Shown here: in pieces, positions 1 through 64,000 of the stretch | Layout: each line of letters opens with the position of its first letter | How positions within the stretch are numbered: position 1 is the stretch's first letter | Source: Minisyncoccota bacterium | Lineage (GTDB): Bacteria > Patescibacteriota > Minisyncoccia > Moranbacterales > UBA1568 | Assembly: GCA_051306005.1 (NCBI GenBank) | Contig: JBPPMJ010000003.1 | Coordinates: 97,764 to 161,763, forward strand | DNA length: 64,000 bases | Direction: 5' to 3' | Notes under the pieces: generated by a model | The model's database searches: none | What the model saw: only the letters and a program-made list of their open reading frames with translations | Told to the model about the DNA's origin: nothing | Made by a program: the position numbers and the translations under genes

Positions 1-719
1 TTGACGAAAGAAAACTCCTCACCAGCAGGAATAATGATGTTTTGAAACTGTTTGAGCGAGCGATTGATATTGTAGATGCGATTTTTCGGCGATCCTTTGA
101 AATTGGTACTGCCTTCGCCAATCAGTTCTTTAAGCCCAAGACGTTCTTTGTCGCTTGCTTTGAGTGTTGGTTGTACGATTTCCGTCGGTAGGGTAATCTG
201 AATATTATCTCTCAAAGGAGCATTTAATACGGAAAGAAGTATATCCAAACTCTCCAGTTCTTTTAATTTTCGCCCGATTTTTTCCGGTTCGGCAACGACA
301 ATAGTTCCTTGTGTCACCGTAAAGCGTACATCCATCGGGTCTTGATTGATTTTTTCGGATAATTTGCTGATGAAATGTTTGAGCGTGTCGACATCTAAGG
401 TACTTAAGTTTTTTGTTTGAATATGCTGACTAGTATCGCGCGATACGGCAATAGCACAAATGATATCTGTGTGGGTACAAAGCATTGGATCTACTAGTTC
501 CGTCAGTACAGCTCTATCATAGACTGGACGTGTTTCCAGGTGCATTAGTCCGATGACCTCTTGCGGATTGAGGGTTTCCCTGTAATCACCCGCTTGGAGT
601 GTGAGCGACCCTTGAGTCATTGCTTGTGTAGTTACAGGATAGCAAAAGAGGTATCCACAAAGAGAGAGTATGCAGAGGTACCGAATATAAGAAGAGCAAG
701 CCTTGAGAAGAAAAAACAT
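1..719 (-). CDS. VanW-family protein, partial: N-terminal part in window, C-terminus runs off the left edge
   Basis: Minus-strand ORF with ATG at 717-719 and no stop before position 1. Translation has an N-terminal hydrophobic segment and ends ...IIPAGEEFSFV, which resembles the VanW domain PGEEFSF motif. It is absent from the ORF track because it has no stop in the window. Confidence 0.45.
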   Translation of the reverse strand, partial: MFFLLKACSSYIRYLCILSLCGYLFCYPVTTQAMTQGSLTLQAGDYRETLNPQEVIGLMHLETRPVYDRAVLTELVDPMLCTHTDIICAIAVSRDTSQHIQTKNLSTLDVDTLKHFISKLSEKINQDPMDVRFTVTQGTIVVAEPEKIGRKLKELESLDILLSVLNAPLRDNIQITLPTEIVQPTLKASDKERLGLKELIGEGSTNFKGSPKNRIYNINRSLKQFQNIIIPAGEEFSFV

Positions 720-824
720 AGAATGGGTTAGAAAGATGAAACGCAAAAACTGGTTCCAAGGAGCGGAACCAGTTTCAAAATCCCGCATTACTAACAAGGA
801 GTGATGCTGAATGCCCCAGAAACA

Positions 825-1361
825 TCAGAAACCGCGTACCTGAATCTTTTTTGTTTTGGTTGTATCGGCTTTTGGTAAACGAACCGTAAGAATTCCGTTT
901 TTCAAGGACGCATCAGCTTTTTCTGGCATTACGTCGACTGGTAGAAGGACAGAACGTGAAAATGATCCCCAGTAACATTCTTGATAGTAATAATTGCCGT
1001 GTTCCACAACCTCTTCGTTTTTGCGCTCCCCTTTGATGGTAACCATATCGTTGTTGATGGAAACATCCAAATCTTCGGGCTTGACACCAGCAATCGTAGA
1101 TTTAATGACGATTTCATTTTCAGTTTGGTAGACATCGATAGTGAGTTGTCCTTCAGTACCATCACTTTCGTTGGAAGTATTGAAAGCGGAAGGGGTCCAA
1201 GTCTCTTCGCTCCGATTAGCAAAAGCACGCGATGTTTCATTCATAGGAATGTTTGTTTCTTGTTCTTCGTTATAGATAGGCACTGACTCTGGGTAGCTTT
1301 CGTGGTCGACGCTTTGAGCCCCCGTGAGGCGTTCAAAGAAAGAGCGTTTTTGTTTTGTCAT
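825..1361 (-). CDS. Hsp20/alpha-crystallin family small heat-shock protein
   Basis: Alpha-crystallin domain signature (...TIDVYQTENEIVIKSTIAGVKPEDLDVSINNDMVTIKGER...GSFSRSVLLPVDV...NGILTVRLPK). Start placed at the internal Met (MTKQKRSFFERL); the ORF track extends to 1391. Confidence 0.85.
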   Translation of the reverse strand: MTKQKRSFFERLTGAQSVDHESYPESVPIYNEEQETNIPMNETSRAFANRSEETWTPSAFNTSNESDGTEGQLTIDVYQTENEIVIKSTIAGVKPEDLDVSINNDMVTIKGERKNEEVVEHGNYYYQECYWGSFSRSVLLPVDVMPEKADASLKNGILTVRLPKADTTKTKKIQVRGF

Positions 1362-1459
1362 AATGTATGCATATATTAATGGTACTGCCACATTTCAATT
1401 TCAGTATAGACGGTTTTTGAAAATGACGCAAGATAGTGTACGGAAAATTTGTTTGATAT

Positions 1460-1939
1460 TTAGAAGGGCAGGAGGATGCTAAAGTTATAGACGGCATGCA
1501 TGGTAATGGCCAAAAACAGACCAAAGAAAGCAAGTAACGAATACCTGGCGTTCAGTCGCAATGTGACCAAAAGAGTATTACTCGTCAGAATATGTAATGC
1601 TGTTATGCTCAATAGACTTTGCCAGGGTACACTGTGTATTGTATTGAGCATGAGGAGTATTTCTAGACTCGCAAAACCAATACCGAAGCCAATACCAGCA
1701 GGGAAGGGATGTCTTAGGGTTGTTTTAGATAGATGAGAGCAGGAGCGAATATATTGCCTCAAGAAAATGAATTTAGAGAGTTCTTCTATCAATACCATAC
1801 TGAGCACTGGCAAGATGCCGGTGAAAGAAAGAGTGAATGTGGCCAATATATCGGATGAATCTTCTATAAGAAGAAGTTCCAAAACGAGCGCACCGCATGC
1901 CGAGAGGAGGCCAAAAACAAAGGCGAGCGGTACGAACAT
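1460..1939 (-). CDS. Polytopic membrane protein, possibly a PrsW/CPBP-like intramembrane protease
   Basis: Multiple TM helices. Motifs EELSKF (EExxK-like) and HAVYNF (HxxxN-like) resemble PrsW/CPBP glutamic-protease motifs. Weak assignment. Confidence 0.4.
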   Translation of the reverse strand: MFVPLAFVFGLLSACGALVLELLLIEDSSDILATFTLSFTGILPVLSMVLIEELSKFIFLRQYIRSCSHLSKTTLRHPFPAGIGFGIGFASLEILLMLNTIHSVPWQSLLSITALHILTSNTLLVTLRLNARYSLLAFFGLFLAITMHAVYNFSILLPF

Positions 1940-1953
1940 AGCAGGGGAAAAAA

Positions 1954-4557
1954 TTAGGATAAGAACGTGATGTGTTCTGTGAGGTCCGCAATACGTTGTT
2001 TGGTGTCATGATACTTTTGTCGTTCTTCGGCGACGACTTCTGGTTTTGCGCGATCACAGAAATGCGGATTGTTGAGTTTGGTTTCCAACTGAATCAGGTA
2101 GCGTTCTTTTTCTTGTTTTTCATGTTCAAATCGCAGACGTTCTTTGGTTTTGTCAATAATATCGGCGAGATGGAGAAATACCGGTATCGTGTTTGATCGG
2201 ATCAGAATGGAATTTTCTGGAATGCTATCACTTGTGTTGATGGTTTGAATTCGTGCCAGACGTTGAAAAATTATAGCATTGTCATAAATGAGGGATGTGT
2301 CAAGTTGTTTCAAGACACTGAGCGTCATATAGTGTACCGGATCTATATGATACAGGGCACGTGCGTTGCGGATTTTGACAATGAGATTTTTGACATGTTC
2401 AAAACGTTCTTCATCAGTGTTGTCAGTAGACAGGGAAGATGCGGACGGCCAGACGGCCATCATCAACAATCCGCTATCATTAAAGTGAAAAGTTTGGTGA
2501 ATGGCTTCGGTGACAAAAGGAATAAAGGGATGCCAAAGTCTCAAAATGGTATCCAGCACAAAACGTAGACAAGCGTCATTTTTCTCGACCTTGTGCACTT
2601 CGACATACCAGTCCGCAAAATCATTCCAGGTGAATTCTCGGAGTGTTTCGGCAGAGAGAGAAATTTGCCGGTTTTCAAGCAGACGCGTGACTTCTCGTAT
2701 CGTAGTGTCCAATCTGTGAAGTATCCAGCGGTCAGCATCTGTATTGGCGACGGATGATGGCGTAGGAAGCGTAGTGTCTGTTTGTGTACCAACGTATCGG
2801 CTGATATTCCAGAGTTTGTTGATAAAGTTGCGAAAAGATTCTATTTTATCATCAGAGAGATTAAAATCGAGACCGGGCGTGGTACCGAGAACGAGACTCA
2901 GACGTACGGCATCAGCACCGTATTGATCGATGGCACGCAATACATCGATGCCGTTGCCCTTGGATTTTGACATTTTTTTGCCATGTTTATCCCGTACTAG
3001 ACCACTGAAATAGAGTTCGCGAAAGGGGACTTGACCAGTGTTATACACACCAAACATGATCATACGTGTTGCCCAAAACAAGAGAAGATCACGACCCATC
3101 ACCATCATGTCTGTTGGATAAAAATTCTGACTTGCTGGTGTGTCCGGATATCCTAGTGTTGTATAGGGCCATTGACCTGATGAAAACCAGGTATCAAGCG
3201 TGTCTTCGTCCTGTGCCCATCCATCTCCAGCCGGTGCTTCCGTGCCACAATATACTTCTTCTGTGTTGGTATCCGTTGATTTTCGATACCAGACTGGTAT
3301 GCGGTGTCCCCACCAGAGTTGTCGTGAAATACACCAATCATGTAAATTTTCCAACCAATGTATCATTTGTTTACGCATGCTTTCAGGATGAAAGGCAAGC
3401 GTGTTCCCCTGAATAGCTTGGATAGATTTTTGTTTAAGGGAATACGAGGGTGCATCGACGTTAACGAACCATTGTTTGGAAATGAGTGGCTCAATAGACG
3501 TTTGACAACGTTCGCATGAAGCAAGGTTGATGAGGTGTGCTTCTTCTTTGATGAGAAAATCATTTTTGGTAAGAGCTTCCAAGACTTGCATACGCGCTTC
3601 ATTGATAGAGAGGCCATGAAAGACGCCACCCAGTTCGGTGATTCTAGCATCCGTACCAATTACCTGCAGTGTCTTGAGGTGGTGAGTCTGTCCAATTTCC
3701 CAATCCAGAGAATCATGTGCTGGCGTTATTTTGACCGCTCCAGTTCCAAAAGCGGGATCGATACGAGGATCAGCGATAATGGGAATCACGCGATTGACCA
3801 ATGGCAGTATCACTCTTTTGCCAATAAAGGCATGATAACGTTCATCATTCGGATGCACGGCAACGGCAGTGTCTCCGAGCAGTGTCTCCGGGCGTGTCGT
3901 GGCCACGGTCAAGACCTCGGTTGAATCTTGAAGGGGATAGCGAATAAAAAATAATTTCCCTTCAGTCTCTCGATGCACTACCTCAACGTCAGACAGGGCT
4001 GTGGCACAACGTGGACACCAATTGATGATCCGTTCTCCGTGATAGATCATACCAGCCTGATACATTTTGACGAATGTTTCTTGGACACGATGTGACACCG
4101 CGGGATCCAAAGTAAATGTTTCCCTGGACCAATCAGCGGAAAGTCCAATACGCTTTTCTTGTGAGCGCATATACTCTGCCCGATCAAGACAAAAATTATA
4201 CGTCGCTTGATAGAAGGCTTCTCGACCAAGATCGTGACGTGTGCGTCCTTGTTCCGCGTATAGTTTTTTTTCAAAAACAACCTGTGTTTGAATGCCGGCA
4301 TGGTCTTTGCCTGGCAGAAGAAGTGTTTTTTTACCACGCATCCGAGCGAAACGACCAAAGATATCCATCACGGTATATCCGCTGGCATGTCCGAGATGCA
4401 ATTCTCCATTGGCATTGGGTGGAGGTAAGATATTGGTATAATGTGTCTCGCCAGTGAGATTTTCTGGTCGAAAAAAACCACTCTCTTCCCATGTGGTGTA
4501 GAGTCGATTTTCCCAGTCTTTTGCAGTGTATGTTTTGGGGATGTGGTCTGTTTGCAT
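1954..4557 (-). CDS. valS: Valyl-tRNA synthetase
   Basis: Class I aaRS HIGH motif (PPPNANGELHLGHA), KMSKS motif (KMSKSKGN), CP1/editing region and a C-terminal coiled coil. Start chosen at MQTDHIPKTY; alternative starts at 4569 or 4593. Confidence 0.95.
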   Translation of the reverse strand: MQTDHIPKTYTAKDWENRLYTTWEESGFFRPENLTGETHYTNILPPPNANGELHLGHASGYTVMDIFGRFARMRGKKTLLLPGKDHAGIQTQVVFEKKLYAEQGRTRHDLGREAFYQATYNFCLDRAEYMRSQEKRIGLSADWSRETFTLDPAVSHRVQETFVKMYQAGMIYHGERIINWCPRCATALSDVEVVHRETEGKLFFIRYPLQDSTEVLTVATTRPETLLGDTAVAVHPNDERYHAFIGKRVILPLVNRVIPIIADPRIDPAFGTGAVKITPAHDSLDWEIGQTHHLKTLQVIGTDARITELGGVFHGLSINEARMQVLEALTKNDFLIKEEAHLINLASCERCQTSIEPLISKQWFVNVDAPSYSLKQKSIQAIQGNTLAFHPESMRKQMIHWLENLHDWCISRQLWWGHRIPVWYRKSTDTNTEEVYCGTEAPAGDGWAQDEDTLDTWFSSGQWPYTTLGYPDTPASQNFYPTDMMVMGRDLLLFWATRMIMFGVYNTGQVPFRELYFSGLVRDKHGKKMSKSKGNGIDVLRAIDQYGADAVRLSLVLGTTPGLDFNLSDDKIESFRNFINKLWNISRYVGTQTDTTLPTPSSVANTDADRWILHRLDTTIREVTRLLENRQISLSAETLREFTWNDFADWYVEVHKVEKNDACLRFVLDTILRLWHPFIPFVTEAIHQTFHFNDSGLLMMAVWPSASSLSTDNTDEERFEHVKNLIVKIRNARALYHIDPVHYMTLSVLKQLDTSLIYDNAIIFQRLARIQTINTSDSIPENSILIRSNTIPVFLHLADIIDKTKERLRFEHEKQEKERYLIQLETKLNNPHFCDRAKPEVVAEERQKYHDTKQRIADLTEHITFLS

Positions 4558-4640
4558 ATCGCCTAGCATAGCATTTCTCACTCTATGTTTCAAGTGATGT
4601 GATTCTCACGAACAAGCAAAAGAATAGGATTGTTGGCACA

Positions 4641-5765
4641 TTATTTTTGGACGATGTTTTGAAAGGGGAGGTTGGCATCAGGCTCCAACGTAATCTTATT
4701 TTGCAACAATGTTTGACGATCTTGAGGTGACATCTGTGCATAACGATAGGCTGCCGCCACCCCAATCATGACCGCGTTGTCGAGTGAATAGGTGAATTCG
4801 GGCGTGCGAAATACGGTGTCAGGGAAGTACTTATTGACCAAAGTACGTAACCGGTTACGTAATCGTTCATTGGCAGACACCCCACCGGCGATGACAAAGG
4901 TGCGTGGCGCATAGCATTCGAGCGCTTTTTTGGTTTTGGTAACCAAGACATCGACAACTGCTTCTTGAAAGGCATGACAGATAGAAGCAATGAATACTTC
5001 ATTGCGTAGTGTTTCTGGTGTTTCTTTTTTGAGTGCGTAGAGGACAGCGGTTTTGAGACCGGAAAAAGAGAAGTCCAGTGTATCCATCGTGAGCATCGGA
5101 CGGGGGAAACGCTTGGTCCACGCGATGATTGTGTCAGGTGTATGTTGCGCACGAAACATATCCGCACGCTTAGCAACTTGGGGACCGCCAGGATAGGGAA
5201 GGCCGAGCATTTTCGCAACTTTGTCAAAAGCTTCACCAGATGCGTCATCTTGAGTCACCCCGAGGATTTCGTATTGGAAATGATTACGCATCAAGACAAG
5301 CTCAGTGTGTCCACCAGAAACAATCAGAGCGATGAGGGGAAATAGTGGTTCTGACGAGGTGATGGGGGTTGTGTCTACTGATTTTTCGGGTGCGAGAAAA
5401 TTGGCATAGATATGTCCTTCCAAATGCTGGATACCAAGCAGGGGTTTTTGCCAAACGAGAGAAAGTGTTTTGCCGGCACTCACTCCGATGACGAGAGCGG
5501 GCATCAGCCCCGGCCCCTGTGTGACCGCAATCAAATCTATATCCTGGGGAGTCATTGAGCCTTGTACCAGCGTTTCCGCAATGACTGGCACAATATTGCG
5601 AATATGTTCACGTGAGGCGATGTCTGGTACGACACCGCCCCATTGAGCATGGAGGTCAGCTTGTGAAGATACCGTATTGACACGTGCGCGAGCCCGCGAG
5701 CCATCCCATTCTACGATGGCGACTGCTGTTTCGTCACAAGATGTCTCAATAGCAAGAATATTCAT
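4641..5765 (-). CDS. tsaD: tRNA N6-adenosine threonylcarbamoyltransferase TsaD (Kae1/Gcp family)
   Basis: N-terminus MNILAIETSCDETAVAIV, GGVSAN motif and overall ASKHA fold signatures typical of TsaD. Confidence 0.9.
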   Translation of the reverse strand: MNILAIETSCDETAVAIVEWDGSRARARVNTVSSQADLHAQWGGVVPDIASREHIRNIVPVIAETLVQGSMTPQDIDLIAVTQGPGLMPALVIGVSAGKTLSLVWQKPLLGIQHLEGHIYANFLAPEKSVDTTPITSSEPLFPLIALIVSGGHTELVLMRNHFQYEILGVTQDDASGEAFDKVAKMLGLPYPGGPQVAKRADMFRAQHTPDTIIAWTKRFPRPMLTMDTLDFSFSGLKTAVLYALKKETPETLRNEVFIASICHAFQEAVVDVLVTKTKKALECYAPRTFVIAGGVSANERLRNRLRTLVNKYFPDTVFRTPEFTYSLDNAVMIGVAAAYRYAQMSPQDRQTLLQNKITLEPDANLPFQNIVQK

Positions 5766-5856
5766 AGTATCTCTACTGTAGCGAGGAGCGATGAAAATGG
5801 CAAGGACAAAAAAGACTCCCCAGTGCGCGACGGAGAGTCTTTTTAATCTACTTTAG

Positions 5857-5928
5857 TAGCCCCAAGGGGAGTCGAACCCCTCTTTTCAGGATGAAAACCT
5901 GATGTCCTAACCGATAGACGATGGGGCC
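5857..5928 (-). tRNA. tRNA-Glu (anticodon TTC)
   Basis: Reverse complement GGCCCCATCGTCTATCGGTTAGGACATCAGGTTTTCATCCTGA...GGGGTTCGACTCCCCTTGGGGCTA folds as a cloverleaf. Anticodon loop TTTTCAT, T-loop TTCGACT. Confidence 0.8.
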
Positions 5929-6028
5929 AGAAATAACAAAACAAAAAGCAGTAACTAGCACTGCCTCTTTATCGTAGCATGATAGTGTATTTTTGCAAGC
6001 GCCTGCTTGTGACACTGAACAACGGTGT

Positions 6029-7306
6029 TTATTGCGCTTCTGGCGTCGATATTTCTGTCGGAGAAAGGGTATTGGTCTGACAGACTTTGGCATAATACCG
6101 CGCACTTTTCCGGATGGTGCGTTTTTGGGTGGAGTAGTTTACGTGAACGAGACCAAAACGTAACCAATACCCCTTATCCCATTCAAAATTATCCAACAGT
6201 GACCAATAGAAGTATCCGCGAACATCTACGCCATCGTTTATAGCTTGATGCACCGAGGCAAGGGCTTTTGGAATAAACAATTGCCTCAAGGTGTCATTGG
6301 CGTCTGCCAGACCATTTTCGGTAATATAGATCGGTTTGCGATATGTTTTGAGTTCGATTAATGCCTGATAAATGGAAGAAGGGCAATATTCCCAGCCAAA
6401 ATCTGTTTGTACAATATTGGGATTTTTATTGAAGCCATTATCGATGACATTGCGATTATAGTGATTGAGTCCGATGAAATCTTGGTGCCTGCGGATGCGT
6501 TTGAGAAAAAAATGATTCCACCCGTAATCAGCACCATATTTGAGGAGGCGGTTAAATAGAGTAGGACGCGCCACCACAAAGGAGATTTGATGTTTTGCTA
6601 TACCAACTTGGATATGCGGAGCATGTGCTTTGAGTATGCGATAGGCTTGCTTGTGTGCCTGAATGAGATGATGGAGAGCTCGCAGATATTGCCAGAAACT
6701 TTTTTCTTGTGGAGGCCAGACACCATTCCAATAAGCGTGGACGGATTGGACATCGGGTTCATTGAGTGTGATCCAAAAGCGCGTGTCTGTACCCAGGTGG
6801 TGTATGACTTGTGCCGTGTACCGTGTGAAGTATCGCGCAAAATCTTTGGAGGTGATGCCACCTTTCTTGGCGAGCCAGACGGGAAGTGTCCAGTGCCAAA
6901 GCGTTATAAACGGTTCAATGTTTTTGGCACGCAGTACGTGAATAACTTCTCGATAGTGTGCGAGGGCACGATAATCAAAGACACCCTCTTGCGGTTCTAT
7001 GCGAGACCATTCCAAGGAAAAACGATAGGCATTACAATGGAGTTGTTCCAATATATCAACATCTTCTTGGTAACGAGTGTATTGTTCGCAGGCTCGCCCA
7101 GAAAGATAATTGTGTGGATCACTCGCTTGATCACGGAATTTATTCCAATGAGAATTGTGCTGAAATTTGCCCAAGGATTCTTTGGCGAGACGTGATGCGT
7201 TTTGTTTTTCCCATTCAGACCAATCATTGTGATTGTTGCCTTCTACTTGGTGCGCCGAAGTAGCTGTTCCCCAAAGAAAACCCTCGGGAAATGTTTGTTG
7301 TGACAT
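6029..7306 (-). CDS. Beta-glucosidase, glycoside hydrolase family 1
   Basis: N-terminal FPEGFLWGTATSAHQVEGN and the catalytic nucleophile motif ITENG are GH1 hallmarks. Confidence 0.9.
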   Translation of the reverse strand: MSQQTFPEGFLWGTATSAHQVEGNNHNDWSEWEKQNASRLAKESLGKFQHNSHWNKFRDQASDPHNYLSGRACEQYTRYQEDVDILEQLHCNAYRFSLEWSRIEPQEGVFDYRALAHYREVIHVLRAKNIEPFITLWHWTLPVWLAKKGGITSKDFARYFTRYTAQVIHHLGTDTRFWITLNEPDVQSVHAYWNGVWPPQEKSFWQYLRALHHLIQAHKQAYRILKAHAPHIQVGIAKHQISFVVARPTLFNRLLKYGADYGWNHFFLKRIRRHQDFIGLNHYNRNVIDNGFNKNPNIVQTDFGWEYCPSSIYQALIELKTYRKPIYITENGLADANDTLRQLFIPKALASVHQAINDGVDVRGYFYWSLLDNFEWDKGYWLRFGLVHVNYSTQKRTIRKSARYYAKVCQTNTLSPTEISTPEAQ

Positions 7307-7430
7307 AGTGAGTAAAGATAGACTATCTCCGTAGGACCTCTTGTCAGCAGTATGTTTCTTTGATAGTATAGCATATTTCCATCCCTGGAAACGATGCCGT
7401 AAATCGCTAGCAGTGTTATACTGATATTAT

Positions 7431-9146
7431 ATGCCAAATATCTCGTCGCAATCTTTTTCGTTTCCCGATCCAAAAACCACTGATCCGGCTCAGCGTCGTG
7501 TACAGAGAGCCTTTGAGATGGTACCTGGTTTTTTGACATGGACGACGTTGATTAGTATGGTAGCTTTTTCTTTTTTTCTACCGATATGGGCAGCAATGAT
7601 GATTATTGTTTTTGATATTTATTGGATTCACAAAGCGCTCTATATTTCCTTTTTTTCCGTCATTGGACAACGCGCGGTGGTGGAGGGTAAGCGCATAAAC
7701 TGGTGGGAGCGTTGTCAAAACAGCATGCATCCGGAACATTATCGGAACATGTTGCAAGAACGCATCGTGACTATACAAGAGAGTATGCGAGAAATGCCTT
7801 GGTTCGCGTTTCGCCAGCGCCGTATTATGAAACAAGAAATAAGGCGTACGCGAACTATTGTACGAGAGACGGAGGCCTTGATACCTATCAAAGAGCAGAT
7901 AAAAGATTGGCGTGATATCGTGCACGTGGTCTTGTTGCCGACCGCGGGTGAACCAGCGGAAATCATTGAACCAGCGTTACGGTCTTTGGCTGAGAATAAC
8001 TTCCCCAAAGAGCAGATGATTATTTTGCTTGCTACCGAAGAACGTGAAGATCCTGCTACGCGTCTACCAAAAGTTAAATATTTGAAGGAAAAGTTTTCCG
8101 GTATTTTCCGTGATTTTATCGTAACGACGCATATCGTGGCGGATGGTGAAATGAAATGCAAAGCTTCCAATGCCGGCTTCGCTGCTCGTGAATTGATGAA
8201 GTATCTGGATGAACATTCCGTTGATTACACACGTGTCATATTTTCCAACTTTGACTGTGACAGTGTCGCTCATCCTGAATATTTTGCCGCTCTCACTTAT
8301 CAGTACATTATCGACCCCAAGCGTCTACAACGTGCGTATCAACCATTACCGATGTATCACAACAATTTGTGGGATACCAATGCCTTTGTGCGTCTTGTGG
8401 TAACCGGATCATCTTTTTGGCATCTTTATCAGAGTACGCGTCAGGAAATGGTAACTTTTTCTTCTCATTCTGAGCCGTTCGACACATTGGTTAAGGTCGG
8501 TTTTTGGCCAATCAATATGATTAGTGAAGATTCGATTATTTATTGGAAATGTCTTTCATATTTTCATGGGGACTACAAAGTCCAGCCGATTCATCTTCCT
8601 GTTTCATTGGATGCCGTGTTGGCGGAAACGTATTGGAAAACTTTGAAAAATCAGTATAAGCAAAAGCGACGTTGGGCTTATGGCATTGAAAATTTTCCTG
8701 TCACGATGCGCGCTATCCTGCCTGACAAATTGATTCGTCTGCGGGTCAAACTTCGCATTTCTTTTGAAATGTTGGAAGGACACTATTCATGGGCGACGAC
8801 ATCGTTCATCCTCACGTTTCTCGGTTGGTTGCCTCTTTTGTTGGGTGGTAGTGCGTTTCGTGAGAGTGTTTTGGCACACAACCTTCCTTTTGTAACAAGA
8901 ACATTGATGACGCTCGGTATGGCAGGGTTGTTCATCTCCATTCCGATGTCTATGTTGTCCCTGCCACCGCGTCCAAAACGATACGGTAAGTCACGATATT
9001 TTTGGATGCTGTTTCAATGGGTGCTGATTCCAATCGTCGGATTTATCTCAGCCTTTCCAGCGTTGGATTCTCAGACACGTTTGCTATTCGGGAAATATTT
9101 CGGGGAATTTTGGGTGACGGAAAAAATGCGAAAACAAGAGAAATAA
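7431..9146 (+). CDS. Family 2 glycosyltransferase, processive (cellulose-synthase-like), integral membrane
   Basis: DxD-like FDCDS motif and Q(R/Q)xRW motif (QKRRWAYG) with flanking TM helices. Transcribed divergently from the GH1 gene. Confidence 0.7.
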   Translation: MPNISSQSFSFPDPKTTDPAQRRVQRAFEMVPGFLTWTTLISMVAFSFFLPIWAAMMIIVFDIYWIHKALYISFFSVIGQRAVVEGKRINWWERCQNSMHPEHYRNMLQERIVTIQESMREMPWFAFRQRRIMKQEIRRTRTIVRETEALIPIKEQIKDWRDIVHVVLLPTAGEPAEIIEPALRSLAENNFPKEQMIILLATEEREDPATRLPKVKYLKEKFSGIFRDFIVTTHIVADGEMKCKASNAGFAARELMKYLDEHSVDYTRVIFSNFDCDSVAHPEYFAALTYQYIIDPKRLQRAYQPLPMYHNNLWDTNAFVRLVVTGSSFWHLYQSTRQEMVTFSSHSEPFDTLVKVGFWPINMISEDSIIYWKCLSYFHGDYKVQPIHLPVSLDAVLAETYWKTLKNQYKQKRRWAYGIENFPVTMRAILPDKLIRLRVKLRISFEMLEGHYSWATTSFILTFLGWLPLLLGGSAFRESVLAHNLPFVTRTLMTLGMAGLFISIPMSMLSLPPRPKRYGKSRYFWMLFQWVLIPIVGFISAFPALDSQTRLLFGKYFGEFWVTEKMRKQEK

Positions 9147-9225
9147 CTACGTGAAAACTTTGGGCAGAGTCATACGTATCACTGGGTGTGAGTATGCCTT
9201 ATTTTTTTCTGAGAGTGCTAATTCT

Positions 9226-9849
9226 ATGTATATTCTTTTTGCTATTCAAAACATACTCATTGGTATTTCACTCATACTTTTGACTGGGATTCCATTGGTG
9301 GCATATTTTTTTGGGATTGATTCGACAGTGAGAGGGTATTTGTTTACGCTTTCTTTTGCTTCAGTTTTTTTGGTGATGATTATTCGTCCATTCGCTGATA
9401 TTTTTATCACACAATTGTGGTTACGACGTTTGGTGATTTTGCGTAAGGGCTTCGGAATTTTGTCGGCGTCCATCATTACCGGTTTTATGATAACGTCTAT
9501 TATGTTGTCTCGTTTCACCTATTTGGCAGATATGATAACACCAGCATTTTATTCTTTGGATGGATATGTGTTATTCGCACACTTAGGAGATTTGACGGGA
9601 CTGATTTTGTTATTGACGTCCAACCGTCTATCACAGAAATTGTTGAAACGTAATTGGAAACGGGTACAGCGTCTCTCGTATGTCTATTTTTATGCTGGTG
9701 GCTTGTATGAAGTTTTTGCTCTCAATAGTCTGTTTGCTCTATATGCCGTGTTGTTTGTGACCAACGTGACTGCATTGGCTTGGGCTGTCAAAAAAATTCG
9801 CAAGGGTACAGTAGAAATGAATCGTGAGGGATCAATTCCTTCAAAATGA
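9226..9849 (+). CDS. Polytopic membrane protein; possibly a ferric-reductase-like/MsrQ-like TM domain
   Basis: About 6 TM helices. The LRRLVILRKGFGIL segment resembles the LRRxLG motif of ferric-reductase TM domains. Weak. The ORF track start 9151 is also possible. Confidence 0.35.
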   Translation: MYILFAIQNILIGISLILLTGIPLVAYFFGIDSTVRGYLFTLSFASVFLVMIIRPFADIFITQLWLRRLVILRKGFGILSASIITGFMITSIMLSRFTYLADMITPAFYSLDGYVLFAHLGDLTGLILLLTSNRLSQKLLKRNWKRVQRLSYVYFYAGGLYEVFALNSLFALYAVLFVTNVTALAWAVKKIRKGTVEMNREGSIPSK

Positions 9850-10079
9850 TTTTTTTTCGAACAGACTGAGAGATTTTCATAAAAGGCATTGATTTGAAAG
9901 TGAGGGGGTCTTGCGAAAGCATGGCACGTGCCTCATTATCAACATTTCAGTAATTCGTGCGTTGAAGTTCATGCACAAAGTTTTAATAGGCTCATCTCTG
10001 AACAATAGGATGATATTTAGTTGCTCATCTGTGCGGTTGTGTCGCGGACTGCTGATGAAACTGAAGTTAAAGAAACATG

Positions 10080-12167
10080 CTATTCAAAGTGAATGCGTTC
10101 CTCAAATTTTTTGAGAGCTTGTTTCAGCAGTGGATGTTTGGAGAGATCAGGATCCTCGGAGAGGATGAGTTTGGCTTCTTCTCTGGCGATCTGGATGAGC
10201 TTGATATTGGTCAGATTTTCCATGGTAATATCCGGTATACCAGATTGACGTGTACCAAAAAAGGCGCCTGGACCGCGCAAGGCCAAGTCAGCTTCGGCGA
10301 TTTCAAATCCGCTGTTTGTTTTAGCAAGGATACGCAAACGTTCACTAGGGGCCGTGAGTGACACACCGGGCAAGAGGAAACAATAAGACTGATGCTCTCC
10401 TCGTCCGATTCGTCCACGAAATTGGTGTAGTTGTGCCAGTCCAAAACGTTCCGCTTCTTCAATCAGCATACAACTGGCATTGGGAACATCTATACCAACC
10501 TCCACGACAGCCGTTGCGACTAGGATAGCATATTTTTTTTCCTTGAAATCACGCATCATGGCTTCTTTTTCAGATGACTTCATCTTGCCATGGAGTAGAC
10601 CGACAGACCATTGAGGAAATACTTCCTGAGCAAGTCGTTGGTGTTCTGCAATAGCCGATTTGACCTCCGTGAAGACGGATGATTCTTCAACGAGTGGCAA
10701 GATAACAAATACTTGGCGCCCTTTGGCAAGTTCGTTTCGGACAAAGGTGTACACTTTCTCTCTCGCCGTTTCATTGTTGGCAATTTTCGTGATAATTGGT
10801 TTGCGGTTTTTTGGGAGTTCATCGAGTATTGAAATATCTAGATTGCCGAAAAATGCGAGTGTTAAAGTGCGAGGAATAGGGGTGGCTGTCATGGTGAGAA
10901 AGTGTGGTACGGTGTGTATATCTCCATCTTGACTACGCAGAGTCGCCTCTTGAAGTTTGGCGCGTTGAGCAACACCGAAGCGATGTTGTTCATCCACTAC
11001 GATGAGTGCTAAGGCATCAAACATTACATCATTCTGAAGAAGCGCATGTGTGCCGACAATGATTCTTGGAATACCGGCTTGGATGGCTTTGATGAGTGTG
11101 GGACGTTTGACCGGTTTGCCGTCAAGTAGGTGATAGTTTCCGGTAAGCAGAGCGACTTGGTGACCAGTTTTGAACAAAAACATGGAAAGACTTTGAAAAT
11201 GTTGACGTGCCAAAATTTCCGTTGGTGCGAGAATGGCGATCTGATAGCCTTGTTCTGCCGTTGCCCATATTGCCAAAGTGGCAACGATAGTTTTACCGCT
11301 ACCGACATCACCATTCAAGAGACGATTCATGGGTTTGGAGAGGCTGAGATCATGCAAGATTTCCGTACTGGCCCTATGTTGCGCCTGTGTGAGTGCAAAA
11401 GGGAGAGAGGCGATGAAGTGTGCCAGCGCTTTTTGGTTTGTCATGATGCTGGGGCTGTGAGCTATTTCAAATTGTGCTTTAATCTGTAGTGCCTTGAGTT
11501 GTACGAGAAACATTTCGTCAAAAGCAAATCGTTTACGCGCTAGGAGTGCCGACGTCTCATCTTTTGGAAAATGAACCATAGTCAGGGCGCGTTTCAGTGA
11601 AGGGAGGTGAAGGCGTTGAGTTATTTCTGCTGGTAGCGGATCGGGAATATCTGTGATTTTTTGCAAGATAGTGGTCAGTTGCCAGCGGAAAAATTTGGAA
11701 GTCAATCCGGCAGTTTCTTGATAGAGGGGTACCAAACGCCCAGTATGTGTCGCTTGTTTGGAGGAATATTCAAAGGCAGGGTTGGACATTATGGGGCCAT
11801 TGGTATCACGCGTAATTTTACCGCTGACGCGAACAATAGATCCAACCTTGAGTGTTTGTGTTACAAAACGTTGATTGAACCAGATGAGACGGAGTGTTCC
11901 AGTTGCATCTTCAATGGTCGCCTCTGTGAGCAACATTTTTTTGTGCCATGTGCGTCCGGCATTGATTTTTGTGATAGTACCGAGGATGGTACAACGGTCA
12001 CCAAGCGCGAGAGTATTGATAGGATGAATAATGGCATAATCTTCATAGCGCGTCGGCAAATGCGCCAGCATATCGCGCACGCTAAAAATACCGAGGCGCT
12101 CTAACTTACTAAGCGTTGGTTTCTTGATGGTGGATACGGCTGAAAGGGGAGTGTCGTATGTCAACAT
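10080..12167 (-). CDS. recG: ATP-dependent DNA helicase RecG
   Basis: Wedge/OB N-terminal region, Walker A GDVGSGKT, DEQHRFG motif, helicase C-terminal motifs. Confidence 0.9.
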   Translation of the reverse strand: MLTYDTPLSAVSTIKKPTLSKLERLGIFSVRDMLAHLPTRYEDYAIIHPINTLALGDRCTILGTITKINAGRTWHKKMLLTEATIEDATGTLRLIWFNQRFVTQTLKVGSIVRVSGKITRDTNGPIMSNPAFEYSSKQATHTGRLVPLYQETAGLTSKFFRWQLTTILQKITDIPDPLPAEITQRLHLPSLKRALTMVHFPKDETSALLARKRFAFDEMFLVQLKALQIKAQFEIAHSPSIMTNQKALAHFIASLPFALTQAQHRASTEILHDLSLSKPMNRLLNGDVGSGKTIVATLAIWATAEQGYQIAILAPTEILARQHFQSLSMFLFKTGHQVALLTGNYHLLDGKPVKRPTLIKAIQAGIPRIIVGTHALLQNDVMFDALALIVVDEQHRFGVAQRAKLQEATLRSQDGDIHTVPHFLTMTATPIPRTLTLAFFGNLDISILDELPKNRKPIITKIANNETAREKVYTFVRNELAKGRQVFVILPLVEESSVFTEVKSAIAEHQRLAQEVFPQWSVGLLHGKMKSSEKEAMMRDFKEKKYAILVATAVVEVGIDVPNASCMLIEEAERFGLAQLHQFRGRIGRGEHQSYCFLLPGVSLTAPSERLRILAKTNSGFEIAEADLALRGPGAFFGTRQSGIPDITMENLTNIKLIQIAREEAKLILSEDPDLSKHPLLKQALKKFEERIHFE

Positions 12168-12211
12168 ATGTATTCAGTATATCACTTTCTTGTCATAAAA
12201 AAGTGATTCGA

Positions 12212-12245
12212 TAAAAAACTCCCCAAGTCATATGAACTGAGGGAG
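12212..12245 (-). terminator. Rho-independent terminator downstream of small paralog gene A
   Basis: Minus-strand hairpin CTCCCTCAGTTCATATGACTTGGGGAG followed by TTTTTT. Confidence 0.5.
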
Positions 12246-12293
12246 CGTTTTGAAGAGATGAGATACCGATGTTTTATATCATCTTTACATGTT

Positions 12294-12626
12294 TCATAGA
12301 GCATCTTGTCGGGAAAAATGGAGAACGCGACATCGTGGAAAAATAACGACATTGCTATTGATAATTGGACGACGAGGTTGTTGTAAGAGCTCTCTGATGA
12401 GCTTGAGATTGTAATCATGCAAGAAATACGCGGGATACCTCAAGTGTATTTTTACCTCTGTTTTGAGCCAATTTTCAATTGAAATGCACGAATGATCAGC
12501 AAAAAACATCCGCATGTAGGCTTTTTCTTCCGGTGTGAGGCTGGCAGAGAGAGTGAAAATAAAGCAAGTTTCTTGAACATTCCAATGAACAGCAGAAACT
12601 TTGTTTTGAAACCTGATGATATCCAT
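12294..12626 (-). CDS. Small hypothetical protein, paralog A of a tandem pair
   Basis: MDIIRFQNKVSAVHWNV...LTPEEKAYMRMFFADH... aligns with MNILTLQNKVQKIYWVY...LTEEEQTYLHTCADDN... of the neighbouring gene at roughly 30-35% identity by eye. Confidence 0.5.
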   Translation of the reverse strand: MDIIRFQNKVSAVHWNVQETCFIFTLSASLTPEEKAYMRMFFADHSCISIENWLKTEVKIHLRYPAYFLHDYNLKLIRELLQQPRRPIINSNVVIFPRCRVLHFSRQDAL

Positions 12627-12752
12627 TGTTTTCTCCTTGTGTATCACATGATACATTTTGTATGATACGATAACATTGACAAGGTGCCTATCATATTGTA
12701 AAAAAACTGATTTTTATTATACACCAATATTCTCAAAAAGTCAATATATTAT

Positions 12753-12787
12753 AAAAAAAACTCCCGAAGTCACGTTGGACCTGGGAG
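12753..12787 (-). terminator. Rho-independent terminator downstream of small paralog gene B
   Basis: Minus-strand hairpin CTCCCAGGTCCAACGTGACTTCGGGAG followed by TTTTTTTT. Same architecture as the terminator at 12212-12245. Confidence 0.5.
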
Positions 12788-12807
12788 TGGTAGAGTTTAT
12801 TATTCTT

Positions 12808-13140
12808 TTATTGGTATGTGTCTCGCTTTGGTGAGCGAGACTGTGAATGAGGACGTATTGATACAATGTTGCTGTCGCAAATGTCATACTCTCTCCCCAA
12901 TATTTTTTGAACAATCGCTTTTTGATAGCGTGGCAAATATGATGTCTGGCTGAGGAGATGGACACGCGCCTCTGTATTGTGCGCATAGTGTATGAAAATA
13001 TGCGGGTTGTCATCAGCACAAGTGTGCAGATACGTCTGTTCTTCCTCAGTCAAGTCCGCGGATAATTTTAGCGCCAAAAATGATCTTGGATAGACCCAGT
13101 AAATTTTCTGCACTTTGTTTTGCAATGTGAGAATGTTCAT
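12808..13140 (-). CDS. Small hypothetical protein, paralog B of a tandem pair
   Basis: See paralog A. The two genes are arranged head-to-tail on the minus strand, each with its own terminator. Confidence 0.5.
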   Translation of the reverse strand: MNILTLQNKVQKIYWVYPRSFLALKLSADLTEEEQTYLHTCADDNPHIFIHYAHNTEARVHLLSQTSYLPRYQKAIVQKILGREYDICDSNIVSIRPHSQSRSPKRDTYQ

Positions 13141-13332
13141 GGTCAGCTCCTTGTAATGAAGTGATTCTTACGATGTCAGACCAATAAAATGATTGTTAAG
13201 GTGTTCTTGATGCTAGTAGACTCCATAATGCAATAAAAGTCAAGGAATTGTTTGATTGACGTTTGGTGAGAAGTGTTTTTGATTGTATACTATGAAGAGT
13301 GAGTTTTTTTTGATTTGATAATTTTTCAGAAT

Positions 13333-14187
13333 ATGTCCGAATCACACTCTCCCGTTTGCTATTTCAATGGCACCTTTTTACCACTCAACCAGATACGATT
13401 GCACCCGTATGATCTGGGATTTTTGCGTGGTTATTCGGTGTTTGACGTGATGCCTGTTATTAATGGGAAACCATTTCTGTTTACGGAACATTGGCAACGT
13501 TTGGCACATTCGGCGGACATGTTGTCACTTGCGTTACCAGTCAATGCGACACAGTGCTTTGACATTATGAAAGACCTGATTCGACGGAATGCGGATTTAC
13601 CATGTCAGGCCATGACTTTACGTACAGTATTATCTGGTGGGATTGCAGAAGACGCTTATTCCGCTGTGGCCGGCGATGAAACATTTGTGATTTTGGTGGA
13701 AGCGTTGCATCCGTTGATGGACAACGTTTATACTACGGGTGTAAAATTGCGTCCATTGGAATATGCACGGCAATTTCCTTTGGCCAAGACTGTCAATCAT
13801 ATTGCCTCATTGCGTACTTTGCAAGAAACTCGAGCGATGGGGGCTTTGGAGACCGTTTACGTTCAAAATGGCCTGGTATTGGAAGCATCAACCAGTAACG
13901 TTGCTATCATACACGCAGGAAGCGTTATTGCGCCGAAAGAAGGAGTGTTGGGCGGTGTAACCCTTGGGAAAGTACTGGAACTTGCCAATGAAATGGACAT
14001 ACCGATAGAACGTCGCCCGATGACGTTAGCAGAGACGTTGTCAGCAGACGAAGTGTTTCTGACTGCCAGTAGTAAACGCGTGGTACCCGTCACCTCTATT
14101 GGTGATCATGTCATTGCCAATGGACTTCCCGGACCGATCACACAACGTCTCATGACCGCATTGAATACTTTTATACAACGCTATTGA
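13333..14187 (+). CDS. Class IV PLP-dependent aminotransferase (branched-chain amino acid or D-amino acid aminotransferase family)
   Basis: N-terminal ...YFNGTFLPLNQIRLHPYDLGFLRGYSVFDVMPV... and overall length and pattern match the IlvE/Dat/PabC fold-type IV. Start at MSESHSP; 13315 also possible. Confidence 0.8.
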   Translation: MSESHSPVCYFNGTFLPLNQIRLHPYDLGFLRGYSVFDVMPVINGKPFLFTEHWQRLAHSADMLSLALPVNATQCFDIMKDLIRRNADLPCQAMTLRTVLSGGIAEDAYSAVAGDETFVILVEALHPLMDNVYTTGVKLRPLEYARQFPLAKTVNHIASLRTLQETRAMGALETVYVQNGLVLEASTSNVAIIHAGSVIAPKEGVLGGVTLGKVLELANEMDIPIERRPMTLAETLSADEVFLTASSKRVVPVTSIGDHVIANGLPGPITQRLMTALNTFIQRY

Positions 14188-14539
14188 TGCGAAACATCAA
14201 GGGATATTATCTTGGAGCAACCAGAAGAACAAAAAGAACATTCTTCTCAATTTGTGAAACAATTTCCTCGAGAAAGCTTTTCAAGAGAACGTGATTCAGT
14301 GGCTACTGCAATTCGTAAAAGACGGCGTGAATGATGTATGGTGTGCCGAACAAGATTCGCGCAATGCATAAAAATAAGTTTGATTATAGCATGGCAAGCA
14401 GTAATGCACCTGCCGACTCTTCCACGGTACACCTTGTTTTTGAATATGTAATGGATAGTACGTACGGCTCTGAACGAAGAAACGAGATCTTTGCCGTTCA
14501 GTTCGTTGATGGTGTCTTTATTGTACCAAGTTAGAACCT

Positions 14540-14930
14540 ATTTCCAAAACAAATGATGTCGCGCACGCGGAGCGCATGGCGGCTCTGACCAAAATCGTAC
14601 GCTCGGAGAAAGTCCCACGCATTGGCGAGTACGCCAGCAACCCCGAAAGAAAAAACACTCCTTGCATTTCTGATTTGGCGGGGGTGAAATTTCTTTTGAA
14701 AAAGGAAAGGATGTTTTTCTTTCGGGGTTCTGCCTGTAAAGATATTCGGGCAGTGCGTGGGGCTTCAATGCGGACTCGGCAAAGCGAAACTATTTTTGCG
14801 GAAGGAAAAGGATTTTGCTTTGCCTCGGCTCTTTTTTGCGAGGATTTGGTATCCGCCGCGCAGGAGGGGTCTGGGGAGGAATGCGGGCGGGTTTCCTTTC
14901 AGTTTTTTTTAATGTTTTCTATGTGAAATA
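14540..14930. repeat. Mosaic intergenic repeat element, copy A (full-length, ~390 bp)
   Basis: Four modules. (1) 14565-14660 is shared with 48990-49200. (2) A long hairpin GCAACCCCGAAAGAAAAA...TTTTTCTTTCGGGGTTCTGC. (3) A core GGATTTTGCTTTGCCTCGGCTCTTTTTTGCGAGGATTTGGTATCCGCCGCGCAGGAGG... shared with 18040-18200 in reverse complement. (4) A tail TTTTTTAATGTTTTCTATGTGAAATAAAAA shared in reverse complement with 16716-16745. Confidence 0.6.
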
Positions 14931-14969
14931 AAAAAAGTCTCTCATGCATAACACATGAGAGACCATTGA

Positions 14970-15563
14970 TTACAACTTGATTTCGTTCGTCGTGACCACA
15001 GAACCAATCTTCGAGAAAAATCGAAGAGACTTTTCATGATCCTCGATTGTGGCCGCAGCACAAGCATCTGACACTACTGTGACTATAAAGTCACGGTCAT
15101 GGGCATCTCGAGCCGCCGCCTCAACTGCAAGATCGGTTGCGACTCCTGCAATGAAGACGTGGGATACGCCCATATTACGCAACATAGTTGCAAGAGGAGT
15201 ATCATAGAATGCACTTACCCGTGATTTCTGAATAGTTAAATCAGAATCAATGTAGTTGACTGAAGAGTGGAATTGAGTTGACCACTCACCAATCTTGAGG
15301 ATACCGAAATCTTTCGCTTTTCCAAAAACAGGCGATGATTTTGGTTGATTGGCGTATGAATGGTCGAATCCAAGTCGGACGAAAACAACTGGACATCCCT
15401 TTTCTCTAAAGATGCCAATCGCTTTGTTGAGGTGGTCAAAGGTAGCGGCTTTTTCAATGAATGCCACATATCCTTTCCCTGCGAGTTTTCCTTTTTGGTC
15501 AACGATTTCGTTGACGAAATCGATGACAAGAAGTGCGCTGTTCATGTTTTTTATCTCCTTCAT
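14970..15563 (-). CDS. Isochorismatase-family cysteine hydrolase (nicotinamidase/YcaC-like)
   Basis: ALLVIDFVNE..., the conserved Lys region, and VTVVSDACAA containing the catalytic Cys are typical of isochorismatase-like hydrolases. Confidence 0.8.
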   Translation of the reverse strand: MKEIKNMNSALLVIDFVNEIVDQKGKLAGKGYVAFIEKAATFDHLNKAIGIFREKGCPVVFVRLGFDHSYANQPKSSPVFGKAKDFGILKIGEWSTQFHSSVNYIDSDLTIQKSRVSAFYDTPLATMLRNMGVSHVFIAGVATDLAVEAAARDAHDRDFIVTVVSDACAAATIEDHEKSLRFFSKIGSVVTTNEIKL

Positions 15564-16531
15564 GGTTTGTTGTTGAGGCACGTAATCGGACGTGCCTGTA
15601 TGATGATTATATCACAACCAGACACAATAAGCTCTATGTCTTGCGGTGATCCGAAATGTTCCTCTATATCCATACCGAGACGAACTATTTTTTGAATTAG
15701 TTCGTTTGATGTAGCATAGCGAACCCTTTCATTCTGTTGTACTTCCACTTCCACTTTGTTTGTGCGAGTGAAATCCTCAAGTGGTACATACGAAATATGC
15801 CATTTTTTTGATCCAAGTTCTGAAGAAATGACCCTGCCTGATTTTCGATCACATAAGTACATGTCTCCTTGAACTTGTCCTGAGACAATGGCTTCGCATG
15901 CCCCATATGCAATTTCCATGCCAAGTATGACATCCGAGTTTTCAATGGGATCTCGGGTCATAACCACACCGCACGAATCTGCTCGACACATTTCTTGAAC
16001 GAGCACACTCATGCGACTTTGTAGATACGAGTGGTCATTCTTTACATCAAACTGCGCAAGACATCGCTCACTAAAGAGTGATGCAAAGCAATGAAGAATT
16101 GCTTCAGGAACCTTGTGATAAGGAACCATTAGAAACGATTCATATTGACCCGCAAGCGAAGCTTCTTTTGAATCTTCGATCAGCATTGTACCTTTTATGA
16201 CTGGGGCACCAGAAGAACGAATGGCGAAAAATTCTGCACTTGGAATATGTAAACCAAGAGCAGAAAAGATTTCATCTTCGTTTTCCAATGTTCGTCGAAC
16301 AATTTCCTCGCTCATACGTGAAGAAATTTCACTGTATGATTTTCCCTCTGAAAGGATTACGCCAAACAAAGGTAGCAATGACTCAATATGCTGTTTATAA
16401 ACAGCATATGTTATGCCAAAACCGCGAGGTGTACGGAGGTTAAGTTCTGCGAGACTCGCAAGACTTTTTACTTTGTTTCCGAGTTCGGGAGAACCTGTTG
16501 CAAGGTCTCCCATTGGGAATATGTGACTCAT
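15560..16531 (-). CDS. PEP/pyruvate-binding (ATP-grasp, PPDK_N-like) domain protein
   Basis: GNKVKSLASLAEL resembles the GGKxANLxEL motif of the N-terminal nucleotide-binding domain of PEP synthase, pyruvate phosphate dikinase and rifampin phosphotransferase. About 320 aa, the typical domain size. There is no downstream TIM-barrel domain. Confidence 0.6.
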   Translation of the reverse strand: MSHIFPMGDLATGSPELGNKVKSLASLAELNLRTPRGFGITYAVYKQHIESLLPLFGVILSEGKSYSEISSRMSEEIVRRTLENEDEIFSALGLHIPSAEFFAIRSSGAPVIKGTMLIEDSKEASLAGQYESFLMVPYHKVPEAILHCFASLFSERCLAQFDVKNDHSYLQSRMSVLVQEMCRADSCGVVMTRDPIENSDVILGMEIAYGACEAIVSGQVQGDMYLCDRKSGRVISSELGSKKWHISYVPLEDFTRTNKVEVEVQQNERVRYATSNELIQKIVRLGMDIEEHFGSPQDIELIVSGCDIIIIQARPITCLNNKP

Positions 16532-16707
16532 GATTGGTGTTCCTCCTTTTCTGTACCGTGCGGAATGATGCTGATTGACTTTGCCGATGTATCCACAACG
16601 AGAATATCGTCATCTTTCACTTCGAACATAATCCTTTCAACACCAACCATGCACGGTATATTGTTTTCACGTGAGAAAATGGCTGCATGTGAATAGTAAC
16701 CGCCCAA
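16528..16707 (-). CDS. PEP-utilising enzyme mobile (phospho-His) domain fragment, possibly a truncated gene
   Basis: Translation NLGGYYSHAAIFSRENNIPCMVGVERI... matches the GGxxSHAAIxAREfGIPcVVG signature around the catalytic His. No ATG; TTG is the only in-frame start candidate. Its stop TGA overlaps the ATG of the PPDK_N gene (ATGA). The upstream side abuts a repeat-element fragment. Confidence 0.4.
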   Translation of the reverse strand: MGGYYSHAAIFSRENNIPCMVGVERIMFEVKDDDILVVDTSAKSISIIPHGTEKEEHQS

Positions 16708-16711
16708 ATTC

Positions 16712-16765
16712 TTTTATTTTTATTTCACATAGAAAACATTAAAAAATTTGGCGGCTAGGCTTGAT
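16712..16765. repeat. Repeat-family fragment (tail module plus GGCGGCTAGGC module)
   Basis: TTTATTTCACATAGAAAACATTAAAAAA is the reverse complement of 14897-14927. TTTGGCGGCTAGGCT matches the reverse complement of 18049-18063. Confidence 0.55.
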
Positions 16766-16841
16766 TAAACCTTAAATTAATACTAGAGTGGTAATCAGTC
16801 GAAGATGTTCTTTGACAACCTAAAACAGCAAAGAGATAAAC

Positions 16842-17051
16842 ATGGCGGATCAAAACACAACTCAACACTCTCTCAAAAAAGACAAGTATGTGAGTACCCG
16901 CGGTGGTAATTCACATTTTCTTGATCTTTTTTGTAGCAAGTGCAACCAGCTTTTGCCCTCTACCAAAAAGACGGGCATGGCTGGTTGCTTCGGATGTACC
17001 TCGATCGAATCTTTGCGCCACAAGAGCTCGCGCTTTTGCAGTCAAAGGTAA
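16842..17051 (+). CDS. Small zinc-ribbon protein (two CxxC pairs, CSKC...CFGC)
   Basis: 69 aa ORF with ATG start and two CxxC motifs 14 residues apart. Confidence 0.35.
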   Translation: MADQNTTQHSLKKDKYVSTRGGNSHFLDLFCSKCNQLLPSTKKTGMAGCFGCTSIESLRHKSSRFCSQR

Positions 17052-17065
17052 GTAGTAAAGCCGAT

Positions 17066-17374
17066 ATGCCGAATCTCAAATGTCCGAAATGCGGCGCACT
17101 CATCGGCACACCGATGGTCTACGAAAAAGAGTCGTCTATGAAAAATGGTGTCAATTTCAGGACAAGTGTTTTTCAATTTCGTCCCTATCATGGCACCGAG
17201 CTGTACCACGATATGATCCTGAAAGGAAGGATTATTGATGAGGTTGTGTACAGCGAGAATTTGTCAACAAACATAGGGAGAAAGCAGTTTAACTTCACGA
17301 GTGGTAATTTCTCCGAAGTATCTGATGAGATTCTTCGTGGATTCATTACCAAAACTAATGGAATAAACCGATGA
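17066..17374 (+). CDS. Hypothetical protein with an N-terminal CxxC (KCPKCG)
   Basis: ORF in the other frame. The track calls a GTG start at 16940, overlapping the previous gene by ~110 nt. The first ATG gives a non-overlapping 102 aa protein. Confidence 0.35.
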   Translation: MPNLKCPKCGALIGTPMVYEKESSMKNGVNFRTSVFQFRPYHGTELYHDMILKGRIIDEVVYSENLSTNIGRKQFNFTSGNFSEVSDEILRGFITKTNGINR

Positions 17375-17904
17375 AAAACACAAATGTAATGTGGGGCGGT
17401 CTTTCTGCGAAAAAGGCAAATGATGCGGAGAATCTTGCACCTCTCCACATAGACACAAATACCGGTAAGTTGGTAGCAGAAATTGAGGCGCAGTGCCGCC
17501 ATATCAACTTTTACAAAACAAACCTTGTAAAGTTTCCGCCATTGGATTCCAAGGGGAAGTTGAGATATCCGACACTTAAAGAGTGCGCATTGTGTTATCC
17601 CGAGTTGCAGGTTGAGCTTCAGTTAGTTAATCCTCGTGTTGTCCTATTGCTTGGCAACAAAACGGCAACCTTCGTTTTCCACCAGCTTGGGTTTCAGATG
17701 CCAAAATTATCTTATACATACCAATCCTTTGAGTATGAAAAAAGGTGGTATGTGCCCATCCATCACCCGTCGTACATCATGGTGTACAAGCGAAAGGAGA
17801 AGGATCGATATATCAAGGCAGTGAAAACTGTTATTGAACAACTTGCGGAGTGCACGCCAAGAATTGGAGACGCTAGAATCTTCCAGACAGATCGGAATCT
17901 ATGA
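17371..17904 (+). CDS. Uracil-DNA glycosylase superfamily protein (family 4/5-like)
   Basis: UDG-fold pattern: ...ECALCYPEL..., VVLLLGNKTA (motif preceding the glycosylase core) and a C-terminal HPSYIMVYKRKEK (HPS motif). Confidence 0.55.
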   Translation: MKNTNVMWGGLSAKKANDAENLAPLHIDTNTGKLVAEIEAQCRHINFYKTNLVKFPPLDSKGKLRYPTLKECALCYPELQVELQLVNPRVVLLLGNKTATFVFHQLGFQMPKLSYTYQSFEYEKRWYVPIHHPSYIMVYKRKEKDRYIKAVKTVIEQLAECTPRIGDARIFQTDRNL

Positions 17905-18039
17905 TTTCGAGATTGTCTCGGAAGAAAATCAGGTGTCGAAAATCGCTCAGATGATCTACGCCAGTTATCTCCAACAGCTCTTTCCACAACAGCCATAACC
18001 TCGCAGCTTCATTTCAGAAATCTCTGAATGGACTGCGAG

Positions 18040-18200
18040 GTTTCTTTTTTATAGCCTAGCCGCCAAAAATCCGCCGCGCATTCCTCCCGTACCCTCCTGC
18101 GCGGCGGATACCAAATCCTCGCAAAAAAGAGCCGAGGCAAAGTAAATCCTTTTTCTCAAACCTGCTTCTTGGCGAAAAACAGGTGTGCGCAAGCGCGCCC
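18040..18200. repeat. Mosaic intergenic repeat element, copy B (core module, inverted relative to copy A)
   Basis: The reverse complement contains GGATTTACTTTGCCTCGGCTCTTTTTTGCGAGGATTTGGTATCCGCCGCGCAGGAGG..GGAGGAATGCGCGGCGG, nearly identical to 14800-14885. Confidence 0.6.
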
Positions 18201-18237
18201 CACTATTTGGCTTTGAAAAAGCCGTTGAGTTCGTTGA

Positions 18238-18312
18238 TGGTGCTCTCAGCAGGAATCGAACCTGCATTGCTTCCTTCGGAGGGAAATGTCCTATCCATTG
18301 AACGATGAGAGC
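18238..18312 (-). tRNA. tRNA-Arg (anticodon CCG), CCA encoded
   Basis: Reverse complement GCTCTCATCGTTCAATGGATAGGACATTTCCCTCCGAAGGAAGCAATGCAGGTTCGATTCCTGCTGAGAGCACCA. Anticodon loop CTCCGAA. Confidence 0.8.
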
Positions 18313-18419
18313 AAATATAAAAATATTGCCTTTGCCTGAGTATTGATTGGATATGTTGAACCTGAAAATAAACGTTGATTTGCCCGCAGTCAGAAAATCG
18401 ACCGTGAGTGAAAAAAAGA

Positions 18420-18495
18420 TGGTGTCCTCGGCAGGAATCGAACCTGCGACCTTCTGGACCGCAACCAGACGCTCTATCCACTGAGCTACGGGGAC
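18420..18495 (-). tRNA. tRNA-Arg (anticodon reads GCG in DNA; ACG is the usual bacterial isoacceptor), CCA encoded
   Basis: Reverse complement GTCCCCGTAGCTCAGTGGATAGAGCGTCTGGTTGCGGTCCAGAAGGTCGCAGGTTCGATTCCTGCCGAGGACACCA. Anticodon loop TTGCGGT. One acceptor-stem mismatch. Confidence 0.65.
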
Positions 18496-18512
18496 CTCTT
18501 GTTGAGCATTTT

Positions 18513-18982
18513 TTAAATATGCAGGATTTTTTCCAACGTGTCAACCAATCTGGGCTCGTGTTTTTCTTCTGGAATAAAATCGTCCAAGAGGTCTCGCAAG
18601 TGTTCAATATCTTCCGCAATGACGGGGATGTGTACATAAGGGACCAATCTGCCCTGTGTTTCTATACTGAGGATGTTTTCAAAAGGGGGGTCGCGATAAA
18701 TAAAAAATGAGGCAATATTTTCAAATGCGTAAAATTCATCGCCCGCGATAATACCTTTTTCGGTTACAAAAAATGTCAGAGTACGGTACTCGCGGAGCAT
18801 AGAAAGATAGCCAACGACACCAATCAAGATAAAGGTAATCGCCATTAGCAGACTATTTGTATAGAGCGCATAACCAATAATCATGATCAAAAGAATCGTG
18901 ACGATAGTGCGTGAACGTGGACCGAGGTAGAGAGGTTCGTGCTCCAAGGCTTGCCAGCGGAATCGGACTTCACCATATGGCA
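18513..18982 (-). CDS. Hypothetical membrane protein
   Basis: Start placed at MPYGEVRFRWQ. Two TM helices followed by a soluble domain. The ORF track extension to 19172 overlaps tRNA-Ser on the opposite strand and is unlikely to be real. Confidence 0.4.
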
Positions 18983-19174
18983 TTGAGGCACTCTGCGTAG
19001 AATGATTGGAAGAGTGAGTAGGCATAGAAACCAAACAAGAGTATACCGATACTATACCATACTCTATGTGAATAGTAGAGGTAACGAGAGTTGACGAGGG
19101 CTCTGATATTGTGGCACAGTACAGAGGATCAGGTTTGAGACAAATACTATGCTTCAAGAATGGCATGATCAACC

Positions 19175-19261
19175 GGAGGCGTGTGTGAGTGGTTGAAACA
19201 GACAGTCTTGAAAACTGTTATACCCGGAAGGGTATCGAAGGTTCGAATCCTTCCGCCTCCG
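19175..19261 (+). tRNA. tRNA-Ser (anticodon TGA), long variable arm
   Basis: GGAGGCGTGTGTGAGTGGTTGAAACAGACAGTCTTGAAAACTGTTATACCCGGAAGGGTATCGAAGGTTCGAATCCTTCCGCCTCCG. Anticodon loop CTTGAAA. An AT-rich putative island begins immediately 3' of it. Confidence 0.85.
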
Positions 19262-19362
19262 CAGCTAGCTTGAAGTATCGAGAGACCCGAGAACCCTCTG
19301 TTTAAGCCAAAGAATAAATGGCAAAAAATAGAGAGTACACGGGACTCGAACTCAAGCACAAT

Positions 19363-19387
19363 AAAACCGCCTTTTGGGCGGTTTTAT
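19363..19387. terminator. Bidirectional hairpin terminator
   Basis: AAAACCGCCTTTTGGGCGGTTTT: a GC stem flanked by A and T runs. Lies between tRNA-Ser (+) and the minus-strand gene ending at 19404. Confidence 0.5.
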
Positions 19388-19403
19388 TGTGTCTTTAAAT
19401 TTT

Positions 19404-20048
19404 CTATAGATCGCTTATTTTTTCTCCCATCGGAGTACTAAGCGTCCATTTCATTTGTTTGGAATCAAAGTCGAGCATCTTGTTTATGAGCCCGATCTCA
19501 TGAGATTTCCACTCCTCAGGATAAGGATATGCATACTTCCCTTCCTGAATAAGCTTGCGACAATATTCCATATTAAGACATTCGTCGATAGTTTTTACTT
19601 TACCATCAGTGTCTTTTACCTTTCCGTAATTTATATCCCAATCTTTGTATTGTTGGAATTTAGCATCATCATTAAAGATGTGATAATTCCCGTTAGGATC
19701 TTTTTTATGAATTTGTTTAGCGAGTTTGATAAGATCTTCTTGCGAAGTCTCTGCTGGTATCATGATGTTTTTCCATTCCTGACCAGACTTATCATAAGTC
19801 TCTAAGTTCTTATAAGCGATGACTGCTTCACTCTCCTGTGGCACAGGAACGCTTTGTTCTTGAGCAATCGGAGCTGGTTCTTTAGTGACATCATCTTTTT
19901 TCTTCTCATCGGAGCTTCCGCCCACAATAAGGATAAAAAAGAATATTATTAAGCCAATTGCCCATCGTTTTTTGATGCGCTTCTTATACCAAGCTTTCTT
20001 TTCTGGAAGTTTTTGAGCCTCTCCAGAGGGCTGAGAATTACTCTCCAT
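19404..20048 (-). CDS. Hypothetical membrane-anchored extracytoplasmic protein
   Basis: Start at MESNSQP. A basic stretch, then one TM helix (WAIGLIIFFFILIVGG), then a hydrophilic domain. No recognisable motifs. Confidence 0.4.
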   Translation of the reverse strand: MESNSQPSGEAQKLPEKKAWYKKRIKKRWAIGLIIFFFILIVGGSSDEKKKDDVTKEPAPIAQEQSVPVPQESEAVIAYKNLETYDKSGQEWKNIMIPAETSQEDLIKLAKQIHKKDPNGNYHIFNDDAKFQQYKDWDINYGKVKDTDGKVKTIDECLNMEYCRKLIQEGKYAYPYPEEWKSHEIGLINKMLDFDSKQMKWTLSTPMGEKISDL

Positions 20049-20291
20049 ATGTTTGACGTAGGATTTATTAACTAATTTTTTAAGGTACAAAAAAGGTCCC
20101 CCAACCAAAGCTATAACTCTTTCGAGCTACCCAATGTCCTTTCGGAACACTGACCTACGTCAATAAGTGCCGGTCGGGAGACCGTCTTTATGACGTAGGT
20201 GACTTTATTGCGCCATGCTCACATCGCTATGAGTTTAGGCTGGTTGTATCTGCATTATAGATTTTTAAAGGGCTTTTATCAACTGAATGCT

Positions 20292-21668
20292 TTATTTTAG
20301 GGTGGTTTCATACTCTTTTAGACTTAATGTTTTATTCTTTTTAATCACTAGGCGACTTTTTAGACTGCCTAGAAGTTCTCTCTTTTCAGCCATTTTTCCT
20401 TCTTTGAGAATGTATTTTGCATAGGCACGGATATCAAAAGGGGATTCCTCAGAAGTCTCTACTTTGCCGCTTAGCCGAAGCACTGATTTTTGAAAATGGT
20501 TATAGCGGTTAACCTCATCTTCAAATTGCCTTTTGAGACCAATTTCATTTATATCTATCTTATCGATCAGCTTTGTCATTTCCTCGATTAACAATTCTTC
20601 TCTCAGGTAGCCAAGTTTGCAACTATGATCTCGAGAGCGAGTACATCCGTAGTAAATATAAGTAGCGGTATTTCCATTCTTAAGTTTCTTGTACTTTTCA
20701 TCTGCGGTCACACCTGATCCGCAGAGACCACAAGTTATGAGCCGAGTGAAAGCAAACTCTTTTCCTTCTCTAATAATTCTTGCTCGTTTTAGTTGTTCTT
20801 GTACCAGATCAAAAAGTTCTTTAGAAATAAGGGGCTCATGTTTTCCTTGATACCAGTTACCGCTATTTCTAGGATATTCAAAGACTCCATAGTAAAAACT
20901 CGTTTGGAGTAAACGGTAGAGGTTACTTAGCGACATATGTTTATTACTCTTAGCTTTGAAGTTGAGATCAAACTTGAGCCAGTGGTATACTTTTCGTCCT
21001 GACCAATTTTCGTAAGCTACTTTTTCAAATATTTGTTTTACAATTGCAGATCGCATAGGGTCTATTTCTACGTGACTTTTACGGTCTGGCGTAATAGCGT
21101 TCAGATAACCAGTGGGAGCCATGGTTGGCCACAGTCCCATTTCACACCTCATTCGAAGTCCTCGTTTCACATTGATGCCTCGATTATCATTTTCTAGTTT
21201 TGCTTGCGATCCTAAGATCATCAGGAGGAATTTCTCGTTAGGGGAGTTGCTAAAGCTCTGGCCGTAGGTACGAATTTCATGCAGGAGCTGTTGATCCATG
21301 AGGTCTACTAGAGAACCTAAGTCACCAGCGTTTCTACTAAGTCTGTCTGGCGCCCATGTCAGAATAGCGTTGAAGCGACCTAAGCGAATATCATTTATAA
21401 GTTCGTTGTAAACTGGTCGTCCGCCTGAATTTTTAGCCGAGTGGCTTTCTCTCCGAATTTCTACAATCTCCAATCCATCCCTCTCGGCTATTTGAAGCAT
21501 CTCCTTAATCTGAGAGTCGATAGAAAGGACTTGCCGTTCCTCGGATTCCGTCGATTTTCGAGCGTAGAGGCAGTACTTCATCTGTAGGGGAGCTTCTATA
21601 TTCTTTGCCTCTGAAGCTGCCCGTAATTGCGTTATATGGTCGTTCATATCCCAATGAATGACAGACAT
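20292..21668 (-). CDS. Large serine recombinase (resolvase domain + recombinase domain + zinc ribbon)
   Basis: N-terminal resolvase catalytic region YARKSTESEERQVLSIDSQ (aligns with YxRVST...S-x2-Q; the catalytic Ser is in KST). A recombinase domain and a C-terminal Cys cluster (CGLCGS...C) follow. 458 aa. Confidence 0.85.
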   Translation of the reverse strand: MSVIHWDMNDHITQLRAASEAKNIEAPLQMKYCLYARKSTESEERQVLSIDSQIKEMLQIAERDGLEIVEIRRESHSAKNSGGRPVYNELINDIRLGRFNAILTWAPDRLSRNAGDLGSLVDLMDQQLLHEIRTYGQSFSNSPNEKFLLMILGSQAKLENDNRGINVKRGLRMRCEMGLWPTMAPTGYLNAITPDRKSHVEIDPMRSAIVKQIFEKVAYENWSGRKVYHWLKFDLNFKAKSNKHMSLSNLYRLLQTSFYYGVFEYPRNSGNWYQGKHEPLISKELFDLVQEQLKRARIIREGKEFAFTRLITCGLCGSGVTADEKYKKLKNGNTATYIYYGCTRSRDHSCKLGYLREELLIEEMTKLIDKIDINEIGLKRQFEDEVNRYNHFQKSVLRLSGKVETSEESPFDIRAYAKYILKEGKMAEKRELLGSLKSRLVIKKNKTLSLKEYETTLK

Positions 21669-21700
21669 CCCTAAACTAGTCTAGGCCCCTCCAAAAGCCC

Positions 21701-23158
21701 CTAAAATCCCTCTGGTTTCTCAGCAAAACCTCGGGAGCCTCTCTTATTGAGTTGTATGGCTTTCCCAGCCAATATGGAAAAAGCGTCTGCAAGATCATCG
21801 TGCTTTTCCTTTCCAAACCCCACGAGATTTTCTAGAAGATCCTCACAACCACTTTCTGGAAATTGAATTTTACCAGAAGTTACTAAATTACTTACAGACA
21901 TTAAACGGGCTCGTTTATCAGAAAATACTTGTACAGTTTCTGTACGATAGTAGTCTCTGTTTAATTGTTCCGCCGCAACACGTTGATAGCCAACGTCTTC
22001 AATGAGGATAATAACTTTTCCGTAGTGTTGAGTGGAATCGTGAAGCATTTTTATTGCAGAGAGTGTGTCTTCAAAATTTAATCTTTTCTCTATTGGATTC
22101 GGAAGTATGTATATTCTAAAGTCTTCTCCATACCCAGTAACTAATCCTACTACAAGAGCAGTAAAGTCAGCTGTTGATTTTTGGGAAATAGCTAAGTCAG
22201 TTCCAATGAGGACTCTTTTCCAGTGTTTGTCTGGTAGATTTTTATAATATTTAATTTGGTCATAGCTGAAGATTTGGTCGTCGTCAGGAATGATACGGAG
22301 GAGATATTCTCTTTGCCAAGCAATTTCGTTTCCAACTTTTTTTCTTTCTTTCTCAATCTCTGATTCATCGAGGTACTTCCCCTTCCAAAGAATCTCATCA
22401 TTTTCATTTAGTAGTGGATATTTCTTAAAAACTCCTTCACCAGATCCTTCTTCAATATCACTCTTTAAATGCATAAGGAGGGAATCTTCGTGAAGAAGAT
22501 TTCCGACTATCACCAGCTTGGTATTTTTATCACCAAGAGGAATAATTTCTCCTTTAAGCCAGTTGTATGTTTTTTGCCTCCCTTCTTTAGTTTTAGCTGA
22601 AGCCATATCTTCCACATCGTCACCGATAATCAGATCGGGACGGTGTTGTCCGTGACGCATCCCACGAATACTTTGTTCTGAAGAAGCAGCTGTAATACGG
22701 GCATTCATATTGGAAAAAACGAGTGAAGTTGATCCCCATTCGTCACTTTCTTCTTGAAATGGACCGAGGTCATTTTTAAGTAAGGTATTATTCTCGAGCT
22801 CTCTTTTTAAGTTAGTCATATGTTGCTTTGCCTGAGTTCTTGTTTGGCAAAGGATAACAACAAACTTCTTTTGCTGTTTACCAAGGATTGCCCAGATAGG
22901 ATAGGAAGTGGTAATGATAGTGGATTTACCAGATCCACGGAAAGCTACGATATAGAGGTTTTTGATAGTCTCGTCTTCCGTAAGGTTGAAAATTTCCCTT
23001 TGAAACTGAGCAGTTTCATACTTTACATAGTGAGCAAAGTAAAGGTGAAAAAACATAAAATGACTTTGCTGAGTAATAGCAATACGTACAGTTCTATCGG
23101 CAATCATTCTATCTATTACCTCATCAGGTATTTGTTTACTTATTTTTGACATCTCCAT
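21701..23158 (-). CDS. Phage terminase large subunit
   Basis: Walker A AFRGSGKST, ATPase coupling motifs, and a C-terminal RNase-H-like nuclease region (IGTDLAISQKSTADFTALVV...). Tightly followed (33 nt) by the recombinase gene. Confidence 0.75.
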   Translation of the reverse strand: MEMSKISKQIPDEVIDRMIADRTVRIAITQQSHFMFFHLYFAHYVKYETAQFQREIFNLTEDETIKNLYIVAFRGSGKSTIITTSYPIWAILGKQQKKFVVILCQTRTQAKQHMTNLKRELENNTLLKNDLGPFQEESDEWGSTSLVFSNMNARITAASSEQSIRGMRHGQHRPDLIIGDDVEDMASAKTKEGRQKTYNWLKGEIIPLGDKNTKLVIVGNLLHEDSLLMHLKSDIEEGSGEGVFKKYPLLNENDEILWKGKYLDESEIEKERKKVGNEIAWQREYLLRIIPDDDQIFSYDQIKYYKNLPDKHWKRVLIGTDLAISQKSTADFTALVVGLVTGYGEDFRIYILPNPIEKRLNFEDTLSAIKMLHDSTQHYGKVIILIEDVGYQRVAAEQLNRDYYRTETVQVFSDKRARLMSVSNLVTSGKIQFPESGCEDLLENLVGFGKEKHDDLADAFSILAGKAIQLNKRGSRGFAEKPEGF

Positions 23159-23534
23159 TATCGTTAATGGCCGCTAAACGTAAAGCTTCTCTCACCACTT
23201 CTTCTTGCTCGGGAGTGAGGTTTTCTTGTTTCTCTATTTTAGCTGTCACCTTTACTCGTTCCTTAAACTTCTCATGACGGTGATTGAGCCAGAATCTAAT
23301 AGCAGGAAAATTCTTTTCTCTGATGAGAGTGATAAGTTGGGATTCACCCATATCGTTAACCAGAGCCTCTCCTTCAGAGAGGGCTTCTTCAAGACTCTTC
23401 TTAAACTTCTTATCCTTATCTCGCCAGCGATATATGGTAGCTCGCGAAACACCTGATTTTTCACAAGCCACTTGGATAATGGGAACTCGTTTTAAGTTCT
23501 CAAGAAAGAGTTTTTTAGTGGCATGAGTTTTCAT
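23136..23534 (-). CDS. Terminase small subunit-like HTH DNA-binding protein
   Basis: N-terminal HTH (ACEKSGVSRATIYRWRDKD) and the position immediately upstream of, and overlapping, the terminase large subunit gene. Confidence 0.5.
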   Translation of the reverse strand: MKTHATKKLFLENLKRVPIIQVACEKSGVSRATIYRWRDKDKKFKKSLEEALSEGEALVNDMGESQLITLIREKNFPAIRFWLNHRHEKFKERVKVTAKIEKQENLTPEQEEVVREALRLAAINDNGDVKNK

Positions 23535-24304
23535 ATGCGTTTTGCTTTAATACCAAAAGTTTTCTCAAAACGATCAATGACAGTCTGGCAGTACTCGGGA
23601 TCAAGTTCTATGAGAACACATTTACGCTTAGTTTGTTCACAAGCCATCATAGTAGAACCTGAGCCACCAAAGCAGTCATAGACAACATCATCAATGGCAC
23701 TGCTATTTAGAATAAGTCTCCTTAGTAAACCAATTGGTTTTTGAGTAGGATGGAGAGCACTTTTGTTTGGCTTGGGGCAAAAAAGAATAGATTTATCTTT
23801 TCCCTTATGAAAGAGATGGGTTCCATACCAGCCAACGGCAATAAGCTCGTGCATCGGTAAGTAATCTTTCCGTCCGATGACAGGGTGATTTTTAATCCAG
23901 ATGACAAGTTGTGAAAATTTCAATCCCGCTTCTTTCATGCCATCCCGAAGAGCAAAGACCATAAGGTCAGAGTTAAAGATGTAGAAGGTATTCTTTTTGG
24001 AGAGGTAGGGCAGAAGGGGAGTGATCCAGTCTTTGGTAAATTTGGCATACTCAGACTCTGAAGTAATATCATCATTTAAGATATTCTTATTAACTTTCAC
24101 TTGGCTAAAGCCGACCTTACTTTCGGTGTAGAGTACGCCGTAAGGGACATCAGTTAATACGAGAGATACTCTTGTATCTTTGAGTGCCTTATATATCAAG
24201 TTTGTATCTCGAGCATCTCCACAAATAAGGATATGATCTCCAATCCGAAATTGATCACCGTACCTAATTAAGTTTTCTGGCTTTTTGGTTGGTAAGTTTT
24301 TCAT
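23531..24304 (-). CDS. DNA methyltransferase (N6-adenine/N4-cytosine, beta class)
   Basis: Motif IV variant TDVPYG precedes motif I CFGGSGST. This order is typical of beta-class amino-MTases. Confidence 0.75.
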   Translation of the reverse strand: MKNLPTKKPENLIRYGDQFRIGDHILICGDARDTNLIYKALKDTRVSLVLTDVPYGVLYTESKVGFSQVKVNKNILNDDITSESEYAKFTKDWITPLLPYLSKKNTFYIFNSDLMVFALRDGMKEAGLKFSQLVIWIKNHPVIGRKDYLPMHELIAVGWYGTHLFHKGKDKSILFCPKPNKSALHPTQKPIGLLRRLILNSSAIDDVVYDCFGGSGSTMMACEQTKRKCVLIELDPEYCQTVIDRFEKTFGIKAKRI

Positions 24305-25538
24305 AGCGGTTGATAATTAAATCACAAAATATAGGTTCTATTTCTACAAGGTAGACTTTGCGTTTAAGTTGCTCGCCAGCGATTAGGCTACTACCTGAAC
24401 CACCAAAGCCATCGAAGATAATGTCACCTGGCTTCGTACATCTGCGAATAGCTTTTTCATAGACGGTAGGTGGTTTCATAGTCGGGTGCTCGTATTCATT
24501 ACCCGCTAAACGTTTCACAAGCCAGATGTCTATAAGATCAAGAACATCATCAATAAGACGATTTCCCGTACTGACATCTTTATTCATAACTTCATTGAGA
24601 CTCTGTTCATTTTTAGAGAGATAAGGCTTACCTTTGATGCCGTAGACACAGGGTTCATAGCATTTACTAAACGCCACTCCCGGGGTAGGATTTTGACCAT
24701 TCTTAATCCATAAGCATACCCGTTTATTTTGAATACCAGATTCTCGATAGAGCTCTTGAAGAAGTCCAATGTAAACTTCGTCGCACCAGTAGAAAATATG
24801 GCAGGCATCATGAGAGATACTAAGAGCATTATCAAGGCTTTGCTTGAGAAACTTTTTGTACTCTGTATCAGTCTTTTGATCTTTGGTTTTACCACCGTAT
24901 GATTGTTTGCCGCCCACTCCCGAATCATATGAAAGCCCTATATTGTATATGGGATCAGAAAATATCATGTGAGCTTTTTCTTTTCCGAAGAGTTTTGATA
25001 TGACATCAGAATCTGTAGTATCTCCACAAATCAGTTTGTGTATACCAAGCTGATATATGTCACCAAGTTTTGTCTTCGGCTTTTTTATTTTTTCTAATTC
25101 TTTTTCAAGCCGAAAATCATCGTCCTCAGTTTCTAGGTATCCATCCCAGATTTGAGAAAGATCGTCTTCGTTGAATCCAATATCTAGAAGTAACCCGACA
25201 TCAAAAGATTTGAGTTTTTCAAAATCCCAATCTCCACCGACAGCATTGCTAGTGAGCATGTACTGTTCATACTCTTTTGAAGTGAGTTTGCGGTTAGGCA
25301 CTCGTACATCTATTTCTTCATCTCCTCGACCGAGAATTTGTAGTACCTTAATACGCTGATGACCAGCAATTATCTTACCATCTGTATCAATTGCGGGGAT
25401 CTCGACTAAATTGAACTTTTTGAGACTCTTCTTGAGGTCATTTACCTGCTTCTCGCTTATAGTGCGAGGATTCTTCTCGTAGGCGAGAAGGTTTTTTACG
25501 AAACGCTTTTCTGTCTGCCATACTAGTTTTTGAGACAT
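24264..25538 (-). CDS. ParB-like nuclease domain fused to DNA methyltransferase
   Basis: N-terminal ParB/Srx-like region (...IIAGHQRIKVLQ...), then MTase motif IV SDPIYN and motif I FDGFGGSGSS. ParB-MTase fusions are common phage orphan methylases. Confidence 0.75.
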   Translation of the reverse strand: MSQKLVWQTEKRFVKNLLAYEKNPRTISEKQVNDLKKSLKKFNLVEIPAIDTDGKIIAGHQRIKVLQILGRGDEEIDVRVPNRKLTSKEYEQYMLTSNAVGGDWDFEKLKSFDVGLLLDIGFNEDDLSQIWDGYLETEDDDFRLEKELEKIKKPKTKLGDIYQLGIHKLICGDTTDSDVISKLFGKEKAHMIFSDPIYNIGLSYDSGVGGKQSYGGKTKDQKTDTEYKKFLKQSLDNALSISHDACHIFYWCDEVYIGLLQELYRESGIQNKRVCLWIKNGQNPTPGVAFSKCYEPCVYGIKGKPYLSKNEQSLNEVMNKDVSTGNRLIDDVLDLIDIWLVKRLAGNEYEHPTMKPPTVYEKAIRRCTKPGDIIFDGFGGSGSSLIAGEQLKRKVYLVEIEPIFCDLIINRYEKLTNQKARKLN

Positions 25539-25626
25539 AATATTGTTTTTATTACTTATGCCTCAATTATGAAGTCAAAAAAATCGCCTTCATTTAGGCG
25601 ATTTGAATGCGTTTTATTAATACTAG

Positions 25627-26541
25627 CTATCTTTTCTTCACACGGTCCCGTATAGCTGAAAGTGATAAGTGTTCAAATTCGGGTCTATCTTTTATGTCTT
25701 TGAAGATTTTCATATCTAGCCTACCAAGCTTTTTGCTTTCATTATAAATTTTAAGTATTTTTTTAGTCTCATTAGCTTTTCTAGGGCTTTTTCTAACTCT
25801 CCCGACTGAATATGGATACTTCTTTTTGAAAATATTAAGAGGATCTTTTTCGATAAAATCAATCAATTCTTTTTTTGTAGTATCAATATCAAAGCTTATT
25901 GATTTTTTTGGTTTTTTACCGACAGGAACTCCATATTCATATTGGAAAGAGATTCCGGGATCTGCAGGAATAATTGTGTTAAAGAGTAAGAGTTCAACTA
26001 TGGCATCATAATATCTCCAAGGTAAATTCCATTTTTTCAATAGATAATGAGCCGCACCAAAAACGCTTTCGTTAACTATTTGTGAGGCGTACTTTAATTT
26101 AGCGGGAGTACTTTTTAGATTGGTGCCATCAGCCCAGCTAAAAAACCATCTTCTGTATTCAGGACTTATTGTCTGAGGAAAAATATTGGTATAGATCTTG
26201 TTTATCTCAGTTCTATTAGGAATCATGAAAGCACTATTTGTAGGACTTATTTTAAGAGCTGAACGAACTTCTTTTAGAAGTTTTTGATTATTAAATGAAT
26301 CGAGTAATTCAAGATGAATCATATCTTTATGCTCTCGATTAGCTTTTTTGTAAGAAGCAGTAGTATTGCGAATAACTATTGGAGGAATAAAAAACAGACG
26401 TCTCTCTAAATCTTTTAAATCATTCAGAGAGTAGTCTAACTTTAAGAAATGAGTCTCTTTTAGAGTCTTCCTTGAAATAGGAATGTATTGCTTCAATAGT
26501 GGAGATTTATTACATTCTCCAATAAATCTCTTGATATCCAT
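25627..26541 (-). CDS. Hypothetical protein (very AT-rich, Lys-rich)
   Basis: 304 aa ORF with no recognisable motif. Sits between the MTase/terminase operon and the Type III R-M operon. Confidence 0.4.
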   Translation of the reverse strand: MDIKRFIGECNKSPLLKQYIPISRKTLKETHFLKLDYSLNDLKDLERRLFFIPPIVIRNTTASYKKANREHKDMIHLELLDSFNNQKLLKEVRSALKISPTNSAFMIPNRTEINKIYTNIFPQTISPEYRRWFFSWADGTNLKSTPAKLKYASQIVNESVFGAAHYLLKKWNLPWRYYDAIVELLLFNTIIPADPGISFQYEYGVPVGKKPKKSISFDIDTTKKELIDFIEKDPLNIFKKKYPYSVGRVRKSPRKANETKKILKIYNESKKLGRLDMKIFKDIKDRPEFEHLSLSAIRDRVKKR

Positions 26542-26601
26542 AGAAAATCTTTACTTTACGGAAGTCTTACTTTGTTGTAAACTAATGGTAACTCAAATTT
26601 T

Positions 26602-26802
26602 ATGAAGAATCAACCAAAGAAAACTGAAGATTACCCAGATATTCTAACTCTTCAAGAAGCATGTGAGCTTCTAAACTGCCATCCAAATACTCTTCGTAAC
26701 TGGGATAACAAGGGTATTTTAAAGGCTATACGATTTGGGACAAGAAAAGACAGAAGGTATAAGAAAGAAGACGTTCTTAATGTTATCAATGAAAGTCATT
26801 AA
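26602..26802 (+). CDS. Excisionase/MerR-like HTH DNA-binding protein (putative R-M controller)
   Basis: 66 aa; LTLQEACELLNCHPNTLRNWDNKGIL is a classic MerR/excisionase-type HTH. Lies 3 nt upstream of mod. Confidence 0.6.
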   Translation: MKNQPKKTEDYPDILTLQEACELLNCHPNTLRNWDNKGILKAIRFGTRKDRRYKKEDVLNVINESH

Positions 26803-26805
26803 AGT

Positions 26806-28350
26806 ATGCCGACATTAAACTGGATTGGAAAAGAAGCGGTAGTAAATCATGATAAAGAGGTTCCTTTTAGACTGTTAAAAAAAGTGAAATCTGCTTCTGC
26901 GGGGAATAATTCTCAGAATCTTATTGTGCATGGAGACAATCTCGAAGCCCTAAAAGCACTTATGCCGTATTATGGTGGGAAAGTGAAGTGTGTCTATATT
27001 GATCCCCCGTATAATACTGGCAATGAAAGTTGGGTTTATAACGATAAAGTAAACTCACCTAAGATTAAAAAGTGGCTAGGAAAAGTAGTAGGAAAAGAGT
27101 TGGAGGATCTTTGTCGCCACGACAAGTGGCTTTGTATGATGTATCCAAGAATGAGTCTACTACGCGATCTGATGTCGGAAGATGGAGCTTTTTTTGTTTC
27201 TATTGACGATGATGAAGGGCAGTATTTGAAAGCAATGCTTGATGAAATATTTGGTAGAGAGAACTTTCTTACTACTATTATTTGGCATAAAAAACATACC
27301 TCGGCTAATGATGCGAGATTCTTCTCTGATAATCATGACTACATTCTTGTTTACACAAAAAATATTAATAAATTCAATATCAATTTATTACCTAGAGAAG
27401 CAATACATGATTCTCGTTATACTAATATAGATAATGATTCTCGCGGTCCTTGGGCTTCGGGTCCTTGTCATGTTAAAACTCCAAGTGCTAAAGACATTTA
27501 TGAGATAACTACACCAAGTGGTAGAAAAGTCTGGCCGCCTAAAAGTACTAGTTGGCGATTTTCTGAAAAGAAATTTGCTGAACTAGTGAAAGATAATCGT
27601 ATTTGGTTTGGTGAGAAGGGAGGTAACATTCCACGCTATAAAAGATTCTTAACAGATGTGCAGCAAGGCATTATTCCTAAGACAATGTGGCTAAGAGATG
27701 AAGTGGGAGATAATCAGGAAGCTAAATCAGAAGTAAAAGATTTAGTTCCGAATAGCCCATTTAATACTCCAAAGCCTACTCGTTTAATTAAGCGTATTTT
27801 ACAACTTTCGACCGATAAGGATTCTATTGTTTTTGATTCTTTCGCTGGCTCTGGGACTACTGGACAGGCAGTCCTGGATCTTAATAAAGAAGACGGAGGA
27901 AATAGAAAATTTGTCCTTGTTGAAATGGAAGATTCTGTAGCGAAAGATATTACAGCTGAAAGAATTAAACGAGCAATTAAAAAGTTCGATTATCAAGACG
28001 GATTTGAGTATTGTGAGTTAAGTGAACCTCTCTTTGATGAGAATGGGCAAATTGAAGAATCCTGTGATTTTAATCAATTTGCAACCTATCTTTATTTTAC
28101 CGAAACACAGACTAATATCGATAAAAATGAGATAAACGGAAATTTCATCGGAAAACACAATGAAAGAGAATATCACCTAATATACAAAGAGAAAGGGGAA
28201 AATGTATTGAGCAAACCCTTTCTAAAGAAACTGCCAAAGAATAATACAATTAAGGTTGTGTATGCAGATAGATGCACTTTAGATGAGGAAGTATTAGATA
28301 AATACAATATTATTTTTAAGCAGATCCCTTACGAAGTTAAAGTTTATTAA
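26806..28350 (+). CDS. mod: Type III restriction-modification methyltransferase (Mod), N6-adenine
   Basis: Motif IV DPPY (VYIDPPYNTGNE) near the N-terminus, motif I FDSFAGSGTTG near the C-terminus, and a central variable target-recognition region. Confidence 0.85.
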   Translation: MPTLNWIGKEAVVNHDKEVPFRLLKKVKSASAGNNSQNLIVHGDNLEALKALMPYYGGKVKCVYIDPPYNTGNESWVYNDKVNSPKIKKWLGKVVGKELEDLCRHDKWLCMMYPRMSLLRDLMSEDGAFFVSIDDDEGQYLKAMLDEIFGRENFLTTIIWHKKHTSANDARFFSDNHDYILVYTKNINKFNINLLPREAIHDSRYTNIDNDSRGPWASGPCHVKTPSAKDIYEITTPSGRKVWPPKSTSWRFSEKKFAELVKDNRIWFGEKGGNIPRYKRFLTDVQQGIIPKTMWLRDEVGDNQEAKSEVKDLVPNSPFNTPKPTRLIKRILQLSTDKDSIVFDSFAGSGTTGQAVLDLNKEDGGNRKFVLVEMEDSVAKDITAERIKRAIKKFDYQDGFEYCELSEPLFDENGQIEESCDFNQFATYLYFTETQTNIDKNEINGNFIGKHNEREYHLIYKEKGENVLSKPFLKKLPKNNTIKVVYADRCTLDEEVLDKYNIIFKQIPYEVKVY

Positions 28351-28354
28351 ATCT

Positions 28355-30628
28355 ATGGAACTTAAGAAATATCAGCAGTCAGCTCTAGATACTCTCAAAG
28401 AATACTTACAAGAGTATGAAAAAGTAGGTACCAAGTATGCTTTTATGGGTATTACGGGTCGTCCCTATATTGCTGATTTTTTCAGCGAGATTCCTTTTCT
28501 GTGTGTCAAAATTCCTACAGGAGGAGGAAAGACTCTCGTAGGATGTCACGCTGTCAGCGAAATAATGCGCTCTGTTCTTAAATATAAGATGGAACGAGGT
28601 GTCGTAATATGGTTCGTGCCCTCAGAAGCAATTAAGACCCAGACACTCAAAAAATTTAAAGATAGAAACGATTGGCACCGAAAAGTTTTGGATGAGGAAT
28701 TTGATAATAATATCAGGATCTTTTCTAACGAAGAGGCGCTACGTATTAGAAAAGAAGATGTAAAAGACAACCTGTGTATTATTATCTCTAGTCTTGAGGC
28801 GTTTCGAAAAGAGAAGAAGCTACAAAATAAATATAAAGTGTACCAGGAGAATGGTGCGCTTATAAGTCACTTTGAAAATCTTGAAGATCCTGATGGTCTT
28901 GAGAAAGACGAAGAGGGAACGATTATAAATTCCTTGGCTAATGTTGTTCGTATAAGTGAGCCGCTTATCGTTATCGATGAAGGACATAAGACCAAAACAG
29001 AACTCTCTATTAATTTTATTAAGGATCTTAATCCTAGTTTTATTATTGAATATACAGCGACTCCTCGAGACGGAAGCAATATTCTCGTAGATATCTCAGC
29101 TAGCGAACTTAAAGCTGAGGAAATGGTAAAAATTCCTATCGTTCTTGAGAGTTCATCGCAGTGGCAAAATTCTATTGCGAATGGTATTGATAAACGTAAT
29201 GAACTTGAGAAAGAAGGAAAGAAAAATAAAAGTGAATATATTCGCCCTATTGCTTTGATTCAAGCTCAGCCTAACAGTAAAACACAGGCTAATGTCACTG
29301 TTGAAGAAATTAAAGAATACTTACTTAGTTCAAAAATATCTGAAGACGAGATCGCTATCAAAACTTCTTTTAGGAATGATTTAGATGGGGTAGATCTCTT
29401 TAGTAAGAAATGTAAGATTCGTTACATTATTACTGTTAGTGCGTTGGCTGAAGGTTGGGATTGTTCTTTTGCCTATGTCCTTATTTCGGTTGCCAATGTT
29501 GGTGCAAAGATCGCTGTGGAGCAAATCATCGGACGTATTATTCGTATGCCCTATGCAAAGCGTAAGGTAAATGAAGCTTTGAATCGGTCATATATATTTG
29601 CTTCTGCAAAAAACTTTAACGAAGCGGCAACTAATATTATCTCCGGTCTTCAGAAAAACGGGTATAGCAAGCTGGATTTGATTGGTGCTTCTTCAGATGG
29701 AGAAACTGCTAAAGATCCGAAAGTAGTTAAACGTGTAGTAAATAAAGACTTTTTTGTTCCACTCGTGACTCTAGATAATGAAAAGATTACCTTCGAGGAA
29801 CTTATTGGAGAAGAATTCAAACTTGCTAAGCAGAACGCTGAGTTTGAATTCAAGACCCATTATGATAATGATGGGCGTGCACTTATTGATATCGAAGATG
29901 ATAATCAATGGCATAAAGGAAAACAGCAGGTATTGAATCTGATCTATAAAGATAAAAATCTTTCAAAAAATGAGCTAATCCAGTGGCTAGATAAGAGACT
30001 TCGCTTTACCATTTTAGGAAAACCAGACAAGGTGAAATTTATTGATAAAGCACTTGAACATCAATTAAAAACATCTTCTCTAGCCTCACTCTCAGTAAAT
30101 CGTTATATTCTGCTTAATAGATTGGGTGAAGTCATCCATAGTGTGCTTGAAGAATATGCTAAAAAGCAATTCGACCAATTAATGACAAAGAAGAAAATTT
30201 CGGTGAAGACTTTTGAAAGTTTTCCAGAGATCATTACTCTTAAGCAGGAAATTCCACAAGAATTCAATCGTAATTATTACGAGAAAATAGATAAGCTTAA
30301 TAAGGAAGAATTAAGCTTTGTAGAACGGCTTGACCCTGATACTTTACCGAATATTAAATTTTGGATACGTAGTCGAGAGAAGCAAGACCCATTCTTTATT
30401 CAAGGCTGGAGAAAGAACAAGTTTTATCCTGACTTTGTGGTGTTTACAAAAAAAGGAAATATTATTGCTCTTGAGTGGAAAGGGGAGGATAGAGTTAGTA
30501 ATGAGGATACAGCATACAAAGTCTCTATTGGTGATATGTGGTCCAAGCTTGGTAAAGGAAAACTTCATTTTTTCTTAGTTCACAATGGAAATGTTGAGGA
30601 GGTTTTGAATAGCCTTAAAGATTTATAG
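28355..30628 (+). CDS. res: Type III restriction enzyme (Res), SF2 helicase-nuclease
   Basis: Walker A KIPTGGGKT, DEGH box (VIDEGHK), helicase C-terminal motifs, and a C-terminal PD-(D/E)xK nuclease motif (YPDFVVF...IALEWKG). Confidence 0.85.
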   Translation: MELKKYQQSALDTLKEYLQEYEKVGTKYAFMGITGRPYIADFFSEIPFLCVKIPTGGGKTLVGCHAVSEIMRSVLKYKMERGVVIWFVPSEAIKTQTLKKFKDRNDWHRKVLDEEFDNNIRIFSNEEALRIRKEDVKDNLCIIISSLEAFRKEKKLQNKYKVYQENGALISHFENLEDPDGLEKDEEGTIINSLANVVRISEPLIVIDEGHKTKTELSINFIKDLNPSFIIEYTATPRDGSNILVDISASELKAEEMVKIPIVLESSSQWQNSIANGIDKRNELEKEGKKNKSEYIRPIALIQAQPNSKTQANVTVEEIKEYLLSSKISEDEIAIKTSFRNDLDGVDLFSKKCKIRYIITVSALAEGWDCSFAYVLISVANVGAKIAVEQIIGRIIRMPYAKRKVNEALNRSYIFASAKNFNEAATNIISGLQKNGYSKLDLIGASSDGETAKDPKVVKRVVNKDFFVPLVTLDNEKITFEELIGEEFKLAKQNAEFEFKTHYDNDGRALIDIEDDNQWHKGKQQVLNLIYKDKNLSKNELIQWLDKRLRFTILGKPDKVKFIDKALEHQLKTSSLASLSVNRYILLNRLGEVIHSVLEEYAKKQFDQLMTKKKISVKTFESFPEIITLKQEIPQEFNRNYYEKIDKLNKEELSFVERLDPDTLPNIKFWIRSREKQDPFFIQGWRKNKFYPDFVVFTKKGNIIALEWKGEDRVSNEDTAYKVSIGDMWSKLGKGKLHFFLVHNGNVEEVLNSLKDL

Positions 30629-30658
30629 CTGTTAATAATCTATCTAAGTATTTAAATA

Positions 30659-33118
30659 ATGAAAATTATAAGATCATTCTTATATTTTATACTTCCGCTT
30701 CTTGCAAAAGTTTACAAGAAGAAGAAATTTATATACGAAAGAGATAGAGAAGAAGGCAAGGTCGATAAGATTTTGCTTTTTCTTAACAAAATTTTTGGAT
30801 GGATCTATTTTAAATTCAAATGGTATTCAGAGGTTTTTCGATTCAAAAGATCTTCTGTCAGATCAAAAGTTAAAGAATATGGAGTTATTACAGAGATATT
30901 AGGAGCTTCAAAGGAACTTCTAATACTACTTATTTTAGGTTTTACTTTTTATTTGCTTGGAGATTGGTTTGTTAATTCAGTCTCAGCGTATCTCTCTAAT
31001 CTCAAGCTTCTTCAAGGAATTTCCTTAAAGATAGAGGCAGTGACTCTCCCCGAGACTGAGTTCATCCGGTTATTTTTAGAAATTTCAATTGGAGCTATTT
31101 CTGCAATTCTAGGAATAATTTTTGCGCTTTATGCAGTTGGCATTCAACTTAGTACTCAAAATTTTTCTTCTGAGGTATCTGAATATCTAAACTCAGAAGT
31201 TGCTACAAATGTTTATTTTAAACTACTAGTTTTCACTGATCTTTTGGCCATTTTTCTTTTATTGAGAAATGGCTTTTTCCCTTCATCTCAGATGATGTTT
31301 AGTTTTTTTGTGATATGCATTCTTGTTGGAGTTTGCGTATTGGGTATTGTTGTCTTCAAGCAACAATACCTTTTTATCCTTAAACCAAAATATCTTTTTG
31401 AGAGACTAAGTAAAGATATAAAAGATAGTATTATTGCTGCATCAGATTTAGGTTCATTCGAGCAAAAAAGTTGGAACATTATCCATCGTTTTCGTGACAG
31501 AACAAAAACAAGTTTAGAATTAATCGAAAGACTATTTGAGGACCTGATAGAGTCAAAGAAAACAAATGATTTAAAGTACGCACCTATTGTTTTGGGATAT
31601 GTTCTTTCTAGATACGTGGAGTCTAAGAGGTATATAAATAATGAGAAAGATTGGTGGTTTTATCACTCTCAGCAGCCAGCTAAATCTGAGGGGATGGCTG
31701 GATTTGCTCTAAAGAACAACTATGAAATTAGGGGAATGGGACCATTATTCGAAACAAGAACAAACTTTTCTTGGTTTGAGGATATGGTTTTCAGAATCTT
31801 AAAGAAGGTGCAGGAACATTCAAGTAAGGAGAATGATCTCTTAGGGTACGTCATTCAGGCTTATCAGAGAATACTGAGTAGAGAATTTTCTTATCCAGAA
31901 AGAAATAAGTTAAGAGGTGCGTATACTAACCAAGAATTTGTAGTTTATGAAAAGTTTTTCCCTAGTTTTCTTGAGCTAAGTAGTTCTTTAGAAGAAGAGG
32001 ATTTTATCGATTTTCTGAACGCATACTTTGCAATTGGACTGACTCTTATTGAGGGATCTAAGCATAAGAAGCTTAAGCGCGCGATTAGTTCATTTTATAA
32101 TAAGCTAGGAGGCAATAGAGAGCACTTTAAGGCAATTAATCTTCCCACCATTCAGTATGAAGAAATGCTCAATTATTGGGATATGATTGATCTTGAAAGA
32201 GAAACTGAGGGAAAAATTATAACCCCTCATGATTTCTTGGAAAAAGAAGTTATGTTATCAGTCAAGAACAAGGAAGAAAGAGTTTTTAAAAAGTATTTCA
32301 AAGAAATTCTTGAGCACCAGGACAAGTGGCTAAAAGAGCTAGTCGAAAAGAAAGATTATAGAAATTGTGCAGAACTTATAAAAATGCGTCTTATTTGGTT
32401 GGCACGGCTTTTTTATCTAAAGAAATCAGAAGTCACAGAGGAGTATGTGAGTCATATTAAGATACTTATTCTTTACGTAGGCTTAATTCCTAAAGATATT
32501 GTTGTTGAGTTGGATTTTCTAGAAAATTTAGAAAGACTGATTTTTCCCTGTATTTTGGAGAAAAGATTTAAGCTTCTATCGGAACTTTTGCCTCTACTCA
32601 TTATTATTCTTGCCACTCTCAATCAAGATGAAAAAGATACTGAAAAATTCATCCTCACAAATAGATTACTGGTTGTACTGGGAGGTTTCTTATATTTACA
32701 TTCTGAATTTGAAGAAGATAGAAAAGGTCTCATGATTTACTCCAAAATTTTAGAGGTAGCTTACAATCCAGACACTCTTGTTACATGGTTTGTTTCCATG
32801 AAAGACATAAAAGAAAAAGCAGGATTAGATATAACTATGAAGATTATTGAAAGAGAAACGTCTCGTTATCATCATTGGTACGGTAATATTCATCATCAAA
32901 TTTTTAACTTGCCAAAGAAATATGGAAATGTGCCACATTATTCTGGTCTACAAGAGATAGCAGATCATCCTAGTGAATTTATTTCTCAAATAAGTCACTA
33001 TCATGTAGATGCAGAAGATGAGAGTATCGAAAAATTTGTTGAATGGATGCAAAAAAGAAAAGCTGTTGAGAATTTAATTCTAACTTTAAGAAAAAGAAAG
33101 AATGAAAAGTCTAACTAA
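30659..33118 (+). CDS. Uncharacterised 819 aa protein: 4-5 N-terminal TM helices plus a large helical soluble domain
   Basis: Starts 31 nt after the res stop. Hydrophobic helices within residues ~80-240, then ~580 aa with no Walker, nuclease, HEPN or other motif I can recognise. Confidence 0.5.
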   Translation: MKIIRSFLYFILPLLAKVYKKKKFIYERDREEGKVDKILLFLNKIFGWIYFKFKWYSEVFRFKRSSVRSKVKEYGVITEILGASKELLILLILGFTFYLLGDWFVNSVSAYLSNLKLLQGISLKIEAVTLPETEFIRLFLEISIGAISAILGIIFALYAVGIQLSTQNFSSEVSEYLNSEVATNVYFKLLVFTDLLAIFLLLRNGFFPSSQMMFSFFVICILVGVCVLGIVVFKQQYLFILKPKYLFERLSKDIKDSIIAASDLGSFEQKSWNIIHRFRDRTKTSLELIERLFEDLIESKKTNDLKYAPIVLGYVLSRYVESKRYINNEKDWWFYHSQQPAKSEGMAGFALKNNYEIRGMGPLFETRTNFSWFEDMVFRILKKVQEHSSKENDLLGYVIQAYQRILSREFSYPERNKLRGAYTNQEFVVYEKFFPSFLELSSSLEEEDFIDFLNAYFAIGLTLIEGSKHKKLKRAISSFYNKLGGNREHFKAINLPTIQYEEMLNYWDMIDLERETEGKIITPHDFLEKEVMLSVKNKEERVFKKYFKEILEHQDKWLKELVEKKDYRNCAELIKMRLIWLARLFYLKKSEVTEEYVSHIKILILYVGLIPKDIVVELDFLENLERLIFPCILEKRFKLLSELLPLLIIILATLNQDEKDTEKFILTNRLLVVLGGFLYLHSEFEEDRKGLMIYSKILEVAYNPDTLVTWFVSMKDIKEKAGLDITMKIIERETSRYHHWYGNIHHQIFNLPKKYGNVPHYSGLQEIADHPSEFISQISHYHVDAEDESIEKFVEWMQKRKAVENLILTLRKRKNEKSN

Positions 33119-34193
33119 GTTTCAAAAAAGAAAGAGTCGTTCAATTGAAGATCCTTTTTTAAGTTACATAAAGGGATTTTCTGGATTGGATAATCTAGTG
33201 AGAGATATTACAGATCTGCATAAGGAAACATTCTATATTAGAAATTCTTTATTTCCTTTGCAGAGATCCTCTAGGAGTGTTGCATCTAATACGGAAGCAA
33301 CTTTCTATGTTGAGTGTGAGGATTCTGTAGTAAAAAATGATTTATCTAGCTACCTATTTGATAAGTACTCTAGGTATCGAGATAGTCTTTATGGAAATGG
33401 AGATGATCTGGGAAGTTTTTTTGGAACCTATGCTTCTGAGCTTATGATAAAAGGCATATTTTTTTCAGAAGTCGTATGGGATAGTATTGACATTGACGGA
33501 AGAACTTATATTTTACCAGTTGACTTTAGTTATATTCATCCCTCAACGATGGGATTCGTAAGAAAGAACAGTAAGATAGTCGGCTATAAGCAAGTTTATA
33601 GTATTATAACTAGCTTCTTAAGAAGAAAAGATTATTCATATAAAGATTTAATAAAGAATAGAAAAGTTACATTTTCCACAGATGAAATATTCTACGGCTG
33701 TTACCCGTTTTCTTTGCACTCTCCCACCAGGGAAAGTAAGAAACTTCTAAAGGCTGCTAACCGTTTTATGGAGTTCTCCCTAGATACTGCTACGGCAGGA
33801 GCCTACCCAGAGAACCATCAATTAAATATTGAAAGAGCTAAGTATAAATCAGTTAAATTGGAGAAGGTTAAGGCAACAGTAGCGAGAAGCAAAATAAGAA
33901 AAATATTTAACTATATACCTGAGGCAGGTGAGCTAAAGATTACAGAGTATTATGATATTTTTACTGTTATTAGATACAGAAAGTTTCTGAATAAGATGCG
34001 AGACTATATGATTAGTGAATTCAATAAACAAGTAATTAGTGAAATCTTAAGAAAGAATAATCTTTCAGTAAAGGCGACTCTAAAATACAAGGGTTTTCTT
34101 AATAATATTGAAATCAATAAAGCTTTCGATGCTTACAAGAACGGAAGTTTATCAAGCCAAGATCTTATAAAGGAAATAGTAGAGAAGCCTTAG
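33102..34193 (+). CDS. Uncharacterised 363 aa protein
   Basis: Overlaps the upstream gene by 17 nt (translational coupling). No recognisable motif. Confidence 0.45.
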   Translation: MKSLTKFQKRKSRSIEDPFLSYIKGFSGLDNLVRDITDLHKETFYIRNSLFPLQRSSRSVASNTEATFYVECEDSVVKNDLSSYLFDKYSRYRDSLYGNGDDLGSFFGTYASELMIKGIFFSEVVWDSIDIDGRTYILPVDFSYIHPSTMGFVRKNSKIVGYKQVYSIITSFLRRKDYSYKDLIKNRKVTFSTDEIFYGCYPFSLHSPTRESKKLLKAANRFMEFSLDTATAGAYPENHQLNIERAKYKSVKLEKVKATVARSKIRKIFNYIPEAGELKITEYYDIFTVIRYRKFLNKMRDYMISEFNKQVISEILRKNNLSVKATLKYKGFLNNIEINKAFDAYKNGSLSSQDLIKEIVEKP

Positions 34194-34198
34194 TTTCT

Positions 34199-35299
34199 AT
34201 GAACTTTCTAAAAGATAAATCCTATTACTCAGATCTCTATGACTCTTTTACTATAGAGGAATGTAAGCGTACAGAAAAAGGAATATCAGAAAAAGACCTT
34301 CCAAAATATAAAGGACATAAACTTACTACTGAGGAATGGGGTCGTTTAAGAATACCGTTTACGGAAGTGGGGTTGTATTTCCTTAAAGGAGAGCGTTATG
34401 CAAAGAAATTAGAAACCATTAGTAAGTGGCTAGAAGAAGATAGAAAAAAAGAAGAGAAATTTGATAATGCTAAAGAACCAAAAGGTATTCGTTGTCTTGG
34501 CTGTAGCTCTCTTCAGATGACCTGCATTTCTAAGGACTTCATGACTGATAAAGATAGTAACCAAGAAGAAGTCCTCTTTATGTTTGAGTGTGATGATTGT
34601 CACAAAAGGAGAGCTTTCTGGGAAAATGGAAAAGAATGGGAATATAGTCCGAAGTGTCCAAAATGCCAATCAAAGCTTGATAGAGAAACAACTCGTAATG
34701 GGGATTCTCTTGTTACCAAAGAAGTTTGTACGAATTGCGATTATAAAGATACAGATACTTTAGATCTTACTGTAAAAGAAGCAGTAGCGGAAAGGATTGA
34801 TCCAAACTTTGCTTCTGACCAGAGAAAGTATTGCCTTTCGGAGACAGAGGGAAATGAATATATCAGAGATAGGGATAGCATGAAGTACGTCTCAGACAAG
34901 CTCAAAGATAAAGAAGAAAATAAGGAGGTCTTTGAAGAGATAGAGAAAATAAAAAAGCTTACCATTATGGAGCTTCAAAACCTCCTCACTCCACTTATAG
35001 AAAAGGCAAACTACACTCAGTTTCTTTTTAAAAAACCTGTCATTGAAAAAGACGTTATTCTCTCCTTTAGCCTCCAAGATACCCAAACTGGCAGGACAAA
35101 TATGGAAGGTACCTCTGATCTCAAAAGACTCCTCAAAAAAGCCCTGGAGTCTACTAATTGGAGACTTATGAGTGAAGGCCTCACTTATCGCCTAGGATTC
35201 CTTCAGGGTCGCTTACGGGGCGTAGAAGGGGAGCAAGCTCTTCGTAAGTTAGCTGAAATGTCCTTAAAGAAAAAAGTTGCTTCAAAAATCTCTCATTAA
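34199..35299 (+). CDS. Uncharacterised 366 aa protein with multiple zinc ribbons plus a helical C-terminal domain
   Basis: Starts 5 nt after the previous stop. Four CxxC pairs (CLGC, CDDCH, CPKC, CTNC) in the N-terminal half. The C-terminal half is charged and helical. Confidence 0.45.
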   Translation: MNFLKDKSYYSDLYDSFTIEECKRTEKGISEKDLPKYKGHKLTTEEWGRLRIPFTEVGLYFLKGERYAKKLETISKWLEEDRKKEEKFDNAKEPKGIRCLGCSSLQMTCISKDFMTDKDSNQEEVLFMFECDDCHKRRAFWENGKEWEYSPKCPKCQSKLDRETTRNGDSLVTKEVCTNCDYKDTDTLDLTVKEAVAERIDPNFASDQRKYCLSETEGNEYIRDRDSMKYVSDKLKDKEENKEVFEEIEKIKKLTIMELQNLLTPLIEKANYTQFLFKKPVIEKDVILSFSLQDTQTGRTNMEGTSDLKRLLKKALESTNWRLMSEGLTYRLGFLQGRLRGVEGEQALRKLAEMSLKKKVASKISH

Positions 35300-35324
35300 G
35301 AATAAGTCGAATTAACAGAGGCTG

Positions 35325-36269
35325 TTATTTCGATCCCATGAGCTCAAGAAATTTCATAGGATCAATCGTGAGACCGTTTATACGAACGGAAAGATGGAGG
35401 TGGGGTCCGAGAGAGTATCCCGTATTTCCACTCAGAGCTATTAAGTCTCCTTTTTCTACACTCGTGCCTTTGGGTACTTTTGTTTCAGAAAGATGCATAT
35501 AGAAACTCATTAATCCTTTGCCATGATCAATAATTATGCTGTGTCCGTAATTCCTAAAAGTTCCCGCAAAAGCTACTGTACCAGAATTCATACTATAAAC
35601 AGGCGTTCCCTCAGATGCTCGAAAATCGGTACCTTGATGACTCAGACTTACAGAGCCTGTTTGTCTTTTGTAACCATAGACATCAGTAATAGTAGGGGTC
35701 CCATCAAGGGGCAGACGGAACTCTCCGCTCCAGAGCTTCGCTGGACCTGTGGTAGCAATCACAGAGTTAATAATGGCGGTGTCTTTGGCTAAACTATCTG
35801 TAAGAGTATGTTCTGCTTCAGGAGTGTTACCTCCAAGTTGTTCGGGAATATCAAAGTTTGATGTAGCAACGTCTCTTTGTCCCACGGTGATCTTCTCTTC
35901 GATTACCCGACCATCATTAAGGGTGAGCACCACCGGGTACACGCCAGGTTTTTTATGGAAATCAATACCAACGAGTCCTGCTAAGATTTCTTCATTAATA
36001 AATACCGGAATTGGCTCGCCATCAAAAGTAAGAGACTGGATGGCGGACAGAGAACCGAGTCCATTTATAGTAATTTTCACAGGCTCTCCTGGAATGACTT
36101 CCGTAGGGGCGATAGAAAGCGAGACTGGCGCTACTGGTACAGTGTCGACTTCTTCTTTCTGAGTAGTAGGCACCTTATTTTCTACCTCTGGCTGTTTTTT
36201 GAACTGTGGTACAAAAAAGTATGTAGCCAGTAAGAAAAGCGGAATGATGAGCCAGAGGAGTTTTTTCAT
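35325..36269 (-). CDS. M23 family metallopeptidase (LytM-like)
   Basis: M23 signatures HQGTDF...GHSIIIDHG...GNTGYSLGPHLHLSV, after an N-terminal signal/TM segment MKKLLWLIIPLFLL. Start placed at that Met. Confidence 0.8.
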   Translation of the reverse strand: MKKLLWLIIPLFLLATYFFVPQFKKQPEVENKVPTTQKEEVDTVPVAPVSLSIAPTEVIPGEPVKITINGLGSLSAIQSLTFDGEPIPVFINEEILAGLVGIDFHKKPGVYPVVLTLNDGRVIEEKITVGQRDVATSNFDIPEQLGGNTPEAEHTLTDSLAKDTAIINSVIATTGPAKLWSGEFRLPLDGTPTITDVYGYKRQTGSVSLSHQGTDFRASEGTPVYSMNSGTVAFAGTFRNYGHSIIIDHGKGLMSFYMHLSETKVPKGTSVEKGDLIALSGNTGYSLGPHLHLSVRINGLTIDPMKFLELMGSK

Positions 36270-36319
36270 AGAAAGAAAAGCAATGTATCTAATTTCTTTA
36301 TGGCTAGTATAACATGCTT

Positions 36320-36348
36320 TTGACAATACCCTAAGGGGGGTATATAAT
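36320..36348 (+). promoter_or_regulatory. Sigma70-type promoter with an embedded CsoR operator
   Basis: TTGACA-17 nt-TATAAT. The 17 nt spacer ATACCCTAAGGGGGGTA(T) is a GC palindrome closely resembling the Bacillus subtilis CsoR operator ATACCCTACGGGGGTAT. It lies 25 nt upstream of the csoR ATG. Confidence 0.6.
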
Positions 36349-36372
36349 AAAAGTACTTTATACAAACAATCT

Positions 36373-36636
36373 ATGAATACACAGAAGCAAAAACTCATTA
36401 GACGACTCAAGATTATCGAGGGCCAAGTGAGGGGTCTCCAAGAAATGATCAACAAAGATGCCTATTGCATAGATATCATTACTCAAACCTCAGCAGTCAA
36501 GCAGGCACTGACAGCCGTAGAAGATCAGCTCATGGAAGTTCATCTCACCACCTGTGTCACACGACAAATGAAATCAGGACAGGAAAAAAAGGCTCAGGAG
36601 GAAATTATGAAGGTGTATAAACTCAAACGTAAATAA
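36373..36636 (+). CDS. csoR: CsoR/RcnR-family metal-sensing transcriptional repressor
   Basis: 87 aa, LIRRLKIIEGQVRGLQEMI...CIDIITQTSAVKQAL...H; the DUF156 helical bundle pattern with Cys/His metal ligands. Confidence 0.8.
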   Translation: MNTQKQKLIRRLKIIEGQVRGLQEMINKDAYCIDIITQTSAVKQALTAVEDQLMEVHLTTCVTRQMKSGQEKKAQEEIMKVYKLKRK

Positions 36637-36654
36637 ATTTTTTAATATAATGTT

Positions 36655-37113
36655 ATGGAAAACCAGAAAATAATGTACGGTGTTGGCGGTTTGGTACTTG
36701 GAGGAATTCTTATGTTCTTGTTTGTAGGGAATGGGGTAGGAAAAGAAAGCTCTATGGATAGAGGGATGATGGAGAAGAAAACCGAAACAGCTATGGTTAA
36801 GGAAGATGTTGTTACTCATGATGGTATGTCTATGGAAGCTATGAATGACGCATTAAAGAATAAGACGGGTGATGAATTTGATAAAGCCTTCATTGAACTC
36901 ATGACCGAACATCACCAAGGGGCTATTGATATGGCTAACCTGATTGATACCCGTGCTAAGCACCAAGAAATAAAGACTCTCGGGCAAGGAATTATTGCTG
37001 CTCAGACAAAAGAAATAAAAGAAATGGCAGATTGGGCTAAGGCTTGGGGATACACGAATGATGACGCCATGATGATGAAAGATGACACTATGGGTCAGGG
37101 CATGATGCATTAA
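36655..37113 (+). CDS. DUF305 family protein (copper-resistance associated)
   Basis: TM anchor then [20 protein letters not shown]...[13 protein letters not shown], typical of the DUF305 four-helix-bundle family. Confidence 0.7.
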
Positions 37114-37121
37114 GAGTTAGT

Positions 37122-39425
37122 ATGCACCACACTGAAACGTATAAAATAAAAGGTATGCACTGCGCTTCATGCGCAGGCATTATCGAGAGAACCTTTAAGA
37201 AAGTGGAAGGAGTGGAATCTGTTCAGGCTAATTACGGTATGGAAAATGTGAAAGTTTCCTTTGATAAGGAAAAGACAAATCCAGAGCAACTCTCAAAAAA
37301 ACTTGAGCCACTCGGTTACACTCTCATTGTGCCAATTATAAAAAGCGCAGAAGAGATGGGGATGTCCTCTGATGAACACGCTGCTCATTTAGGCCTCAAC
37401 CAATCGAAGAAAGAAAAGCTGGCTGAAATTAAGGATATGCGGAATAAAGTCTATTCCGTACTCCCTTTAGCTGCTTTCAGTGTTTTTGTGATGGGTTGGG
37501 ATATTTTTGCTCAGTTTGGCTGGGTAAAACTTATGCCAGAAGTCTGGTATGAATTTTTTCATCATCTTCTTCCCATCTTTGCAACCTATACTTTTATAGT
37601 GGTAGGGAAGCCCTACCTTTTAGGTATCTATCGATTTTTTCGCTATGGGAAAGCCAATATGGATACTCTCATTGGTATCGGTACAGCCACCGCTTTTCTC
37701 TATAGTTTCATCGTGACTGCTTTTGAAGAGTCACTGGCACCATATATAGATATCACTCATAGTTACTACGATGTGACCATTGTAGTCATCGCCTTTATTG
37801 CTTTTGGGAAATACCTAGAAGCTCAGGCAAAGTTAAAAACAGGCGATGCTATCGAAAAACTATTGGGATTGCAAGCAAAGACTGCTTTGATAATGCGAGA
37901 AGGTAAAGAAGTAGAGATTCCTTTGAGTGAAGTCAAAGTAGGAGACCTCATTATCGTAAAGCCAGCAGGAAAAATACCTGTAGATGGGGTAGTCACTGAA
38001 GGAACTTCTTTCGTGGATGAGTCTATGATTACGGGCGAACCTATTCCGAATGAAAAGAAGAGCGGAGATTCAGTAGTAGGAGGGACTTTAAATACCACGG
38101 GTTCTTTTGTATTTAAAGCTACAAAAGTAGGGAGTGAAACTCTGCTATCGCATATTGTAAAAATGGTGGGAGAAGCACAGGGGAGCAAAGCACCTATTCA
38201 GGGACTGGCTGATAAGATATCGAGTGTTTTTGTGCCAGTAGTTTTGGTAATTGCTGTTGTAACACTTGGAGTATGGCTCATCGTTGGTACTCAATACTTA
38301 GGATTTTCTCAGGCGCTTTCTTTTGGATTAGTTTCTTTTGTAGGAATTTTGGTTATCGCATGTCCTTGTGCACTGGGGCTAGCTACTCCAACGGCTATTA
38401 TTGTTGGAGTAGGTAAGGGTGCTAAGGAGGGGATTCTGGTTAAAGACGCTGAGACGCTAGAAAAACTTGGGAAAGTGAACGTACTCGTCTTTGATAAGAC
38501 AGGGACCATCACTAAGGGAAAACCTGAAGTGGTTTCGGTTGTGCCCTTTGAAGGAAAAAATGAAGAGGAAATCCTTACCTTATTAGCCACACTCGAAAAA
38601 AAATCTGAACACCCAATTGCTCATGCAGTGGTTACTTTGGCCGAAGAGAAAAAAATATCTCTCTTAAAAATGGAAGGTTTTGAGGCTATCCAAGGAAAAG
38701 GTCTTAAGGGAGAGATTGAGGGAGTAGTCTATTATGCTGGTAATCTCGCCTTACTCAAGGATTTACATATTTCTTTCGACCAGTCTCGTTTGGAAAAAGA
38801 AGCCAAAGAAGGCAAAACACCGATCATTCTCGCTACTAAAGAAAAAGTACTCGGTATAGTGATGGTTGCTGATGCCATCAAAGAGGGAGCCAAAGAAGCG
38901 ATGGAAAAGCTCAAAAAGATGGGCATACAGACCATCATGCTTTCTGGAGATAATCAGCACACGGCCGAGTATATTGCCAAGCTAGTAGGGATTGATGAAG
39001 TCATGGCAGAAGTCTTACCTGATCAAAAAATGATAAAGATACAAGAACTACAAAAAGAAGGAAAGATGGTCGCTATGGTGGGAGACGGCGTCAATGATGC
39101 ACCAGCCCTTGCTCAAGCCAATGTGGGCATTGCTATGGCTACTGGGACAGATGTGGCGATTGAATCAGCTGGTATCACCCTTCTTCATGGGGACATTACT
39201 AAAGTTGTGAAAGCCATCAGACTTTCTCATATGACCATGGTTGGTATCAAGCAGAATCTTTTTTGGGCTTTTGTTTATAATCTAGTGGGTATCCCACTCG
39301 CAGCAGGCCTTTTCTACCCGCTCTTTGGCTGGCTCTTGAGCCCGGTCTTTGCGGGTCTTGCCATGGCTTTTTCAAGCGTGTCTGTAGTAGGAAACTCTCT
39401 TCGGCTTAAAGTGAAAAAATTATAA
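37122..39425 (+). CDS. copA: Copper-translocating P1B-1-type ATPase
   Basis: N-terminal [17 protein letters not shown] motif, [13 protein letters not shown], and Cu-type TM motifs YN...MAFSSVSVV. Confidence 0.9.
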
Positions 39426-39427
39426 GT

Positions 39428-40435
39428 ATGCAAAAAATTATTCTCCATGTCAGTGGCACTCATTGTAGTTCCTGTAAGATTCTAATTGAAGATATTTTGA
39501 ATGAACAGGAGGGGATAGAAAATACGCAGGTTGATTTGAAAAAAGAAACAGTTTCTTTTGAGATAAATCTTGCCGAGGACATTAATCAGTTGGCAGACAG
39601 ACTGAGTGAAAAAACAAAGCATAACGGGCACACTTTTTCTGTAGAGAAAAAAGAAGGGATTACCAAAGATGCTGGAGTTATTTGGCAAGCCTTACCCATT
39701 GGATTAGCCTTTCTCGCACTTTTCTTTATTCTACAAAAATCAGGTCTTCTCAATATTGGACTAGGCGGGAAAGTAACTTTACTCACGAGTTTTGCTATTG
39801 GTCTCATAGCTTCGGTTTCTACTTGTCTGGCTGTAGTAGGGGGATTAGTACTTTCACTTTCAGCTCAGCTGGCTGAAGATGATAAAAAGAACAAAAAGGT
39901 CTTTGTACTTTTCCATGCTTCACGAGTGATTTCATTTGCTCTCCTTGGTGGAGTGTTAGGAATGATTGGGAGTGCTATTGGAATCAGTTTTACTTTCGGA
40001 GCTATTCTGGGAATTCTTGCCTCTGTCGTGATGATAGGATTGGGACTTAGTTTAGTAGGAGTATTTGAAAAAAGTAATTTCACCTTACCAGCAGGTATTT
40101 TCAAAGTCTTCAGAAAAGTAGAGCATGGAGTATGGGCGCCAATCTTGGTTGGACTTGGAACCTTTTTCCTTCCTTGTGGCTTTACGCAGTCCATGCAGAT
40201 CCAAGCCTTAGCTTCGGAGTCATTCTTTGGTGGAGCAAGTATCATGTTGTTTTTTGCTTTAGGGACACTCCCGATGCTTGCGTTTCTTTCCTTTACCTCA
40301 GTTTCTTTTGCCAACTCTAAGTATGCCCCGCTCTTCTTTCGATCAGCGGGTATTGTGGTCATTGGACTGGGAGTCTTTGCTCTTCTGGCAGGACTGGCAG
40401 GGTTAGGAATTATTCAACCACTATTTAACGTATAA
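39428..40435 (+). CDS. HMA-domain fused to a polytopic membrane protein (DsbD/CcdA-like or TauE-like permease)
   Basis: N-terminal HMA (GTHCSSCKILIE) then ~6-8 TM helices with Gly-rich segments and Cys residues. Exact family unclear. Confidence 0.45.
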   Translation: MQKIILHVSGTHCSSCKILIEDILNEQEGIENTQVDLKKETVSFEINLAEDINQLADRLSEKTKHNGHTFSVEKKEGITKDAGVIWQALPIGLAFLALFFILQKSGLLNIGLGGKVTLLTSFAIGLIASVSTCLAVVGGLVLSLSAQLAEDDKKNKKVFVLFHASRVISFALLGGVLGMIGSAIGISFTFGAILGILASVVMIGLGLSLVGVFEKSNFTLPAGIFKVFRKVEHGVWAPILVGLGTFFLPCGFTQSMQIQALASESFFGGASIMLFFALGTLPMLAFLSFTSVSFANSKYAPLFFRSAGIVVIGLGVFALLAGLAGLGIIQPLFNV

Positions 40436-40439
40436 ACAT

Positions 40440-40865
40440 ATGCAGAAAAACAAAGTCATCTCTATTGTTGGGAGTATCATCATTATTGGAGCAGCAAGCT
40501 ATGCTCTTATGGCAGATAAGACACCGTCGCAAGAGAGTTCTCAGAATGTTCAAATCAGTAGTTCTCAAAAGGATGTAAACAACGTGATAGTAAAAGACGG
40601 AGTGCAGTATGTGACTGTTCTGGCAAAGGGCGGTTATTCTCCAAAACTAACTACTATAAAAGCAGACATGCCAACGAAGCTTGTTATTAAAACAGAAGAT
40701 ACCTATGACTGTTCTTCATCTCTTGTCATTCGCTCACTGTCATTTCAGAAAGTTTTGAAAGCAACTGGCGAAGAAACTATTGATGTAGGAAAACTGGCAA
40801 CTGGTGAGAAACTTCAAGGAGTCTGCGGTATGGGGATGTATAATTTTCAAGTGGTTGCAAGCTAA
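40440..40865 (+). CDS. Secreted/membrane-anchored hypothetical protein, possibly metal-binding
   Basis: Signal anchor. C-terminal Cys/Met-rich segment (CSSS...CGMGMYNF). Location in the copper cluster. Confidence 0.35.
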   Translation: MQKNKVISIVGSIIIIGAASYALMADKTPSQESSQNVQISSSQKDVNNVIVKDGVQYVTVLAKGGYSPKLTTIKADMPTKLVIKTEDTYDCSSSLVIRSLSFQKVLKATGEETIDVGKLATGEKLQGVCGMGMYNFQVVAS

Positions 40866-40882
40866 GATTATCTAGAGAATAT

Positions 40883-41422
40883 ATGAAGTACATCCTCTCT
40901 CTTTCATTTGTCATCATTTTTCTCGGAGCCTCTGTACTTACAGGGTATCTTTTGTGGCAGAATTATAAGGCTTCTCCTGAGCCAGTAGTGGTACAGGAAG
41001 CAGTTAAGGAGCCTCCTCAAGAAATGGCTCAAGAAGAAGAAAAACCAGAGGTTGTTCAAGATATATCCTCCGAGAAGAAAGTGCCCGAAAAGCAGTCTTC
41101 AGGAATGGAGAGTTTTCCAGCGCCGAGTACCGAAGTTAAAAATGGTCGTACAGAACGAACTATTCATATGGGAGTACGCCAGTGGGTTTGGGAGCCAAAT
41201 GTCATTCGAGCTAAACAAGGAGAGCTGGTGAGGCTTATTATTCATAATGCCGATGTAAATCATCCTCTTTATATACCAGAGCTAGGCATAGAAGCAGAAG
41301 TACCTCCAGAGGGGGCAGTAGTTGAGTTTGAAGCTAAGAAGAAGGGAAGTTTTTTCTTTCTATGTGGAACCTACTGTGGAGAAGGACATGCTGAAATGCA
41401 GGGCACACTCATCATTGATTAG
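40883..41422 (+). CDS. Cupredoxin-fold protein with a CuA-type binuclear copper motif
   Basis: C-terminal FFLCGTYCGEGHAEMQG matches Cx3CGxGHxxM, the cytochrome oxidase subunit II / N2O reductase CuA ligand pattern. N-terminal TM anchor. Confidence 0.6.
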   Translation: MKYILSLSFVIIFLGASVLTGYLLWQNYKASPEPVVVQEAVKEPPQEMAQEEEKPEVVQDISSEKKVPEKQSSGMESFPAPSTEVKNGRTERTIHMGVRQWVWEPNVIRAKQGELVRLIIHNADVNHPLYIPELGIEAEVPPEGAVVEFEAKKKGSFFFLCGTYCGEGHAEMQGTLIID

Positions 41423-41472
41423 GAGTAATCAATGGAAGAAAGGACTTTAAAGCTTTATGGTATTATAAAGAC

Positions 41473-41889
41473 ATGAAATTGTGGAGCAAAAGAAACGCTA
41501 TTTTACTCGTAGCCACCCTTATTCTTTTTTCGGGATTTGGTATTTTTTCTCATACATCAACACCTAACGACTCAGAGTGCCTTTTTGCTGTTGCTGAATC
41601 CACCAATTGTAATACAGGCGAAAGTCAGCCACTGCATATCATAAAGCACTGTCTTAATTTTTTTGTTGGTGTGATGCAGACAAGCGAGGGGTTAGAGAAA
41701 TCTCTTCTGGTCTTTGTAGTATTGGCATATATATTTTTTAAGCCAGGAACACTGAAAGATCTATACTCTCCTGTAATGATGCGCATGAAGCACTATGCTT
41801 CTCAGCAAATAATTTTAGAACATCATCTTGTTAATAATCTTCGAAATCTTTCTTCTTGGTTAGCCTTTGCCTATAGCTACTCTCGTTAG
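41473..41889 (+). CDS. Hypothetical membrane protein
   Basis: ORF with an N-terminal TM helix; no recognisable motif. Confidence 0.3.
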   Translation: MKLWSKRNAILLVATLILFSGFGIFSHTSTPNDSECLFAVAESTNCNTGESQPLHIIKHCLNFFVGVMQTSEGLEKSLLVFVVLAYIFFKPGTLKDLYSPVMMRMKHYASQQIILEHHLVNNLRNLSSWLAFAYSYSR

Positions 41890-41979
41890 GAACCACTAGG
41901 ATGTTGTTTTGATAAACAATGTCATTTTATCGTGGAGCGTATATAAAACGGAGGGGTAAGTAGCTATGAGAAAAAGTAT

Positions 41980-42525
41980 ATGATGGTTTTTAGAGTGCTA
42001 GAGAGGGTCTTTCGAAAATGGGAATACATCGCAATAGCCACTGCTGTAAGTAGTGTAGCTTTTGCATTGGTGACATGGCTTCCTAATTTGAGATTGGTTC
42101 TCGAAAGCCTCTTCTCTGAAGGAACAATTGCAGAAAGGACGAAATTACCGATTATTTTTCTGGGTTCTATTGTGACCAATTTCACTCTTTTCTCAGCCAT
42201 CTATACGCTGTGCATCATAGTACTGCTTGGCATTAGCATTAGCCTTATGATCTTTTCATTTCGTCAGAGAGTTCCACAGTCAAAATCAAGTGGTGTTACC
42301 ACAAGTTTCTTTGGAACACTGAGTGGACTATTTGGTATCGGCTGCGCTGCTTGTGGTTCAGTAATCTTGACGCCACTTCTAGCAGCCTTAGGGGGAACGG
42401 CTTTTCTTGCCTTTCTTCCTCTAGAAGGTAGCGAGTTCGGAATAATAGGAGTAGCGCTTCTCTTGATCTCAATTTACGTAACGGCCAAAGAGATTGATCA
42501 GCCAGCTCCCTGCAAGATTGGGTAA
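41980..42525 (+). CDS. Hypothetical polytopic membrane protein (Cys pair GIGCAACGS)
   Basis: About 4 TM helices; no recognisable family. Confidence 0.35.
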   Translation: MMVFRVLERVFRKWEYIAIATAVSSVAFALVTWLPNLRLVLESLFSEGTIAERTKLPIIFLGSIVTNFTLFSAIYTLCIIVLLGISISLMIFSFRQRVPQSKSSGVTTSFFGTLSGLFGIGCAACGSVILTPLLAALGGTAFLAFLPLEGSEFGIIGVALLLISIYVTAKEIDQPAPCKIG

Positions 42526-42553
42526 AAAGTTTTATTCATTAACTGTTATACGT

Positions 42554-43324
42554 ATGGAAGAATTAGAAAAAACGAAGAAAGAAATGTACGATGAAGAGAA
42601 AAAAATGAAAGAAAAAGAAAACACACAGGAGGTAGGTAAGAAGCCATGGTATGGATCTAAGATATTTATAGGTGTTCTGTTTGTGGCGGGAATCTTTGCT
42701 GCATGGCAAATTCTTAGTTCTAAAGAAACAGAAGCACCTAAGAAGCCCTCTGGAGAGAAGGCTGTAGTGGCTCCAAACCCAATCCTAGCTGTTCAAGAGA
42801 ATGACTGGGTACGTGGTGACAAGGAGGCTCCAGTGACCATTGTTGAGTACCTGGATTTTGAATGTGAAGCTTGCGGAGCCTACTATCCAATAATAAAACA
42901 ATTGGAAAAAGAGTTTGAAGGTAAGCTTAAGGTAGTAACCCGATACTTCCCACTTCCAGGGCATAAGAACAGCATGGAGGCGGCACTAGCGGTAGAAGCT
43001 GCTGGGAGACAGGGGAAATTTTTCGAAATGCATGATCTCCTGTTTGAATCCCAGAAAGAATGGTCAGAAAAGCCACTCTCCAACCCTGATCTCTTTCTTC
43101 CGTATGCAGAGAAGCTTGGTCTTGATATGAACAAATTTAATCAGGATCGAAAAGAAGCTGCTGTTATAGCGAGAGTTGATAAGAATAAGAAGGAAGCAGA
43201 TCAACTGAAGCTGAACGGTACACCATCATTCTTCCTAAATGGTAGAGCTATTAAGAGTCCAAACACATTGGAAGATTTTCAATCTCTCATTCAGAAAGAA
43301 ATTGATGCGCTGCCTGTTAAGTAA
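42554..43324 (+). CDS. DsbA-like thioredoxin-fold thiol:disulfide oxidoreductase
   Basis: TM anchor then VTIVEYLDFECEACGAYYP (CxxC active site in the DsbA context). Start at MEELEK; the track start 42494 overlaps the previous gene. Confidence 0.75.
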   Translation: MEELEKTKKEMYDEEKKMKEKENTQEVGKKPWYGSKIFIGVLFVAGIFAAWQILSSKETEAPKKPSGEKAVVAPNPILAVQENDWVRGDKEAPVTIVEYLDFECEACGAYYPIIKQLEKEFEGKLKVVTRYFPLPGHKNSMEAALAVEAAGRQGKFFEMHDLLFESQKEWSEKPLSNPDLFLPYAEKLGLDMNKFNQDRKEAAVIARVDKNKKEADQLKLNGTPSFFLNGRAIKSPNTLEDFQSLIQKEIDALPVK

Positions 43325-43330
43325 AATAGT

Positions 43331-43924
43331 ATGACTCTTGAACTCTATTCCACACTTCTCACACTTGGTTCCATAGGAATATTCATTATTCTTTTAGGAG
43401 TTGGTATTGGCTATATTTTTTCTGTGAAAATTCGTCAGTGTATGCAGAGGATATCGTACGAGCAATATCTCATAGCCCTGGCTACTATTTCGATTGTCTC
43501 CATAGCGGGCTCCCTCATTTATCAGCTTGTATATATGACTCCTGTTTGTGAGCTTTGTTGGTGGCAGCGGATATTCTTGTACCCCGTGAGCGTGATAGCA
43601 ATAGTGGCCTTATGGTTTCGGACTCGTGAGAGTCACATCACTATTGCGATTCTCTCCGCTTTTGGATTATGGTATGCAAGTTATCACTACTATTTTCATT
43701 TTCAAGGCTACGTACTTGGAAATAAGCTCAGTATTCCATGTTCATACGGTGGACTGATGCCAGCTTGTACAAATTCACCAGTTTTAGTTTTTGGGTTCGC
43801 TACCATTCCTTTCATGGGTATCATGATATTTGGAAGTATGATTATACTTGCTGCTCTCGCTCATACGAAACTCGAAACGAGTTTGTGGGAAAAATTAATG
43901 AAAACTTTTAAATCTAATAGTTAA
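43331..43924 (+). CDS. Disulfide bond formation protein B (DsbB/BdbC family)
   Basis: Four TM helices with CELCWWQR and a second Cys pair (C..C), typical of BdbC/DsbB. Confidence 0.75.
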   Translation: MTLELYSTLLTLGSIGIFIILLGVGIGYIFSVKIRQCMQRISYEQYLIALATISIVSIAGSLIYQLVYMTPVCELCWWQRIFLYPVSVIAIVALWFRTRESHITIAILSAFGLWYASYHYYFHFQGYVLGNKLSIPCSYGGLMPACTNSPVLVFGFATIPFMGIMIFGSMIILAALAHTKLETSLWEKLMKTFKSNS

Positions 43925-43928
43925 AAAT

Positions 43929-44621
43929 ATGGAAAATAAGACAACTACAGTGGAAACGAAAACAGATGAAGTTGAGACAACTGAAAAAATAGATGCGCAG
44001 GGAAAGAAGTATAAGAAAGAAGAAATAGTGCGACAGGCAAGAACGCTGCTTGCCAGCAAGAAGACCCTAGCATTGCTCATTATTCTTTTTTTGGCAGGAA
44101 CAATTTTCTACTTTAAGAATTATTTTGTAGTTGCGATGGTGGATGGAGAGCCTATTAGTCGTTTGAGTGTCATTGAACGACTGGAAAAGAGGAGTGGAAA
44201 AACTGTGCTTGATTCTATCATTACAGAAAAACTCATAGACAATGAGACAAAGCGGCAAGGAATTTCTGTCAGTGAAGACGACATAGACGCTGAAATCAAG
44301 ACTATTGAAGCGAGCGTCACAGCTCAAGGTGCTACCTTAGAAGATGCTCTAGATCAGCAGGGTATGACGATGGAAGACTTTAGAAAAAGCATTACGCTTC
44401 AAAAAAAGCTAGAGAAACTCCTTGGTGACAAAATTAAAGTGAGTGACGAAGAGATTACCAAATCATTAGGTGACCAAGCAGGAATACCAGCAGGTAAGGA
44501 GGAGGAGATTCGTCAGCAGGTTACTCAACAGTTAGAGAGTGAAAAGCTTAATCAAGAAGCAGGAAAGTATATAGAAGAACTTAGAACGAACGCTAAGATC
44601 CAGCTTTTTATGAACTACTAA
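43929..44621 (+). CDS. SurA N-terminal domain-like chaperone (membrane anchored)
   Basis: TM anchor then VAMVDGEPISRLSVIERLEKRSGKTVLDSIITEKLI..., the SurA_N-like pattern. Paralog of the gene at 60310-61074. Confidence 0.5.
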   Translation: MENKTTTVETKTDEVETTEKIDAQGKKYKKEEIVRQARTLLASKKTLALLIILFLAGTIFYFKNYFVVAMVDGEPISRLSVIERLEKRSGKTVLDSIITEKLIDNETKRQGISVSEDDIDAEIKTIEASVTAQGATLEDALDQQGMTMEDFRKSITLQKKLEKLLGDKIKVSDEEITKSLGDQAGIPAGKEEEIRQQVTQQLESEKLNQEAGKYIEELRTNAKIQLFMNY

Positions 44622-44642
44622 AAATAAATAATTAAAAATGTT

Positions 44643-45398
44643 ATGAGTATAATGCAAAAAAATCCATTTAGTCCCAACGCCATCATTATTTCAATCGCTA
44701 TTTTAGTGGGAGCGTTGTTTGTTTCCAGTGCGATTGTAGGGAGGGGAACTGTAGTTAACAGCGGAGATAGTAAGCTGGGAGCAGTGAAAGAAAATACTGT
44801 TCCTCCTACTGCACCGACTCCTCAAGAAGGGAAGGTTTCTATTGCTAACGACCCAGTACTAGGAAAGAAAGATGCACCTGTTACTATTGTGGAGTTTTCT
44901 GATTTTGAATGCCCATTCTGCAAGCGGGCATTTACAGAAGTATTACCACAATTGAAGAAAGAGTATATAGAGACAGGCAAAGTGAAACTTGTATATAAAG
45001 ATTTCCCACTTGATTTTCATGCAAACGCTCAAAAAGAAGCAGAAGCAGCTCAATGCGCCTTTGATCAGGGAGGAGATGCTATTTATTACCAGTATCACGA
45101 TAGTATCTTCACGCAGACTAAAGGGAATGGTACAGGGTTAGAATTAACTGAATTACCACTCATAGCTCAGAAGCTCGGACTGGATCAGGCTAAATTTCAG
45201 AAATGTCTTGATTCTGGCAAGAATGAGCAAGAAGTCAAAGATGATATGGCCGAAGGAGAAAAGGTTGGTGTTTCAGGGACTCCTTCATGGGTTATTGGAA
45301 AGTCTAATGGCGATAGTATTGAAGGTAAGTTGATTGTTGGGGCTCAGCCTTATGCCGCTCTGAAAGCAGTGATCGATAGTGCTCTGGAAGAGAAATAA
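44643..45398 (+). CDS. DsbA-like thioredoxin-fold oxidoreductase
   Basis: VTIVEFSDFECPFCKRAF with a CPFC active site. Signal anchor. Confidence 0.8.
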   Translation: MSIMQKNPFSPNAIIISIAILVGALFVSSAIVGRGTVVNSGDSKLGAVKENTVPPTAPTPQEGKVSIANDPVLGKKDAPVTIVEFSDFECPFCKRAFTEVLPQLKKEYIETGKVKLVYKDFPLDFHANAQKEAEAAQCAFDQGGDAIYYQYHDSIFTQTKGNGTGLELTELPLIAQKLGLDQAKFQKCLDSGKNEQEVKDDMAEGEKVGVSGTPSWVIGKSNGDSIEGKLIVGAQPYAALKAVIDSALEEK

Positions 45399-45423
45399 GA
45401 AAAGAAAGATTAAAAACATATAT

Positions 45424-47361
45424 ATGTCACAGGCCTGTTGCTCAACTGAAGAAAAAAAAGAAGGGACTCCCTCTCTTGAAAAGAAGGGATTATTTGAGTT
45501 GAAAAAAGTTCTGACTATTCTTTCTGGTTTGAGTACAGGTCTGGCATTTGTCTTAAGTTTTCTTTCTACCCCAGATTTACTGATCACTTTGCTCTATGTA
45601 TTTAGTATCTTGGCGGGAGGTATCTATGTCGTTAAGGGAGCACTCCGAGGTTTGATGAAGCAGCGGTTTCTTAATATAGACTTTCTCGTGGTCATCGCAT
45701 CCCTAGGGGCAATCTATATCAATCAACTGCCAGAAGCAGCCGCTGTCATCTTCTTTTTCTCCCTTTCTGAGGCGTTAGAGGAATTTGGCATAGCGAGGTC
45801 TCGTAAGGCTCTGCAAGCCCTTCTTCATTCTGCGCCTAAAACGACTACTCTTCTTGATGGCAGAGTGGTAGCGGTTACGGAAGTGTCTGTAGGGAATAAG
45901 ATCGCCGTCAGACCAGGAGAGCTCATTGCTCTTGATGGCAGGGTGACCAAGGGTAATTCTGCAGTGAATGAGGCGACTATCACGGGTGAACCTTTACCCA
46001 GAAATAAACAAGTTGGTGATGGAGTTTTTGCAGGGACACTCAATGAAAATGGTTACTTAGAAATTGAAGTAACCAAAGAGAGTAAAGATTCTACTTTTTC
46101 AAAGATTGTGCATTTAGTGGAACAGGCTCAGAAAGCAAAAGCTCCAAGTCAGGAATTCATCGATCGTTTTGCGAAGTTCTATACGCCGACAGTCGTTATA
46201 GTTGCTCTTTTAATAGCTATCTTCCCTCCTCTTTTATTGGGCGAATCATTTCTCATTTGGTTTACCAGAGCATTGGTATTACTAGTCATTGCTTGTCCTT
46301 GTGCCTTAGTTATTTCTACGCCCGTGGCGATTACTTCTGCCATTGGAGGCGCTTCTCGAAGGGGAGTCCTCATTAAAGGAGGTAAATACCTGGAGGAAAT
46401 GAAGAAAGTGAAAGTCATTGCCTTTGATAAAACGGGTACTCTCACTATGGGAGAGCCTTATATCTCTGATGTCATTCCCTTTAATGGATTTACTGAAAAA
46501 GAAATTATTGAGGATGCTGCTGGGATAGAGCAATTTTCTTCGCACCCTCTTTCAAAAAGCATTCTGGAATATGCGAAAGAAAAGGGAATACTTTCTCATT
46601 CAATGACGAATTATGAGAATGTCGCAGGCAAAGGAGGGAAAGCTGTATGCACGATTTGTAGCAATCAACAGCATTGCGTGGGGAATCTTAAGCTCATGGA
46701 TACTCATGGGGTTTCTACGCAAGAAATTACCGCACAAACAGAAAAATTAGAGAGAGAAGGAAAAACTATTGTACTCGTAAGTGTAAGCAACAGATTAATG
46801 GGAGTGATAGCTATATCTGACAAGGTAAGAGAGGAGTCTAAAGAAACCATTTTGAGGTTAAGTAATTTAGGAGTGAAATCTGTCATGCTGACAGGTGATA
46901 ATCAACACACTGCTTCTTATGTAGCTAAAGATCTCGGCATTACAGAAGCTTACGGTTCGCTTCTCCCAGAAGACAAAGTAGCAAAAATAGAAACTCTAAA
47001 AAAAGAGTATACCTCCGTAGCTATGATTGGCGATGGAGTAAATGATGCACCCTCGCTTGCATTGGCAAATGTTGGTATAGCGATGGCTTCCAAGGGATCA
47101 GATGTGGCAATTGAGACGGCTGACATTGCTCTTATGAACGAAAACTTGCTGAATGTCGCTGACATAGTAAGTTTGAGCAAAAGAACGGTGCGAACAATTA
47201 AACAGAATATAACGGGGGCAATCTTAGCCAAGGTAATTTTCATGGTTTTAGCGGTATTTGGGATTTCAAACCTCAGTATAGCTATTGCGGCTGATACGGG
47301 CATGGCTCTTTTAGTGATCTTGAATAGTTTAAGACTTTTTCGGTTTCAGAATTATGTATAA
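45424..47361 (+). CDS. Heavy-metal P1B-2-type ATPase (Zn2+/Cd2+/Pb2+-type), no classical HMA domain
   Basis: CPC in TM6, [16 protein letters not shown] conserved Lys in TM7 (AKVIF) and DTG in TM8 give the Zn/Cd-type signature. The N-terminus has a CC pair (MSQACCSTEE). Start at that Met. Confidence 0.85.
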   Translation: MSQACCSTEEKKEGTPSLEKKGLFELKKVLTILSGLSTGLAFVLSFLSTPDLLITLLYVFSILAGGIYVVKGALRGLMKQRFLNIDFLVVIASLGAIYINQLPEAAAVIFFFSLSEALEEFGIARSRKALQALLHSAPKTTTLLDGRVVAVTEVSVGNKIAVRPGELIALDGRVTKGNSAVNEATITGEPLPRNKQVGDGVFAGTLNENGYLEIEVTKESKDSTFSKIVHLVEQAQKAKAPSQEFIDRFAKFYTPTVVIVALLIAIFPPLLLGESFLIWFTRALVLLVIACPCALVISTPVAITSAIGGASRRGVLIKGGKYLEEMKKVKVIAFDKTGTLTMGEPYISDVIPFNGFTEKEIIEDAAGIEQFSSHPLSKSILEYAKEKGILSHSMTNYENVAGKGGKAVCTICSNQQHCVGNLKLMDTHGVSTQEITAQTEKLEREGKTIVLVSVSNRLMGVIAISDKVREESKETILRLSNLGVKSVMLTGDNQHTASYVAKDLGITEAYGSLLPEDKVAKIETLKKEYTSVAMIGDGVNDAPSLALANVGIAMASKGSDVAIETADIALMNENLLNVADIVSLSKRTVRTIKQNITGAILAKVIFMVLAVFGISNLSIAIAADTGMALLVILNSLRLFRFQNYV

Positions 47362-47556
47362 AAATGATACAGACAAAATGAAGAGAGAAGATGATCTGGG
47401 AAGCCAGGATCAGGCAGAATATTCAGAGTTTCTGAGAGAGTGGAAGTATTCAGCTATCTGCATTGCGATTGGATTAGTAGTAATTATTGTGATTGGACTA
47501 CTCTTTCACGGAAGTTAGTAGCAGTTGAGCCACTATGTAAGTTAAAAAAAGTGAAC

Positions 47557-48798
47557 ATGAAAAACAAAAAAATTCAAAAACCGATCTCTTTTAAACCGCT
47601 ATACCTGGGCATAGCTATCATGCTTTCGGCATCAAGTTTTGTATATGCAGAAAGCATAACAAACCTTAGTGCTAAAAATGAGGAAAAAGAGCTGGAAAAA
47701 ATTAATAAACAAATTGACGCATATCAAAAAATCCTGGAGTTAAAAGAAAAACAAGGAGACAATTTGGAAGGTCAAATTACCGGATTGCAGGCACAAACTG
47801 AATCATTGAGTTCGCAGATTAATCTGAACCAGGAGGAGCTTAATAGTTTGACTCAGGATATTGATCAATTACAATCTCGAATAAATGAAAAAAGCGTCCT
47901 CATAAACCAGCAGAAAAAAATCTTGTCTGAATTGCTCCGTACATATTATCAGGACTTTTCTCATAGTATTACTCCTGCCCTTTTAACTCAGGAAGAGACT
48001 ATTAACTACTTAAATAATGCGAATTGGAATACAGATGTTAGTCAAAAGGTCAGTGAGCTTCTAGATTCTGTTCAGGGTTTGCGTGATAGCTTAGCTTCAG
48101 AGCAGAAGACTTTGGACGAAAAGAAGCAATCAGTGGATGATTTGCAGGAACAACTCAATGCAAGGAATGAATACTTGCAATCGTCTCAAGCAAGTAAGGA
48201 GCGTTTGCTTGGTCAAGTGAGTGCTGAGCAGGAAAAATACGAAGATCAAATTGATGATCTTGAAAAACAAAAAGAAGACTTGGAGCAAGAAATTTCAGAT
48301 ATTGAATCTGGGAAGATTAACCAGCTTGTTGGTTTGCCAAAAGGGAATGGGCAGTTATCATACCCGTTAAAAGATTTTCGCCTTACTCAAGGCTATGGAA
48401 AGACGGGATTTTCAGGAAACTATACATCTGGGATGCATAATGGCTTCGACTTAGCAGCTCCAAAAGGTACTACTGTTATGGCTGCTGCTGATGGAAAAGT
48501 AGTCGGAACTGGTGATTTGGGTGCTTTTGCTTATGGCAAATGGGTAACCATCAATCATGACAATGGATTAGTTACCCTGTATGCTCATATGTCTAAAATT
48601 AGTGTCAGTCCTGGAAAGACGGTAAAGAAAGGAGACAAGATAGGCGAGGTGGGGAGTACGGGATTTTCAACAGGTAGTCATGTACATTTCACCGTCTATG
48701 CATCCAAATCGTATGAAATCGTAAACTTTACCTCCGCAAAGGGAAAGAAGGGTCCAGTAGGAGCAAGCGTGAACCCTGGAAAATTCTTAAAGAAATAA
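47557..48798 (+). CDS. M23 family peptidase with an N-terminal coiled coil (EnvC-like)
   Basis: Signal peptide, ~250 aa coiled coil, C-terminal M23 motifs (HNGFDLAA...GSTGFSTGSHVHFTV). Confidence 0.8.
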   Translation: MKNKKIQKPISFKPLYLGIAIMLSASSFVYAESITNLSAKNEEKELEKINKQIDAYQKILELKEKQGDNLEGQITGLQAQTESLSSQINLNQEELNSLTQDIDQLQSRINEKSVLINQQKKILSELLRTYYQDFSHSITPALLTQEETINYLNNANWNTDVSQKVSELLDSVQGLRDSLASEQKTLDEKKQSVDDLQEQLNARNEYLQSSQASKERLLGQVSAEQEKYEDQIDDLEKQKEDLEQEISDIESGKINQLVGLPKGNGQLSYPLKDFRLTQGYGKTGFSGNYTSGMHNGFDLAAPKGTTVMAAADGKVVGTGDLGAFAYGKWVTINHDNGLVTLYAHMSKISVSPGKTVKKGDKIGEVGSTGFSTGSHVHFTVYASKSYEIVNFTSAKGKKGPVGASVNPGKFLKK

Positions 48799-48959
48799 AA
48801 TTAGGTATTACTAAACTACTGGTCTAGAAAAGAGACATGACTGTGTCTTATAAGACATACCCTGTATCGCGTCTCATTTGTCTCAAAAGCCTGACCCGAG
48901 AACCCTAATTTACTATACTGCCAGTACCTCTAAGAAACCCCTCAACAGCCCCATACTTA

Positions 48960-49260
48960 CAAGGTCTAGACCCGACTAGCCCGCCAAATCGTACTTTCAA
49001 TTTCGCTGAATGTAAAACTTGGAGATGTTTTTTTGACGAAGTTTGAATGCATTTCGGACAAAATCCGCAGGATTTTGACGACTAATCGCACGTGCGGAGC
49101 GCGTGGTGGCTCGAAACTGCCTCGTACGCTCGTATCGTCCCGCCACTGCCTCGCAGAGCCTCGGCAACCCCGAAAGAAAGACACCCTTTCCACTTTCAAG
49201 AAAAATTTCACCCCCGTCAATTTTCATTTTTTACGAAATCGGAATATTGTGCCTCTGTGT
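48960..49260. repeat. Mosaic intergenic repeat element, copy C (module 1)
   Basis: CGCACGTGCGGAGCGCGTGGTGGCTC...TCGTACGCTCG...GCAACCCCGAAAGAAAG... parallels 14565-14660. GAAAAATTTCACCCCCG is the inverted form of GGCGGGGGTGAAATTTC in copy A. Confidence 0.5.
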
Positions 49261-49386
49261 ACAATATTTGTAGAGGGTATTTTTCTCTTGACAGAATATG
49301 AGAAACATGGTATTTCTTGCATTACATTGAGAGACTTCTCTCGATGAGAAAAAGAATAACGTGTAGTTCTTTGACAGGAGATAAAG

Positions 49387-50010
49387 ATGATGTCTGCGAT
49401 GATGAGAAATCTGTTTTTTGATCCTGATGATCGGGATGCAATCATGCGCGAACGATGTGTACAAGATGAATATTCGCAACAGGTGGTGCAGTATTACGCG
49501 GTTCTTAAACGACGTCTTTGGGGTCGAATGACAGCCGAATACTTTCTCTTGTATACGCGTCGTTTCACCACACTGTGCCAAAGCGTGTATGGTGATATGG
49601 GTATGACACTGCGTGCCTATCGGACAGATACCATGGAGACTGTGGTACTAGGAGCGACACCTTGGCAAGTATCATGGGTGGATTATGACGTGAGCCAACT
49701 GGATGAACCAACGTTTCAGGAGATATTTGAACAATCATCGTCTGTGGCACTGACTATCAAGCCCGTGCAGACGGAATTGTCGCATTGTGCTACTGTCACG
49801 TGGATGCGCTCTTATCCTACCGAGCTTCGTTTTCGTGCTCAAGGAGGAGAGGTCTATGATGATCGTGGAAAATTTGTGCGTCAGGGGCTGTTAACATCAC
49901 TTCTTTTCGCCCATATGTTTTGCGACTCATGGTTCGAGAAGTCGTATCCTTCTACGCTTTTTCTCACTGTTTATTATCCAGGCACTTATCCATTATTCAA
50001 GAAAAAATAA
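49387..50010 (+). CDS. Hypothetical protein
   Basis: 207 aa ORF in a visibly GC-richer patch. No recognisable motif. Confidence 0.4.
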   Translation: MMSAMMRNLFFDPDDRDAIMRERCVQDEYSQQVVQYYAVLKRRLWGRMTAEYFLLYTRRFTTLCQSVYGDMGMTLRAYRTDTMETVVLGATPWQVSWVDYDVSQLDEPTFQEIFEQSSSVALTIKPVQTELSHCATVTWMRSYPTELRFRAQGGEVYDDRGKFVRQGLLTSLLFAHMFCDSWFEKSYPSTLFLTVYYPGTYPLFKKK

Positions 50011-50235
50011 AACCAATCAGGCGTACGATATTTCGTGAACACAACGAAGTCCGTACGCCTTTTTTCTCGCTTGTATTTAAGGGGGGTTGGATACTCGATT
50101 CAAATATTAGTGAATTTGATGTATTGAGTGTTTTTTAGTGTATAATAAAGAAGTAGAAGTATCTTAAAAATTTCCCCCTTTATTTTTTCGTGAGAAGAAT
50201 GAATATGTAAATGGACACTGTGTGGGAGATGTATA

Positions 50236-50793
50236 ATGAATGCCATGGTACGACATGAGAGAGTTGGTTTTTCAGAATCATGTTTTATCAATCATCACGG
50301 ACACTTGGTGTTTTCGTTGCGCGGTCTTGACTTCACTGGTGAAGAAGAGATACTGTACCTGGAAGGTCAGAGGTTTCGTGTCAGTGAGCAGGCCAAACAA
50401 ATGTTTCGGAGCAAAAATTTTGATGGTTATGATCAGCATCATCGCCTTATCCACGATCGGGAATATCAGGTTGTCTTGGTACCCAACAAAGAAGTTCGTC
50501 AGCGTACGAGAGTTTCTCTGTGTGCATACGCGGAAACATTGGGATATAAACAGATAACGCGTGCTGGTATACATCCACGGATACGAGAAGCCTTATCCGA
50601 TGAACAATTGACGGTGATGGATTTTTGGTATATTGCGGTTTTCCACCAACCTATTCGTATTGAAAATAACCGGCCGTATATTTTCGGATCTGGTCGTCAT
50701 GGTGGTGGTCAGCGCATGGGTGCTGGTTGGGATTTTCCAAACGCAGCATGGAGTGTTGGTGGGGCCTGCGCATTTTATTTGAAACAAGAATAG
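50236..50793 (+). CDS. Hypothetical protein
   Basis: 185 aa ORF, GC-richer than its surroundings, Gly-rich C-terminus. No recognisable motif. Confidence 0.4.
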   Translation: MNAMVRHERVGFSESCFINHHGHLVFSLRGLDFTGEEEILYLEGQRFRVSEQAKQMFRSKNFDGYDQHHRLIHDREYQVVLVPNKEVRQRTRVSLCAYAETLGYKQITRAGIHPRIREALSDEQLTVMDFWYIAVFHQPIRIENNRPYIFGSGRHGGGQRMGAGWDFPNAAWSVGGACAFYLKQE

Positions 50794-50819
50794 GGGTATT
50801 GTATTGATTCAAAAATACT

Positions 50820-50855
50820 ATCCGCATTGGTCAATGATCGTGCGGATTTTTTTAT
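50820..50855 (+). terminator. Rho-independent terminator
   Basis: ATCCGCATTGGTCAATGATCGTGCGGAT hairpin followed by TTTTTTT. Confidence 0.55.
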
Positions 50856-50916
50856 TGCTACATAAAAGGATGTGGTGTCGCAATGATCAGTATCATGATT
50901 TGTATTTTCAATGATT

Positions 50917-51795
50917 TCAAGCGTGCCAAACATAGGGTAAGGCGTATTGATTGATGATCGTCTTGCCCGTATCGGTGATAAAAATGGCAGGAATACGATA
51001 GGTATCTGCGAAAGCGCCCCCTGCCTCTGTGCCGGAAATAAAAATGGTTTTTGCGAGAATGTCTGCAGAAATGGTACTTGGCGCAATGACAGTGACAGTC
51101 AAGATATCGGATTGCGCACTGGTACCAGTGCGTGGATCAATAATATGATGCTTGGTAGTACCATTTTTTTGCCAATAACGCCTATTTTTTCCCGAGGTGG
51201 CAACAGCCATATCGCGGAGCATAAGCAAGAGGGTATTTTTGTTTGACGAAAGAGGATTTTCCAAATTAATAGCCCAGTAAGGATAGTTTTCTTTTTGATT
51301 GCTTCCAGCGACATAGATATCACCTCCGGCATCAATCAAGAAATTGTCAAAATGTGATGCGAGTAACAGGGCGATATGATCGACGATATAGCCTTTGCCG
51401 ATACCTCCGATATCAATATGTAAATCACGCGGTTTGATGGCCTCGTGGGTCAGGGGATTGAGTTTGAGGTCGGTAAATTGGACCGGTGTTGCTGTCGATG
51501 TCATCAATGGTGACCCATGGTACCCAGCCTCCTCCAAATGGTCTAAAATACTTGGATCAAAAATACCGCCCGTTTGTTGAAAGTAGAATTGCGCGCATTG
51601 CAGAATACGAAGAAATTCAGTAGAGAGGGAAAAGCGCGTACTCTGATTGAATACCCAGAGATCATTATGACTTTTAAAACGGCTGTATTTTTTTTCGAAC
51701 ATTCGTATTTCCTGAAAAACAGTGTTGAGTACCTGATGAGCCTCTACTTTTTGTGATTCCATGAAAATAATCTCACATAAAATATCTGTGTTCAT
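50917..51795 (-). CDS. apbE: FAD:protein FMN transferase (ApbE family)
   Basis: DIGGIGKGYIVD, AVATSG and THHIIDPRTG are ApbE hallmarks. Start placed at MNTDIL; the track extends to 51942. Confidence 0.8.
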   Translation of the reverse strand: MNTDILCEIIFMESQKVEAHQVLNTVFQEIRMFEKKYSRFKSHNDLWVFNQSTRFSLSTEFLRILQCAQFYFQQTGGIFDPSILDHLEEAGYHGSPLMTSTATPVQFTDLKLNPLTHEAIKPRDLHIDIGGIGKGYIVDHIALLLASHFDNFLIDAGGDIYVAGSNQKENYPYWAINLENPLSSNKNTLLLMLRDMAVATSGKNRRYWQKNGTTKHHIIDPRTGTSAQSDILTVTVIAPSTISADILAKTIFISGTEAGGAFADTYRIPAIFITDTGKTIINQYALPYVWHA

Positions 51796-51832
51796 TATTT
51801 CTCGCCGAACGATTTTACGGATATGTTGCCAG

Positions 51833-52303
51833 TTATTCCGCATAAGCATTGCTATCGGGGTCAGTATGAGCCTGAAGCATCGTCCAGACGAAATCATTGT
51901 TACCCGGATAGAGATCGATGACATTGGGTACGCCATCGGCATCCGTATCGGTAAAATATTCTGATTGGGGAATCAATGGATCGGGATCAATGGCGTTGAC
52001 AAGTGTATCACCATCGGTATCCCATCGGTAATCTTCTGGTGTCACGGTTACTGTTTCTTGTACGGGACGATATTCGATGACTTCTTGGATGACAAGAGTC
52101 GTCCGTGATTTCTTTTGGACAGCTGTTGTACGATCTTCCTCATCCTCCTCTTCCTCTTCTTCATCATTTTGCGCGAAGACGCTGGTAGCTGGTCCCCAGA
52201 ATATGGAGGGCCCCATGGATAACGCTGTTATAAAAAAAATCACACATATGATGGTATTGAAAAACGTTCTATCAATGAAAAGGGAAGTTTTTTTGTTACC
52301 CAT
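51833..52303 (-). CDS. Secreted acidic protein with thrombospondin-type-3-like calcium-binding repeats
   Basis: Signal anchor and a poly-Glu run (EEEEEEDEED). Two DxDxDGxxDxxD-like motifs (DTDGDTLVNAIDPDP; DTDADGVPNVIDLYPGNND). Confidence 0.45.
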   Translation of the reverse strand: MGNKKTSLFIDRTFFNTIICVIFFITALSMGPSIFWGPATSVFAQNDEEEEEEDEEDRTTAVQKKSRTTLVIQEVIEYRPVQETVTVTPEDYRWDTDGDTLVNAIDPDPLIPQSEYFTDTDADGVPNVIDLYPGNNDFVWTMLQAHTDPDSNAYAE

Positions 52304-52311
52304 AGATATAA

Positions 52312-52713
52312 TTAGGAACTCTTGGTTGTCGAAGATGACTTTGGCTTGGATTTGATGGTTGGTGCAACAGGCTGTTCAACGATTTTTTGTGTTACAATTG
52401 GCTTCATGACTGTTCGTGTCGTTGTCGTCTGGTTGTCCTTGATAAGCTCTGGCTGATTTTTAAGTAACTGTTCATATTGTGTGCGAGATTCTGACATGAC
52501 TTGCTCCATACTTTTTTTCTGATTTTCTACAACCGTCAAGTATTCATAGCGAGCTCTTTCCGCTTCTACTTGTGCCAGCTCGATGTCTTGGCGTTCGCTT
52601 TTTGCTTTGGTTATTTGCCGTGCGTGCTCGATAAAGAGTACCGCAAATGTAGGACTGACAAAAGCGATGACGATAATCAAGAAAGGAAAAATTTTCGTTT
52701 TAAGTGTATGCAT
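52312..52713 (-). CDS. Membrane-anchored coiled-coil protein
   Basis: N-terminal TM helix, a coiled-coil region, and a Ser/Thr/Lys-rich C-terminus. Confidence 0.4.
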   Translation of the reverse strand: MHTLKTKIFPFLIIVIAFVSPTFAVLFIEHARQITKAKSERQDIELAQVEAERARYEYLTVVENQKKSMEQVMSESRTQYEQLLKNQPELIKDNQTTTTRTVMKPIVTQKIVEQPVAPTIKSKPKSSSTTKSS

Positions 52714-53071
52714 ATAATAATATAAAGTATAATATATTCATCTCTTCTGTACAATGAATGAAAAAGACAAAAGTTTTCAGATAGCATGAAGAGCGGGTAA
52801 AATACACCTAATGTATATGGTGAGAAATTTTTTAGAAAATGAGATATCACCCAGGAGACCTCGCATGGGTATTGTTAGCCGACGCGATTATTCTGGGTGT
52901 TTTTCTTTATGATGAGTATCGTTTTAGTGCTTTTCATTGAGCAATCAGTTGCCGATAATGTAATGAAGAAATGGTTGTTGCTGGATATTCCTCAGAAAGC
53001 AGAAGTGTAATATAATCAAGACATCTTTGAAAAGAAAAAAAATAGTAACTTGATTAAGAAACAATAAACAT

Positions 53072-53542
53072 ATGGGACTGAAATTAAAACAAAAGGCGCC
53101 GGCGCTTATCTTATCAGATCAAAATGGTACACAACACACATTAAAGCAATATCTTGGTAAATGGGTTGTGTTGTATTTCTATCCCAAGGATGATACGCCA
53201 GGATGCACTGCGGAAGCCTGCAGTTTTCGTGATGGTTATGCTATGCTCAAACGGGCTTCTATCGTGGTATTGGGAGTATCAGCGGATTCGGTGAAGAAAC
53301 ACAGGAAATTCGCTGAGAAATATTCCCTTCCGTTTTCTTTATTATCCGATGAAGAAAAAATAACCGTGGAACGCTATGGTGTCTGGGTGCCGAAGAAATT
53401 TATGGGACGAGACTATATGGGGATTGCCCGGACCACATTTTTGATTGATCCAGCCGGAAAAATTGCCAAGATATATGAAAACGTCAAGCCAAATGACCAT
53501 GCGATAGAGATATTGGAAGACATGAAAACGCTGATGGTATAG
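53072..53542 (+). CDS. bcp: Peroxiredoxin Bcp (PrxQ)
   Basis: The VVLYFYPKDDTPGCTAEACSF active site is characteristic of Bcp-type 1-Cys/atypical 2-Cys peroxiredoxins. Confidence 0.85.
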   Translation: MGLKLKQKAPALILSDQNGTQHTLKQYLGKWVVLYFYPKDDTPGCTAEACSFRDGYAMLKRASIVVLGVSADSVKKHRKFAEKYSLPFSLLSDEEKITVERYGVWVPKKFMGRDYMGIARTTFLIDPAGKIAKIYENVKPNDHAIEILEDMKTLMV

Positions 53543-53628
53543 TCAAATGCCGACCATGAAGATCGTTTGTTGTTTTTTATGAGACAAAAAGAGTATAATG
53601 AAAGTGTTATAATTCATCAAGAGACTTT

Positions 53629-54366
53629 ATGTTATTGCAAGAAAAAGTGGCTGTCGTAACGGGTGCACGTCATGGTATTGGCAAAGGCATCGCATTGGCA
53701 TTAGCGCAAGAAGGTTGCCATATAGTGGTGGCAGATATTGATACCGCAGGTGCGATGGCAACGGCACATGAAGTGGAAAGTATTGGTGTCAAAGCTTTGG
53801 GCATTGGATGTGATGTGTCCTCTCAGTCAGCCGTTGCTTCTTTGTTCACACGAGCGATGGAGACATTTGGACACGTTGACATCGTCGTCAATAACGCTGG
53901 TGTTTATCCATCTGTTTCTTTTGCAGATATGCAAGAAAACGATTGGGACAAAGTAATCGACATCAATCTTAAGAGTGTATTTTTGTGTTCCAAGGAAGCG
54001 ATCAAAGTTTTGCCAGAGAATGGCAGGATTATTAGTATTTCTTCTATTGCATCATTAGTTGGCTTTGATGGGCTGGCACATTACTGTGCTTCCAAAAGCG
54101 GGATTAACGGTTTGACACGCGCATTGGCTTTGGAGTTGGCATCGCGCCATATCACTGTCAATGCAGTGGCGCCCGGAATGATTGAGACTCCCGGCACGCA
54201 GGAGATGAATGATGCGGTATTAGCGCAAATGTTGACAGCTATTCCGCTTGGAAGGATGGGTCAATCAGATGATATTGCGGATGCCGTCGTGTTTTTGGCC
54301 TCAGAGAAAGCTCGTTATATCACTGGACAGGTTCTGGTCGTTGATGGTGGATGGATTTTGCGTTGA
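53629..54366 (+). CDS. SDR-family oxidoreductase (FabG-like 3-oxoacyl-ACP reductase)
   Basis: TGARHGIGKGIA Rossmann motif, NNAG, the catalytic YCASK triad, and a PG motif. Confidence 0.85.
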   Translation: MLLQEKVAVVTGARHGIGKGIALALAQEGCHIVVADIDTAGAMATAHEVESIGVKALGIGCDVSSQSAVASLFTRAMETFGHVDIVVNNAGVYPSVSFADMQENDWDKVIDINLKSVFLCSKEAIKVLPENGRIISISSIASLVGFDGLAHYCASKSGINGLTRALALELASRHITVNAVAPGMIETPGTQEMNDAVLAQMLTAIPLGRMGQSDDIADAVVFLASEKARYITGQVLVVDGGWILR

Positions 54367-54584
54367 AAGTTTTCGGTTTGAAAAACTTTTCTTAACAGAA
54401 AAAGAGAAGATAATATTTTCACGGGGGGTAGCGAAATAGTGTGCGTTCAGGGAATCTAACTCATGCAGTTAACATCAATGATTTTTTTAGGAATTTTTTC
54501 TCGCAGATAGGTTACCTCGGTATACGTATCCGCCATCGGTATCGCAGTGAGAGCAACGCGGTCGAAAAGTAAACAAGGAATATT

Positions 54585-55253
54585 ATGATAACAGAGAAAG
54601 ATTTTCAATATTGGTTCAAGCCGAAACAATTTTGGAAGTGGTTTGCTTGTTATTACCCTGTTTCGCGCCGGGGATGGGGAGTGACGCTAGCACTTGTGGG
54701 TACCGGCGGATTACTCTTCGTGTGGATTGACCTACATACCAGTTCTTTGCTAAACACATTCATTAATTTTTTGCCTTGGGGCATTGTGTTGTTGGTAATT
54801 TTTGATGTTTTGTGTCTGCGGAAAGGAGAGTATCCGAATTGGTGGCGTCCACGCAGAAATCTCTATCGTCGTTTGCGCACACAGATACTGATGGCACACA
54901 AACTGCTTGATCCTTGGTCCATGCCACACTTCTTGTTTGGCATGGTCATGGCACTTTTTGCTATCGTCTTTTCCCTGTCACCCTTGTTTATATTTACGGT
55001 CATGCTTTCCCTTGCGATTTTTTGGGAATTTTTTGAATTGAGTGTGCGCTTGCCTGAGGCACCAGGAAATGGTCTCGTTGATATCGCGTTATCATTAATT
55101 GCTTTTGGTATCACAATTGCTCTTGTTGACCGTTCTGATCCGAACCCTCAACATCACGTGGCACTCTTTGTCGTGGCATTGTTGGTATATTTGACGGTTA
55201 ATTTTTTTGCATGGCGCGCACGTTTTGAGCAAGATGAAGATTTTCAGGGATAA
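54585..55253 (+). CDS. Hypothetical polytopic membrane protein
   Basis: About 5 TM helices; no recognisable motif. Confidence 0.4.
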   Translation: MITEKDFQYWFKPKQFWKWFACYYPVSRRGWGVTLALVGTGGLLFVWIDLHTSSLLNTFINFLPWGIVLLVIFDVLCLRKGEYPNWWRPRRNLYRRLRTQILMAHKLLDPWSMPHFLFGMVMALFAIVFSLSPLFIFTVMLSLAIFWEFFELSVRLPEAPGNGLVDIALSLIAFGITIALVDRSDPNPQHHVALFVVALLVYLTVNFFAWRARFEQDEDFQG

Positions 55254-56874
55254 ACAGACGGTATTTATGACTCAAAATGAAGCGTTGGCAATTTTGAAAA
55301 CAGGTGTAAGTGTTTTTTTAACCGGAGAACCAGGATCGGGTAAATCACATACTGTACGTCAGTATGTGCAGTATCTGCATGAACGAAGTATTGATGTCGC
55401 TATTACCGCATCGACCGGTATCGCTGCTACGCATATCGGTGGGATGACCATCCATGCGTGGAGTGGCATTGGTATCAAAAACGCACTCACCAAAAGTGAT
55501 GTACAGCGTATCAAGGAGTTACCGTATTATGCCAAACGTATCCGGAAAGCCAATGTTCTTATCATAGATGAGATTTCTATGTTGGATGGTAGAATATTGG
55601 CATTGGTAAATCGGGTGTGTCAAGAGGTGCGTGAATCTATGGAGCCTTTTGGTGGCCTACAAGTCGTGTTCGTGGGAGATTTTTTTCAATTGCCTCCGAT
55701 TGCGCGACACGCAAAAAAAAATGAAGATGATTTGTGGTCACAAATATCCGAAGAAGAAAATCATCTGGAATTCGCATTTCAATCAGAGGCGTGGTTGGCA
55801 TTGAATCCTACAATTTGTTATCTTACAGAACAGCACCGGCAAGATGACGCCGTTTTTCTTGAAGTATTGACAGCCATTCGCACCAATAGAATTACAGATG
55901 ACCATGAGAGACATATTGTTGCACGCGTGCACGAGGAACAGGATATCGTTTTGAAAAATACACCGAAACTTTTTTCACACAATATCGATGTAGATCGAGT
56001 CAATGAAATGGCGTTGGAAAAATTACCTTCCAAAGCATGCGCATTTGCTATGGCACTTCGCGGTCCCAAAGCGATGACTGATGCGCTAAAAAAAGGCTGT
56101 CTCTCACCAGAATTATTGAAACTCAAGGAAGGAGCGACAATTATGTTTACGAAAAATAACCCACAGGGAAAATTTTTTAATGGGACTATTGGTAGGGTAG
56201 TTGCTTTTGATCAAGAGTCACATTTTCCTATTATTGAAACACGAAGTGGCGTGCGGATAACCGTGGAGCCGACAGATTGGAGCATGGAAGAAGGGGGTCA
56301 GGTGCGAGCACGGATCACACAATTACCACTTCGTCTTGCGTGGGCGATGACTATCCACAAAAGCCAAGGAATGAGTTTGGACACGGCAGTTATGGATTTG
56401 CGGCAAGTCTTTGAATTTGGTCAAGGCTATGTAGCGCTTTCACGCGTACGACGTTTTTCTGGACTTTTTCTTCTCGGATACAACCAACAATCACTGCGTG
56501 TGCATCCAATCATATTAGCCGAAGATATTTTTTTCCGCACACAATCAGACAAAGAAAGCATGCTATTAGAAGAGATGGGAGATCGAGAGCTTGCGCAACG
56601 GCAGGTAGATTTTATACAACGTTCTGGTGGCAAGGTAGTCAAACAAAAGAAACATGAAAAAATCAATAGTGATGATCATACTATTTCTCCACTACAAAAG
56701 ATCCGTGCAAAACATCCCAATGCCTATCGCCCATGGAATATCATGGAAGATAAACGTCTGCAGAATCTTTTTGAGGAACACTTGGCATTGACGGATATTG
56801 CGCTGACACTTGGTCGTCAGCCAGGATCCATCCAGGCACGCCTTATCAAACTCGGTTTGATTGAGAAAGAATAA
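55234..56874 (+). CDS. ATP-dependent DNA helicase, Pif1/RecD family, with a C-terminal HTH region
   Basis: Walker A TGEPGSGKSH, Walker B IIDEISM, SF1B helicase motifs (VFVGDFFQLPP, ...HKSQGMS...). Confidence 0.75.
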   Translation: MKIFRDKQTVFMTQNEALAILKTGVSVFLTGEPGSGKSHTVRQYVQYLHERSIDVAITASTGIAATHIGGMTIHAWSGIGIKNALTKSDVQRIKELPYYAKRIRKANVLIIDEISMLDGRILALVNRVCQEVRESMEPFGGLQVVFVGDFFQLPPIARHAKKNEDDLWSQISEEENHLEFAFQSEAWLALNPTICYLTEQHRQDDAVFLEVLTAIRTNRITDDHERHIVARVHEEQDIVLKNTPKLFSHNIDVDRVNEMALEKLPSKACAFAMALRGPKAMTDALKKGCLSPELLKLKEGATIMFTKNNPQGKFFNGTIGRVVAFDQESHFPIIETRSGVRITVEPTDWSMEEGGQVRARITQLPLRLAWAMTIHKSQGMSLDTAVMDLRQVFEFGQGYVALSRVRRFSGLFLLGYNQQSLRVHPIILAEDIFFRTQSDKESMLLEEMGDRELAQRQVDFIQRSGGKVVKQKKHEKINSDDHTISPLQKIRAKHPNAYRPWNIMEDKRLQNLFEEHLALTDIALTLGRQPGSIQARLIKLGLIEKE

Positions 56875-57281
56875 AACAAGTTATTTTTTCTATGAACACC
56901 TTAGCGGAATATGAGTAGAGCATTGGTGTATTATGTACCTTTGAAACAAACAAAAGCCCTCAATGCGGGAGAGCGGCTGAATCCCTTGAAAAAAAGTAAC
57001 GGAAAAAATATATTTTTTCCCTGACAATCCAGGTGGGTTTCAATTTTGCGCATCTCCGTTCTGAAGGCTTTCATTTCGAGTATAGCATAATATGTGTATG
57101 AAGAAAACGAGTACGGTGAGCCCTATGATGTGATGCTCATTTTTATGTTTCAGAATGAAGGGAAATTTTCACTTCATTCTCTTACCGTGATATTGACGGT
57201 TATAGTAATTCTTGATACAATCACGACACGTTGTTTTTTGCATTCAGCCTTGTTTATGCGGGTATATAACAGGGTAAAAAT

Positions 57282-57357
57282 GGGCCCTTAGCTTAGTTGG
57301 TAGAGCGCCGCATTTGCAATGCGGAGGTCGTCGGTTCGAATCCGACAGGGTCCACAC
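57282..57357 (+). tRNA. tRNA-Ala (anticodon TGC)
   Basis: GGGCCCTTAGCTTAGTTGGTAGAGCGCCGCATTTGCAATGCGG...GGTTCGAATCCGACAGGGTCCA. Anticodon loop TTTGCAA. The 3' end / CCA position is slightly ambiguous. Confidence 0.75.
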
Positions 57358-57437
57358 CAGCCAATATTGAGTTTTTTGGATGTGCATGGTATCGTAGAAA
57401 ATGGTTGTTTTTCAGTTTACAACCATGAGTATATTGT

Positions 57438-57511
57438 GGGCGATTAGCTCAGTTGGTTAGAGCGCGACACTGATAATGTCGAGGTCTCAAGTTCGAATCT
57501 TGAATCGCCCA
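57438..57511 (+). tRNA. tRNA-Ile (anticodon GAT)
   Basis: GGGCGATTAGCTCAGTTGGTTAGAGCGCGACACTGATAATGTCG...TTCGAATCTTGAATCGCCCA. Anticodon loop CTGATAA. Confidence 0.8.
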
Positions 57512-57542
57512 CCGAAATGCGGTATGATAGAAGAAAGTATGA

Positions 57543-57616
57543 AGCGGGGTAGAGCAGTCTGGCAGCTCGTCTGGCTCATAACCAGAAGGTCGGTGGTTCG
57601 AATCCACCCCCCGCAA
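57543..57616 (+). tRNA. tRNA-Met (anticodon CAT), initiator-like
   Basis: AGCGGGGTAGAGCAGTCTGGCAGCTCGTCTGGCTCATAACCAGAAGGTCGGTGGTTCGAATCCACCCCCCGCAA. 1:72 A-A mismatch. Closely resembles E. coli tRNA-fMet except the anticodon stem has 2 rather than 3 G-C pairs. Confidence 0.7.
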
Positions 57617-57705
57617 CAAACGGAATATGAGTGAGGTATAGTTGTGGAGAATCAATAAACTGTTTTGTCCGGGTGCCTGTGCGCTTTTTTGTTTTGACAA
57701 TGTAT

Positions 57706-57782
57706 GCCAGGGTAGCTCAGTTGGTTAGAGCACGGGACTCATAAGCCCGGGGTCGTGAGTTCGAATCTCACCCCTGGTACCA
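57706..57782 (+). tRNA. tRNA with CAT anticodon (elongator Met or lysidine-modified Ile2), CCA encoded
   Basis: GCCAGGGTAGCTCAGTTGGTTAGAGCACGGGACTCATAAGCCCGGGGTCGTGAGTTCGAATCTCACCCCTGGTACCA. Anticodon loop CTCATAA. Confidence 0.7.
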
Positions 57783-57819
57783 AGACTGAATAATAAGATA
57801 GAAAATGAAGTGACATTAC

Positions 57820-57896
57820 GGGGGCGTAGCTCAGCTGGTTAGAGCGACTGCCTGTCACGCAGTAGGTCGCCGGTTCGAGTCCGGTCGCTCCCGCCA
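57820..57896 (+). tRNA. tRNA-Asp (anticodon GTC), CCA encoded
   Basis: GGGGGCGTAGCTCAGCTGGTTAGAGCGACTGCCTGTCACGCAGTAGGTCGCCGGTTCGAGTCCGGTCGCTCCCGCCA. Confidence 0.8.
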
Positions 57897-57992
57897 ATTT
57901 TTTTGATCACTTGCTCTGTTGGTTTGATGTGGCGTGTCATAGGGTTTTTCTTTTGGTTATGAGGCACTTTTTAAAGCATATAGCACACTCTT

Positions 57993-58922
57993 ATGGCAGA
58001 GGCTTTGGTCATCAAAAATGTTGGTAAAACCTATGCCACAGGCGTCCATGCATTGCAAGACGTGAGTCTTACTGTACAGGCAGGGGATTTTTTTGCACTT
58101 CTTGGACCAAATGGAGCAGGGAAAAGTACGCTCATCAATATCGTGTGTGGATTGGTTAATAAGTCAAATGGGACAGTTCATATTGAGGGATTGTCTCTTG
58201 ATGATGATGCGCAAAAAGCCAAAATGCATGTCGGCGTTGTCCCACAAGAATTTAATTTTAGTATTTTTGACACGGTTATTGACATCATTGTTAATCAGGC
58301 TGGTTATTATGGTATCAGTCGGCATCATGCGCTTCCAAAGGCTGAAGCATTGTTGAAAAAGCTTAGTTTGTATGACAAGCGTCATGCTCAGGCTATTACT
58401 CTTTCTGGTGGCATGAAAAGGCGTCTGATGATTGCTCGTGCATTGGTTCATGAACCGACACTACTCATTCTTGATGAGCCGACTGCTGGGGTAGATATTG
58501 AGATTCGTCGTGAAATGTGGAAATTTTTGCGTGCTCTTAATAAATCGGGCACAACGATTATCCTAACCACGCATTATTTGGAAGAAGCTGAACAGTTGTG
58601 TAATCGTGTTGCTATTATGAATGCGGGTTACTTGGTGACGACAGGGTTTGTGCAAGAATTGTTGGGTACTATGGCGATGACGACTTTGGTATTTGACCTT
58701 GAAACACCGCTACCTGAAGCGACAGAAAAACTACTCGAAGATTTTGGAGTGCGCAAAGTGAATCAAGAAACTATCGAAATGACAGTTCATAAAGGGGAGT
58801 CCTTGACTGAAGCAATCATAGCTTTGAGTCGTCTTGATGTCCGTGTCCGAAGTGTGCGTAATAAGACCAATCGTCTGGAAGAATTCTTTCTTCAACAAAT
58901 TAATGATCGACATAACATATGA
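57993..58922 (+). CDS. ABC transporter ATP-binding protein
   Basis: Walker A GPNGAGKST, ABC signature LSGGMKRRL, Walker B LLILDEPT. Confidence 0.9.
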   Translation: MAEALVIKNVGKTYATGVHALQDVSLTVQAGDFFALLGPNGAGKSTLINIVCGLVNKSNGTVHIEGLSLDDDAQKAKMHVGVVPQEFNFSIFDTVIDIIVNQAGYYGISRHHALPKAEALLKKLSLYDKRHAQAITLSGGMKRRLMIARALVHEPTLLILDEPTAGVDIEIRREMWKFLRALNKSGTTIILTTHYLEEAEQLCNRVAIMNAGYLVTTGFVQELLGTMAMTTLVFDLETPLPEATEKLLEDFGVRKVNQETIEMTVHKGESLTEAIIALSRLDVRVRSVRNKTNRLEEFFLQQINDRHNI

Positions 58923-59692
58923 ATTGGCAACAAATGAGAGCCGCCTATATGACTATCGTGCGAAAAGAGTTTTTTCGGTTGTTTCGCGTGTGGGTGCAAA
59001 CACTTTTACCGCCAGTTATCACTACTTCTCTCTATTTTCTCGTATTTGGTAAATTTATCGGGGCTCAAGTCGCGCCCATTCATGGAGTTGATTACATGAC
59101 GTTTATTGTTCCGGGTATCATTATGATGGCGGTGATTACTCAGTCTTTCATGCATTCTGCATTTGGTTATTATTCTGCTAAGTTTCAGAAGTATCTGGAG
59201 GAGATTTTGGTATCGCCGACTCCATATTGGGTTATGATTCTCGGGTATGTGACCGGAGGTGTTTTGCGCGGATTGGTCACTGGCGCCCTATTGCTTGGTG
59301 TCGCATTCTTTTTTACACCGTTGCATATTGTGAGTCCGCTTCATTTGATTTTGTTTGCCTTGTTATCCGCGATCACTTTTTCACTTGCTGGACTCATCAA
59401 TGCGGTTTTTGCCAAAGATTTTGATAGTATTTCTATTTTTCCAACGTTCGTTTTGACTCCACTGACGTATCTTGCGGGCACTTTTTATTCATTATCTATG
59501 TTGCCGAAAATCTGGAGCGATATATCACGCTGGAATCCGCTTTTGTATATGGTTAATGGATTTCGCTTCGGCTTAATTGGTGTGACGGACGTGAGTCTCT
59601 GGAGCGCATACGTTATTCTGAGTCTTTTTATCGTTGGATTGACAGTGTTGTTGTGGTACTTGTTTGCCAGTGGACGAGGTGTGCGGATGTAA
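58919..59692 (+). CDS. ABC-2 family transporter permease
   Basis: Six TM helices. Overlaps the ATPase gene by 4 nt (ATGA). Typical ABC-2 exporter partner. Confidence 0.75.
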   Translation: MNWQQMRAAYMTIVRKEFFRLFRVWVQTLLPPVITTSLYFLVFGKFIGAQVAPIHGVDYMTFIVPGIIMMAVITQSFMHSAFGYYSAKFQKYLEEILVSPTPYWVMILGYVTGGVLRGLVTGALLLGVAFFFTPLHIVSPLHLILFALLSAITFSLAGLINAVFAKDFDSISIFPTFVLTPLTYLAGTFYSLSMLPKIWSDISRWNPLLYMVNGFRFGLIGVTDVSLWSAYVILSLFIVGLTVLLWYLFASGRGVRM

Positions 59693-59878
59693 AATTATTT
59701 GAAAGAGTATTATATCAACCATTTTTTTGCTTGCCATTTAATCGATTCAGTGCTATAATAGAAAAGCAGTAAGTTTTTCTCCCTGAAGTATATTCAGACA
59801 CAAAACTTGGGTTGCCAATCCAGTTTCTTCGGTCAAATAGAATCAGTCGGTGAAGGTCGTCTTACGCAGTAATTTCAA

Positions 59879-60208
59879 GTGAAATTTGATATGGCAACCA
59901 AACTTTATGTTGGAGGTGTTTCCTACGGTTCTACCGAGGATAGTTTGCGCGATGCATTCGCTCAGGCAGGTAGTGTTGTTTCCACCAAAATCATCATGGA
60001 CAAAATGACGGGTCGTTCACGTGGTTTTGCGTTTGTCGAGATGGGTTCGGATGACGAAGCTCAAAAGGCTATTACCCTTTGGAATGGTAAAGAACTTGAT
60101 GGGCGTACGTTGACGGTAAACGAAGCTCGTCCGATGGAAGAGCGTGCTCCTCGCAGTGGGGGTGGCCGTGATTTTAACGGTGGTCACCAAAACGAAAGCC
60201 GTTGGTAA
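59879..60208 (+). CDS. RRM-domain glycine-rich RNA-binding protein
   Basis: RNP-2 KLYVGGVSY and RNP-1 RGFAFVEM motifs, with a Gly/Arg-rich C-terminus. Confidence 0.85.
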   Translation: MKFDMATKLYVGGVSYGSTEDSLRDAFAQAGSVVSTKIIMDKMTGRSRGFAFVEMGSDDEAQKAITLWNGKELDGRTLTVNEARPMEERAPRSGGGRDFNGGHQNESRW

Positions 60209-60254
60209 CACTCGAAGATCATTCATCAGTAATGTGATGAATGATGATGAGACA

Positions 60255-60290
60255 AAAAAAAGAATTCCGATTATCGGAATTCTTTTTTGA
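60255..60290. terminator. Bidirectional rho-independent terminator
   Basis: AAAAAAAGAATTCCGATTATCGGAATTCTTTTTT: a perfect hairpin flanked by an A run and a T run, between convergent genes. Confidence 0.55.
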
Positions 60291-60309
60291 TTTTTCTGTG
60301 TCTGATGAT

Positions 60310-61074
60310 TTACGGTTGGACTGGGGCACTCTCTGTTTCATTCTGCATAGAAACTGGAGGCATGGTATCAGAGTTTCCGTACTCAACATAATAACGAATA
60401 TCGGCATTTTGTTTTTGATGAGCCAACCACTTATCCGCTTCAGTATTGAATTTTTGGCGTTTCAATTGTTCCCGCATTTGATTTCTCATTTCTTCAGTAT
60501 CCGAGTCAGCAGGAATTAAACCGCTGTTTTTGGCGAGATATTGATCTAGCTCCTCATCGCTTACATTTACTGCATCGCCAAGGATTTTTTCGAGTTTTTT
60601 CTGTAGAAACATTTGTTCTTCCAGTTGTTCTTGAGTGATGCCTTGTTGTGCCAGCGCCATTTCCAGAGTAGCACCTTGACTCGAAATTTCAGTTTCCAGT
60701 TTCTTGATTTCTGTGTCTACGTCTGTTTGACTGACAACGATCCCTTGTTTGAGTGTAGCAGTATTAATCAGTTTTTTGGTAATCAGGATGTCTAGCGCTT
60801 GTGATCCAGAGGTTTTTTCCAATTCTCGAATGACACTGAGACGGCTGATAGGAGAACCATCAATACTCACGGCGACAAAGAGACCCCGATACCAGAAGAT
60901 GAGCGCGAGGACTGCCAAAACGATAACACCTATGAATATTTTTTTCTGGTGTTTCTTACAATAAATACCGCATTTTTTGGGACAATATTTTTTGGAGATC
61001 ATCTGAAATGTTCTTTTTGGTGTTTCTGACTTTGTTGTTGTTTCAGACGTATCCTGTGGGTTCATTTTTTCCAT
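60310..61074 (-). CDS. SurA N-terminal domain-like chaperone, paralog of 43929-44621
   Basis: ...VAVSIDGSPISRLSVIRELEKTSGSQALDILITKKLI... parallels VAMVDGEPISRLSVIERLEKRSGKTVLDSIITEKLI. The N-terminal Cys cluster (CPKKCGIYC) and TM anchor are unique to this copy. Confidence 0.5.
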   Translation of the reverse strand: MEKMNPQDTSETTTKSETPKRTFQMISKKYCPKKCGIYCKKHQKKIFIGVIVLAVLALIFWYRGLFVAVSIDGSPISRLSVIRELEKTSGSQALDILITKKLINTATLKQGIVVSQTDVDTEIKKLETEISSQGATLEMALAQQGITQEQLEEQMFLQKKLEKILGDAVNVSDEELDQYLAKNSGLIPADSDTEEMRNQMREQLKRQKFNTEADKWLAHQKQNADIRYYVEYGNSDTMPPVSMQNETESAPVQP

Positions 61075-61092
61075 AAAAATGTTGATTAATAG

Positions 61093-61512
61093 ATGATATT
61101 TTTTGACCTGTATTGTTGTGGCGAACTCTACATTAGTCTAGAACTTGTAACTACCGAGTATTATAATGCTTTTTCGAGGTTATGTCTAGAATGGGAGTTT
61201 GAGGAGATTGGGTTACCATTTTTGGCGAATACAACTTTTGGGCGAAAGAGCAATAATCGGTTCGAACTTGCCATTGCCTTTCTAAAAGAAGCCGACCAAT
61301 CCGAAAAATACGCTCAACAAGAAAATCCCGAAAGGATTCGGGATTTTCTCAAAAAGATTGGTTCGAACTTCCGCATTGCCGGCCGCACTTTGTTTTTGGA
61401 TTTCAAAAATGCCTTCAAAATTGCGAAAAAACACCATGCCGAGGTGCTTTGCGCCGAGGCTGTTTCTTACGATTTCACAAAAAGTGAAAATTGGCGGGCG
61501 TCATCGGTCTAG
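61093..61512 (+). CDS. Hypothetical protein (contains an internal DNA direct repeat)
   Basis: 139 aa ORF. Contains a 20 nt direct repeat GGTTCGAACTT..ATTGCC at ~61253 and ~61361, and a perfect palindrome GAAAATCCCGAAAGGATTCGGGATTTTC. Coding status uncertain. Confidence 0.3.
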   Translation: MIFFDLYCCGELYISLELVTTEYYNAFSRLCLEWEFEEIGLPFLANTTFGRKSNNRFELAIAFLKEADQSEKYAQQENPERIRDFLKKIGSNFRIAGRTLFLDFKNAFKIAKKHHAEVLCAEAVSYDFTKSENWRASSV

Positions 61513-61697
61513 AACTTTGAGAAATCAAGCCGTTGAGGGATTTCTTAGGGGTCTTGGCCGACGAGCGGATTGAGGAGGTCGGGTCGCGATTTGAGGGGTA
61601 AAACGAGACAAATGAGACAACAGGACAGATTCTGTCTCATTCTACTATTTGAGACAGCGACGTGTCACATGAAATACTAGTACCCTACAATGACTCA

Positions 61698-63254
61698 TCA
61701 CTGCCAAGGAGGCACTCCTTTTATCTGCGATTCGTTCAATTTCCAGAGCCCATTTTCACGGACAAGCCGCCATTGCCCAGTAAATTCCTTCGTTATTAAA
61801 GTATACAGTTCATCACCGAAATCAGTGACGACAAAGGAGGCAGAAACTACGTTTGAATCAGCGGTGACTTCTACTTTTCTCAAAGTAATGAAGTAGGTTT
61901 GTTCAAATCCCATCTTCCAATTCTCAAAGGGAATTTTCTCCTTGCGTCCTACAGAATAGTACTCATATGCATCCTCCAGGAGACCCACCCCCAGCGTATC
62001 ATAATACTTGGCCACTACTTCAGCCTGGTCACTGGGATAATTATTTTCAGTTTCCTCATTTGAGGCCAGTTTTCTTTGTTCAAGCATCTCCGCAATACGT
62101 GTTTCGATTTGCTCAGCTCGTATTGCAAATCCCATATTCTCCGCATTTCGCATGGACAAGGTGTTAATACCCACAACATTCCCACATGAATCCAGTAGTG
62201 GCCCTCCTGAATTCCCCGGATTGAGAGCGGCATCAATCTGAAAATATTGATTATTGTTGTAGGCGTCTATTGTGAGCGCAGAAATAATACCCTTGGTTAT
62301 AGAAACCATTATTCCATCACCAGGAAACCCCATGGCATATACTTCGTCCAGTCGGCCTATCGGAGCCTTTCTCCAGTTAAGCGGGATCGACTGTAAACCA
62401 TTTGCCTCCAGAAGAGCCAGGTCTCGGACAGTATCCGTTGCGATCACATTGGCATCCGCTGTTACACCGTATCTATCTTTGACTTTCAAATCTTTATTAA
62501 AACTCACGACATGATTATTTGTCAGAAAAAGATTAGGGGCGATCATAAACCCGCTCCCACTATTTTCACTGCCTTCTACAAAAACAACGCCTTCAATTGA
62601 CTTGATGACACTCTCATTAGAGCAAAAAAATACTGATTCAATTTTTACCTGATGATAGAGAAACACTACAATTGCCACCAAAAGAATGACAGAAACGACG
62701 GAAACCTTTTGAAAATCAAGTCGCTGATCTTTCTTGCGAAATAGCTTTGTTATGTATCCAAAAAGAGTACCGATAGAAGAACCAATGTTTCCACTCTCAT
62801 TGCCTAAAAAATCTTTCCCTGTAAACTCTATATAGAAAAACTTGGTCGCTACCGAAAGTACCCATCCGCTGGCAATCATCATGAGGCCTTGCATGACAAG
62901 ACTGAAACTGCTTTCTGCTCCATAAAACCACAAGGAAAAAAGGAGGCCAGTGGCAGAATAATATACCCAATTATAATAAAAATCAGTCAATATTTTTTCT
63001 TTTTTAACCCAACGGATGATCAAATGGGATACAAAGACAGTAGGAATGGTTGGAATCAGAAAGAGAAAACACCAATCCCATGGATCCTCTATTATTTCGT
63101 CACCAGACAATTTAACCGAGGCGCATAGCAGGACAAGAATAAAAATCCAAAAATAGAAGATATAGCGAAGAGCTTTTAAGTCTTCTTTGTTTTGTTTCTT
63201 AAATTCTTCTGAGTGTATATCCTCAATCCCAGATTCTTCAAGTTCTTTATTCAT
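61698..63254 (-). CDS. HtrA/DegP-like trypsin-fold serine protease with an N-terminal polytopic membrane domain
   Basis: About 200 aa with 5-6 TM helices. Then an S1C protease core (His...Asp...GNSGGPLLDSCGNVVGINT with the catalytic Ser). A C-terminal ~120 aa domain that does not look like a PDZ. Confidence 0.7.
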   Translation of the reverse strand: MNKELEESGIEDIHSEEFKKQNKEDLKALRYIFYFWIFILVLLCASVKLSGDEIIEDPWDWCFLFLIPTIPTVFVSHLIIRWVKKEKILTDFYYNWVYYSATGLLFSLWFYGAESSFSLVMQGLMMIASGWVLSVATKFFYIEFTGKDFLGNESGNIGSSIGTLFGYITKLFRKKDQRLDFQKVSVVSVILLVAIVVFLYHQVKIESVFFCSNESVIKSIEGVVFVEGSENSGSGFMIAPNLFLTNNHVVSFNKDLKVKDRYGVTADANVIATDTVRDLALLEANGLQSIPLNWRKAPIGRLDEVYAMGFPGDGIMVSITKGIISALTIDAYNNNQYFQIDAALNPGNSGGPLLDSCGNVVGINTLSMRNAENMGFAIRAEQIETRIAEMLEQRKLASNEETENNYPSDQAEVVAKYYDTLGVGLLEDAYEYYSVGRKEKIPFENWKMGFEQTYFITLRKVEVTADSNVVSASFVVTDFGDELYTLITKEFTGQWRLVRENGLWKLNESQIKGVPPWQ

Positions 63255-63396
63255 ATCGTCATTTTCTCATTAGAAAAAAATACTAGAATAGTAGCCGATA
63301 AAGATAACTAGCAAGATAATCCCTAATCAAATCGCTAATTTTTTCTTAAGATGATCCATCGCTCAAAAAGTTTTTCTACTTGTAATTCCATTATCA

Positions 63397-63729
63397 TCAT
63401 TGTGATGATAAAAAATAGAAGTAAAGGGTTAGTACCTTCATGTTATCTTCATTTTTCGATACAGCTGCAACATTTTTTGCAAACCTCAAAAATATGGAGT
63501 TAGCATCCTCTTGCGGAGGCGAACCTTCTGTGAGATAAACCTGGAAAGAACTATATTCCGCCTGTCTTTCATTGAACCGGTCTTCGATAAGAGACTTGAT
63601 TTCATTCTCCTGAAAACCAATTTCACCTATAAGATGTGCTGTATCATTTATGGTTGATTTAAATATTCGATCCATGAATTTAGGTCTTTCCTCATGAACA
63701 AGACACTGCAAAGCATTACGGTCAACCAT
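63397..63729 (-). CDS. Hypothetical protein
   Basis: 110 aa ORF. Its ATG overlaps the stop region of the upstream partial ORF. Confidence 0.3.
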   Translation of the reverse strand: MVDRNALQCLVHEERPKFMDRIFKSTINDTAHLIGEIGFQENEIKSLIEDRFNERQAEYSSFQVYLTEGSPPQEDANSIFLRFAKNVAAVSKNEDNMKVLTLYFYFLSSQ

Positions 63730-64000
63730 TGATCGATGAATCGTATACTTTGTCTTTACCCTCCAGAAGTGATGTCGCTACCCCTCCCGCCAGGAGGTTA
63801 ATATATTTCGGAAGCATTAATAACACATGCTCTGCGTCTGTAGCATCTGCCCAAATAATTAGCTTTTCGTCAATACCAACACCTCCAGACGAAGCTGAAA
63901 CATGATGGGGTATAGGATCCTCTGCTGGAACATCTACTGGTTCAGCAGGATCGTCACCCCACTCCTTCTTAGTTTCCAGACCGAACAAATTTTCGAAAAA
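63722..64000 (-). CDS. Hypothetical protein, partial (N-terminus beyond the window end)
   Basis: Open frame runs to the window edge. Acidic, Pro-rich N-terminal region. Confidence 0.3.
   Translation of the reverse strand, partial: FFENLFGLETKKEWGDDPAEPVDVPAEDPIPHHVSASSGGVGIDEKLIIWADATDAEHVLLMLPKYINLLAGGVATSLLEGKDKVYDSSING

Follow-up and report, generated by a model that had tools for sequence, protein, structure and literature searches.

Structured inverted repeats in a Patescibacteria genome: probable arms of a decayed serine-recombinase cassette island

Repeat copies and neighboring genes in the window

In the window (the whole 64-kb stretch of DNA that was analyzed), an aminotransferase gene and a convergent isochorismatase-family gene are separated by an intergenic repeat, copy A (14510-14934), which is similar to sequences at 16717-16746 (site D), 18054-18158 (copy C) and 49027-49225 (fragment B). 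The initial annotation had proposed a repeat family at several loci, with copies beside tRNA genes, and both statements are borne out, as copy C abuts a tRNA-Arg gene (18238-18312). The left edge of copy A, which had been placed at 14540, is moved here to its true boundary at 14510. For brevity the repeat unit is called an arm below.

The relationships between the copies were identified by self-BLAST and with a repeat finder. Positions 14803-14894 match 18156-18067 in inverted orientation with 90% identity over 93 nt (E 6e-29), including an identical run of 51 nt, in agreement with the core first noted to recur inverted near 18 kb. The 30-bp tail of copy A (14905-14934) likewise recurs inverted and without a mismatch (30/30, E 6e-10) at 16746-16717, as had been described, and 14675-14729 match 49220-49166 in inverted orientation (87%, E 1e-13). 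The claim that the start of copy A recurs near 49 kb was backed by a profile search (49027-49225, 67 bits), but the direct match of 14562-14652 to 49087-49179 in self-BLAST is weak (71%, E 0.007). The module joined to the tail, TTTGGCGGCTAGGC at 16747-16760, had been assigned to the 49-kb copy as well; instead, its reverse complement is found in the 18-kb copy, at 18054-18067, and this GGCGGCTAGGC module is the link between the two sites. The hairpin of ~100 nt that had been reported in copy A is real (14638-14729), but it is not perfect, the outer stem matching at about 27/31. Overall, a genuine, modular, non-coding repeat family is supported, and its features are listed together with their neighbors in Table 1.

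Rfam searches of the window identified tRNAs and one LOOT RNA, and nothing else. The LOOT RNA (20114-20241, minus strand, 49.8 bits) is directly 3' of the recombinase gene of a prophage-like low-GC block (20114-23158, extending to about 36 kb) that includes an intact gene for a large serine recombinase (20292-21668, minus strand) and the gene for the terminase large subunit (21701-23158). A tRNA-Ser gene is at 19175-19262, and a cluster of five tRNA genes (Ala, Ile, Met, Met, Asp) lies at 57282-57896 with no ribosomal RNA genes nearby.

Table 1. Arm-related features and their immediate neighbors in the window.
Feature	Coordinates	Strand	Remarks
Recombinase-unit inverted-repeat remnant and TGGTG core (GCCGTTCAGTTCGTTGATGGTG)	14493-14514	+	Direct repeat of 18221-18242
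Arm A, full-length, outer end to tail T	14510-14934	+	nhmmer 14510-14912, 411 bits
Outward promoter-like site, TTGGAA-16 nt-TGgTACAAT	14520-14547	-	Also in L045 and L089
Domain 1, closing helix 14611-14620/14755-14764 enclosing three hairpins	14605-14770	+	
Hairpins H0, H1 and H2 within domain 1	14622-14637, 14638-14729, 14730-14753	+	
Hairpin H3	14775-14828	+	17/19 pairs compensated across the family
H4 (14853-14891) with invariant loop GGAGGGGTCTGGGGAGGAA, then T-rich tract	14853-14904	+	Terminator-like
Tail T, cassette-specific inner end of arm A	14905-14934	+	Perfect inverted copy at 16717-16746
Cargo 1: isochorismatase-family gene (14970-15581) and PPDK_N-domain gene (15560-16531)	14970-16531	-	
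Site D: T' (16717-16746) fused to tail G (16747-16760)	16717-16760	+	
Cargo 2: 126-aa ORF and uracil-DNA-glycosylase-superfamily gene (17371-17904)	16994-17904	+	
Arm C, truncated, 3' third: tail G' (18054-18067), H4 (18071-18107), 3' strand of H3	18054-18158	-	
Recombinase-unit inverted-repeat remnant, about 80 nt	18159-18242	+	Fused to arm C, abutting the tRNA
tRNA-Arg(CCG)	18238-18312	-	3' CACCA end is the putative attachment point
Fragment B, decayed 5' half of an arm, 3' part missing	49027-49225	+	

Distribution and fold of the arm

A full arm is ~370-400 nt long. The unit is non-coding, as its variability has no codon periodicity and the lengths of indels are not biased to multiples of three, and on the same grounds a coding reading of the internal ORFs, including the long open frames on the minus strand, was rejected, as the initial annotation had anticipated. 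One such spurious ORF in copy A had 160 matches in the protein database, all of them hypothetical proteins whose reading frames slip relative to one another, and every organism name given for them was Patescibacteria. With an alignment of these matches as the query, at least 169 confirmed stretches were identified at 78 loci in GTDB genomes (the related loci carry L numbers here), spanning Parcubacteria classes, Levy- and Gottesmanbacteria (Microgenomates), Berkelbacteria and Peregrinibacteria. The family is not confined to the window, which would have suggested a local duplication. Arm A scored 177 bits and 127 bits with two covariance models, R1 and R2, respectively, and is 86% identical over 406 nt to an arm of a Zambryskibacteria locus (L006). 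Arms are 80-96% identical in nucleotide sequence, whereas housekeeping proteins are 43-55% identical in amino acid sequence to those of the same CPR MAG. MAGs titled Gammaproteobacteria, Nitrospirota and Alphaproteobacteria (L037, L083 and L085) also carry the CPR arm; these contigs may be mis-binned, and the arm could serve as a flag for CPR contamination.

An exact 20-mer from the core shared by copies A and C was found in a single JGI metagenome contig (L004) and had no match in the GTDB genomes, a 24-mer search of IMG/VR gave no match, and neither did BLAST searches with arm A against the INPHARED phages and the PLSDB plasmids. A known non-coding RNA family had been named as an outcome to check for; with Rfam 15, no model reached the gathering threshold for the arms, either in the window or across 12 related loci, and the best matches by E-value were chance microRNA-type hairpins. 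RNase P RNA, tmRNA, SRP RNA, 6S RNA and the T-box were considered on account of short motif resemblances and rejected, as there was no Rfam match and no correspondence between the conserved regions. Searches of the literature, some of them for sequence strings, returned no description of the arms or of the island architecture set out below, and a paper on CPR genomic islands mentions neither arms nor recombinases (PMC12455944).

The outer boundary of the arm is sharp, with NN followed by GTGTCTCTATTGTACCAA... and unrelated flanks in about 55 copies. The outer end (GTGTCTCTATTGTACC...) carries an outward extended -10 promoter-like site, for which there are TTGAAA/TATAAT variants in other arm types and a predicted start at about the CACCA boundary; read backwards, the outer end finishes in ...GAGACACCA and is tRNA-like. 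Going inward, the predicted fold consists of a small hairpin, a closing helix of 10-12 bp around H0, H1 and H2, then H3 and finally H4, which has a GC stem and an invariant, GGAGG-rich loop (GGAGGGGUCUGGGGAGGAA) and is followed by a T-rich tail. No inward promoter, and none of the sigma-70 type, was found in the first 100 nt of the arm. The 296-nt core of copy A had a folding energy of -125 kcal/mol (z = -5.6), which is 33 kcal/mol better for the plus strand than the -92 kcal/mol of the minus strand. As G-U pairs also outnumber A-C pairs (59 vs 13) and several helices depend on conserved U-G pairs, the strand running from the outer to the inner end is considered to be the folded one.

Realignment of 73 and 74 copies with R1 and R2 gave compensated changes at 57 of 97 pairs. 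In domain 1, where 94% of the cells pair, 27 of 61 pairs were double-changed, versus 12.4 +/- 1.7 after shuffling and 9-15 when the pairing partners were slid, and its closing helix was compensated at 11/12 pairs. The corresponding number for H3 and H4 together was 30 of 36, versus 20.8 +/- 1.4 (shuffled) and 12-19 (slid), with all seven stem pairs of H4 compensated and at least five fully compensated versions of that stem, indicating that structure is conserved beyond sequence in these two hairpins. None of 500 shuffles matched these counts, which are somewhat inflated by having been made on alignments fitted by covariance models, although the margin is large. A short variant of the arm (L088:240-513; L089:5832-6185 and 9324-9677) keeps the outer end and H3/H4, while a non-homologous sequence takes the place of domain 1 and folds in turn into three small hairpins enclosed by a closing helix. 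The strong covariation and the strand-specific G-U pairs fit a structured RNA family, which the initial annotation had offered as its alternative.

These observations raise the question of whether the arm is simply a stand-alone gene for a structured small RNA, trans-acting or housekeeping, that was duplicated and used as an integration hotspot, so that RNA function rather than mobility explains its conservation. Such a gene would be consistent with strong covariation in every helix, a strand-asymmetric fold, the invariant H4 loop with a T-run after it, and the extreme conservation of the sequence. We find this explanation doubtful, however, given that the genomic position differs in every genome, the arms are paired and inverted around cargo (see below), no inward promoter was found, non-homologous hairpins replace domain 1 in some arms, and the nucleotide identity is above what vertical descent would allow for lineages with 43-55% amino acid identity in housekeeping proteins.

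Inverted arm pairs, their cargo and the adjoining recombinase

Inverted pairs of arms were identified at 16 loci, with the partner 1.5-6.9 kb away. These are 16 of the 20 loci that have either a pair or >7 kb of downstream sequence; the other four have a solitary arm despite having >7 kb downstream. Of the 78 GTDB-locus contigs, 38 end within 150 nt past the arm and 8 more within 1.5 kb. Within a genome, the two partner arms share 95-100% identity over 306-426 nt, and their outer ends face outward, with 1.5-7 kb of variable accessory genes between them. At L004, for instance, two copies of the arm form a perfect inverted repeat of 373 nt with Hsp20, HtrA and sigma-factor genes between them, and a large serine recombinase gene adjoins. 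The cargo is unrelated from locus to locus, and includes an ABC transporter, thymidylate-synthase/QueC/CYTH genes, LysE with an LD-carboxypeptidase, a VanY/M15 peptidase with a beta-lactamase-family gene (L089:6251-9307), and, in L085:10569-13068 and L064:10298-17081, an AlwI-type restriction-modification pair and SAM synthetase with seryl-tRNA synthetase. From a co-oriented arm, the distance to the start of the first cargo gene is 30-100 nt.

Short-read MAGs are known to be prone to mis-joins at perfect inverted repeats, and same-strain contigs in public read assemblies (Logan) end at 18121, inside arm C, as might be expected if the repeats were a local duplication or an artefact of assembly in this one contig. 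The probability of either is nonetheless negligible: the arm is present in >80 independent assemblies from many studies, among them contigs of 155-717 kb, and these long contigs have the same layout.

The initial annotation had favored a MITE-like or REP-like element, that is, a non-autonomous transposon whose dispersed copies are moved in trans by a transposase that binds the hairpins. The sharp outer end, the several partial copies in the window, the stable hairpins and the breaking of assemblies at the element would all be in keeping with this. But the arm is a single unit whose outer end (GTGTCTCTATTGTACC...) and inner end (H4 and its T-rich tail) are unrelated, so that it has no terminal inverted repeats of its own, and at about 55 outer ends, and likewise at both ends of pairs, there was no direct repeat beyond the TG/GTG core and hence no target-site duplication. 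In addition, the units are inverted pairs around cargo beside a serine recombinase and a tRNA, and one or two pairs were seen per contig in the 20-kb slices of long contigs that were read, with two spurious-ORF calls on one contig of 717 kb. Double-stranded binding sites would not be expected to have helices that depend on G-U pairs or a long-range closing helix, and REP/BIME elements are short (20-40 nt) imperfect palindromes, as opposed to a unit of 370-400 nt with a multi-helix fold. A MITE-like or REP-like origin is therefore very unlikely.

A gene for a large serine recombinase adjoins the outer end of one arm at L004, L005, L008, L018, L045, L064, L065 and L070, and in the usual intact layout it lies between the 3' end of a tRNA gene and that arm. 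These arm-associated recombinases form a distinct family with Resolvase, Recombinase and zinc-ribbon domains, and are 43-74% identical to one another and 35% identical to the prophage recombinase of the window. Their nearest NCBIfam models are CcrB and XisF, both far below the cutoffs (CcrB 117 bits vs a cutoff of 900). No LOOT RNA was found beside them. At E <= 1e-40 the recombinase family comprises at least 7,898 members, and those annotated with an organism are all Patescibacteria.

Wherever the flanks were compared (L004, L005, L008, L042, L045, L064, L070 and L071), the recombinase gene is bracketed by inverted repeats of its own, which are 100-173 nt long and 97-100% identical (e.g. L004:3692-3828/5390-5526), and such repeats also bracket the gene in L087-L089. 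They include the 3' coding end of the recombinase gene itself and terminator-like hairpins, and the far terminus overlaps the tRNA 3' end by 3-7 nt. Many database contigs with the recombinase gene are only 1.7-2.5 kb long, a size that would be expected if assemblies break at these inverted repeats. In a reciprocal test that started from the recombinase, four long contigs were pulled, three of which could be assessed, and all three had the order tRNA, repeat, recombinase, repeat, arm outer end; one of the loci (L089) shows the complete island layout. On the outward side of distal arms, an intrinsic terminator often comes after CACCA, as in a native tRNA trailer, and from this likeness we infer that insertion takes place at the CACCA end of tRNA genes.

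Departures from the usual layout were also identified. At L042, the neighbors of a recombinase unit are a tRNA and an inverted tRNA-like fragment, with no adjoining arm, and at L046 the recombinase has the opposite orientation and reads into the arm, so that this junction of recombinase 3' end and arm could be attP-like. The recombinase unit may accordingly be an element distinct from the arm-bracketed cassette, with which it has a target in common. It may be IS-like and autonomous, with CACCA ends, arm ends among them, as its targets, and would then not belong to a single island with the arms. At L067:338-2899, a recombinase 61% identical to the prophage recombinase of the window precedes a full arm by about 850 nt, both in one orientation, and another recombinase type may thus also be associated with arms.

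With a recombinase adjacent to arms that flank cassettes, the arms might instead be sites of recombination that fold as single-stranded DNA, like the attC of integrons, and are read on one strand during uptake or replication. That one strand alone folds well, that structure is conserved beyond sequence in H3 and H4 and that no promoter was found for the folded strand would agree with this. Large serine recombinases, however, act on double-stranded sites of about 40-50 bp, which are short duplexes in comparison with arms of about 400 nt; the conserved helices are rich in G-T wobbles, which are weak in DNA; and the arms are inverted, whereas the sites of integron arrays are direct. We regard this explanation as quite unlikely.

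The probable cassette island, its decay and its proposed mechanism

Taken together, we consider it likely that the repeats belong, as its arms, to a cassette-type genomic island widespread among the Patescibacteria (CPR). This would be a serine-recombinase cassette island that carries a new structured-RNA candidate. Neither an empty site nor an excised circle was recovered, and its mobility and its crossover point are what we infer.

The order in the window is repeat remnant, arm A, T, cargo 1, T'.G, cargo 2, G', arm C, recombinase-repeat remnant and tRNA-Arg. This island is decayed: arm A is intact, the recombinase is deleted, arm C is truncated and site D is a probable scar. About 80 nt are all that survive in the window of the arm-associated recombinase unit, and the C-terminus of the L004 recombinase matches 18183-18242 (tblastn), while the remnant at the outer end of arm A belongs to the sequence class of the recombinase gene 3' end in L004, L045 and L046. 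The nested order K.T ... T'.G ... G'.K' matches the expected remains of a two-cassette array, and an intact array of this kind, with two back-to-back arms, was observed in L042. Site D thus appears to be the scar of two lost back-to-back arms between two cassettes. We propose that a palindrome of roughly 800 nt, formed by the two arms, would have been deleted down to its non-palindromic tails, giving site D, and that a later, second deletion would have removed the recombinase together with two thirds of arm C. Decay of a two-cassette array, rather than a shuffling of independent modules, is the best explanation of the pattern that had been described as a mosaic.

Fragment B is a separate decayed fragment that is unrelated to the remains of the island, and a short homology marks its junction with a weak, unrelated repeat. 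Within its H1, the interior (49166-49220) is reverse-complemented relative to all 73 other copies examined, which resembles a flip/flop inversion between stem arms. A second, weaker inverted repeat (about 65-74% identity; 48920-49000 and 61440-61560) with recurring GTCTAGAAC motifs flanks fragment B and sits in a 620-nt gap upstream of a gene for an HtrA-like protease. The 61.5-kb region was considered as the 'empty site' of fragment B and rejected, as it has only the weak second repeat, joined at a short homology.

The closest analogues of the island are SCC elements, integrons, composite transposons with inverted IS elements and tRNA-targeted islands, and each of them fails at least one defining feature. 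As in SCC, a large serine recombinase lies beside variable cargo at the 3' end of a conserved gene, and the best NCBIfam match of the arm-associated recombinase is CcrB. It is not a Ccr orthologue, however, as the bit score already shows, and the target is the CCA end of a tRNA rather than rlmH; SCC has short terminal repeats in place of 400-nt structured inverted arms, and here the recombinase gene has long inverted repeats of its own. Integrons share variable, promoter-poor cargo delimited by conserved folded non-coding elements and a dedicated recombinase at one end of the array, and two-cassette arrays exist here (L042 and the window), but IntI is a tyrosine recombinase, not a serine recombinase, each integron cassette has one directly oriented attC of 60-140 nt as opposed to arms of about 400 nt inverted around each cassette, and the fold of the arm contains G-U pairs. 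In composite transposons (Tn10/Tn5), MITE-flanked units and integron mobilization units, identical inverted elements, each with an outward-facing end promoter, also bracket the cargo; the arm, in contrast, encodes no transposase, is without terminal inverted repeats of its own and has no visible target-site duplication. Islands that target tRNA genes, including the tycheposons of Prochlorococcus, have in common with the island described here insertion at the tRNA 3' end, a tRNA-adjacent recombinase and exchangeable cargo, but their integrases are of the tyrosine (or another) type, their repeats of the tRNA 3' end are direct, and they are without structured inverted arms. Two further likenesses are suggested by the sequence. 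A short RNA from an outward promoter that would be complementary to the 3' end of the recombinase mRNA recalls RNA-OUT of IS10, except that the pairing would be at the 3' end of the mRNA and not the 5' end. A recombinase gene between perfect inverted repeats is reminiscent of hin in the Hin/Gin systems, although here it encodes a large serine recombinase and not a small invertase, and the alternative orientation was seen only in L046.

In the mechanism that we propose for the cassette island, the recombinase would insert at CACCA ends, either those of tRNA genes or the tRNA-like outer end of an arm. The arms would stop incoming transcription and control or help to express the cargo, with H4 blocking read-through into it, and may offer GGAGG motifs ahead of the first cargo gene. 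The outward promoter would give rise to a short RNA that is ended inside the recombinase repeat and is antisense to the 3' end of the recombinase gene. Following DNA uptake, homologous recombination in both arms would exchange the cargo; Saccharibacteria are known to be naturally competent. With arms that are inverted and nearly identical across lineages, cargo could be swapped without looping out, and the arms would be inverted because direct repeats would delete the cargo. Exchange of this kind would explain why the arms are 80-96% identical despite an identity of 43-55% in housekeeping proteins, and also why no transposase is needed.

It is conceivable, but rather unlikely, that the arm transcript is a working partner of the recombinase, as a scaffold, a guide or a sensor of the integrated or excised state, in which case it would perhaps be made only as the 3' UTR of the recombinase in a circular or flipped state, as at L046. 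If true, this would be an RNA-dependent system of cassette capture and exchange that is specific to CPR bacteria, and the tRNA-like outer ends would be portable attachment sites.

How the tiny, host-dependent genomes of CPR bacteria gain and swap accessory genes is poorly understood, and the arm-bracketed element may be a common vehicle of such exchange, with a cargo that ranges over restriction-modification genes, transporters, stress proteins, cell-wall enzymes and a beta-lactamase-family gene. The arms are in themselves a new and well-supported candidate for a structured RNA that is far more conserved than housekeeping proteins of the same genome. They explain many of the contig breaks in CPR MAGs and could be used to mark CPR DNA, and, together with a serine recombinase that targets tRNA genes, such homology arms are obvious parts for genetic tools in CPR organisms.

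Follow-up and report, generated by a model that had tools for sequence, protein, structure and literature searches.

HpeHI, CreHI, and PpsAB (phenylphosphate synthase) are two-component homologues in which swivel-carrying and ATP-grasp domains are already known to occupy separate polypeptides, and for which a His phosphorelay has been demonstrated (PMC12167813, PMC7500099). The His swivel domain carries the motif T/SxxGGxxxH (PMC12167813). The operon described here resembles these systems in that its ATP-grasp (PPDK_N) domain forms a separate polypeptide of ~320–340 aa, its T/SxxGGxxxH His swivel domain resides on another polypeptide, and it has no PEP/pyruvate TIM barrel; both are RPH-like by sequence. 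In HpeHI/CreHI/PpsAB the swivel shares one chain with a rifampin-binding-like substrate domain of ~450 aa, whereas in the operon it stands alone (111–124 aa) and is preceded by an unrelated, all-helical protein of ~326 aa. Also unlike these systems, the operon always has an isochorismatase-fold gene attached, and its context is not aromatic catabolism.

The same chemistry is expected for RPH and the PRK06241/PigC-RedH "PEP synthase-like" group, in which phosphate passes from ATP through phospho-His to the substrate, with formation of AMP and Pi. These enzymes consist of one ~860-aa chain with ATP-grasp, substrate, and swivel domains in that order, while the operon encodes three chains (helical protein, swivel, and ATP-grasp), none of which was recognised as homologous to the central domain. 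PEP synthase and PPDK share the PPDK_N and PEP-utilizers domains with the operon, but their C-terminal TIM barrel is absent from it, and another residue takes the place of the regulatory Thr that precedes the His (GGRYSH). The last gene of the operon resembles YecD (PDB 1J2R) in having no Cys nucleophile, with Ala at this position in the gene product and Gly in YecD. The intact operon seems to be a three-component variant, not described before, of the known two-component small-molecule dikinases.

A conserved four-gene operon in related loci

The intact operon was found in 11 loci (L002, L003, L004, L006–L010, L026, L027, L028), originating from a Saccharimonadales MAG (L006), Rhodococcus pyridinivorans (L008, L009), a Flavobacteriaceae MAG (L010), and, for the rest, metagenome contigs. 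The gene order is the same in all 11 complete loci: an all-helical protein (gene 1, ~315–337 aa, typically ~326), a stand-alone His swivel protein (gene 2, 111–124 aa), an ATP-grasp protein (gene 3, ~320 aa), and an isochorismatase-like protein (gene 4, ~190 aa). The swivel motif reads TEEGGRYSH or TEDGGRYSH in the intact proteins of 116–117 aa. The initial annotation of the locus studied here, made from its sequence, had regarded the split of the two domains and the His-then-ATP-grasp order as anomalous. Both are instead the intact, conserved state, and none of the 11 complete loci is flanked by the 30-mer described below, an outcome that the initial annotation had itself named as refuting its view; the longer His-domain gene that it proposed to look for exists as the stand-alone swivel protein. 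A Pfam listing suggested one permuted His-then-ATP-grasp fusion, P0087, the domain order of which proved to be normal.

Gene 1 encodes a protein without a Pfam match, for which structure prediction gave a confident all-alpha model (pLDDT 91.8) and which has an invariant loop, SETMRGWVGxRSPSGLD. About 87 cluster representatives were found among 1.84 billion proteins, and the protein is stand-alone wherever full length; one two-domain match, P0058, was discarded as a deletion fusion. The predicted fold has no match in PDB or BFVD, neither fold nor profile similarity to the rifampin-binding domain was detected, and no plasmid or phage record encodes the protein. None of the four operon proteins is matched by a defence-system model in PADLOC. 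The same search returned only weak AAA-like noise, for one gene-1 homologue.

From membership in these families, we propose that the intact operon probably encodes a three-component small-molecule dikinase with an accessory hydrolase-fold protein. In this pathway, the gene 3 ATP-grasp subunit would bind ATP, and the conserved His of the ~117-aa swivel protein, within the motif TEEGGRYSH, would receive the beta-phosphate. The swivel protein would then pass this phosphate to a substrate bound by the all-helical gene 1 protein of ~326 aa. The YecD-like gene 4 protein, which lacks the Cys nucleophile, may act on the substrate or the product. We infer the role of gene 1 as the substrate-binding subunit only from its position in the operon and the lack of another candidate. 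The operon represents a family that is rare, as counted by gene 1, and in which the swivel phospho-carrier of the PEP-synthase/RPH superfamily is a free-standing protein of ~117 aa, encoded between a helical protein and an ATP-grasp subunit. If the mechanism is correct, the recently recognised two-component dikinases have been split one step further, offering a simple system for the shuttling of a swivel domain between active sites. That Patescibacteria carry the operon in their reduced genomes hints that it may serve to handle an external small molecule, for example in scavenging or detoxification.

The window holds a recently truncated copy

The DNA analysed here is a 64-kb stretch, referred to as the window. 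A perfect 30-nt inverted repeat, with arms at 14905..14934 (left) and 16717..16746 (right), encloses exactly three minus-strand ORFs. The initial annotation had recognised the two-copy repeat, with coordinates 1–8 nt off, and the three ORFs. Compared with the related loci, the ORFs correspond to the last two and a half genes, at the 3′ end of the conserved four-gene operon.

Gene 3 (15560..16531, minus strand) is intact, and its 323-aa product contains a full PPDK_N domain in Pfam (PF01326, 157.5 bits, profile positions 3–314 of 328); its ATG overlaps the stop of the preceding ORF (ATGA), and both this overlap and the PPDK_N type had been noted. The protein is 87% identical to that of L002 and 81% to that of L003, and an exact look-up of its sequence gave no match. 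The best NCBIfam and PDB matches of the ATP-grasp and swivel parts are RPH/PRK06241-type domains, including, for gene 3, PDB 5HV6 and 5FBS (E about 1e-26) and NF041857 RIF_Ptrans_rph (144 bits over the N-terminal domain); a rifampin-binding-like second substrate domain was not found. The PEP/pyruvate TIM barrel, which the initial annotation had reported missing, occurs neither in the window ORFs nor in any gene of the 11 related operons.

Gene 4 (14970..15545, minus strand; 191 aa) is likewise intact, matches PF00857 in Pfam (127.5 bits), is 89–91% identical to its intact relatives, and has YecD (1J2R) as its best PDB match. The nucleophile position is Ala (AGVATDLAVEAA versus AGVTTEVCVQTS): where a cysteine hydrolase has TEVCVQ, the gene 4 protein has TDLAVE. 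Its Asp-Lys-Cys triad is thereby incomplete, with Asp and Lys retained but no Cys. The relatives and two independent gene calls place the start at the ATG at 15545, giving a 14-nt spacer to gene 3 and a Shine-Dalgarno sequence. Isochorismatase was therefore the right family in the initial annotation, but the 22-nt overlap with gene 3 that it described needs a GTG start at 15581. A terminator scan located an intrinsic-terminator-like hairpin of the operon at 14936..14964 (minus strand), with a 13-bp stem followed by TTTTTTTATTT; L002–L004 have a homologous hairpin after their isochorismatase gene, on its downstream side.

The third ORF (16528..16707, minus strand), a 59-codon reading frame with TTG as the only start candidate, was found as originally described. 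It is the remnant of gene 2, comprising the C-terminal 55 residues of a His swivel protein of 117 aa, which align in tblastn to residues 63–117 of the proteins of L002/L003 and match only positions 31–70 of the 72-position PEP-utilizers profile in Pfam. The break lies inside the T/SxxGGxxxH (catalytic-loop) motif: the remnant reads KNLGGYYSH, with the T/S lost, so that a complete His swivel domain is present in the family of the relatives but not in the window copy. The TTG has no Shine-Dalgarno sequence, and the frame is shut by two stops right at the repeat arm. No trace of gene 1 or of swivel residues 1–62 was detected in the window by tblastn, and a promoter scan found no promoter upstream on the minus strand. 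With gene 1 and swivel residues 1–62 lost, the break inside the catalytic-loop motif, and neither an ATG nor a ribosome-binding site nor a detectable promoter left to the fragment, this copy is unable to run the proposed phosphorelay.

The decaying gene that the initial annotation offered as one of its explanations thus describes the His-domain ORF well, with residues 63–117 of 117 left and gene 1 of the operon missing. Because the copy is located in a patch of decaying accessory DNA, we consider it likely to be a gene remnant, a truncated split-dikinase operon rather than a new permuted kind of enzyme, and it should be annotated neither as a working PEP-utilising enzyme nor as a domain-permuted novelty. 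The other explanation, that the 59-aa His peptide and the ATP-grasp protein form a functional, minimal two-protein phosphotransfer enzyme as encoded, can draw on the GGYYSHAAIFSR motif with its catalytic His, on the retained ATGA coupling, and on the intact downstream genes with their purifying-selection-like dN/dS. It is nevertheless extremely improbable: the peptide lacks the conserved T/S-x-x of the motif along with half the swivel fold, the sole start candidate is a TTG preceded immediately by stops and without a Shine-Dalgarno sequence, no acceptor-binding component is left, and every complete relative has both gene 1 and a swivel protein of 111–124 aa.

The dN/dS of gene 3 (PPDK_N) is 0.14–0.17 between the window and the intact relatives and 0.21 among the intact relatives; for gene 4 (isochorismatase) the corresponding values are 0.06–0.07 and 0.08. 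With the two remaining genes intact and their dN/dS equal to that between intact relatives, the comparison points to a recent 5′ truncation, leaving genes 3 and 4 newly orphaned and still intact. As neither gene carries a disabling mutation, residual function may persist. A second, intact copy of the operon could lie elsewhere in the genome, outside the 64-kb window.

The gene segment interrupts a conserved non-coding element

To the left of the segment lies copy A of an element that we designate X (14494..14904, plus strand), a conserved, ~400-nt, non-coding, hairpin-rich sequence ending in a GC hairpin and T-run; the copy is located between an aminotransferase gene and a Zn-ribbon gene. Copy B (18048..18237, minus strand) is partial, comprising only the 3′ part, but uninterrupted, and is located directly downstream of tRNA-Arg(ccg). 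Copy A shares 77–85% identity, across ~400 nt, with copies from MAGs of Liptonbacteria, Lloydbacteria, and Saccharibacteria. RNAalifold identified 14 pairs with compensatory changes, and no Rfam family matches X. A 22-nt match between 14493–14514 and the 3′ flank of tRNA-Arg was considered as an att site and rejected, being marginal and in the wrong orientation to X.

On the other side of the segment, the tail of X continues at 16747..16789 (TTTGGCGGCTAGGC, plus strand), upstream of the next gene, and is followed by a weak promoter-like TTGATT-17-TAGAGT, recognised by eye and below the scan threshold. Once the bracketed segment is taken out, the alignment of copy A to copy B continues without a break through TTTTTGGCGGCTAGGCT of the latter, and the same layout of X tail, promoter, and 5′-UTR is uninterrupted in L018 and L024. 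By these alignments, the gene segment interrupts the terminator tail of X copy A.

The 30-mer had initially been taken for the tail module of this neighbouring repeat. Neither copy B nor any X copy of L012, L014, L016, L017, L018, L020, L022, L023, L024, and L025 contains it (about ten other copies overall), indicating that it is not a module of X. The accompanying proposal of a gene disrupted by repeat insertion holds in a loose sense only: the 30-mer does not belong to the repeat, which is itself interrupted by the gene segment.

Origin of the inverted repeat

The two arms (TGTTTTCTATGTGAAATAAAAA) are complementary at 30 of 30 positions. They are the only two copies of the 30-mer in the window, where 0 are expected by chance, and no further copy was found there at up to 3 mismatches. 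The 30-mer core is absent from 185,579 GTDB representative genomes and has only one chance match, inside a ureD gene, in the JGI metagenomes; the 30-mer is also absent, at up to 5 mismatches, from the 34 fetched loci, all related loci included. An exact look-up of a spurious 116-aa ORF across the left junction gave no match, and the bracketed segment is not set apart by base composition.

Both junctions are real. The right junction is spanned by the independent contig L001 (SRR22508361) and the left by the independent contig L034 (SRR22508341), each with 100% identity. A de Bruijn graph mis-join that produced both repeat and truncation is hardly credible on this evidence. The repeat length of 30 does equal k−1 for assemblers with k=31, and short contigs of this organism do stop at further repeats nearby, L001 and L034 ending 30 nt into the 51-nt X repeat, but these two were assembled separately from two runs and cross the junctions at 100% identity, and a graph error could flip the segment, not make two copies of the 30-mer.

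The left arm includes T7ATTT, which follows the homologous terminator and is common to L003/L004, and BLAST homology to the relatives enters the arm as far as 14926–14929. Its inner 9 nt are the tail of the native operon terminator, also present in relatives that have no repeat; beyond the T-tract, the similarity of the arm to the 3′ flank of the relatives is not significant and only suggestive (p about 0.1). Because the terminator tail of the operon itself is part of the left arm, the right arm, which is located at the truncation point, is probably the secondary, inverted copy. Two candidate sources of the right arm, the lost 5′ part of the His gene and the promoter-upstream region seen in L025, were rejected, neither similarity being significant (p 0.5–0.9).

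Most simply, the perfect 30-nt repeat would have arisen as a side effect when a rearrangement brought the fragment to its place or turned it round. A staggered-break inversion spanning the 30 nt could convert P1-S-R-P2 to P1-R′-S′-R-P2, the observed order; no pre-inversion allele was found. We favour such a local inverted duplication over a transposon-like cassette.

Mobile insertion cassettes (MICs) consist of passenger genes within IS-type terminal inverted repeats, without a transposase. The window locus resembles MICs in its perfect 30-bp inverted ends, its genes without transposase, and its interruption of another element; unlike MICs, it has no family of copies and no clear target duplication, no cognate IS was found, and one end of the segment overlaps the terminator of its own cargo. 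Read as such a cassette, the arms, or a TG...CA core of about 22 nt within them, would be terminal inverted repeats served by a transposase encoded elsewhere, and a 1.84-kb unit would have transposed into an AT-rich, palindromic T8A6 site in the X tail with duplication of TA or TTAA. The perfect inverted repeat does enclose a discrete gene set and break an otherwise continuous element X, the arms can be read as TG...CA termini with TTAA flanking both sides, and the site is an accessory hot spot beside a prophage. Transposition is still an unlikely origin. No transposase lies in or near the unit, and no third copy of the arm occurs in the 64 kb, the GTDB representatives, the JGI metagenomes, or the related loci. 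Any target duplication could be only TA or TTAA within the T8/A6 tract, and is uninformative because the tract is a low-complexity palindrome. The inner 9 nt of the left arm, as native terminator tail, are unexpected of a transposon end, and solo 30-bp ends abutting a half-gene need several extra steps. Mobilisation as a cassette, which the initial annotation had suggested, retains the inverted repeat in its favour and no further positive support, and the search it called for, for a cassette flanked by the same repeats elsewhere, found none in the GTDB representatives, JGI metagenomes, or related loci.

Genomic neighbourhood

Between recG and a tRNA-Arg/Arg/Ser cluster, beside a prophage, there are ~6 kb of accessory DNA in visible decay, and the segment is located within them. 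In a relative with a 72%-identical RecG, the same tRNA block is located 1.4 kb from recG, and X, the cassette, and the island are all missing. A serine recombinase and a terminase are encoded at 20.3–23.2 kb, with the large serine recombinase gene at 20292–21668.

This gene, 3.5 kb from the segment, bears on a reading in which a site-specific recombinase or RecA recombines the two arms, and the resulting flip switches expression of the orphaned or neighbouring genes. The arms have 30 bp of perfect inverted identity, and the structure is formally the product of an inversion. About 30 bp of identity is the minimum for homologous recombination. An invertible segment is nonetheless very unlikely: the recombinase adjoins the terminase and is most simply the prophage integrase, the 30-mer is almost without the internal dyad symmetry typical of recombinase core sites, both junction contigs (two runs) show only the orientation of the window, and the scan found at neither end a promoter for a flip to connect.

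Taken together, the observations allow a joint reading, which we advance tentatively and hold to have somewhat less than an even chance. The intact operon would be an undescribed three-component small-molecule dikinase with a helical substrate subunit of new fold, a free phospho-His swivel carrier, an ATP-grasp subunit, and an isochorismatase-fold partner without Cys, spreading horizontally in Patescibacteria, Actinomycetota, and Bacteroidota. The window fragment would have been captured in the tail of X, a widespread, unannotated, structured RNA-like element marking tRNA-adjacent integration hot spots of Patescibacteria.

Decay is also evident in the island genes next to the segment (16842..17904, plus strand), where a Zn-ribbon gene retains only its 5′ part, which runs on into the 3′ end of a B12/radical-SAM gene, and a UDG-family gene follows. 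The corresponding island of L025 contains separate genes for a 150-aa Zn-ribbon protein, a 451-aa B12/radical-SAM protein, and a 162-aa UDG protein, and comparison with it indicates that the fusion arose by a deletion of ~1.2 kb. The two islands are ~95% identical on the UDG side and 85% identical over the Zn-ribbon part.

Three ORFs between perfect inverted repeats

A perfect 30-nt inverted repeat, TTTTTTAATGTTTTCTATGTGAAATAAAAA, has its left arm at 14905-14934 and its reverse complement, the right arm, at 16717-16746. With up to three mismatches allowed, it occurs only twice in the 64 kb, where none would be expected by chance. As the initial annotation had described, three ORFs lie between the arms, all on the minus strand. 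The first, of 59 codons (16528-16707), is a His-domain fragment matching the PEP-utilizers profile, of which only positions 31-70 of 72 are covered; its sole start candidate is TTG, and two stops close the frame exactly at the start of the right arm. The second (15560-16531) encodes a 323-aa protein matching the PPDK_N ATP-grasp profile over the full-length domain, with an ATG that overlaps the stop of the fragment (ATGA). The third (14970-15545) encodes a 191-aa protein with an isochorismatase-fold profile match, starting from an ATG at 15545 that lies behind a Shine-Dalgarno sequence and is used by relatives and by independent gene calls; the 22-nt overlap previously reported for this gene arises from picking a GTG at 15581. 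A terminator scan located a hairpin with a 13-bp stem just inside the left arm (14936-14964), the T-tract of which extends into that arm.

An assembly artefact is very unlikely, since both junctions are read through at 100% identity by Logan contigs assembled from different runs: L001 (SRR22508361) matches window positions 15276-18121, across the right junction, and L034 (SRR22508341) matches 14839-15743, across the left. An active invertible switch is possible but unsupported, as both contigs show one orientation.

A conserved four-gene operon

The 323-aa protein has a family of stand-alone homologues of ~320 aa, which lie in one shared operon of four genes in all 11 complete loci inspected. 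This operon encodes, in order, an all-helical protein of ~315-337 aa without a Pfam domain (gene 1), a PEP-utilizers (His swivel) protein of 111-124 aa (gene 2), the PPDK_N protein (gene 3) and an isochorismatase-family protein of ~185-191 aa (gene 4), and no PEP/pyruvate TIM barrel was found anywhere in it. The 11 loci include a Saccharimonadales MAG (L006), Rhodococcus pyridinivorans (L008, L009) and a Flavobacteriaceae MAG (L010), the rest being metagenome contigs; L005 was left out, as a contig edge falls inside its gene 4. The closest relatives are metagenome contigs, L002 at 87% identity and L003-L005 at 81%. Swivel before ATP-grasp, each as a polypeptide of its own, is therefore native to the operon family. 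The split and the reversed domain order had been regarded as anomalous; since they are the intact norm in every complete locus, the "permuted split enzyme" is simply how this small, uncharacterised operon family is normally built. Intact arrangements of this kind in relatives, free of the flanking repeat, are what the initial annotation had named as refuting its reading. Genes around the operon vary between loci, and it therefore appears to be a self-contained module. It is not represented among the PADLOC models, and gene 1 is encoded by no plasmid or phage record searched.

Relationship to two-component dikinases

For both the ATP-grasp and the swivel protein, the RPH/PRK06241/PigC group gives the highest scores, and their best PDB matches are 5HV6, 5FBS and 5HV1, of which 5HV6 and 5FBS are rifampin phosphotransferase (PMC12167813). 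A similar separation of the ATP-grasp and His-carrying components is found in HpeHI, CreHI and PpsAB (PMC12167813, PMC7500099). In these systems, ATP pyrophosphorylates the His (His569 in PpsA; PMC7500099), the gamma-phosphate leaves, and a phenolic substrate receives the beta-phosphate (PMC12167813). In analogy to these enzymes, gene 3 would present ATP, the free-standing gene-2 protein would carry phosphate on its His, and gene 1 would be the most plausible candidate for the subunit that binds the acceptor. By this likeness, the operon family is best read as a three-component variant of a known group, the two-component small-molecule dikinases.

The predicted structure of gene 1 is all-alpha and confident (pLDDT 91.8), with an invariant SETMRGWVGxRSPSGLD loop. 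It has no detectable relatives among PDB sequences, no match in PDB or BFVD fold searches, and no similarity to the central region of an RPH-like protein. The family is small (87 representatives among 1.84 billion proteins), and its full-length members are stand-alone, the single two-domain match being the deletion fusion P0058. Gene 4 resembles YecD and has Ala at the nucleophile position of the cysteine hydrolases, which rules out a nicotinamidase or RutB-type amidase.

The window copy of the operon

Searching the window by tblastn with the four L002/L003 proteins recovered genes 3 and 4 at 81-91% identity and only residues 63-117 of gene 2, with no match for gene 1. At the break, the T/SxxGGxxxH loop, which positions the catalytic His (PMC12167813), has lost its T/S-x-x: the loop reads TEEGGRYSH or TEDGGRYSH in relatives and KNLGGYYSH in the window. 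The gene-2 fragment is preceded by no Shine-Dalgarno sequence and by no promoter-like site on its strand, and is thus a remnant. Genes 3 and 4 contain no frameshifts or stops; for PPDK_N, dN/dS between the window and intact relatives is 0.14-0.17, compared with 0.21 among the intact relatives themselves, and for the isochorismatase it is 0.06-0.07, compared with 0.08. To judge from sequence, the truncation is recent. Of the decaying gene and the functional enzyme originally proposed, decay holds for the His ORF, which has lost its 5' part together with gene 1, whereas genes 3 and 4 are uninterrupted. The window copy is a remnant left by a recent truncation, very probably without function, and the accessory island around it is decaying.

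A deletion variant was also observed in another genome: P0058, a 477-aa protein on a JGI contig, joins gene 1 in frame with the C-terminal half of the ATP-grasp gene, and the swivel gene is gone. The operon thus decays repeatedly.

Origin of the inverted repeat

The 30-mer core was absent from 185,579 representative genomes and occurred in JGI metagenomes only as a chance match in a ureD gene; the 30-mer was found in none of the related loci. BLAST homology to intact relatives begins where the His gene is broken (16704/16705), extends across the terminator and continues into the left arm, ending at 14926-14929, and the window shares T7ATTT after the terminator with L003 and L004. The operon's own terminator tail therefore makes up the inner 9 nt of the left arm, which favours a secondary origin of the right arm as an inverted copy of the sequence 3' of the operon, presumably from a local rearrangement. 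Inversion of the segment together with R, with a staggered break across R, would convert P1-S-R-P2 into P1-R'-S'-R-P2, exactly the observed order. A transposon-like cassette is possible, for which the ends would be TG...CA, the empty site T8A6TTTGGCGG, and TA or TTAA a possible duplication, but there is no transposase near the segment and there are no supporting copies; of the proposed repeat-flanked cassette, the bracketing stands, while further copies were found neither in the window nor in the representative genomes or related loci.

A structured non-coding element

The most intriguing by-product of the analysis is element X, a conserved non-coding element of ~400 nt. Copy A lies at 14494-14904 (plus strand), the 3' part of an inverted copy B at 18048-18237 (minus strand), directly after tRNA-Arg(ccg), and the 5' hairpin alone at 49166-49220 (minus strand). 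A 20-mer from X identified ten loci on nine contigs of Patescibacteria MAGs (Azambacteria, Liptonbacteria, Lloydbacteria, Parcubacteria and Saccharibacteria; L012, L014, L016-L018, L020, L022-L025). The copies share 77-93% nucleotide identity over up to 400 nt across distant lineages, and several full or partial copies occur per genome, often directly downstream of a tRNA gene. X contains four hairpins with 14 compensatory pairs, ending in a GC hairpin and a T-run, and is covered by no Rfam family; a mobile element and a new structured RNA are both conceivable. The 30-mer had been taken for a tail module of this repeat, an assignment we discard since none of the other X copies compared contains it. 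When 14905-16746 was removed in silico, copy A aligned straight through TTTTTGGCGGCTAGGCT of copy B, and the layout of X tail, promoter and 5'-UTR is unbroken in L018 and L024; the bracketed segment thus interrupts an X copy within its tail.

In the window (16747-16841), L018 and L024, a conserved promoter-like box and 5'-UTR (aatcagt...tctttgacaac) come directly after the X tail and precede different genes in different lineages; tail, promoter and leader together look like a portable module. A ~45-nt hairpin, aacctcgcag...ctgcgaggtt (window 18005-18047), follows X in four genomes (window, L012, L023, L025) and terminates different convergent genes: in Azambacteria L012 an isochorismatase gene, 71-77% identical to that of the window, and in the other three (window, L023, L025) a UDG-region ORF. 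X and the operon family thus lie next to each other in a second lineage as well. The start of copy A (14493-14514) matches the tRNA-Arg(ccg) 3' end and flank (18221-18242) over 22 nt with one mismatch; with E 2e-4 in a small search, this match is marginal, and relative to X it is oriented the opposite way.

Accessory surroundings

Among named matches, RecG is closest to Moranbacteria, at 63-69% identity, which places the host in the Patescibacteria. A relative with a 72%-identical RecG carries the same tRNA-Arg/tRNA-Arg/219-aa gene/tRNA-Ser block as the window, only 1.4 kb from recG, and none of the content of the window between 12.2 and 18.2 kb. This part of the window is therefore accessory DNA, and it is also decaying. 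Compared with L035/L036 from this relative, the block in the window (10080-19262) is inverted with respect to recG, which points to a larger rearrangement at a hot spot. The related island in L025 is ~95% identical to the window on the UDG side, and ~1.2 kb has been lost in the window (16842-17374, compared with L025 3977-5747); this deletion fuses a Zn-ribbon (weak HNH_5) gene, of which the 5' part is left, to a B12-binding radical-SAM gene reduced to its last ~75 codons. The adjoining UDG gene may have lost a C-terminal extension through a frameshift (ORF 17834-17998). To the right of tRNA-Ser (19175-19262), a large serine recombinase (20292-21668, minus strand) and a terminase large subunit (21701-23158, minus strand) mark a prophage from 20.3 kb, and the interval from the tRNA to the recombinase gene contains an Rfam LOOT RNA (20114-20241, minus strand), directly downstream of the latter.

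Follow-up and report, generated by a model that had tools for sequence, protein, structure and literature searches.

A probable serine-recombinase integrative element of a Patescibacteria-wide family at the 3' end of a Moranbacteria tRNA-Ser gene

We describe a mobile island from a genome of Moranbacteria (candidate phyla radiation) that is about 29.7 kb long and brings with it a restriction system and genes for copper resistance. It lies at the 3' end of its target, tRNA-Ser(TGA), and occupies positions 19263-48984 of the window, as we call the whole 64,000-nucleotide stretch of DNA analyzed here. We establish the anatomy, boundaries, family membership and cargo linkage of this element (Table 1). 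It is probably a single integrative element, inserted by a large serine recombinase (LSR) at the tRNA-Ser(TGA) 3' end, of a family that extends across Patescibacteria; an exact 14-mer found near both ends would then not be the crossover scar. We found no description of this widespread serine-recombinase element family in the literature.

Table 1. Features of the island and its target, in window coordinates
Feature	Position	Strand	Evidence or remark
tRNA-Ser(TGA)	19175-19262	+	integration target; ARAGORN; Rfam tRNA, 58 bits
Left arm (unit L)	19263-19297	+	spacer, GTATCGAGA, left 14-mer
12-nt spacer AGCTAGCTTGAA	19263-19274	+	
GTATCGAGA	19275-19283	+	
Left 14-mer GACCCGAGAACCCT	19284-19297	+	
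214-aa ORF	19404-20048	-	beside recombinase; called as 214 aa in Logan contigs
LOOT RNA (Rfam RF03000)	20114-20241	-	49.8 bits; gathering score 46.4
LSR, 458 aa	20292-21668	-	Pfam Resolvase, Recombinase, Zn_ribbon_recom
Terminase large subunit (TerL)	21701-23158	-	PHROGs phrog_38, 1e-78; Pfam Terminase_6C
TerS, small-subunit-like HTH protein	23136-23534	-	PHROGs terminase small-subunit families
Two N6/N4 DNA methyltransferases, 257 and 424 aa	23531-25538	-	Pfam N6_N4_Mtase
304-aa ORF	25627-26541	-	no family match (Pfam, PHROGs, PADLOC, NCBIfam)
73-aa HTH_17 protein, excisionase/MerR-like	26581-26802	+	Pfam HTH_17, 3.7e-11; PHROGs excisionase families
Type III R-M cargo, Mod	26806-28350	+	PADLOC MTase_III, 1e-194; Pfam
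Type III R-M cargo, Res	28355-30628	+	PADLOC REase_III, 7.5e-87; Pfam
819-aa and 363-aa ORFs	30659-34193	+	variable cargo position; no family matches (Pfam, PHROGs, PADLOC, NCBIfam)
366-aa multi-zinc-ribbon protein	34199-35299	+	hallmark gene of the family's far end
Copper/disulfide cargo	35325-48798		Pfam; in order: M23 peptidase (-), CsoR (36373-36636), DUF305, CopA (37122-39425), HMA-DsbD_2, two cupredoxins, two ORFs without assigned function, DsbA, DsbB, SurA_N, DsbA, P-type ATPase (45379-47361), M23 peptidase (47440-48798)
Right-end block	48814-48984	+	element terminus; conserved, ~190 nt; nhmmer E = 2e-43
GTCTCATTTGTCTC, after GAGACA/TGTCTC repeats	48871-48884	+	within the block
Block core, right 14-mer	48893-48906	+	
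Pseudo-tRNA end of block TCTAGACCCGACTAGCCCGC	48965-48984	+	

The two ends of the island

The left junction, 19262|19263, falls directly after the last base of a tRNA-Ser(TGA) that is syntenic with the tRNA-Ser(TGA) of relatives L008/L009 and whose T-loop, GTTCGAATCC, lies 12 nt upstream of the junction. Homology between the window and more than 100 metagenomic tRNA-Ser loci breaks off at 19262-19264. The geometry of the left arm, including its fixed 12-nt spacing, recurs after 16 distinct occupied tRNA sites (Ser-TGA, Ser-GCT, Ser-CGA, Asp and Gln), and in at least seven cases the arm is joined at the same spacing to block ends, in arrangements that resemble attP or tandem junctions. It was absent after the orthologous tRNA-Ser of L008/L009 and after the other eight tRNAs of the window.

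At the right end, the conserved block has 73 matching stretches in Patescibacteria genomes. Conservation is lost straight after ..GCCCGC across 44 aligned blocks and in alignments A1 and A2, and L030 and L031 are 98% identical exactly to the block 3' end, beyond which their flanks differ. The block evolves as one unit, its 5' and 3' halves changing together (Mantel r = 0.62, 0/999 permutations); no conserved RNA structure or covariation was found in it. Its final 4 nt match the last 4 of the target tRNA (CAGC, CAAC or CCGC). Additionally, in six cases the DNA after the block matches that which follows an intact tRNA-Ser elsewhere, in register from CCGC, as in L041 and L209 (94% over 52 nt), L084 and L163 (100% over 27 nt), L090 and L170 (82% over 61 nt), and the second block of the window and L163 (84% over 98 nt). 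Therefore, the crossover is placed at the tRNA 3' end, and the island extends over about 19263-48984 because it begins directly after the last tRNA-Ser base and finishes at the block 3' end. The two window junctions have only about 4 nt (CCGC) in common, in agreement with the caveat, raised in the sequence-only reading, that LSRs leave only a short crossover identity.

Some observations fit less well. The block is much longer than a normal LSR att site, which counts against the explanation we favor. From 48985 on, the DNA to the right of the window's block gave no forward-orientation match to any tRNA-Ser trailer; positions 48994-49022 instead reproduce, in reverse complement and without a mismatch, the first 29 nt downstream of tRNA-Ser in L166/L201. 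In L030, a 60-nt partial tRNA-Gln repeat lies 75 nt outside the block; in some relatives, therefore, the crossover may be at another position, or the element may occupy an older scar.

The 14-mer shared by both ends

The sequence-only reading had proposed that the 14-mer, as a direct repeat, might bound the island; that it is the bounding att duplication is not supported. Both copies of GACCCGAGAACCCT proved exact and on the plus strand, the left one 22 nt (rather than 23) after the tRNA end at 19262. Each end region holds one copy, whose position relative to the nearer junction is +22 on the left and about -78 on the right. The junctions themselves lie outside the repeat, the left one 21 nt before it, where the tRNA ends, and the right one about 78 nt beyond it, where the block ends. 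By itself, the exact repeat is weak evidence, the window containing 25 exact direct repeats of at least 14 nt versus about 9 in block-shuffled sequence. With up to two mismatches, the only further match is at 15946-15959 (minus strand), for a total of 3 versus 0.17 expected, and among the 112 fetched loci exact copies occur only in contigs of the same organism. What makes the match meaningful is that both copies sit in conserved end elements of related mobile elements. The 14-mer is not part of the GC-rich mosaic host repeat, a possibility raised earlier; like AGACCCGACTAGCCC at 48969, it is one of the end motifs of the element itself.

Within elements, the motif co-varies between left arm and block core, the observed score being reached by 3/5040 permutations (3/720 without the window). 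The window's block is nearest to that of L041 in both halves; its core is unlike that of L041 and identical to its own left arm. This co-variation, together with the 14 nt identical at both ends, is also what would be expected if the 14-mer were the common core of attP x attB recombination, with the element spanning 19298-48906 and the 3' half of the block (48907-48984) being target DNA. Some LSR systems do share cores of 12-16 bp, including phiRv1 and the direct repeats of SCCmec; moreover, a 35-nt direct repeat in L040 terminates mid-motif, and block copies that lack the 5' half start approximately at the core (L040 b2, L083, L104 and window 61128-61221). We nevertheless consider a 14-mer core unlikely, given that the block halves co-evolve, that the identity between L030 and L031 continues through the 3' half, and that target-derived trailers start past the block end and not past the core. 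The empty site that such a core requires, namely left arm, core and block 3' half, was present in no fetched locus, at neither the orthologous nor other tRNA-Ser sites, and in other elements the two motif copies agree at just 8-13 of 16 positions. The 14-mer is a conserved motif within both end regions and not an insertion scar; it is probably bound by a protein that the element encodes, or else is a sequence kept matched between the ends.

Composition, cargo and family

The tetranucleotide signature is foreign across 19.3-48.98 kb and host-like from 49.0 kb, and the whole island is missing at the orthologous tRNA-Ser of relatives. These data uphold the earlier proposal of a single horizontally acquired island of about this size, starting at tRNA-Ser and ending just before a repeat-element copy near 49.0 kb. 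For this element itself, neither an excised circle nor an unoccupied site was found; scans for the same organism were empty, and relatives share only about 65-75% protein identity. GC content, as had been judged by eye, is lowest at 19.3-35.3 kb (33-39%), then 40.8% to 49.0 kb, with flanks at 41-44%.

This rise from 33-37% to about 41% at 35.3 kb could mean that there are two entities: an LSR/terminase/R-M element of about 16 kb (19.3-35.3 kb), whose own right end has been lost, and next to it an older, independent copper island (35.3-48.98 kb) to which the block would belong. Such an arrangement would be in keeping with the tandem arrays of L040 and L112 and with 8-kb loci in which copper genes precede a block with no LSR nearby (L078, L086, L088 and L093). 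Against it, neither block, left arm nor tRNA fragment was found at 35.3 kb, where the stop codons of the two genes are 25 nt apart, and the 35.3-48.98 kb part is as foreign as the LSR part (r = 0.67-0.77 against the flanks, versus 0.93 from flank to flank). In L109, an independent element, the 366-aa gene adjoins the copper cluster, and the pair matches window 34213-45328 at 93.4% nucleotide identity with no break, while the upstream defense cargo differs and the LSR-side module is otherwise divergent; the GC step is therefore a cargo seam and not a boundary. The order of 366-aa gene, copper genes and block is also found in L075. Two separate entities are thus improbable, and even if they existed historically, functional-looking ends now enclose all 29.7 kb. 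Of the earlier suggestion of a composite island, the mosaic cargo stands and an internal att junction does not; that the phage-like/R-M segment and the copper/disulfide cluster share one island is borne out by L109.

Within the single element, the LSR is the sole recombinase, and searches of Pfam, PHROGs and NCBIfam found no tyrosine integrase, a result that speaks against the 14-bp repeat as a bounding att duplication. LSR homologs with 65-96% identity occur in Moran-, Nealson- and Paceibacterota. The LOOT RNA lies just past the 3' end of the recombinase gene, in the same orientation, and likewise adjoins the LSR in L025, L032, L034/35 and L110/111 (60-70 bits). The neighboring 214-aa ORF, which has no match in Pfam, PHROGs, PADLOC or NCBIfam, has a weak homolog at the same position in L034/L035 (tblastn). 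The methyltransferases have homologs in a conserved module, relatives' versions carrying a ParB_N domain, and the HTH_17 protein, a candidate directionality or regulatory factor, is conserved in L017, L018 and L023. Other genes fill the position of the 819-aa and 363-aa ORFs in L109, L110 and L032. The 366-aa protein has 281 homologs and four conserved CxxC pairs; its AlphaFold model (pLDDT 80) gave no fold match. Its gene lies directly upstream of the block in L032 and L064, copper genes lie beyond its homolog in L075 and L034, and copper genes adjoin blocks in L045, L075, L077, L078, L080, L086, L088 and L093.

These features combine into a layout common across Patescibacteria, in which the LSR, often with LOOT RNA, TerL/TerS, methyltransferases and variable defense cargo are followed on the far side by the 366-aa hallmark gene, further cargo and the block. 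Sixteen IMG/VR loci (L014-L029) and also MAG contigs keep the order MTase-TerS-TerL-LSR, and in L015, L017, L027 and L032 the elements are oriented with the LSR end towards a tRNA 3' end. Small tRNA-to-block elements in L040 and L103 have no LSR, so action in trans must be assumed for them.

No capsid, portal or tail genes were found in the element (Pfam, PHROGs), and no replication module was detected. The missing structural genes, the 25 exact repeats and the lack of synteny with relatives over the entire 19.3-57.3 kb would suit a decayed, immobile prophage remnant in a hypervariable tRNA-linked region, with the 14-mer a chance match. This is very unlikely, since the LSR, TerL, TerS and methyltransferase ORFs are all intact, both end structures are intact and conserved, and the motif co-varies within elements. 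Moreover, dozens of contigs carry this gene set, again with no structural genes, an arrangement better read as a stable design than as decay.

Known systems and the proposed insertion

SCCmec and related staphylococcal cassette chromosomes (SCC), driven by the LSRs CcrA/B/C, insert where a conserved gene ends, at its very 3' terminus; they gather cargo and can build up arrays, tandem or composite, with repeated att sequences as borders. The window element resembles them in its presumably LSR-driven location, its cargo and the tandem arrays of its family. Its target is a tRNA instead of rlmH, and SCC lacks terminase genes, LOOT RNA and a pseudo-tRNA block; although CcrB is the best NCBIfam similarity of the LSR, the score of 107 bits against a cutoff of 900 means that it is not a Ccr orthologue. 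With PICIs and other phage satellites it shares site-specific integration, a size within 10-30 kb, TerS without a full virion module, and defense or accessory cargo. Known PICIs mostly have tyrosine integrases, a primase/replication module and a repressor-derepression circuit, none of which was identified in the window element. Serine-integrase temperate phages (phiC31, Bxb1, phiRv1, SPbeta) share with the window element the recombinase architecture and, judged by the site of about 44 bp proposed here, the plan of two half-sites that flank a central crossover, with little identity between attP and attB. They are complete phages that usually insert within protein-coding genes, unlike the window element, which has no structural genes and would target tRNA 3' ends via a tRNA-mimicking half-site.

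Of the tycheposons of Prochlorococcus, 910/937 have tyrosine recombinases and partial tRNAs at their flanks, a minority has a large serine recombinase, and terS is present in some that resemble PICIs (Hackl et al., bioRxiv 10.1101/2020.12.28.424599). Shared with these elements are integration at tRNA genes, islands that grow as one insertion follows another and that contain tandem junctions and remnants, and ecologically relevant cargo that includes metal homeostasis genes (bioRxiv 10.1101/2020.12.28.424599). The window element differs from most of them in its LSR and in a junction at the very tRNA 3' end with about 4 nt of identity, and from tycheposons generally in its 190-nt block with a pseudo-tRNA end, TerL alongside TerS, no detected replication module and a Patescibacteria host. 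In classical tyrosine-integrase tRNA islands of the Islander/TIGER type, the crossover lies inside the tRNA and a displaced tRNA fragment remains as a direct repeat (PMC4383910). The window element is likewise tRNA-adjacent, foreign in composition and missing from relatives, but neither a tyrosine integrase nor a tRNA-Ser fragment was found in it.

From the arrangement of its ends, the LSR most likely joined the element's attP to the extreme 3' end of tRNA-Ser(TGA). The left half-site of attP would be the block end, GTTCTAGACC plus 12 nt, mimicking the tRNA T-loop GTTCGAATCC and the 12-nt acceptor strand, and the right half-site would be the 12-nt spacer plus GTATCGAG. Together they would span about 44 bp, with the crossover presumably central and its exact nucleotides deduced. 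After integration, the left arm of the element would come directly after the tRNA, and the block would border DNA that had previously lain there. The combination of TerL and TerS without capsid genes is unusual; the element may be packaged by a helper phage. As exchangeable cargo it carries, in this Moranbacteria genome, a type III R-M system together with a CsoR/CopA/cupredoxin/Dsb copper cluster.

Gene content and limits of the island

We found that the tRNA-Ser(TGA) gene of this organism, which is assigned to Candidatus Moranbacteria by homologues of the protein encoded left of the tRNA, is followed by an island missing from the orthologous site of its relatives. The closest relatives with long contigs (L008 to L012) retain a backbone of a 571-aa protein, RecG, a 173-aa protein, tRNA-Ser(TGA), 2-6 kb of variable genes, an ABC transporter and RRM_1; no island gene, and nothing of the window's 38.7 kb from tRNA-Ser to the ABC transporter, occurs at that site in these loci, all of them distant (about 65-75% protein identity). 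Closer relatives were not found in the searched collections, which held only short Logan contigs of the same organism. Homology of the window to more than 100 tRNA-Ser loci with the same tRNA 3' end stops at 19262-19264, which bears out the sequence-only reading in placing the start of the island at the 3' end of this tRNA. GC content lies at 42-44% in the flanks, drops to 33-39% over 19.3-35.3 kb and is about 41% from there to 49.0 kb; tetranucleotide correlation is 0.59-0.79 for the island compared with 0.93 between flanks. Composition and a recombinase gene beside the tRNA are thus both those of a tRNA-linked island.

An exact scan for the tRNA-Ser in species-representative genomes and a search of metagenomes for the exact right-flank 30-mer of a conspecific empty site each returned 0 matches, and neither an excised circle nor a conspecific empty site was found. 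The same-organism Logan contigs end at 19233, 19262 and 19300, and one crosses the right junction; we judge these ends uninformative on the junctions, because de Bruijn graphs are broken at tRNAs in any case and neither junction model accounts for the ends.

The gene order is given in the table. The recombinase has an N-terminal resolvase catalytic domain, a recombinase domain and a zinc ribbon, the Pfam domain order of large serine recombinases (LSRs), and the Mod methyltransferase and Res helicase-nuclease, adjacent to each other, constitute a type III restriction-modification system by PADLOC. No tyrosine integrase is present among the island genes. Virion structural and lysis genes are likewise missing (no capsid, portal, tail or lysis match in Pfam or PHROGs, where TerL and TerS are the sole matches of this kind), so that the island does not qualify as a prophage. 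Family searches detected no primase or Rep domain in the island, where five ORFs have no assigned function: the 214-, 304-, 819-, 363- and 366-aa ORFs match no family in Pfam, PHROGs, PADLOC or NCBIfam. The 366-aa protein carries four conserved CxxC pairs (zinc ribbons). Of its 281 homologues, those that are named belong to Patescibacteria, and no PDB fold matches its AlphaFold model (pLDDT 80). The two M23 peptidases were considered as duplicated island ends and rejected, since their catalytic domains are just 39% identical.

Features of the island, its surroundings and LOOT RNAs of related elements (window coordinates unless a comparison locus is named)
Feature	Position	Strand	Remarks
14-mer-like site	15946-15959	-	2 mismatches
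tRNA-Ser(TGA)	19175-19262		island starts directly after
Left arm	19263-19297		12-nt spacer, short motif, 14-mer
14-mer, left copy	19284-19297	+	GACCCGAGAACCCT
214-aa ORF		-	first after tRNA
LOOT RNA (RF03000)	20114-20241	-	49.8 bits, gathering score 46.4; model positions 1-121
LSR, 458 aa	20292-21668	-	PF00239 8e-20, PF07508 2e-13, PF13408 2e-7, all above cutoffs
TerL, TerS-like HTH protein		-	after LSR
Two N6/N4 MTases		-	after TerL/TerS
304-aa ORF		-	after MTases
HTH_17 protein, 73 aa		+	excisionase-like; after 304-aa ORF
Type III Mod/Res		+	PADLOC MTase_III 1e-194, REase_III 7.5e-87
819-, 363-, 366-aa ORFs		+	after Mod/Res; 366-aa gene at 34199-35299
Copper/disulfide cluster, first part			M23 peptidase (-), CsoR, DUF305, CopA, HMA-DsbD_2, two cupredoxins, two ORFs
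Copper/disulfide cluster, rest	to 48798		DsbA, DsbB, SurA_N, DsbA, second P-type ATPase, second M23 peptidase
Block	48814-48984		ends in pseudo-tRNA end
14-mer, right copy	48893-48906	+	GACCCGAGAACCCT; block core
Second block, full copy	61472-61670	-
Block 3' half, degenerate	61128-61221	-
LOOT RNA, L025	11413-11549
LOOT RNA, L032	11389-11523
LOOT RNA, L034	11409-11538
LOOT RNA, L110	1645-1779

The GC step at 35.3 kb raises the question of whether one island or two are present. Two stop codons lie 25 nt apart at this position, where we found no block, left arm or tRNA fragment, and the stretches 19.26-19.42 kb and 35.25-35.40 kb share nothing longer than 8-mers, whether direct or inverted. In the Logan contig L109, window positions 34213-45328 are matched without interruption at 93.4% nucleotide identity, from the 366-aa gene (homologue 89% identical) through M23, CsoR, DUF305, CopA, DsbD_2, the cupredoxins, DsbA/B and SurA in conserved order, while upstream lie TerL, TerS, a ParB-MTase and defence cargo other than that of the window. 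Copper genes also lie beyond the 366-aa homologue in L075 and L034, and the copper segment is as foreign in tetranucleotides as the LSR segment (r = 0.67-0.77 against the flanks), the signature becoming host-like again at 49.0 kb. The missing ends, the linkage in these loci and the foreign signature together identify the GC step as a seam between cargo modules of different origin. The proposal of one island joining a phage-like and restriction-modification part to a copper/disulfide part is thus upheld; its suspected composite nature holds for the cargo, with no end structure at the seam.

The surroundings show further variation. Genes at 49000-57300 (ApbE, AhpC, SDR, PIF1-like helicase and others) are host-like in composition (r = 0.93 against the left flank) yet missing from the tRNA-Ser to ABC transporter interval of relatives, which indicates that the interval from tRNA-Ser to the tRNA cluster is flexible beyond the island itself. 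To the left, a 3.7-kb segment at 14500-18200 (isochorismatase, PPDK_N-like protein, 144-aa ORF, UDG-family protein) is missing between the aminotransferase and tRNA-Arg genes in L008; it is flanked by inverted repeats of about 90 nt (14806-14894 and 18067-18153, 91% identical) and by a perfect 30-nt inverted pair (14905-14934 and 16717-16746). Pieces of a GC-rich mosaic repeat of the host (..CGCACGYGCGGAGCGC..GCAACCCCGAAAGAAA..), both direct and inverted, occur at 14570-14730 and 49088-49220; the repeat starts about 100 nt right of the island end and is distinct from the end motifs. In related contigs, comparable GC-rich stretches are found behind tRNA genes.

End structures and the position of crossover

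The left arm, a 12-nt spacer with (G/T)TATCGAG(A/G)GACC... behind it, adjoins the 3' end of a tRNA (Ser-TGA, Ser-GCT, Ser-CGA, Asp or Gln) at 16 distinct occupied sites. If it were ordinary host sequence, the arm should recur at other such tRNAs; it is not found after the orthologous tRNA-Ser of L008 and L009 or after any of the eight further tRNAs in the window, among them a tRNA-Asp whose L032 counterpart is occupied, and it is missing from all but about 5 of 80 examined metagenomic loci with the same tRNA 3' end. That tRNA-Asp (57820-57896) is the last of a Met-Met-Asp cluster and is unoccupied, whereas the cluster of its L032 counterpart (16956-17029) carries a 16.6-kb family element.

At the right end, the 14-mer lies within a conserved block. 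Window positions 48814-48999 align with the stretch directly downstream of the L032 homologue of the 366-aa protein, the stretch past TerL in L030, the same position in L031, and the second block. The pattern GTCTCATTTGTCTC ... GACC ... TCTAGACC recurs in 73 stretches of species-representative genomes, mostly labelled as Patescibacteria lineages, and several of the other labels are probably mis-assigned bins; IMG/VR gave 0 matches. In an alignment of 44 sequences, conservation starts at GAGACA/TGTCTC repeats, continues through GTCTCATTTGTCTC, a core GACC(C)GA..CCTCAA, which in the window is the right-hand 14-mer, and GTTCTAGACC plus 12 nt ending in ..GCCCGC, and then stops abruptly. A structured RNA was rejected (no Rfam match, RNAalifold -1.9 kcal/mol, 0 compensatory pairs), and with neither an Rfam entry nor covariation the block behaves like a site in DNA. 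The two halves evolve together (Mantel r = 0.62, reached in 0 of 999 permutations), L041 being nearest to the window block in both. Blocks adjoin 366-aa homologues, LSR, MTase and Ter genes, and copper genes, the last strikingly often and in the same orientation (L045, L075, L077, L078, L080, L086, L088, L093).

Several observations bear on where the ends are joined. The L030 and L031 elements are 98% identical exactly up to the 3' end of the block, with different flanks beyond. At least seven block ends are followed by a left arm at the same 12-nt spacing, in what look like attP sites or tandem junctions, and in L040 a perfect 35-nt repeat, CCGCATCAAGCACATAGTATCGAGGGTGACCCGAG, stands after the tRNA and again after block 1. 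The last 4 nt of the block equal the last 4 nt of the target tRNA (CAGC, CAAC or CCGC), CCGC being the sole identity common to the two junctions of the window. In six cases, the sequence behind a block corresponds, in register from CCGC, to that behind an intact tRNA-Ser in another contig. The second block of the window shows 84% agreement over 98 nt, and others show 94% (52 nt), 100% (27 nt) and 82% (61 nt); these matches are the most direct evidence on the place of crossover. Finally, the tRNA T-loop GTTCGAATCC, or the GTTCTAGACC of the block, ends 12 nt before the junction and GTATCGAG begins 12 nt after it, which would fit a symmetric site of about 44 bp of the kind used by serine integrases. 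LSR attachment sites span about 40-50 bp in two half-sites around a central 2-bp crossover and leave no long direct repeat.

The competing placement, with crossover in the 14-mer that bounds the island in the sequence-only reading, draws on exact copies that we confirmed at both positions on the + strand. Three matches to this sequence, the third inexact, were observed in the window against 0.17 expected. Exact repeats of this length are no rarity in this sequence: the window holds 25 exact direct repeats of at least 14 nt, against about 9 in block-shuffled sequence, so that outside support was required before the 14-mer could mean anything. The identity end of L030 and L031, the block-arm junctions, the 4-nt match, the trailers and the symmetric geometry instead place crossover at the last bases of the tRNA and the island at about 19263-48984. 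The two placements predict different products. Crossover at the tRNA would yield an empty site (attB) of ...GGTTCGAATCCTTCCGCCTCCGC joined to CAAATCGTACTTTCAATTTCG and an excised circle or tandem (attP) of ...GGTCTAGACCCGACTAGCCCGC joined to AGCTAGCTTGAAGTATCGAGAGACC, whereas crossover in the 14-mer would yield a circle of ...AAAAGCCTGACCCGAGAACCCT joined to CTGTTTAAGCC and an empty site of ...GTATCGAGAGACCCGAGAACCCT joined to AATTTACTATAC. No empty pads combining left arm, core and block 3' half were found.

The 14-mer belongs to a motif, GACC(C)GAGA..C.TC, of which the left arm has one copy and the block another, as its core; GACCCGA also lies within the pseudo-tRNA end, as the sequence at 48969 earlier compared with the repeat. 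Among seven elements, the left-arm copy is closer to the core copy of its own element than to copies of others (observed score reached in 3 of 5040 permutations, and in 3 of 720 without the window), and the window core is unlike that of L041, its nearest block relative, and identical to its own left arm. Both sites may be read by one element-encoded protein, or may be kept matched by end-to-end exchange. A striking direct repeat can therefore mark the end regions of an element without being a recombination scar, a case relevant to automated island delimitation. In sum, the earlier observation, the island and its contents stand, and the position and meaning of its boundaries are revised.

A displaced tRNA-Ser fragment was not found: the best local match in 48.8-49.6 kb scores at the shuffle mean, and nothing exceeds shuffles right of the block or at 35.3 kb. 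A 60-nt tRNA-Gln repeat is present in the relative L030, the partial tRNA lying 75 nt beyond the block (20834-20892, 5360-5419). From 10 nt past the right end, the sequence at window positions 48994-49022 is identical, once reverse-complemented, to the 29 nt directly following tRNA-Ser in L166 and L201, possibly a small inversion of the old tRNA trailer.

The second block looks like the right end of a second island, running from about 61.49 kb to beyond the window end (HtrA-like protease onward). The trailer matched by the DNA after its pseudo-tRNA end (61487 downward) is that of the intact tRNA-Ser of L163, and L008 has a tRNA-Ser(GCT) beside a SurA-like gene at the corresponding place.

The element family and its LOOT RNA

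Searches of IMG/VR with TerL and LSR retrieved 16 loci with a common module order: MTase, sometimes a second MTase, TerS-like, TerL and LSR. The 3' end of the LSR gene faces that of a tRNA-Glu (L015), tRNA-Asp (L017) or tRNA-Ser(TGA) (L027), and the 366-aa protein, a hallmark of the family, stands at the element end far from the LSR in L029, L032 and L064. LSR homologues 65-96% identical are very numerous in Moran-, Nealson- and Paceibacterota, and the cargo beside the conserved module varies in Pfam-annotated contexts (Shedu-like, TIR/caspase, GmrSD, Bub-like, ABC exporters).

Several family members can sit near each other, as two MTase-TerS-TerL-LSR modules about 16 kb apart on one 25.6-kb contig show (IMGVR_UViG_3300014205_009253; L029/L021). 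Tandem arrays and scars occur in other relatives: the 35-nt repeat of L040 (flipped) lies at 1950-1984 and 6240-6274, and in L112 (5595-5781, 15261-15442) an element with a different, 505-aa serine recombinase has inserted directly at the pseudo-tRNA end of a block.

A LOOT RNA lies directly 3' of the LSR gene on the same strand in five independent elements (table), and elsewhere within three further related elements (L016, L021, L028). LOOT is a metagenome-derived RNA to which the papers examined assign no function. Literature searches returned nothing specific on its function, no report linking it to a recombinase, and nothing specific on serine-recombinase/terminase tRNA islands of the candidate phyla radiation (CPR); the family, the block and the genomic partner of LOOT were not found described.

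Known systems and significance

The island differs from classical tRNA-linked islands in having no direct repeat with a displaced tRNA 3' fragment. In lifestyle, the closest analogues are tycheposons, tRNA islands with cargo, terS-bearing PICI-like forms and a few LSRs, although most of these rely on tyrosine recombinases, and partial tRNAs are left behind. SCC elements are alike in inserting at a conserved gene's 3' end through an LSR and in building composite arrays; however, the LSR is not a Ccr (CcrB model 107 bits, cutoff 900), and the target is a tRNA rather than rlmH (orfX). With an LSR, a TerS-like protein and TerL without structural genes, the island resembles PICI-like phage satellites in gene content.

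The LSR would perform integration and excision, perhaps assisted by the HTH_17, 214-aa or TerS-like proteins, and TerL and TerS might package the excised element into helper phage capsids in a satellite lifestyle. Taken together, we tentatively propose, in a reading we would credit slightly less readily than doubt, a previously undescribed, as far as we could find, Patescibacteria-wide integrative family whose LSR targets the last bases of tRNA genes via an attP half-site mimicking the tRNA T-arm and acceptor end. The 190-nt block would be a combined attachment and possibly packaging site, and LOOT the companion RNA of the recombinase; the elements, perhaps terminase-bearing satellites of unknown CPR phages, would be a major vehicle by which defence systems and copper resistance pass between these bacteria with their small genomes.

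Gene exchange is little understood in Patescibacteria, whose genomes are tiny. The ends and layout of this family are now defined base by base. Its cargo, across several CPR phyla, comprises restriction systems and further defence genes as well as a complete copper-resistance cluster. The family also offers a concrete, testable att site pair for a new group of serine integrases that seemingly read tRNA 3' ends, and gives the orphan LOOT RNA a genomic partner.
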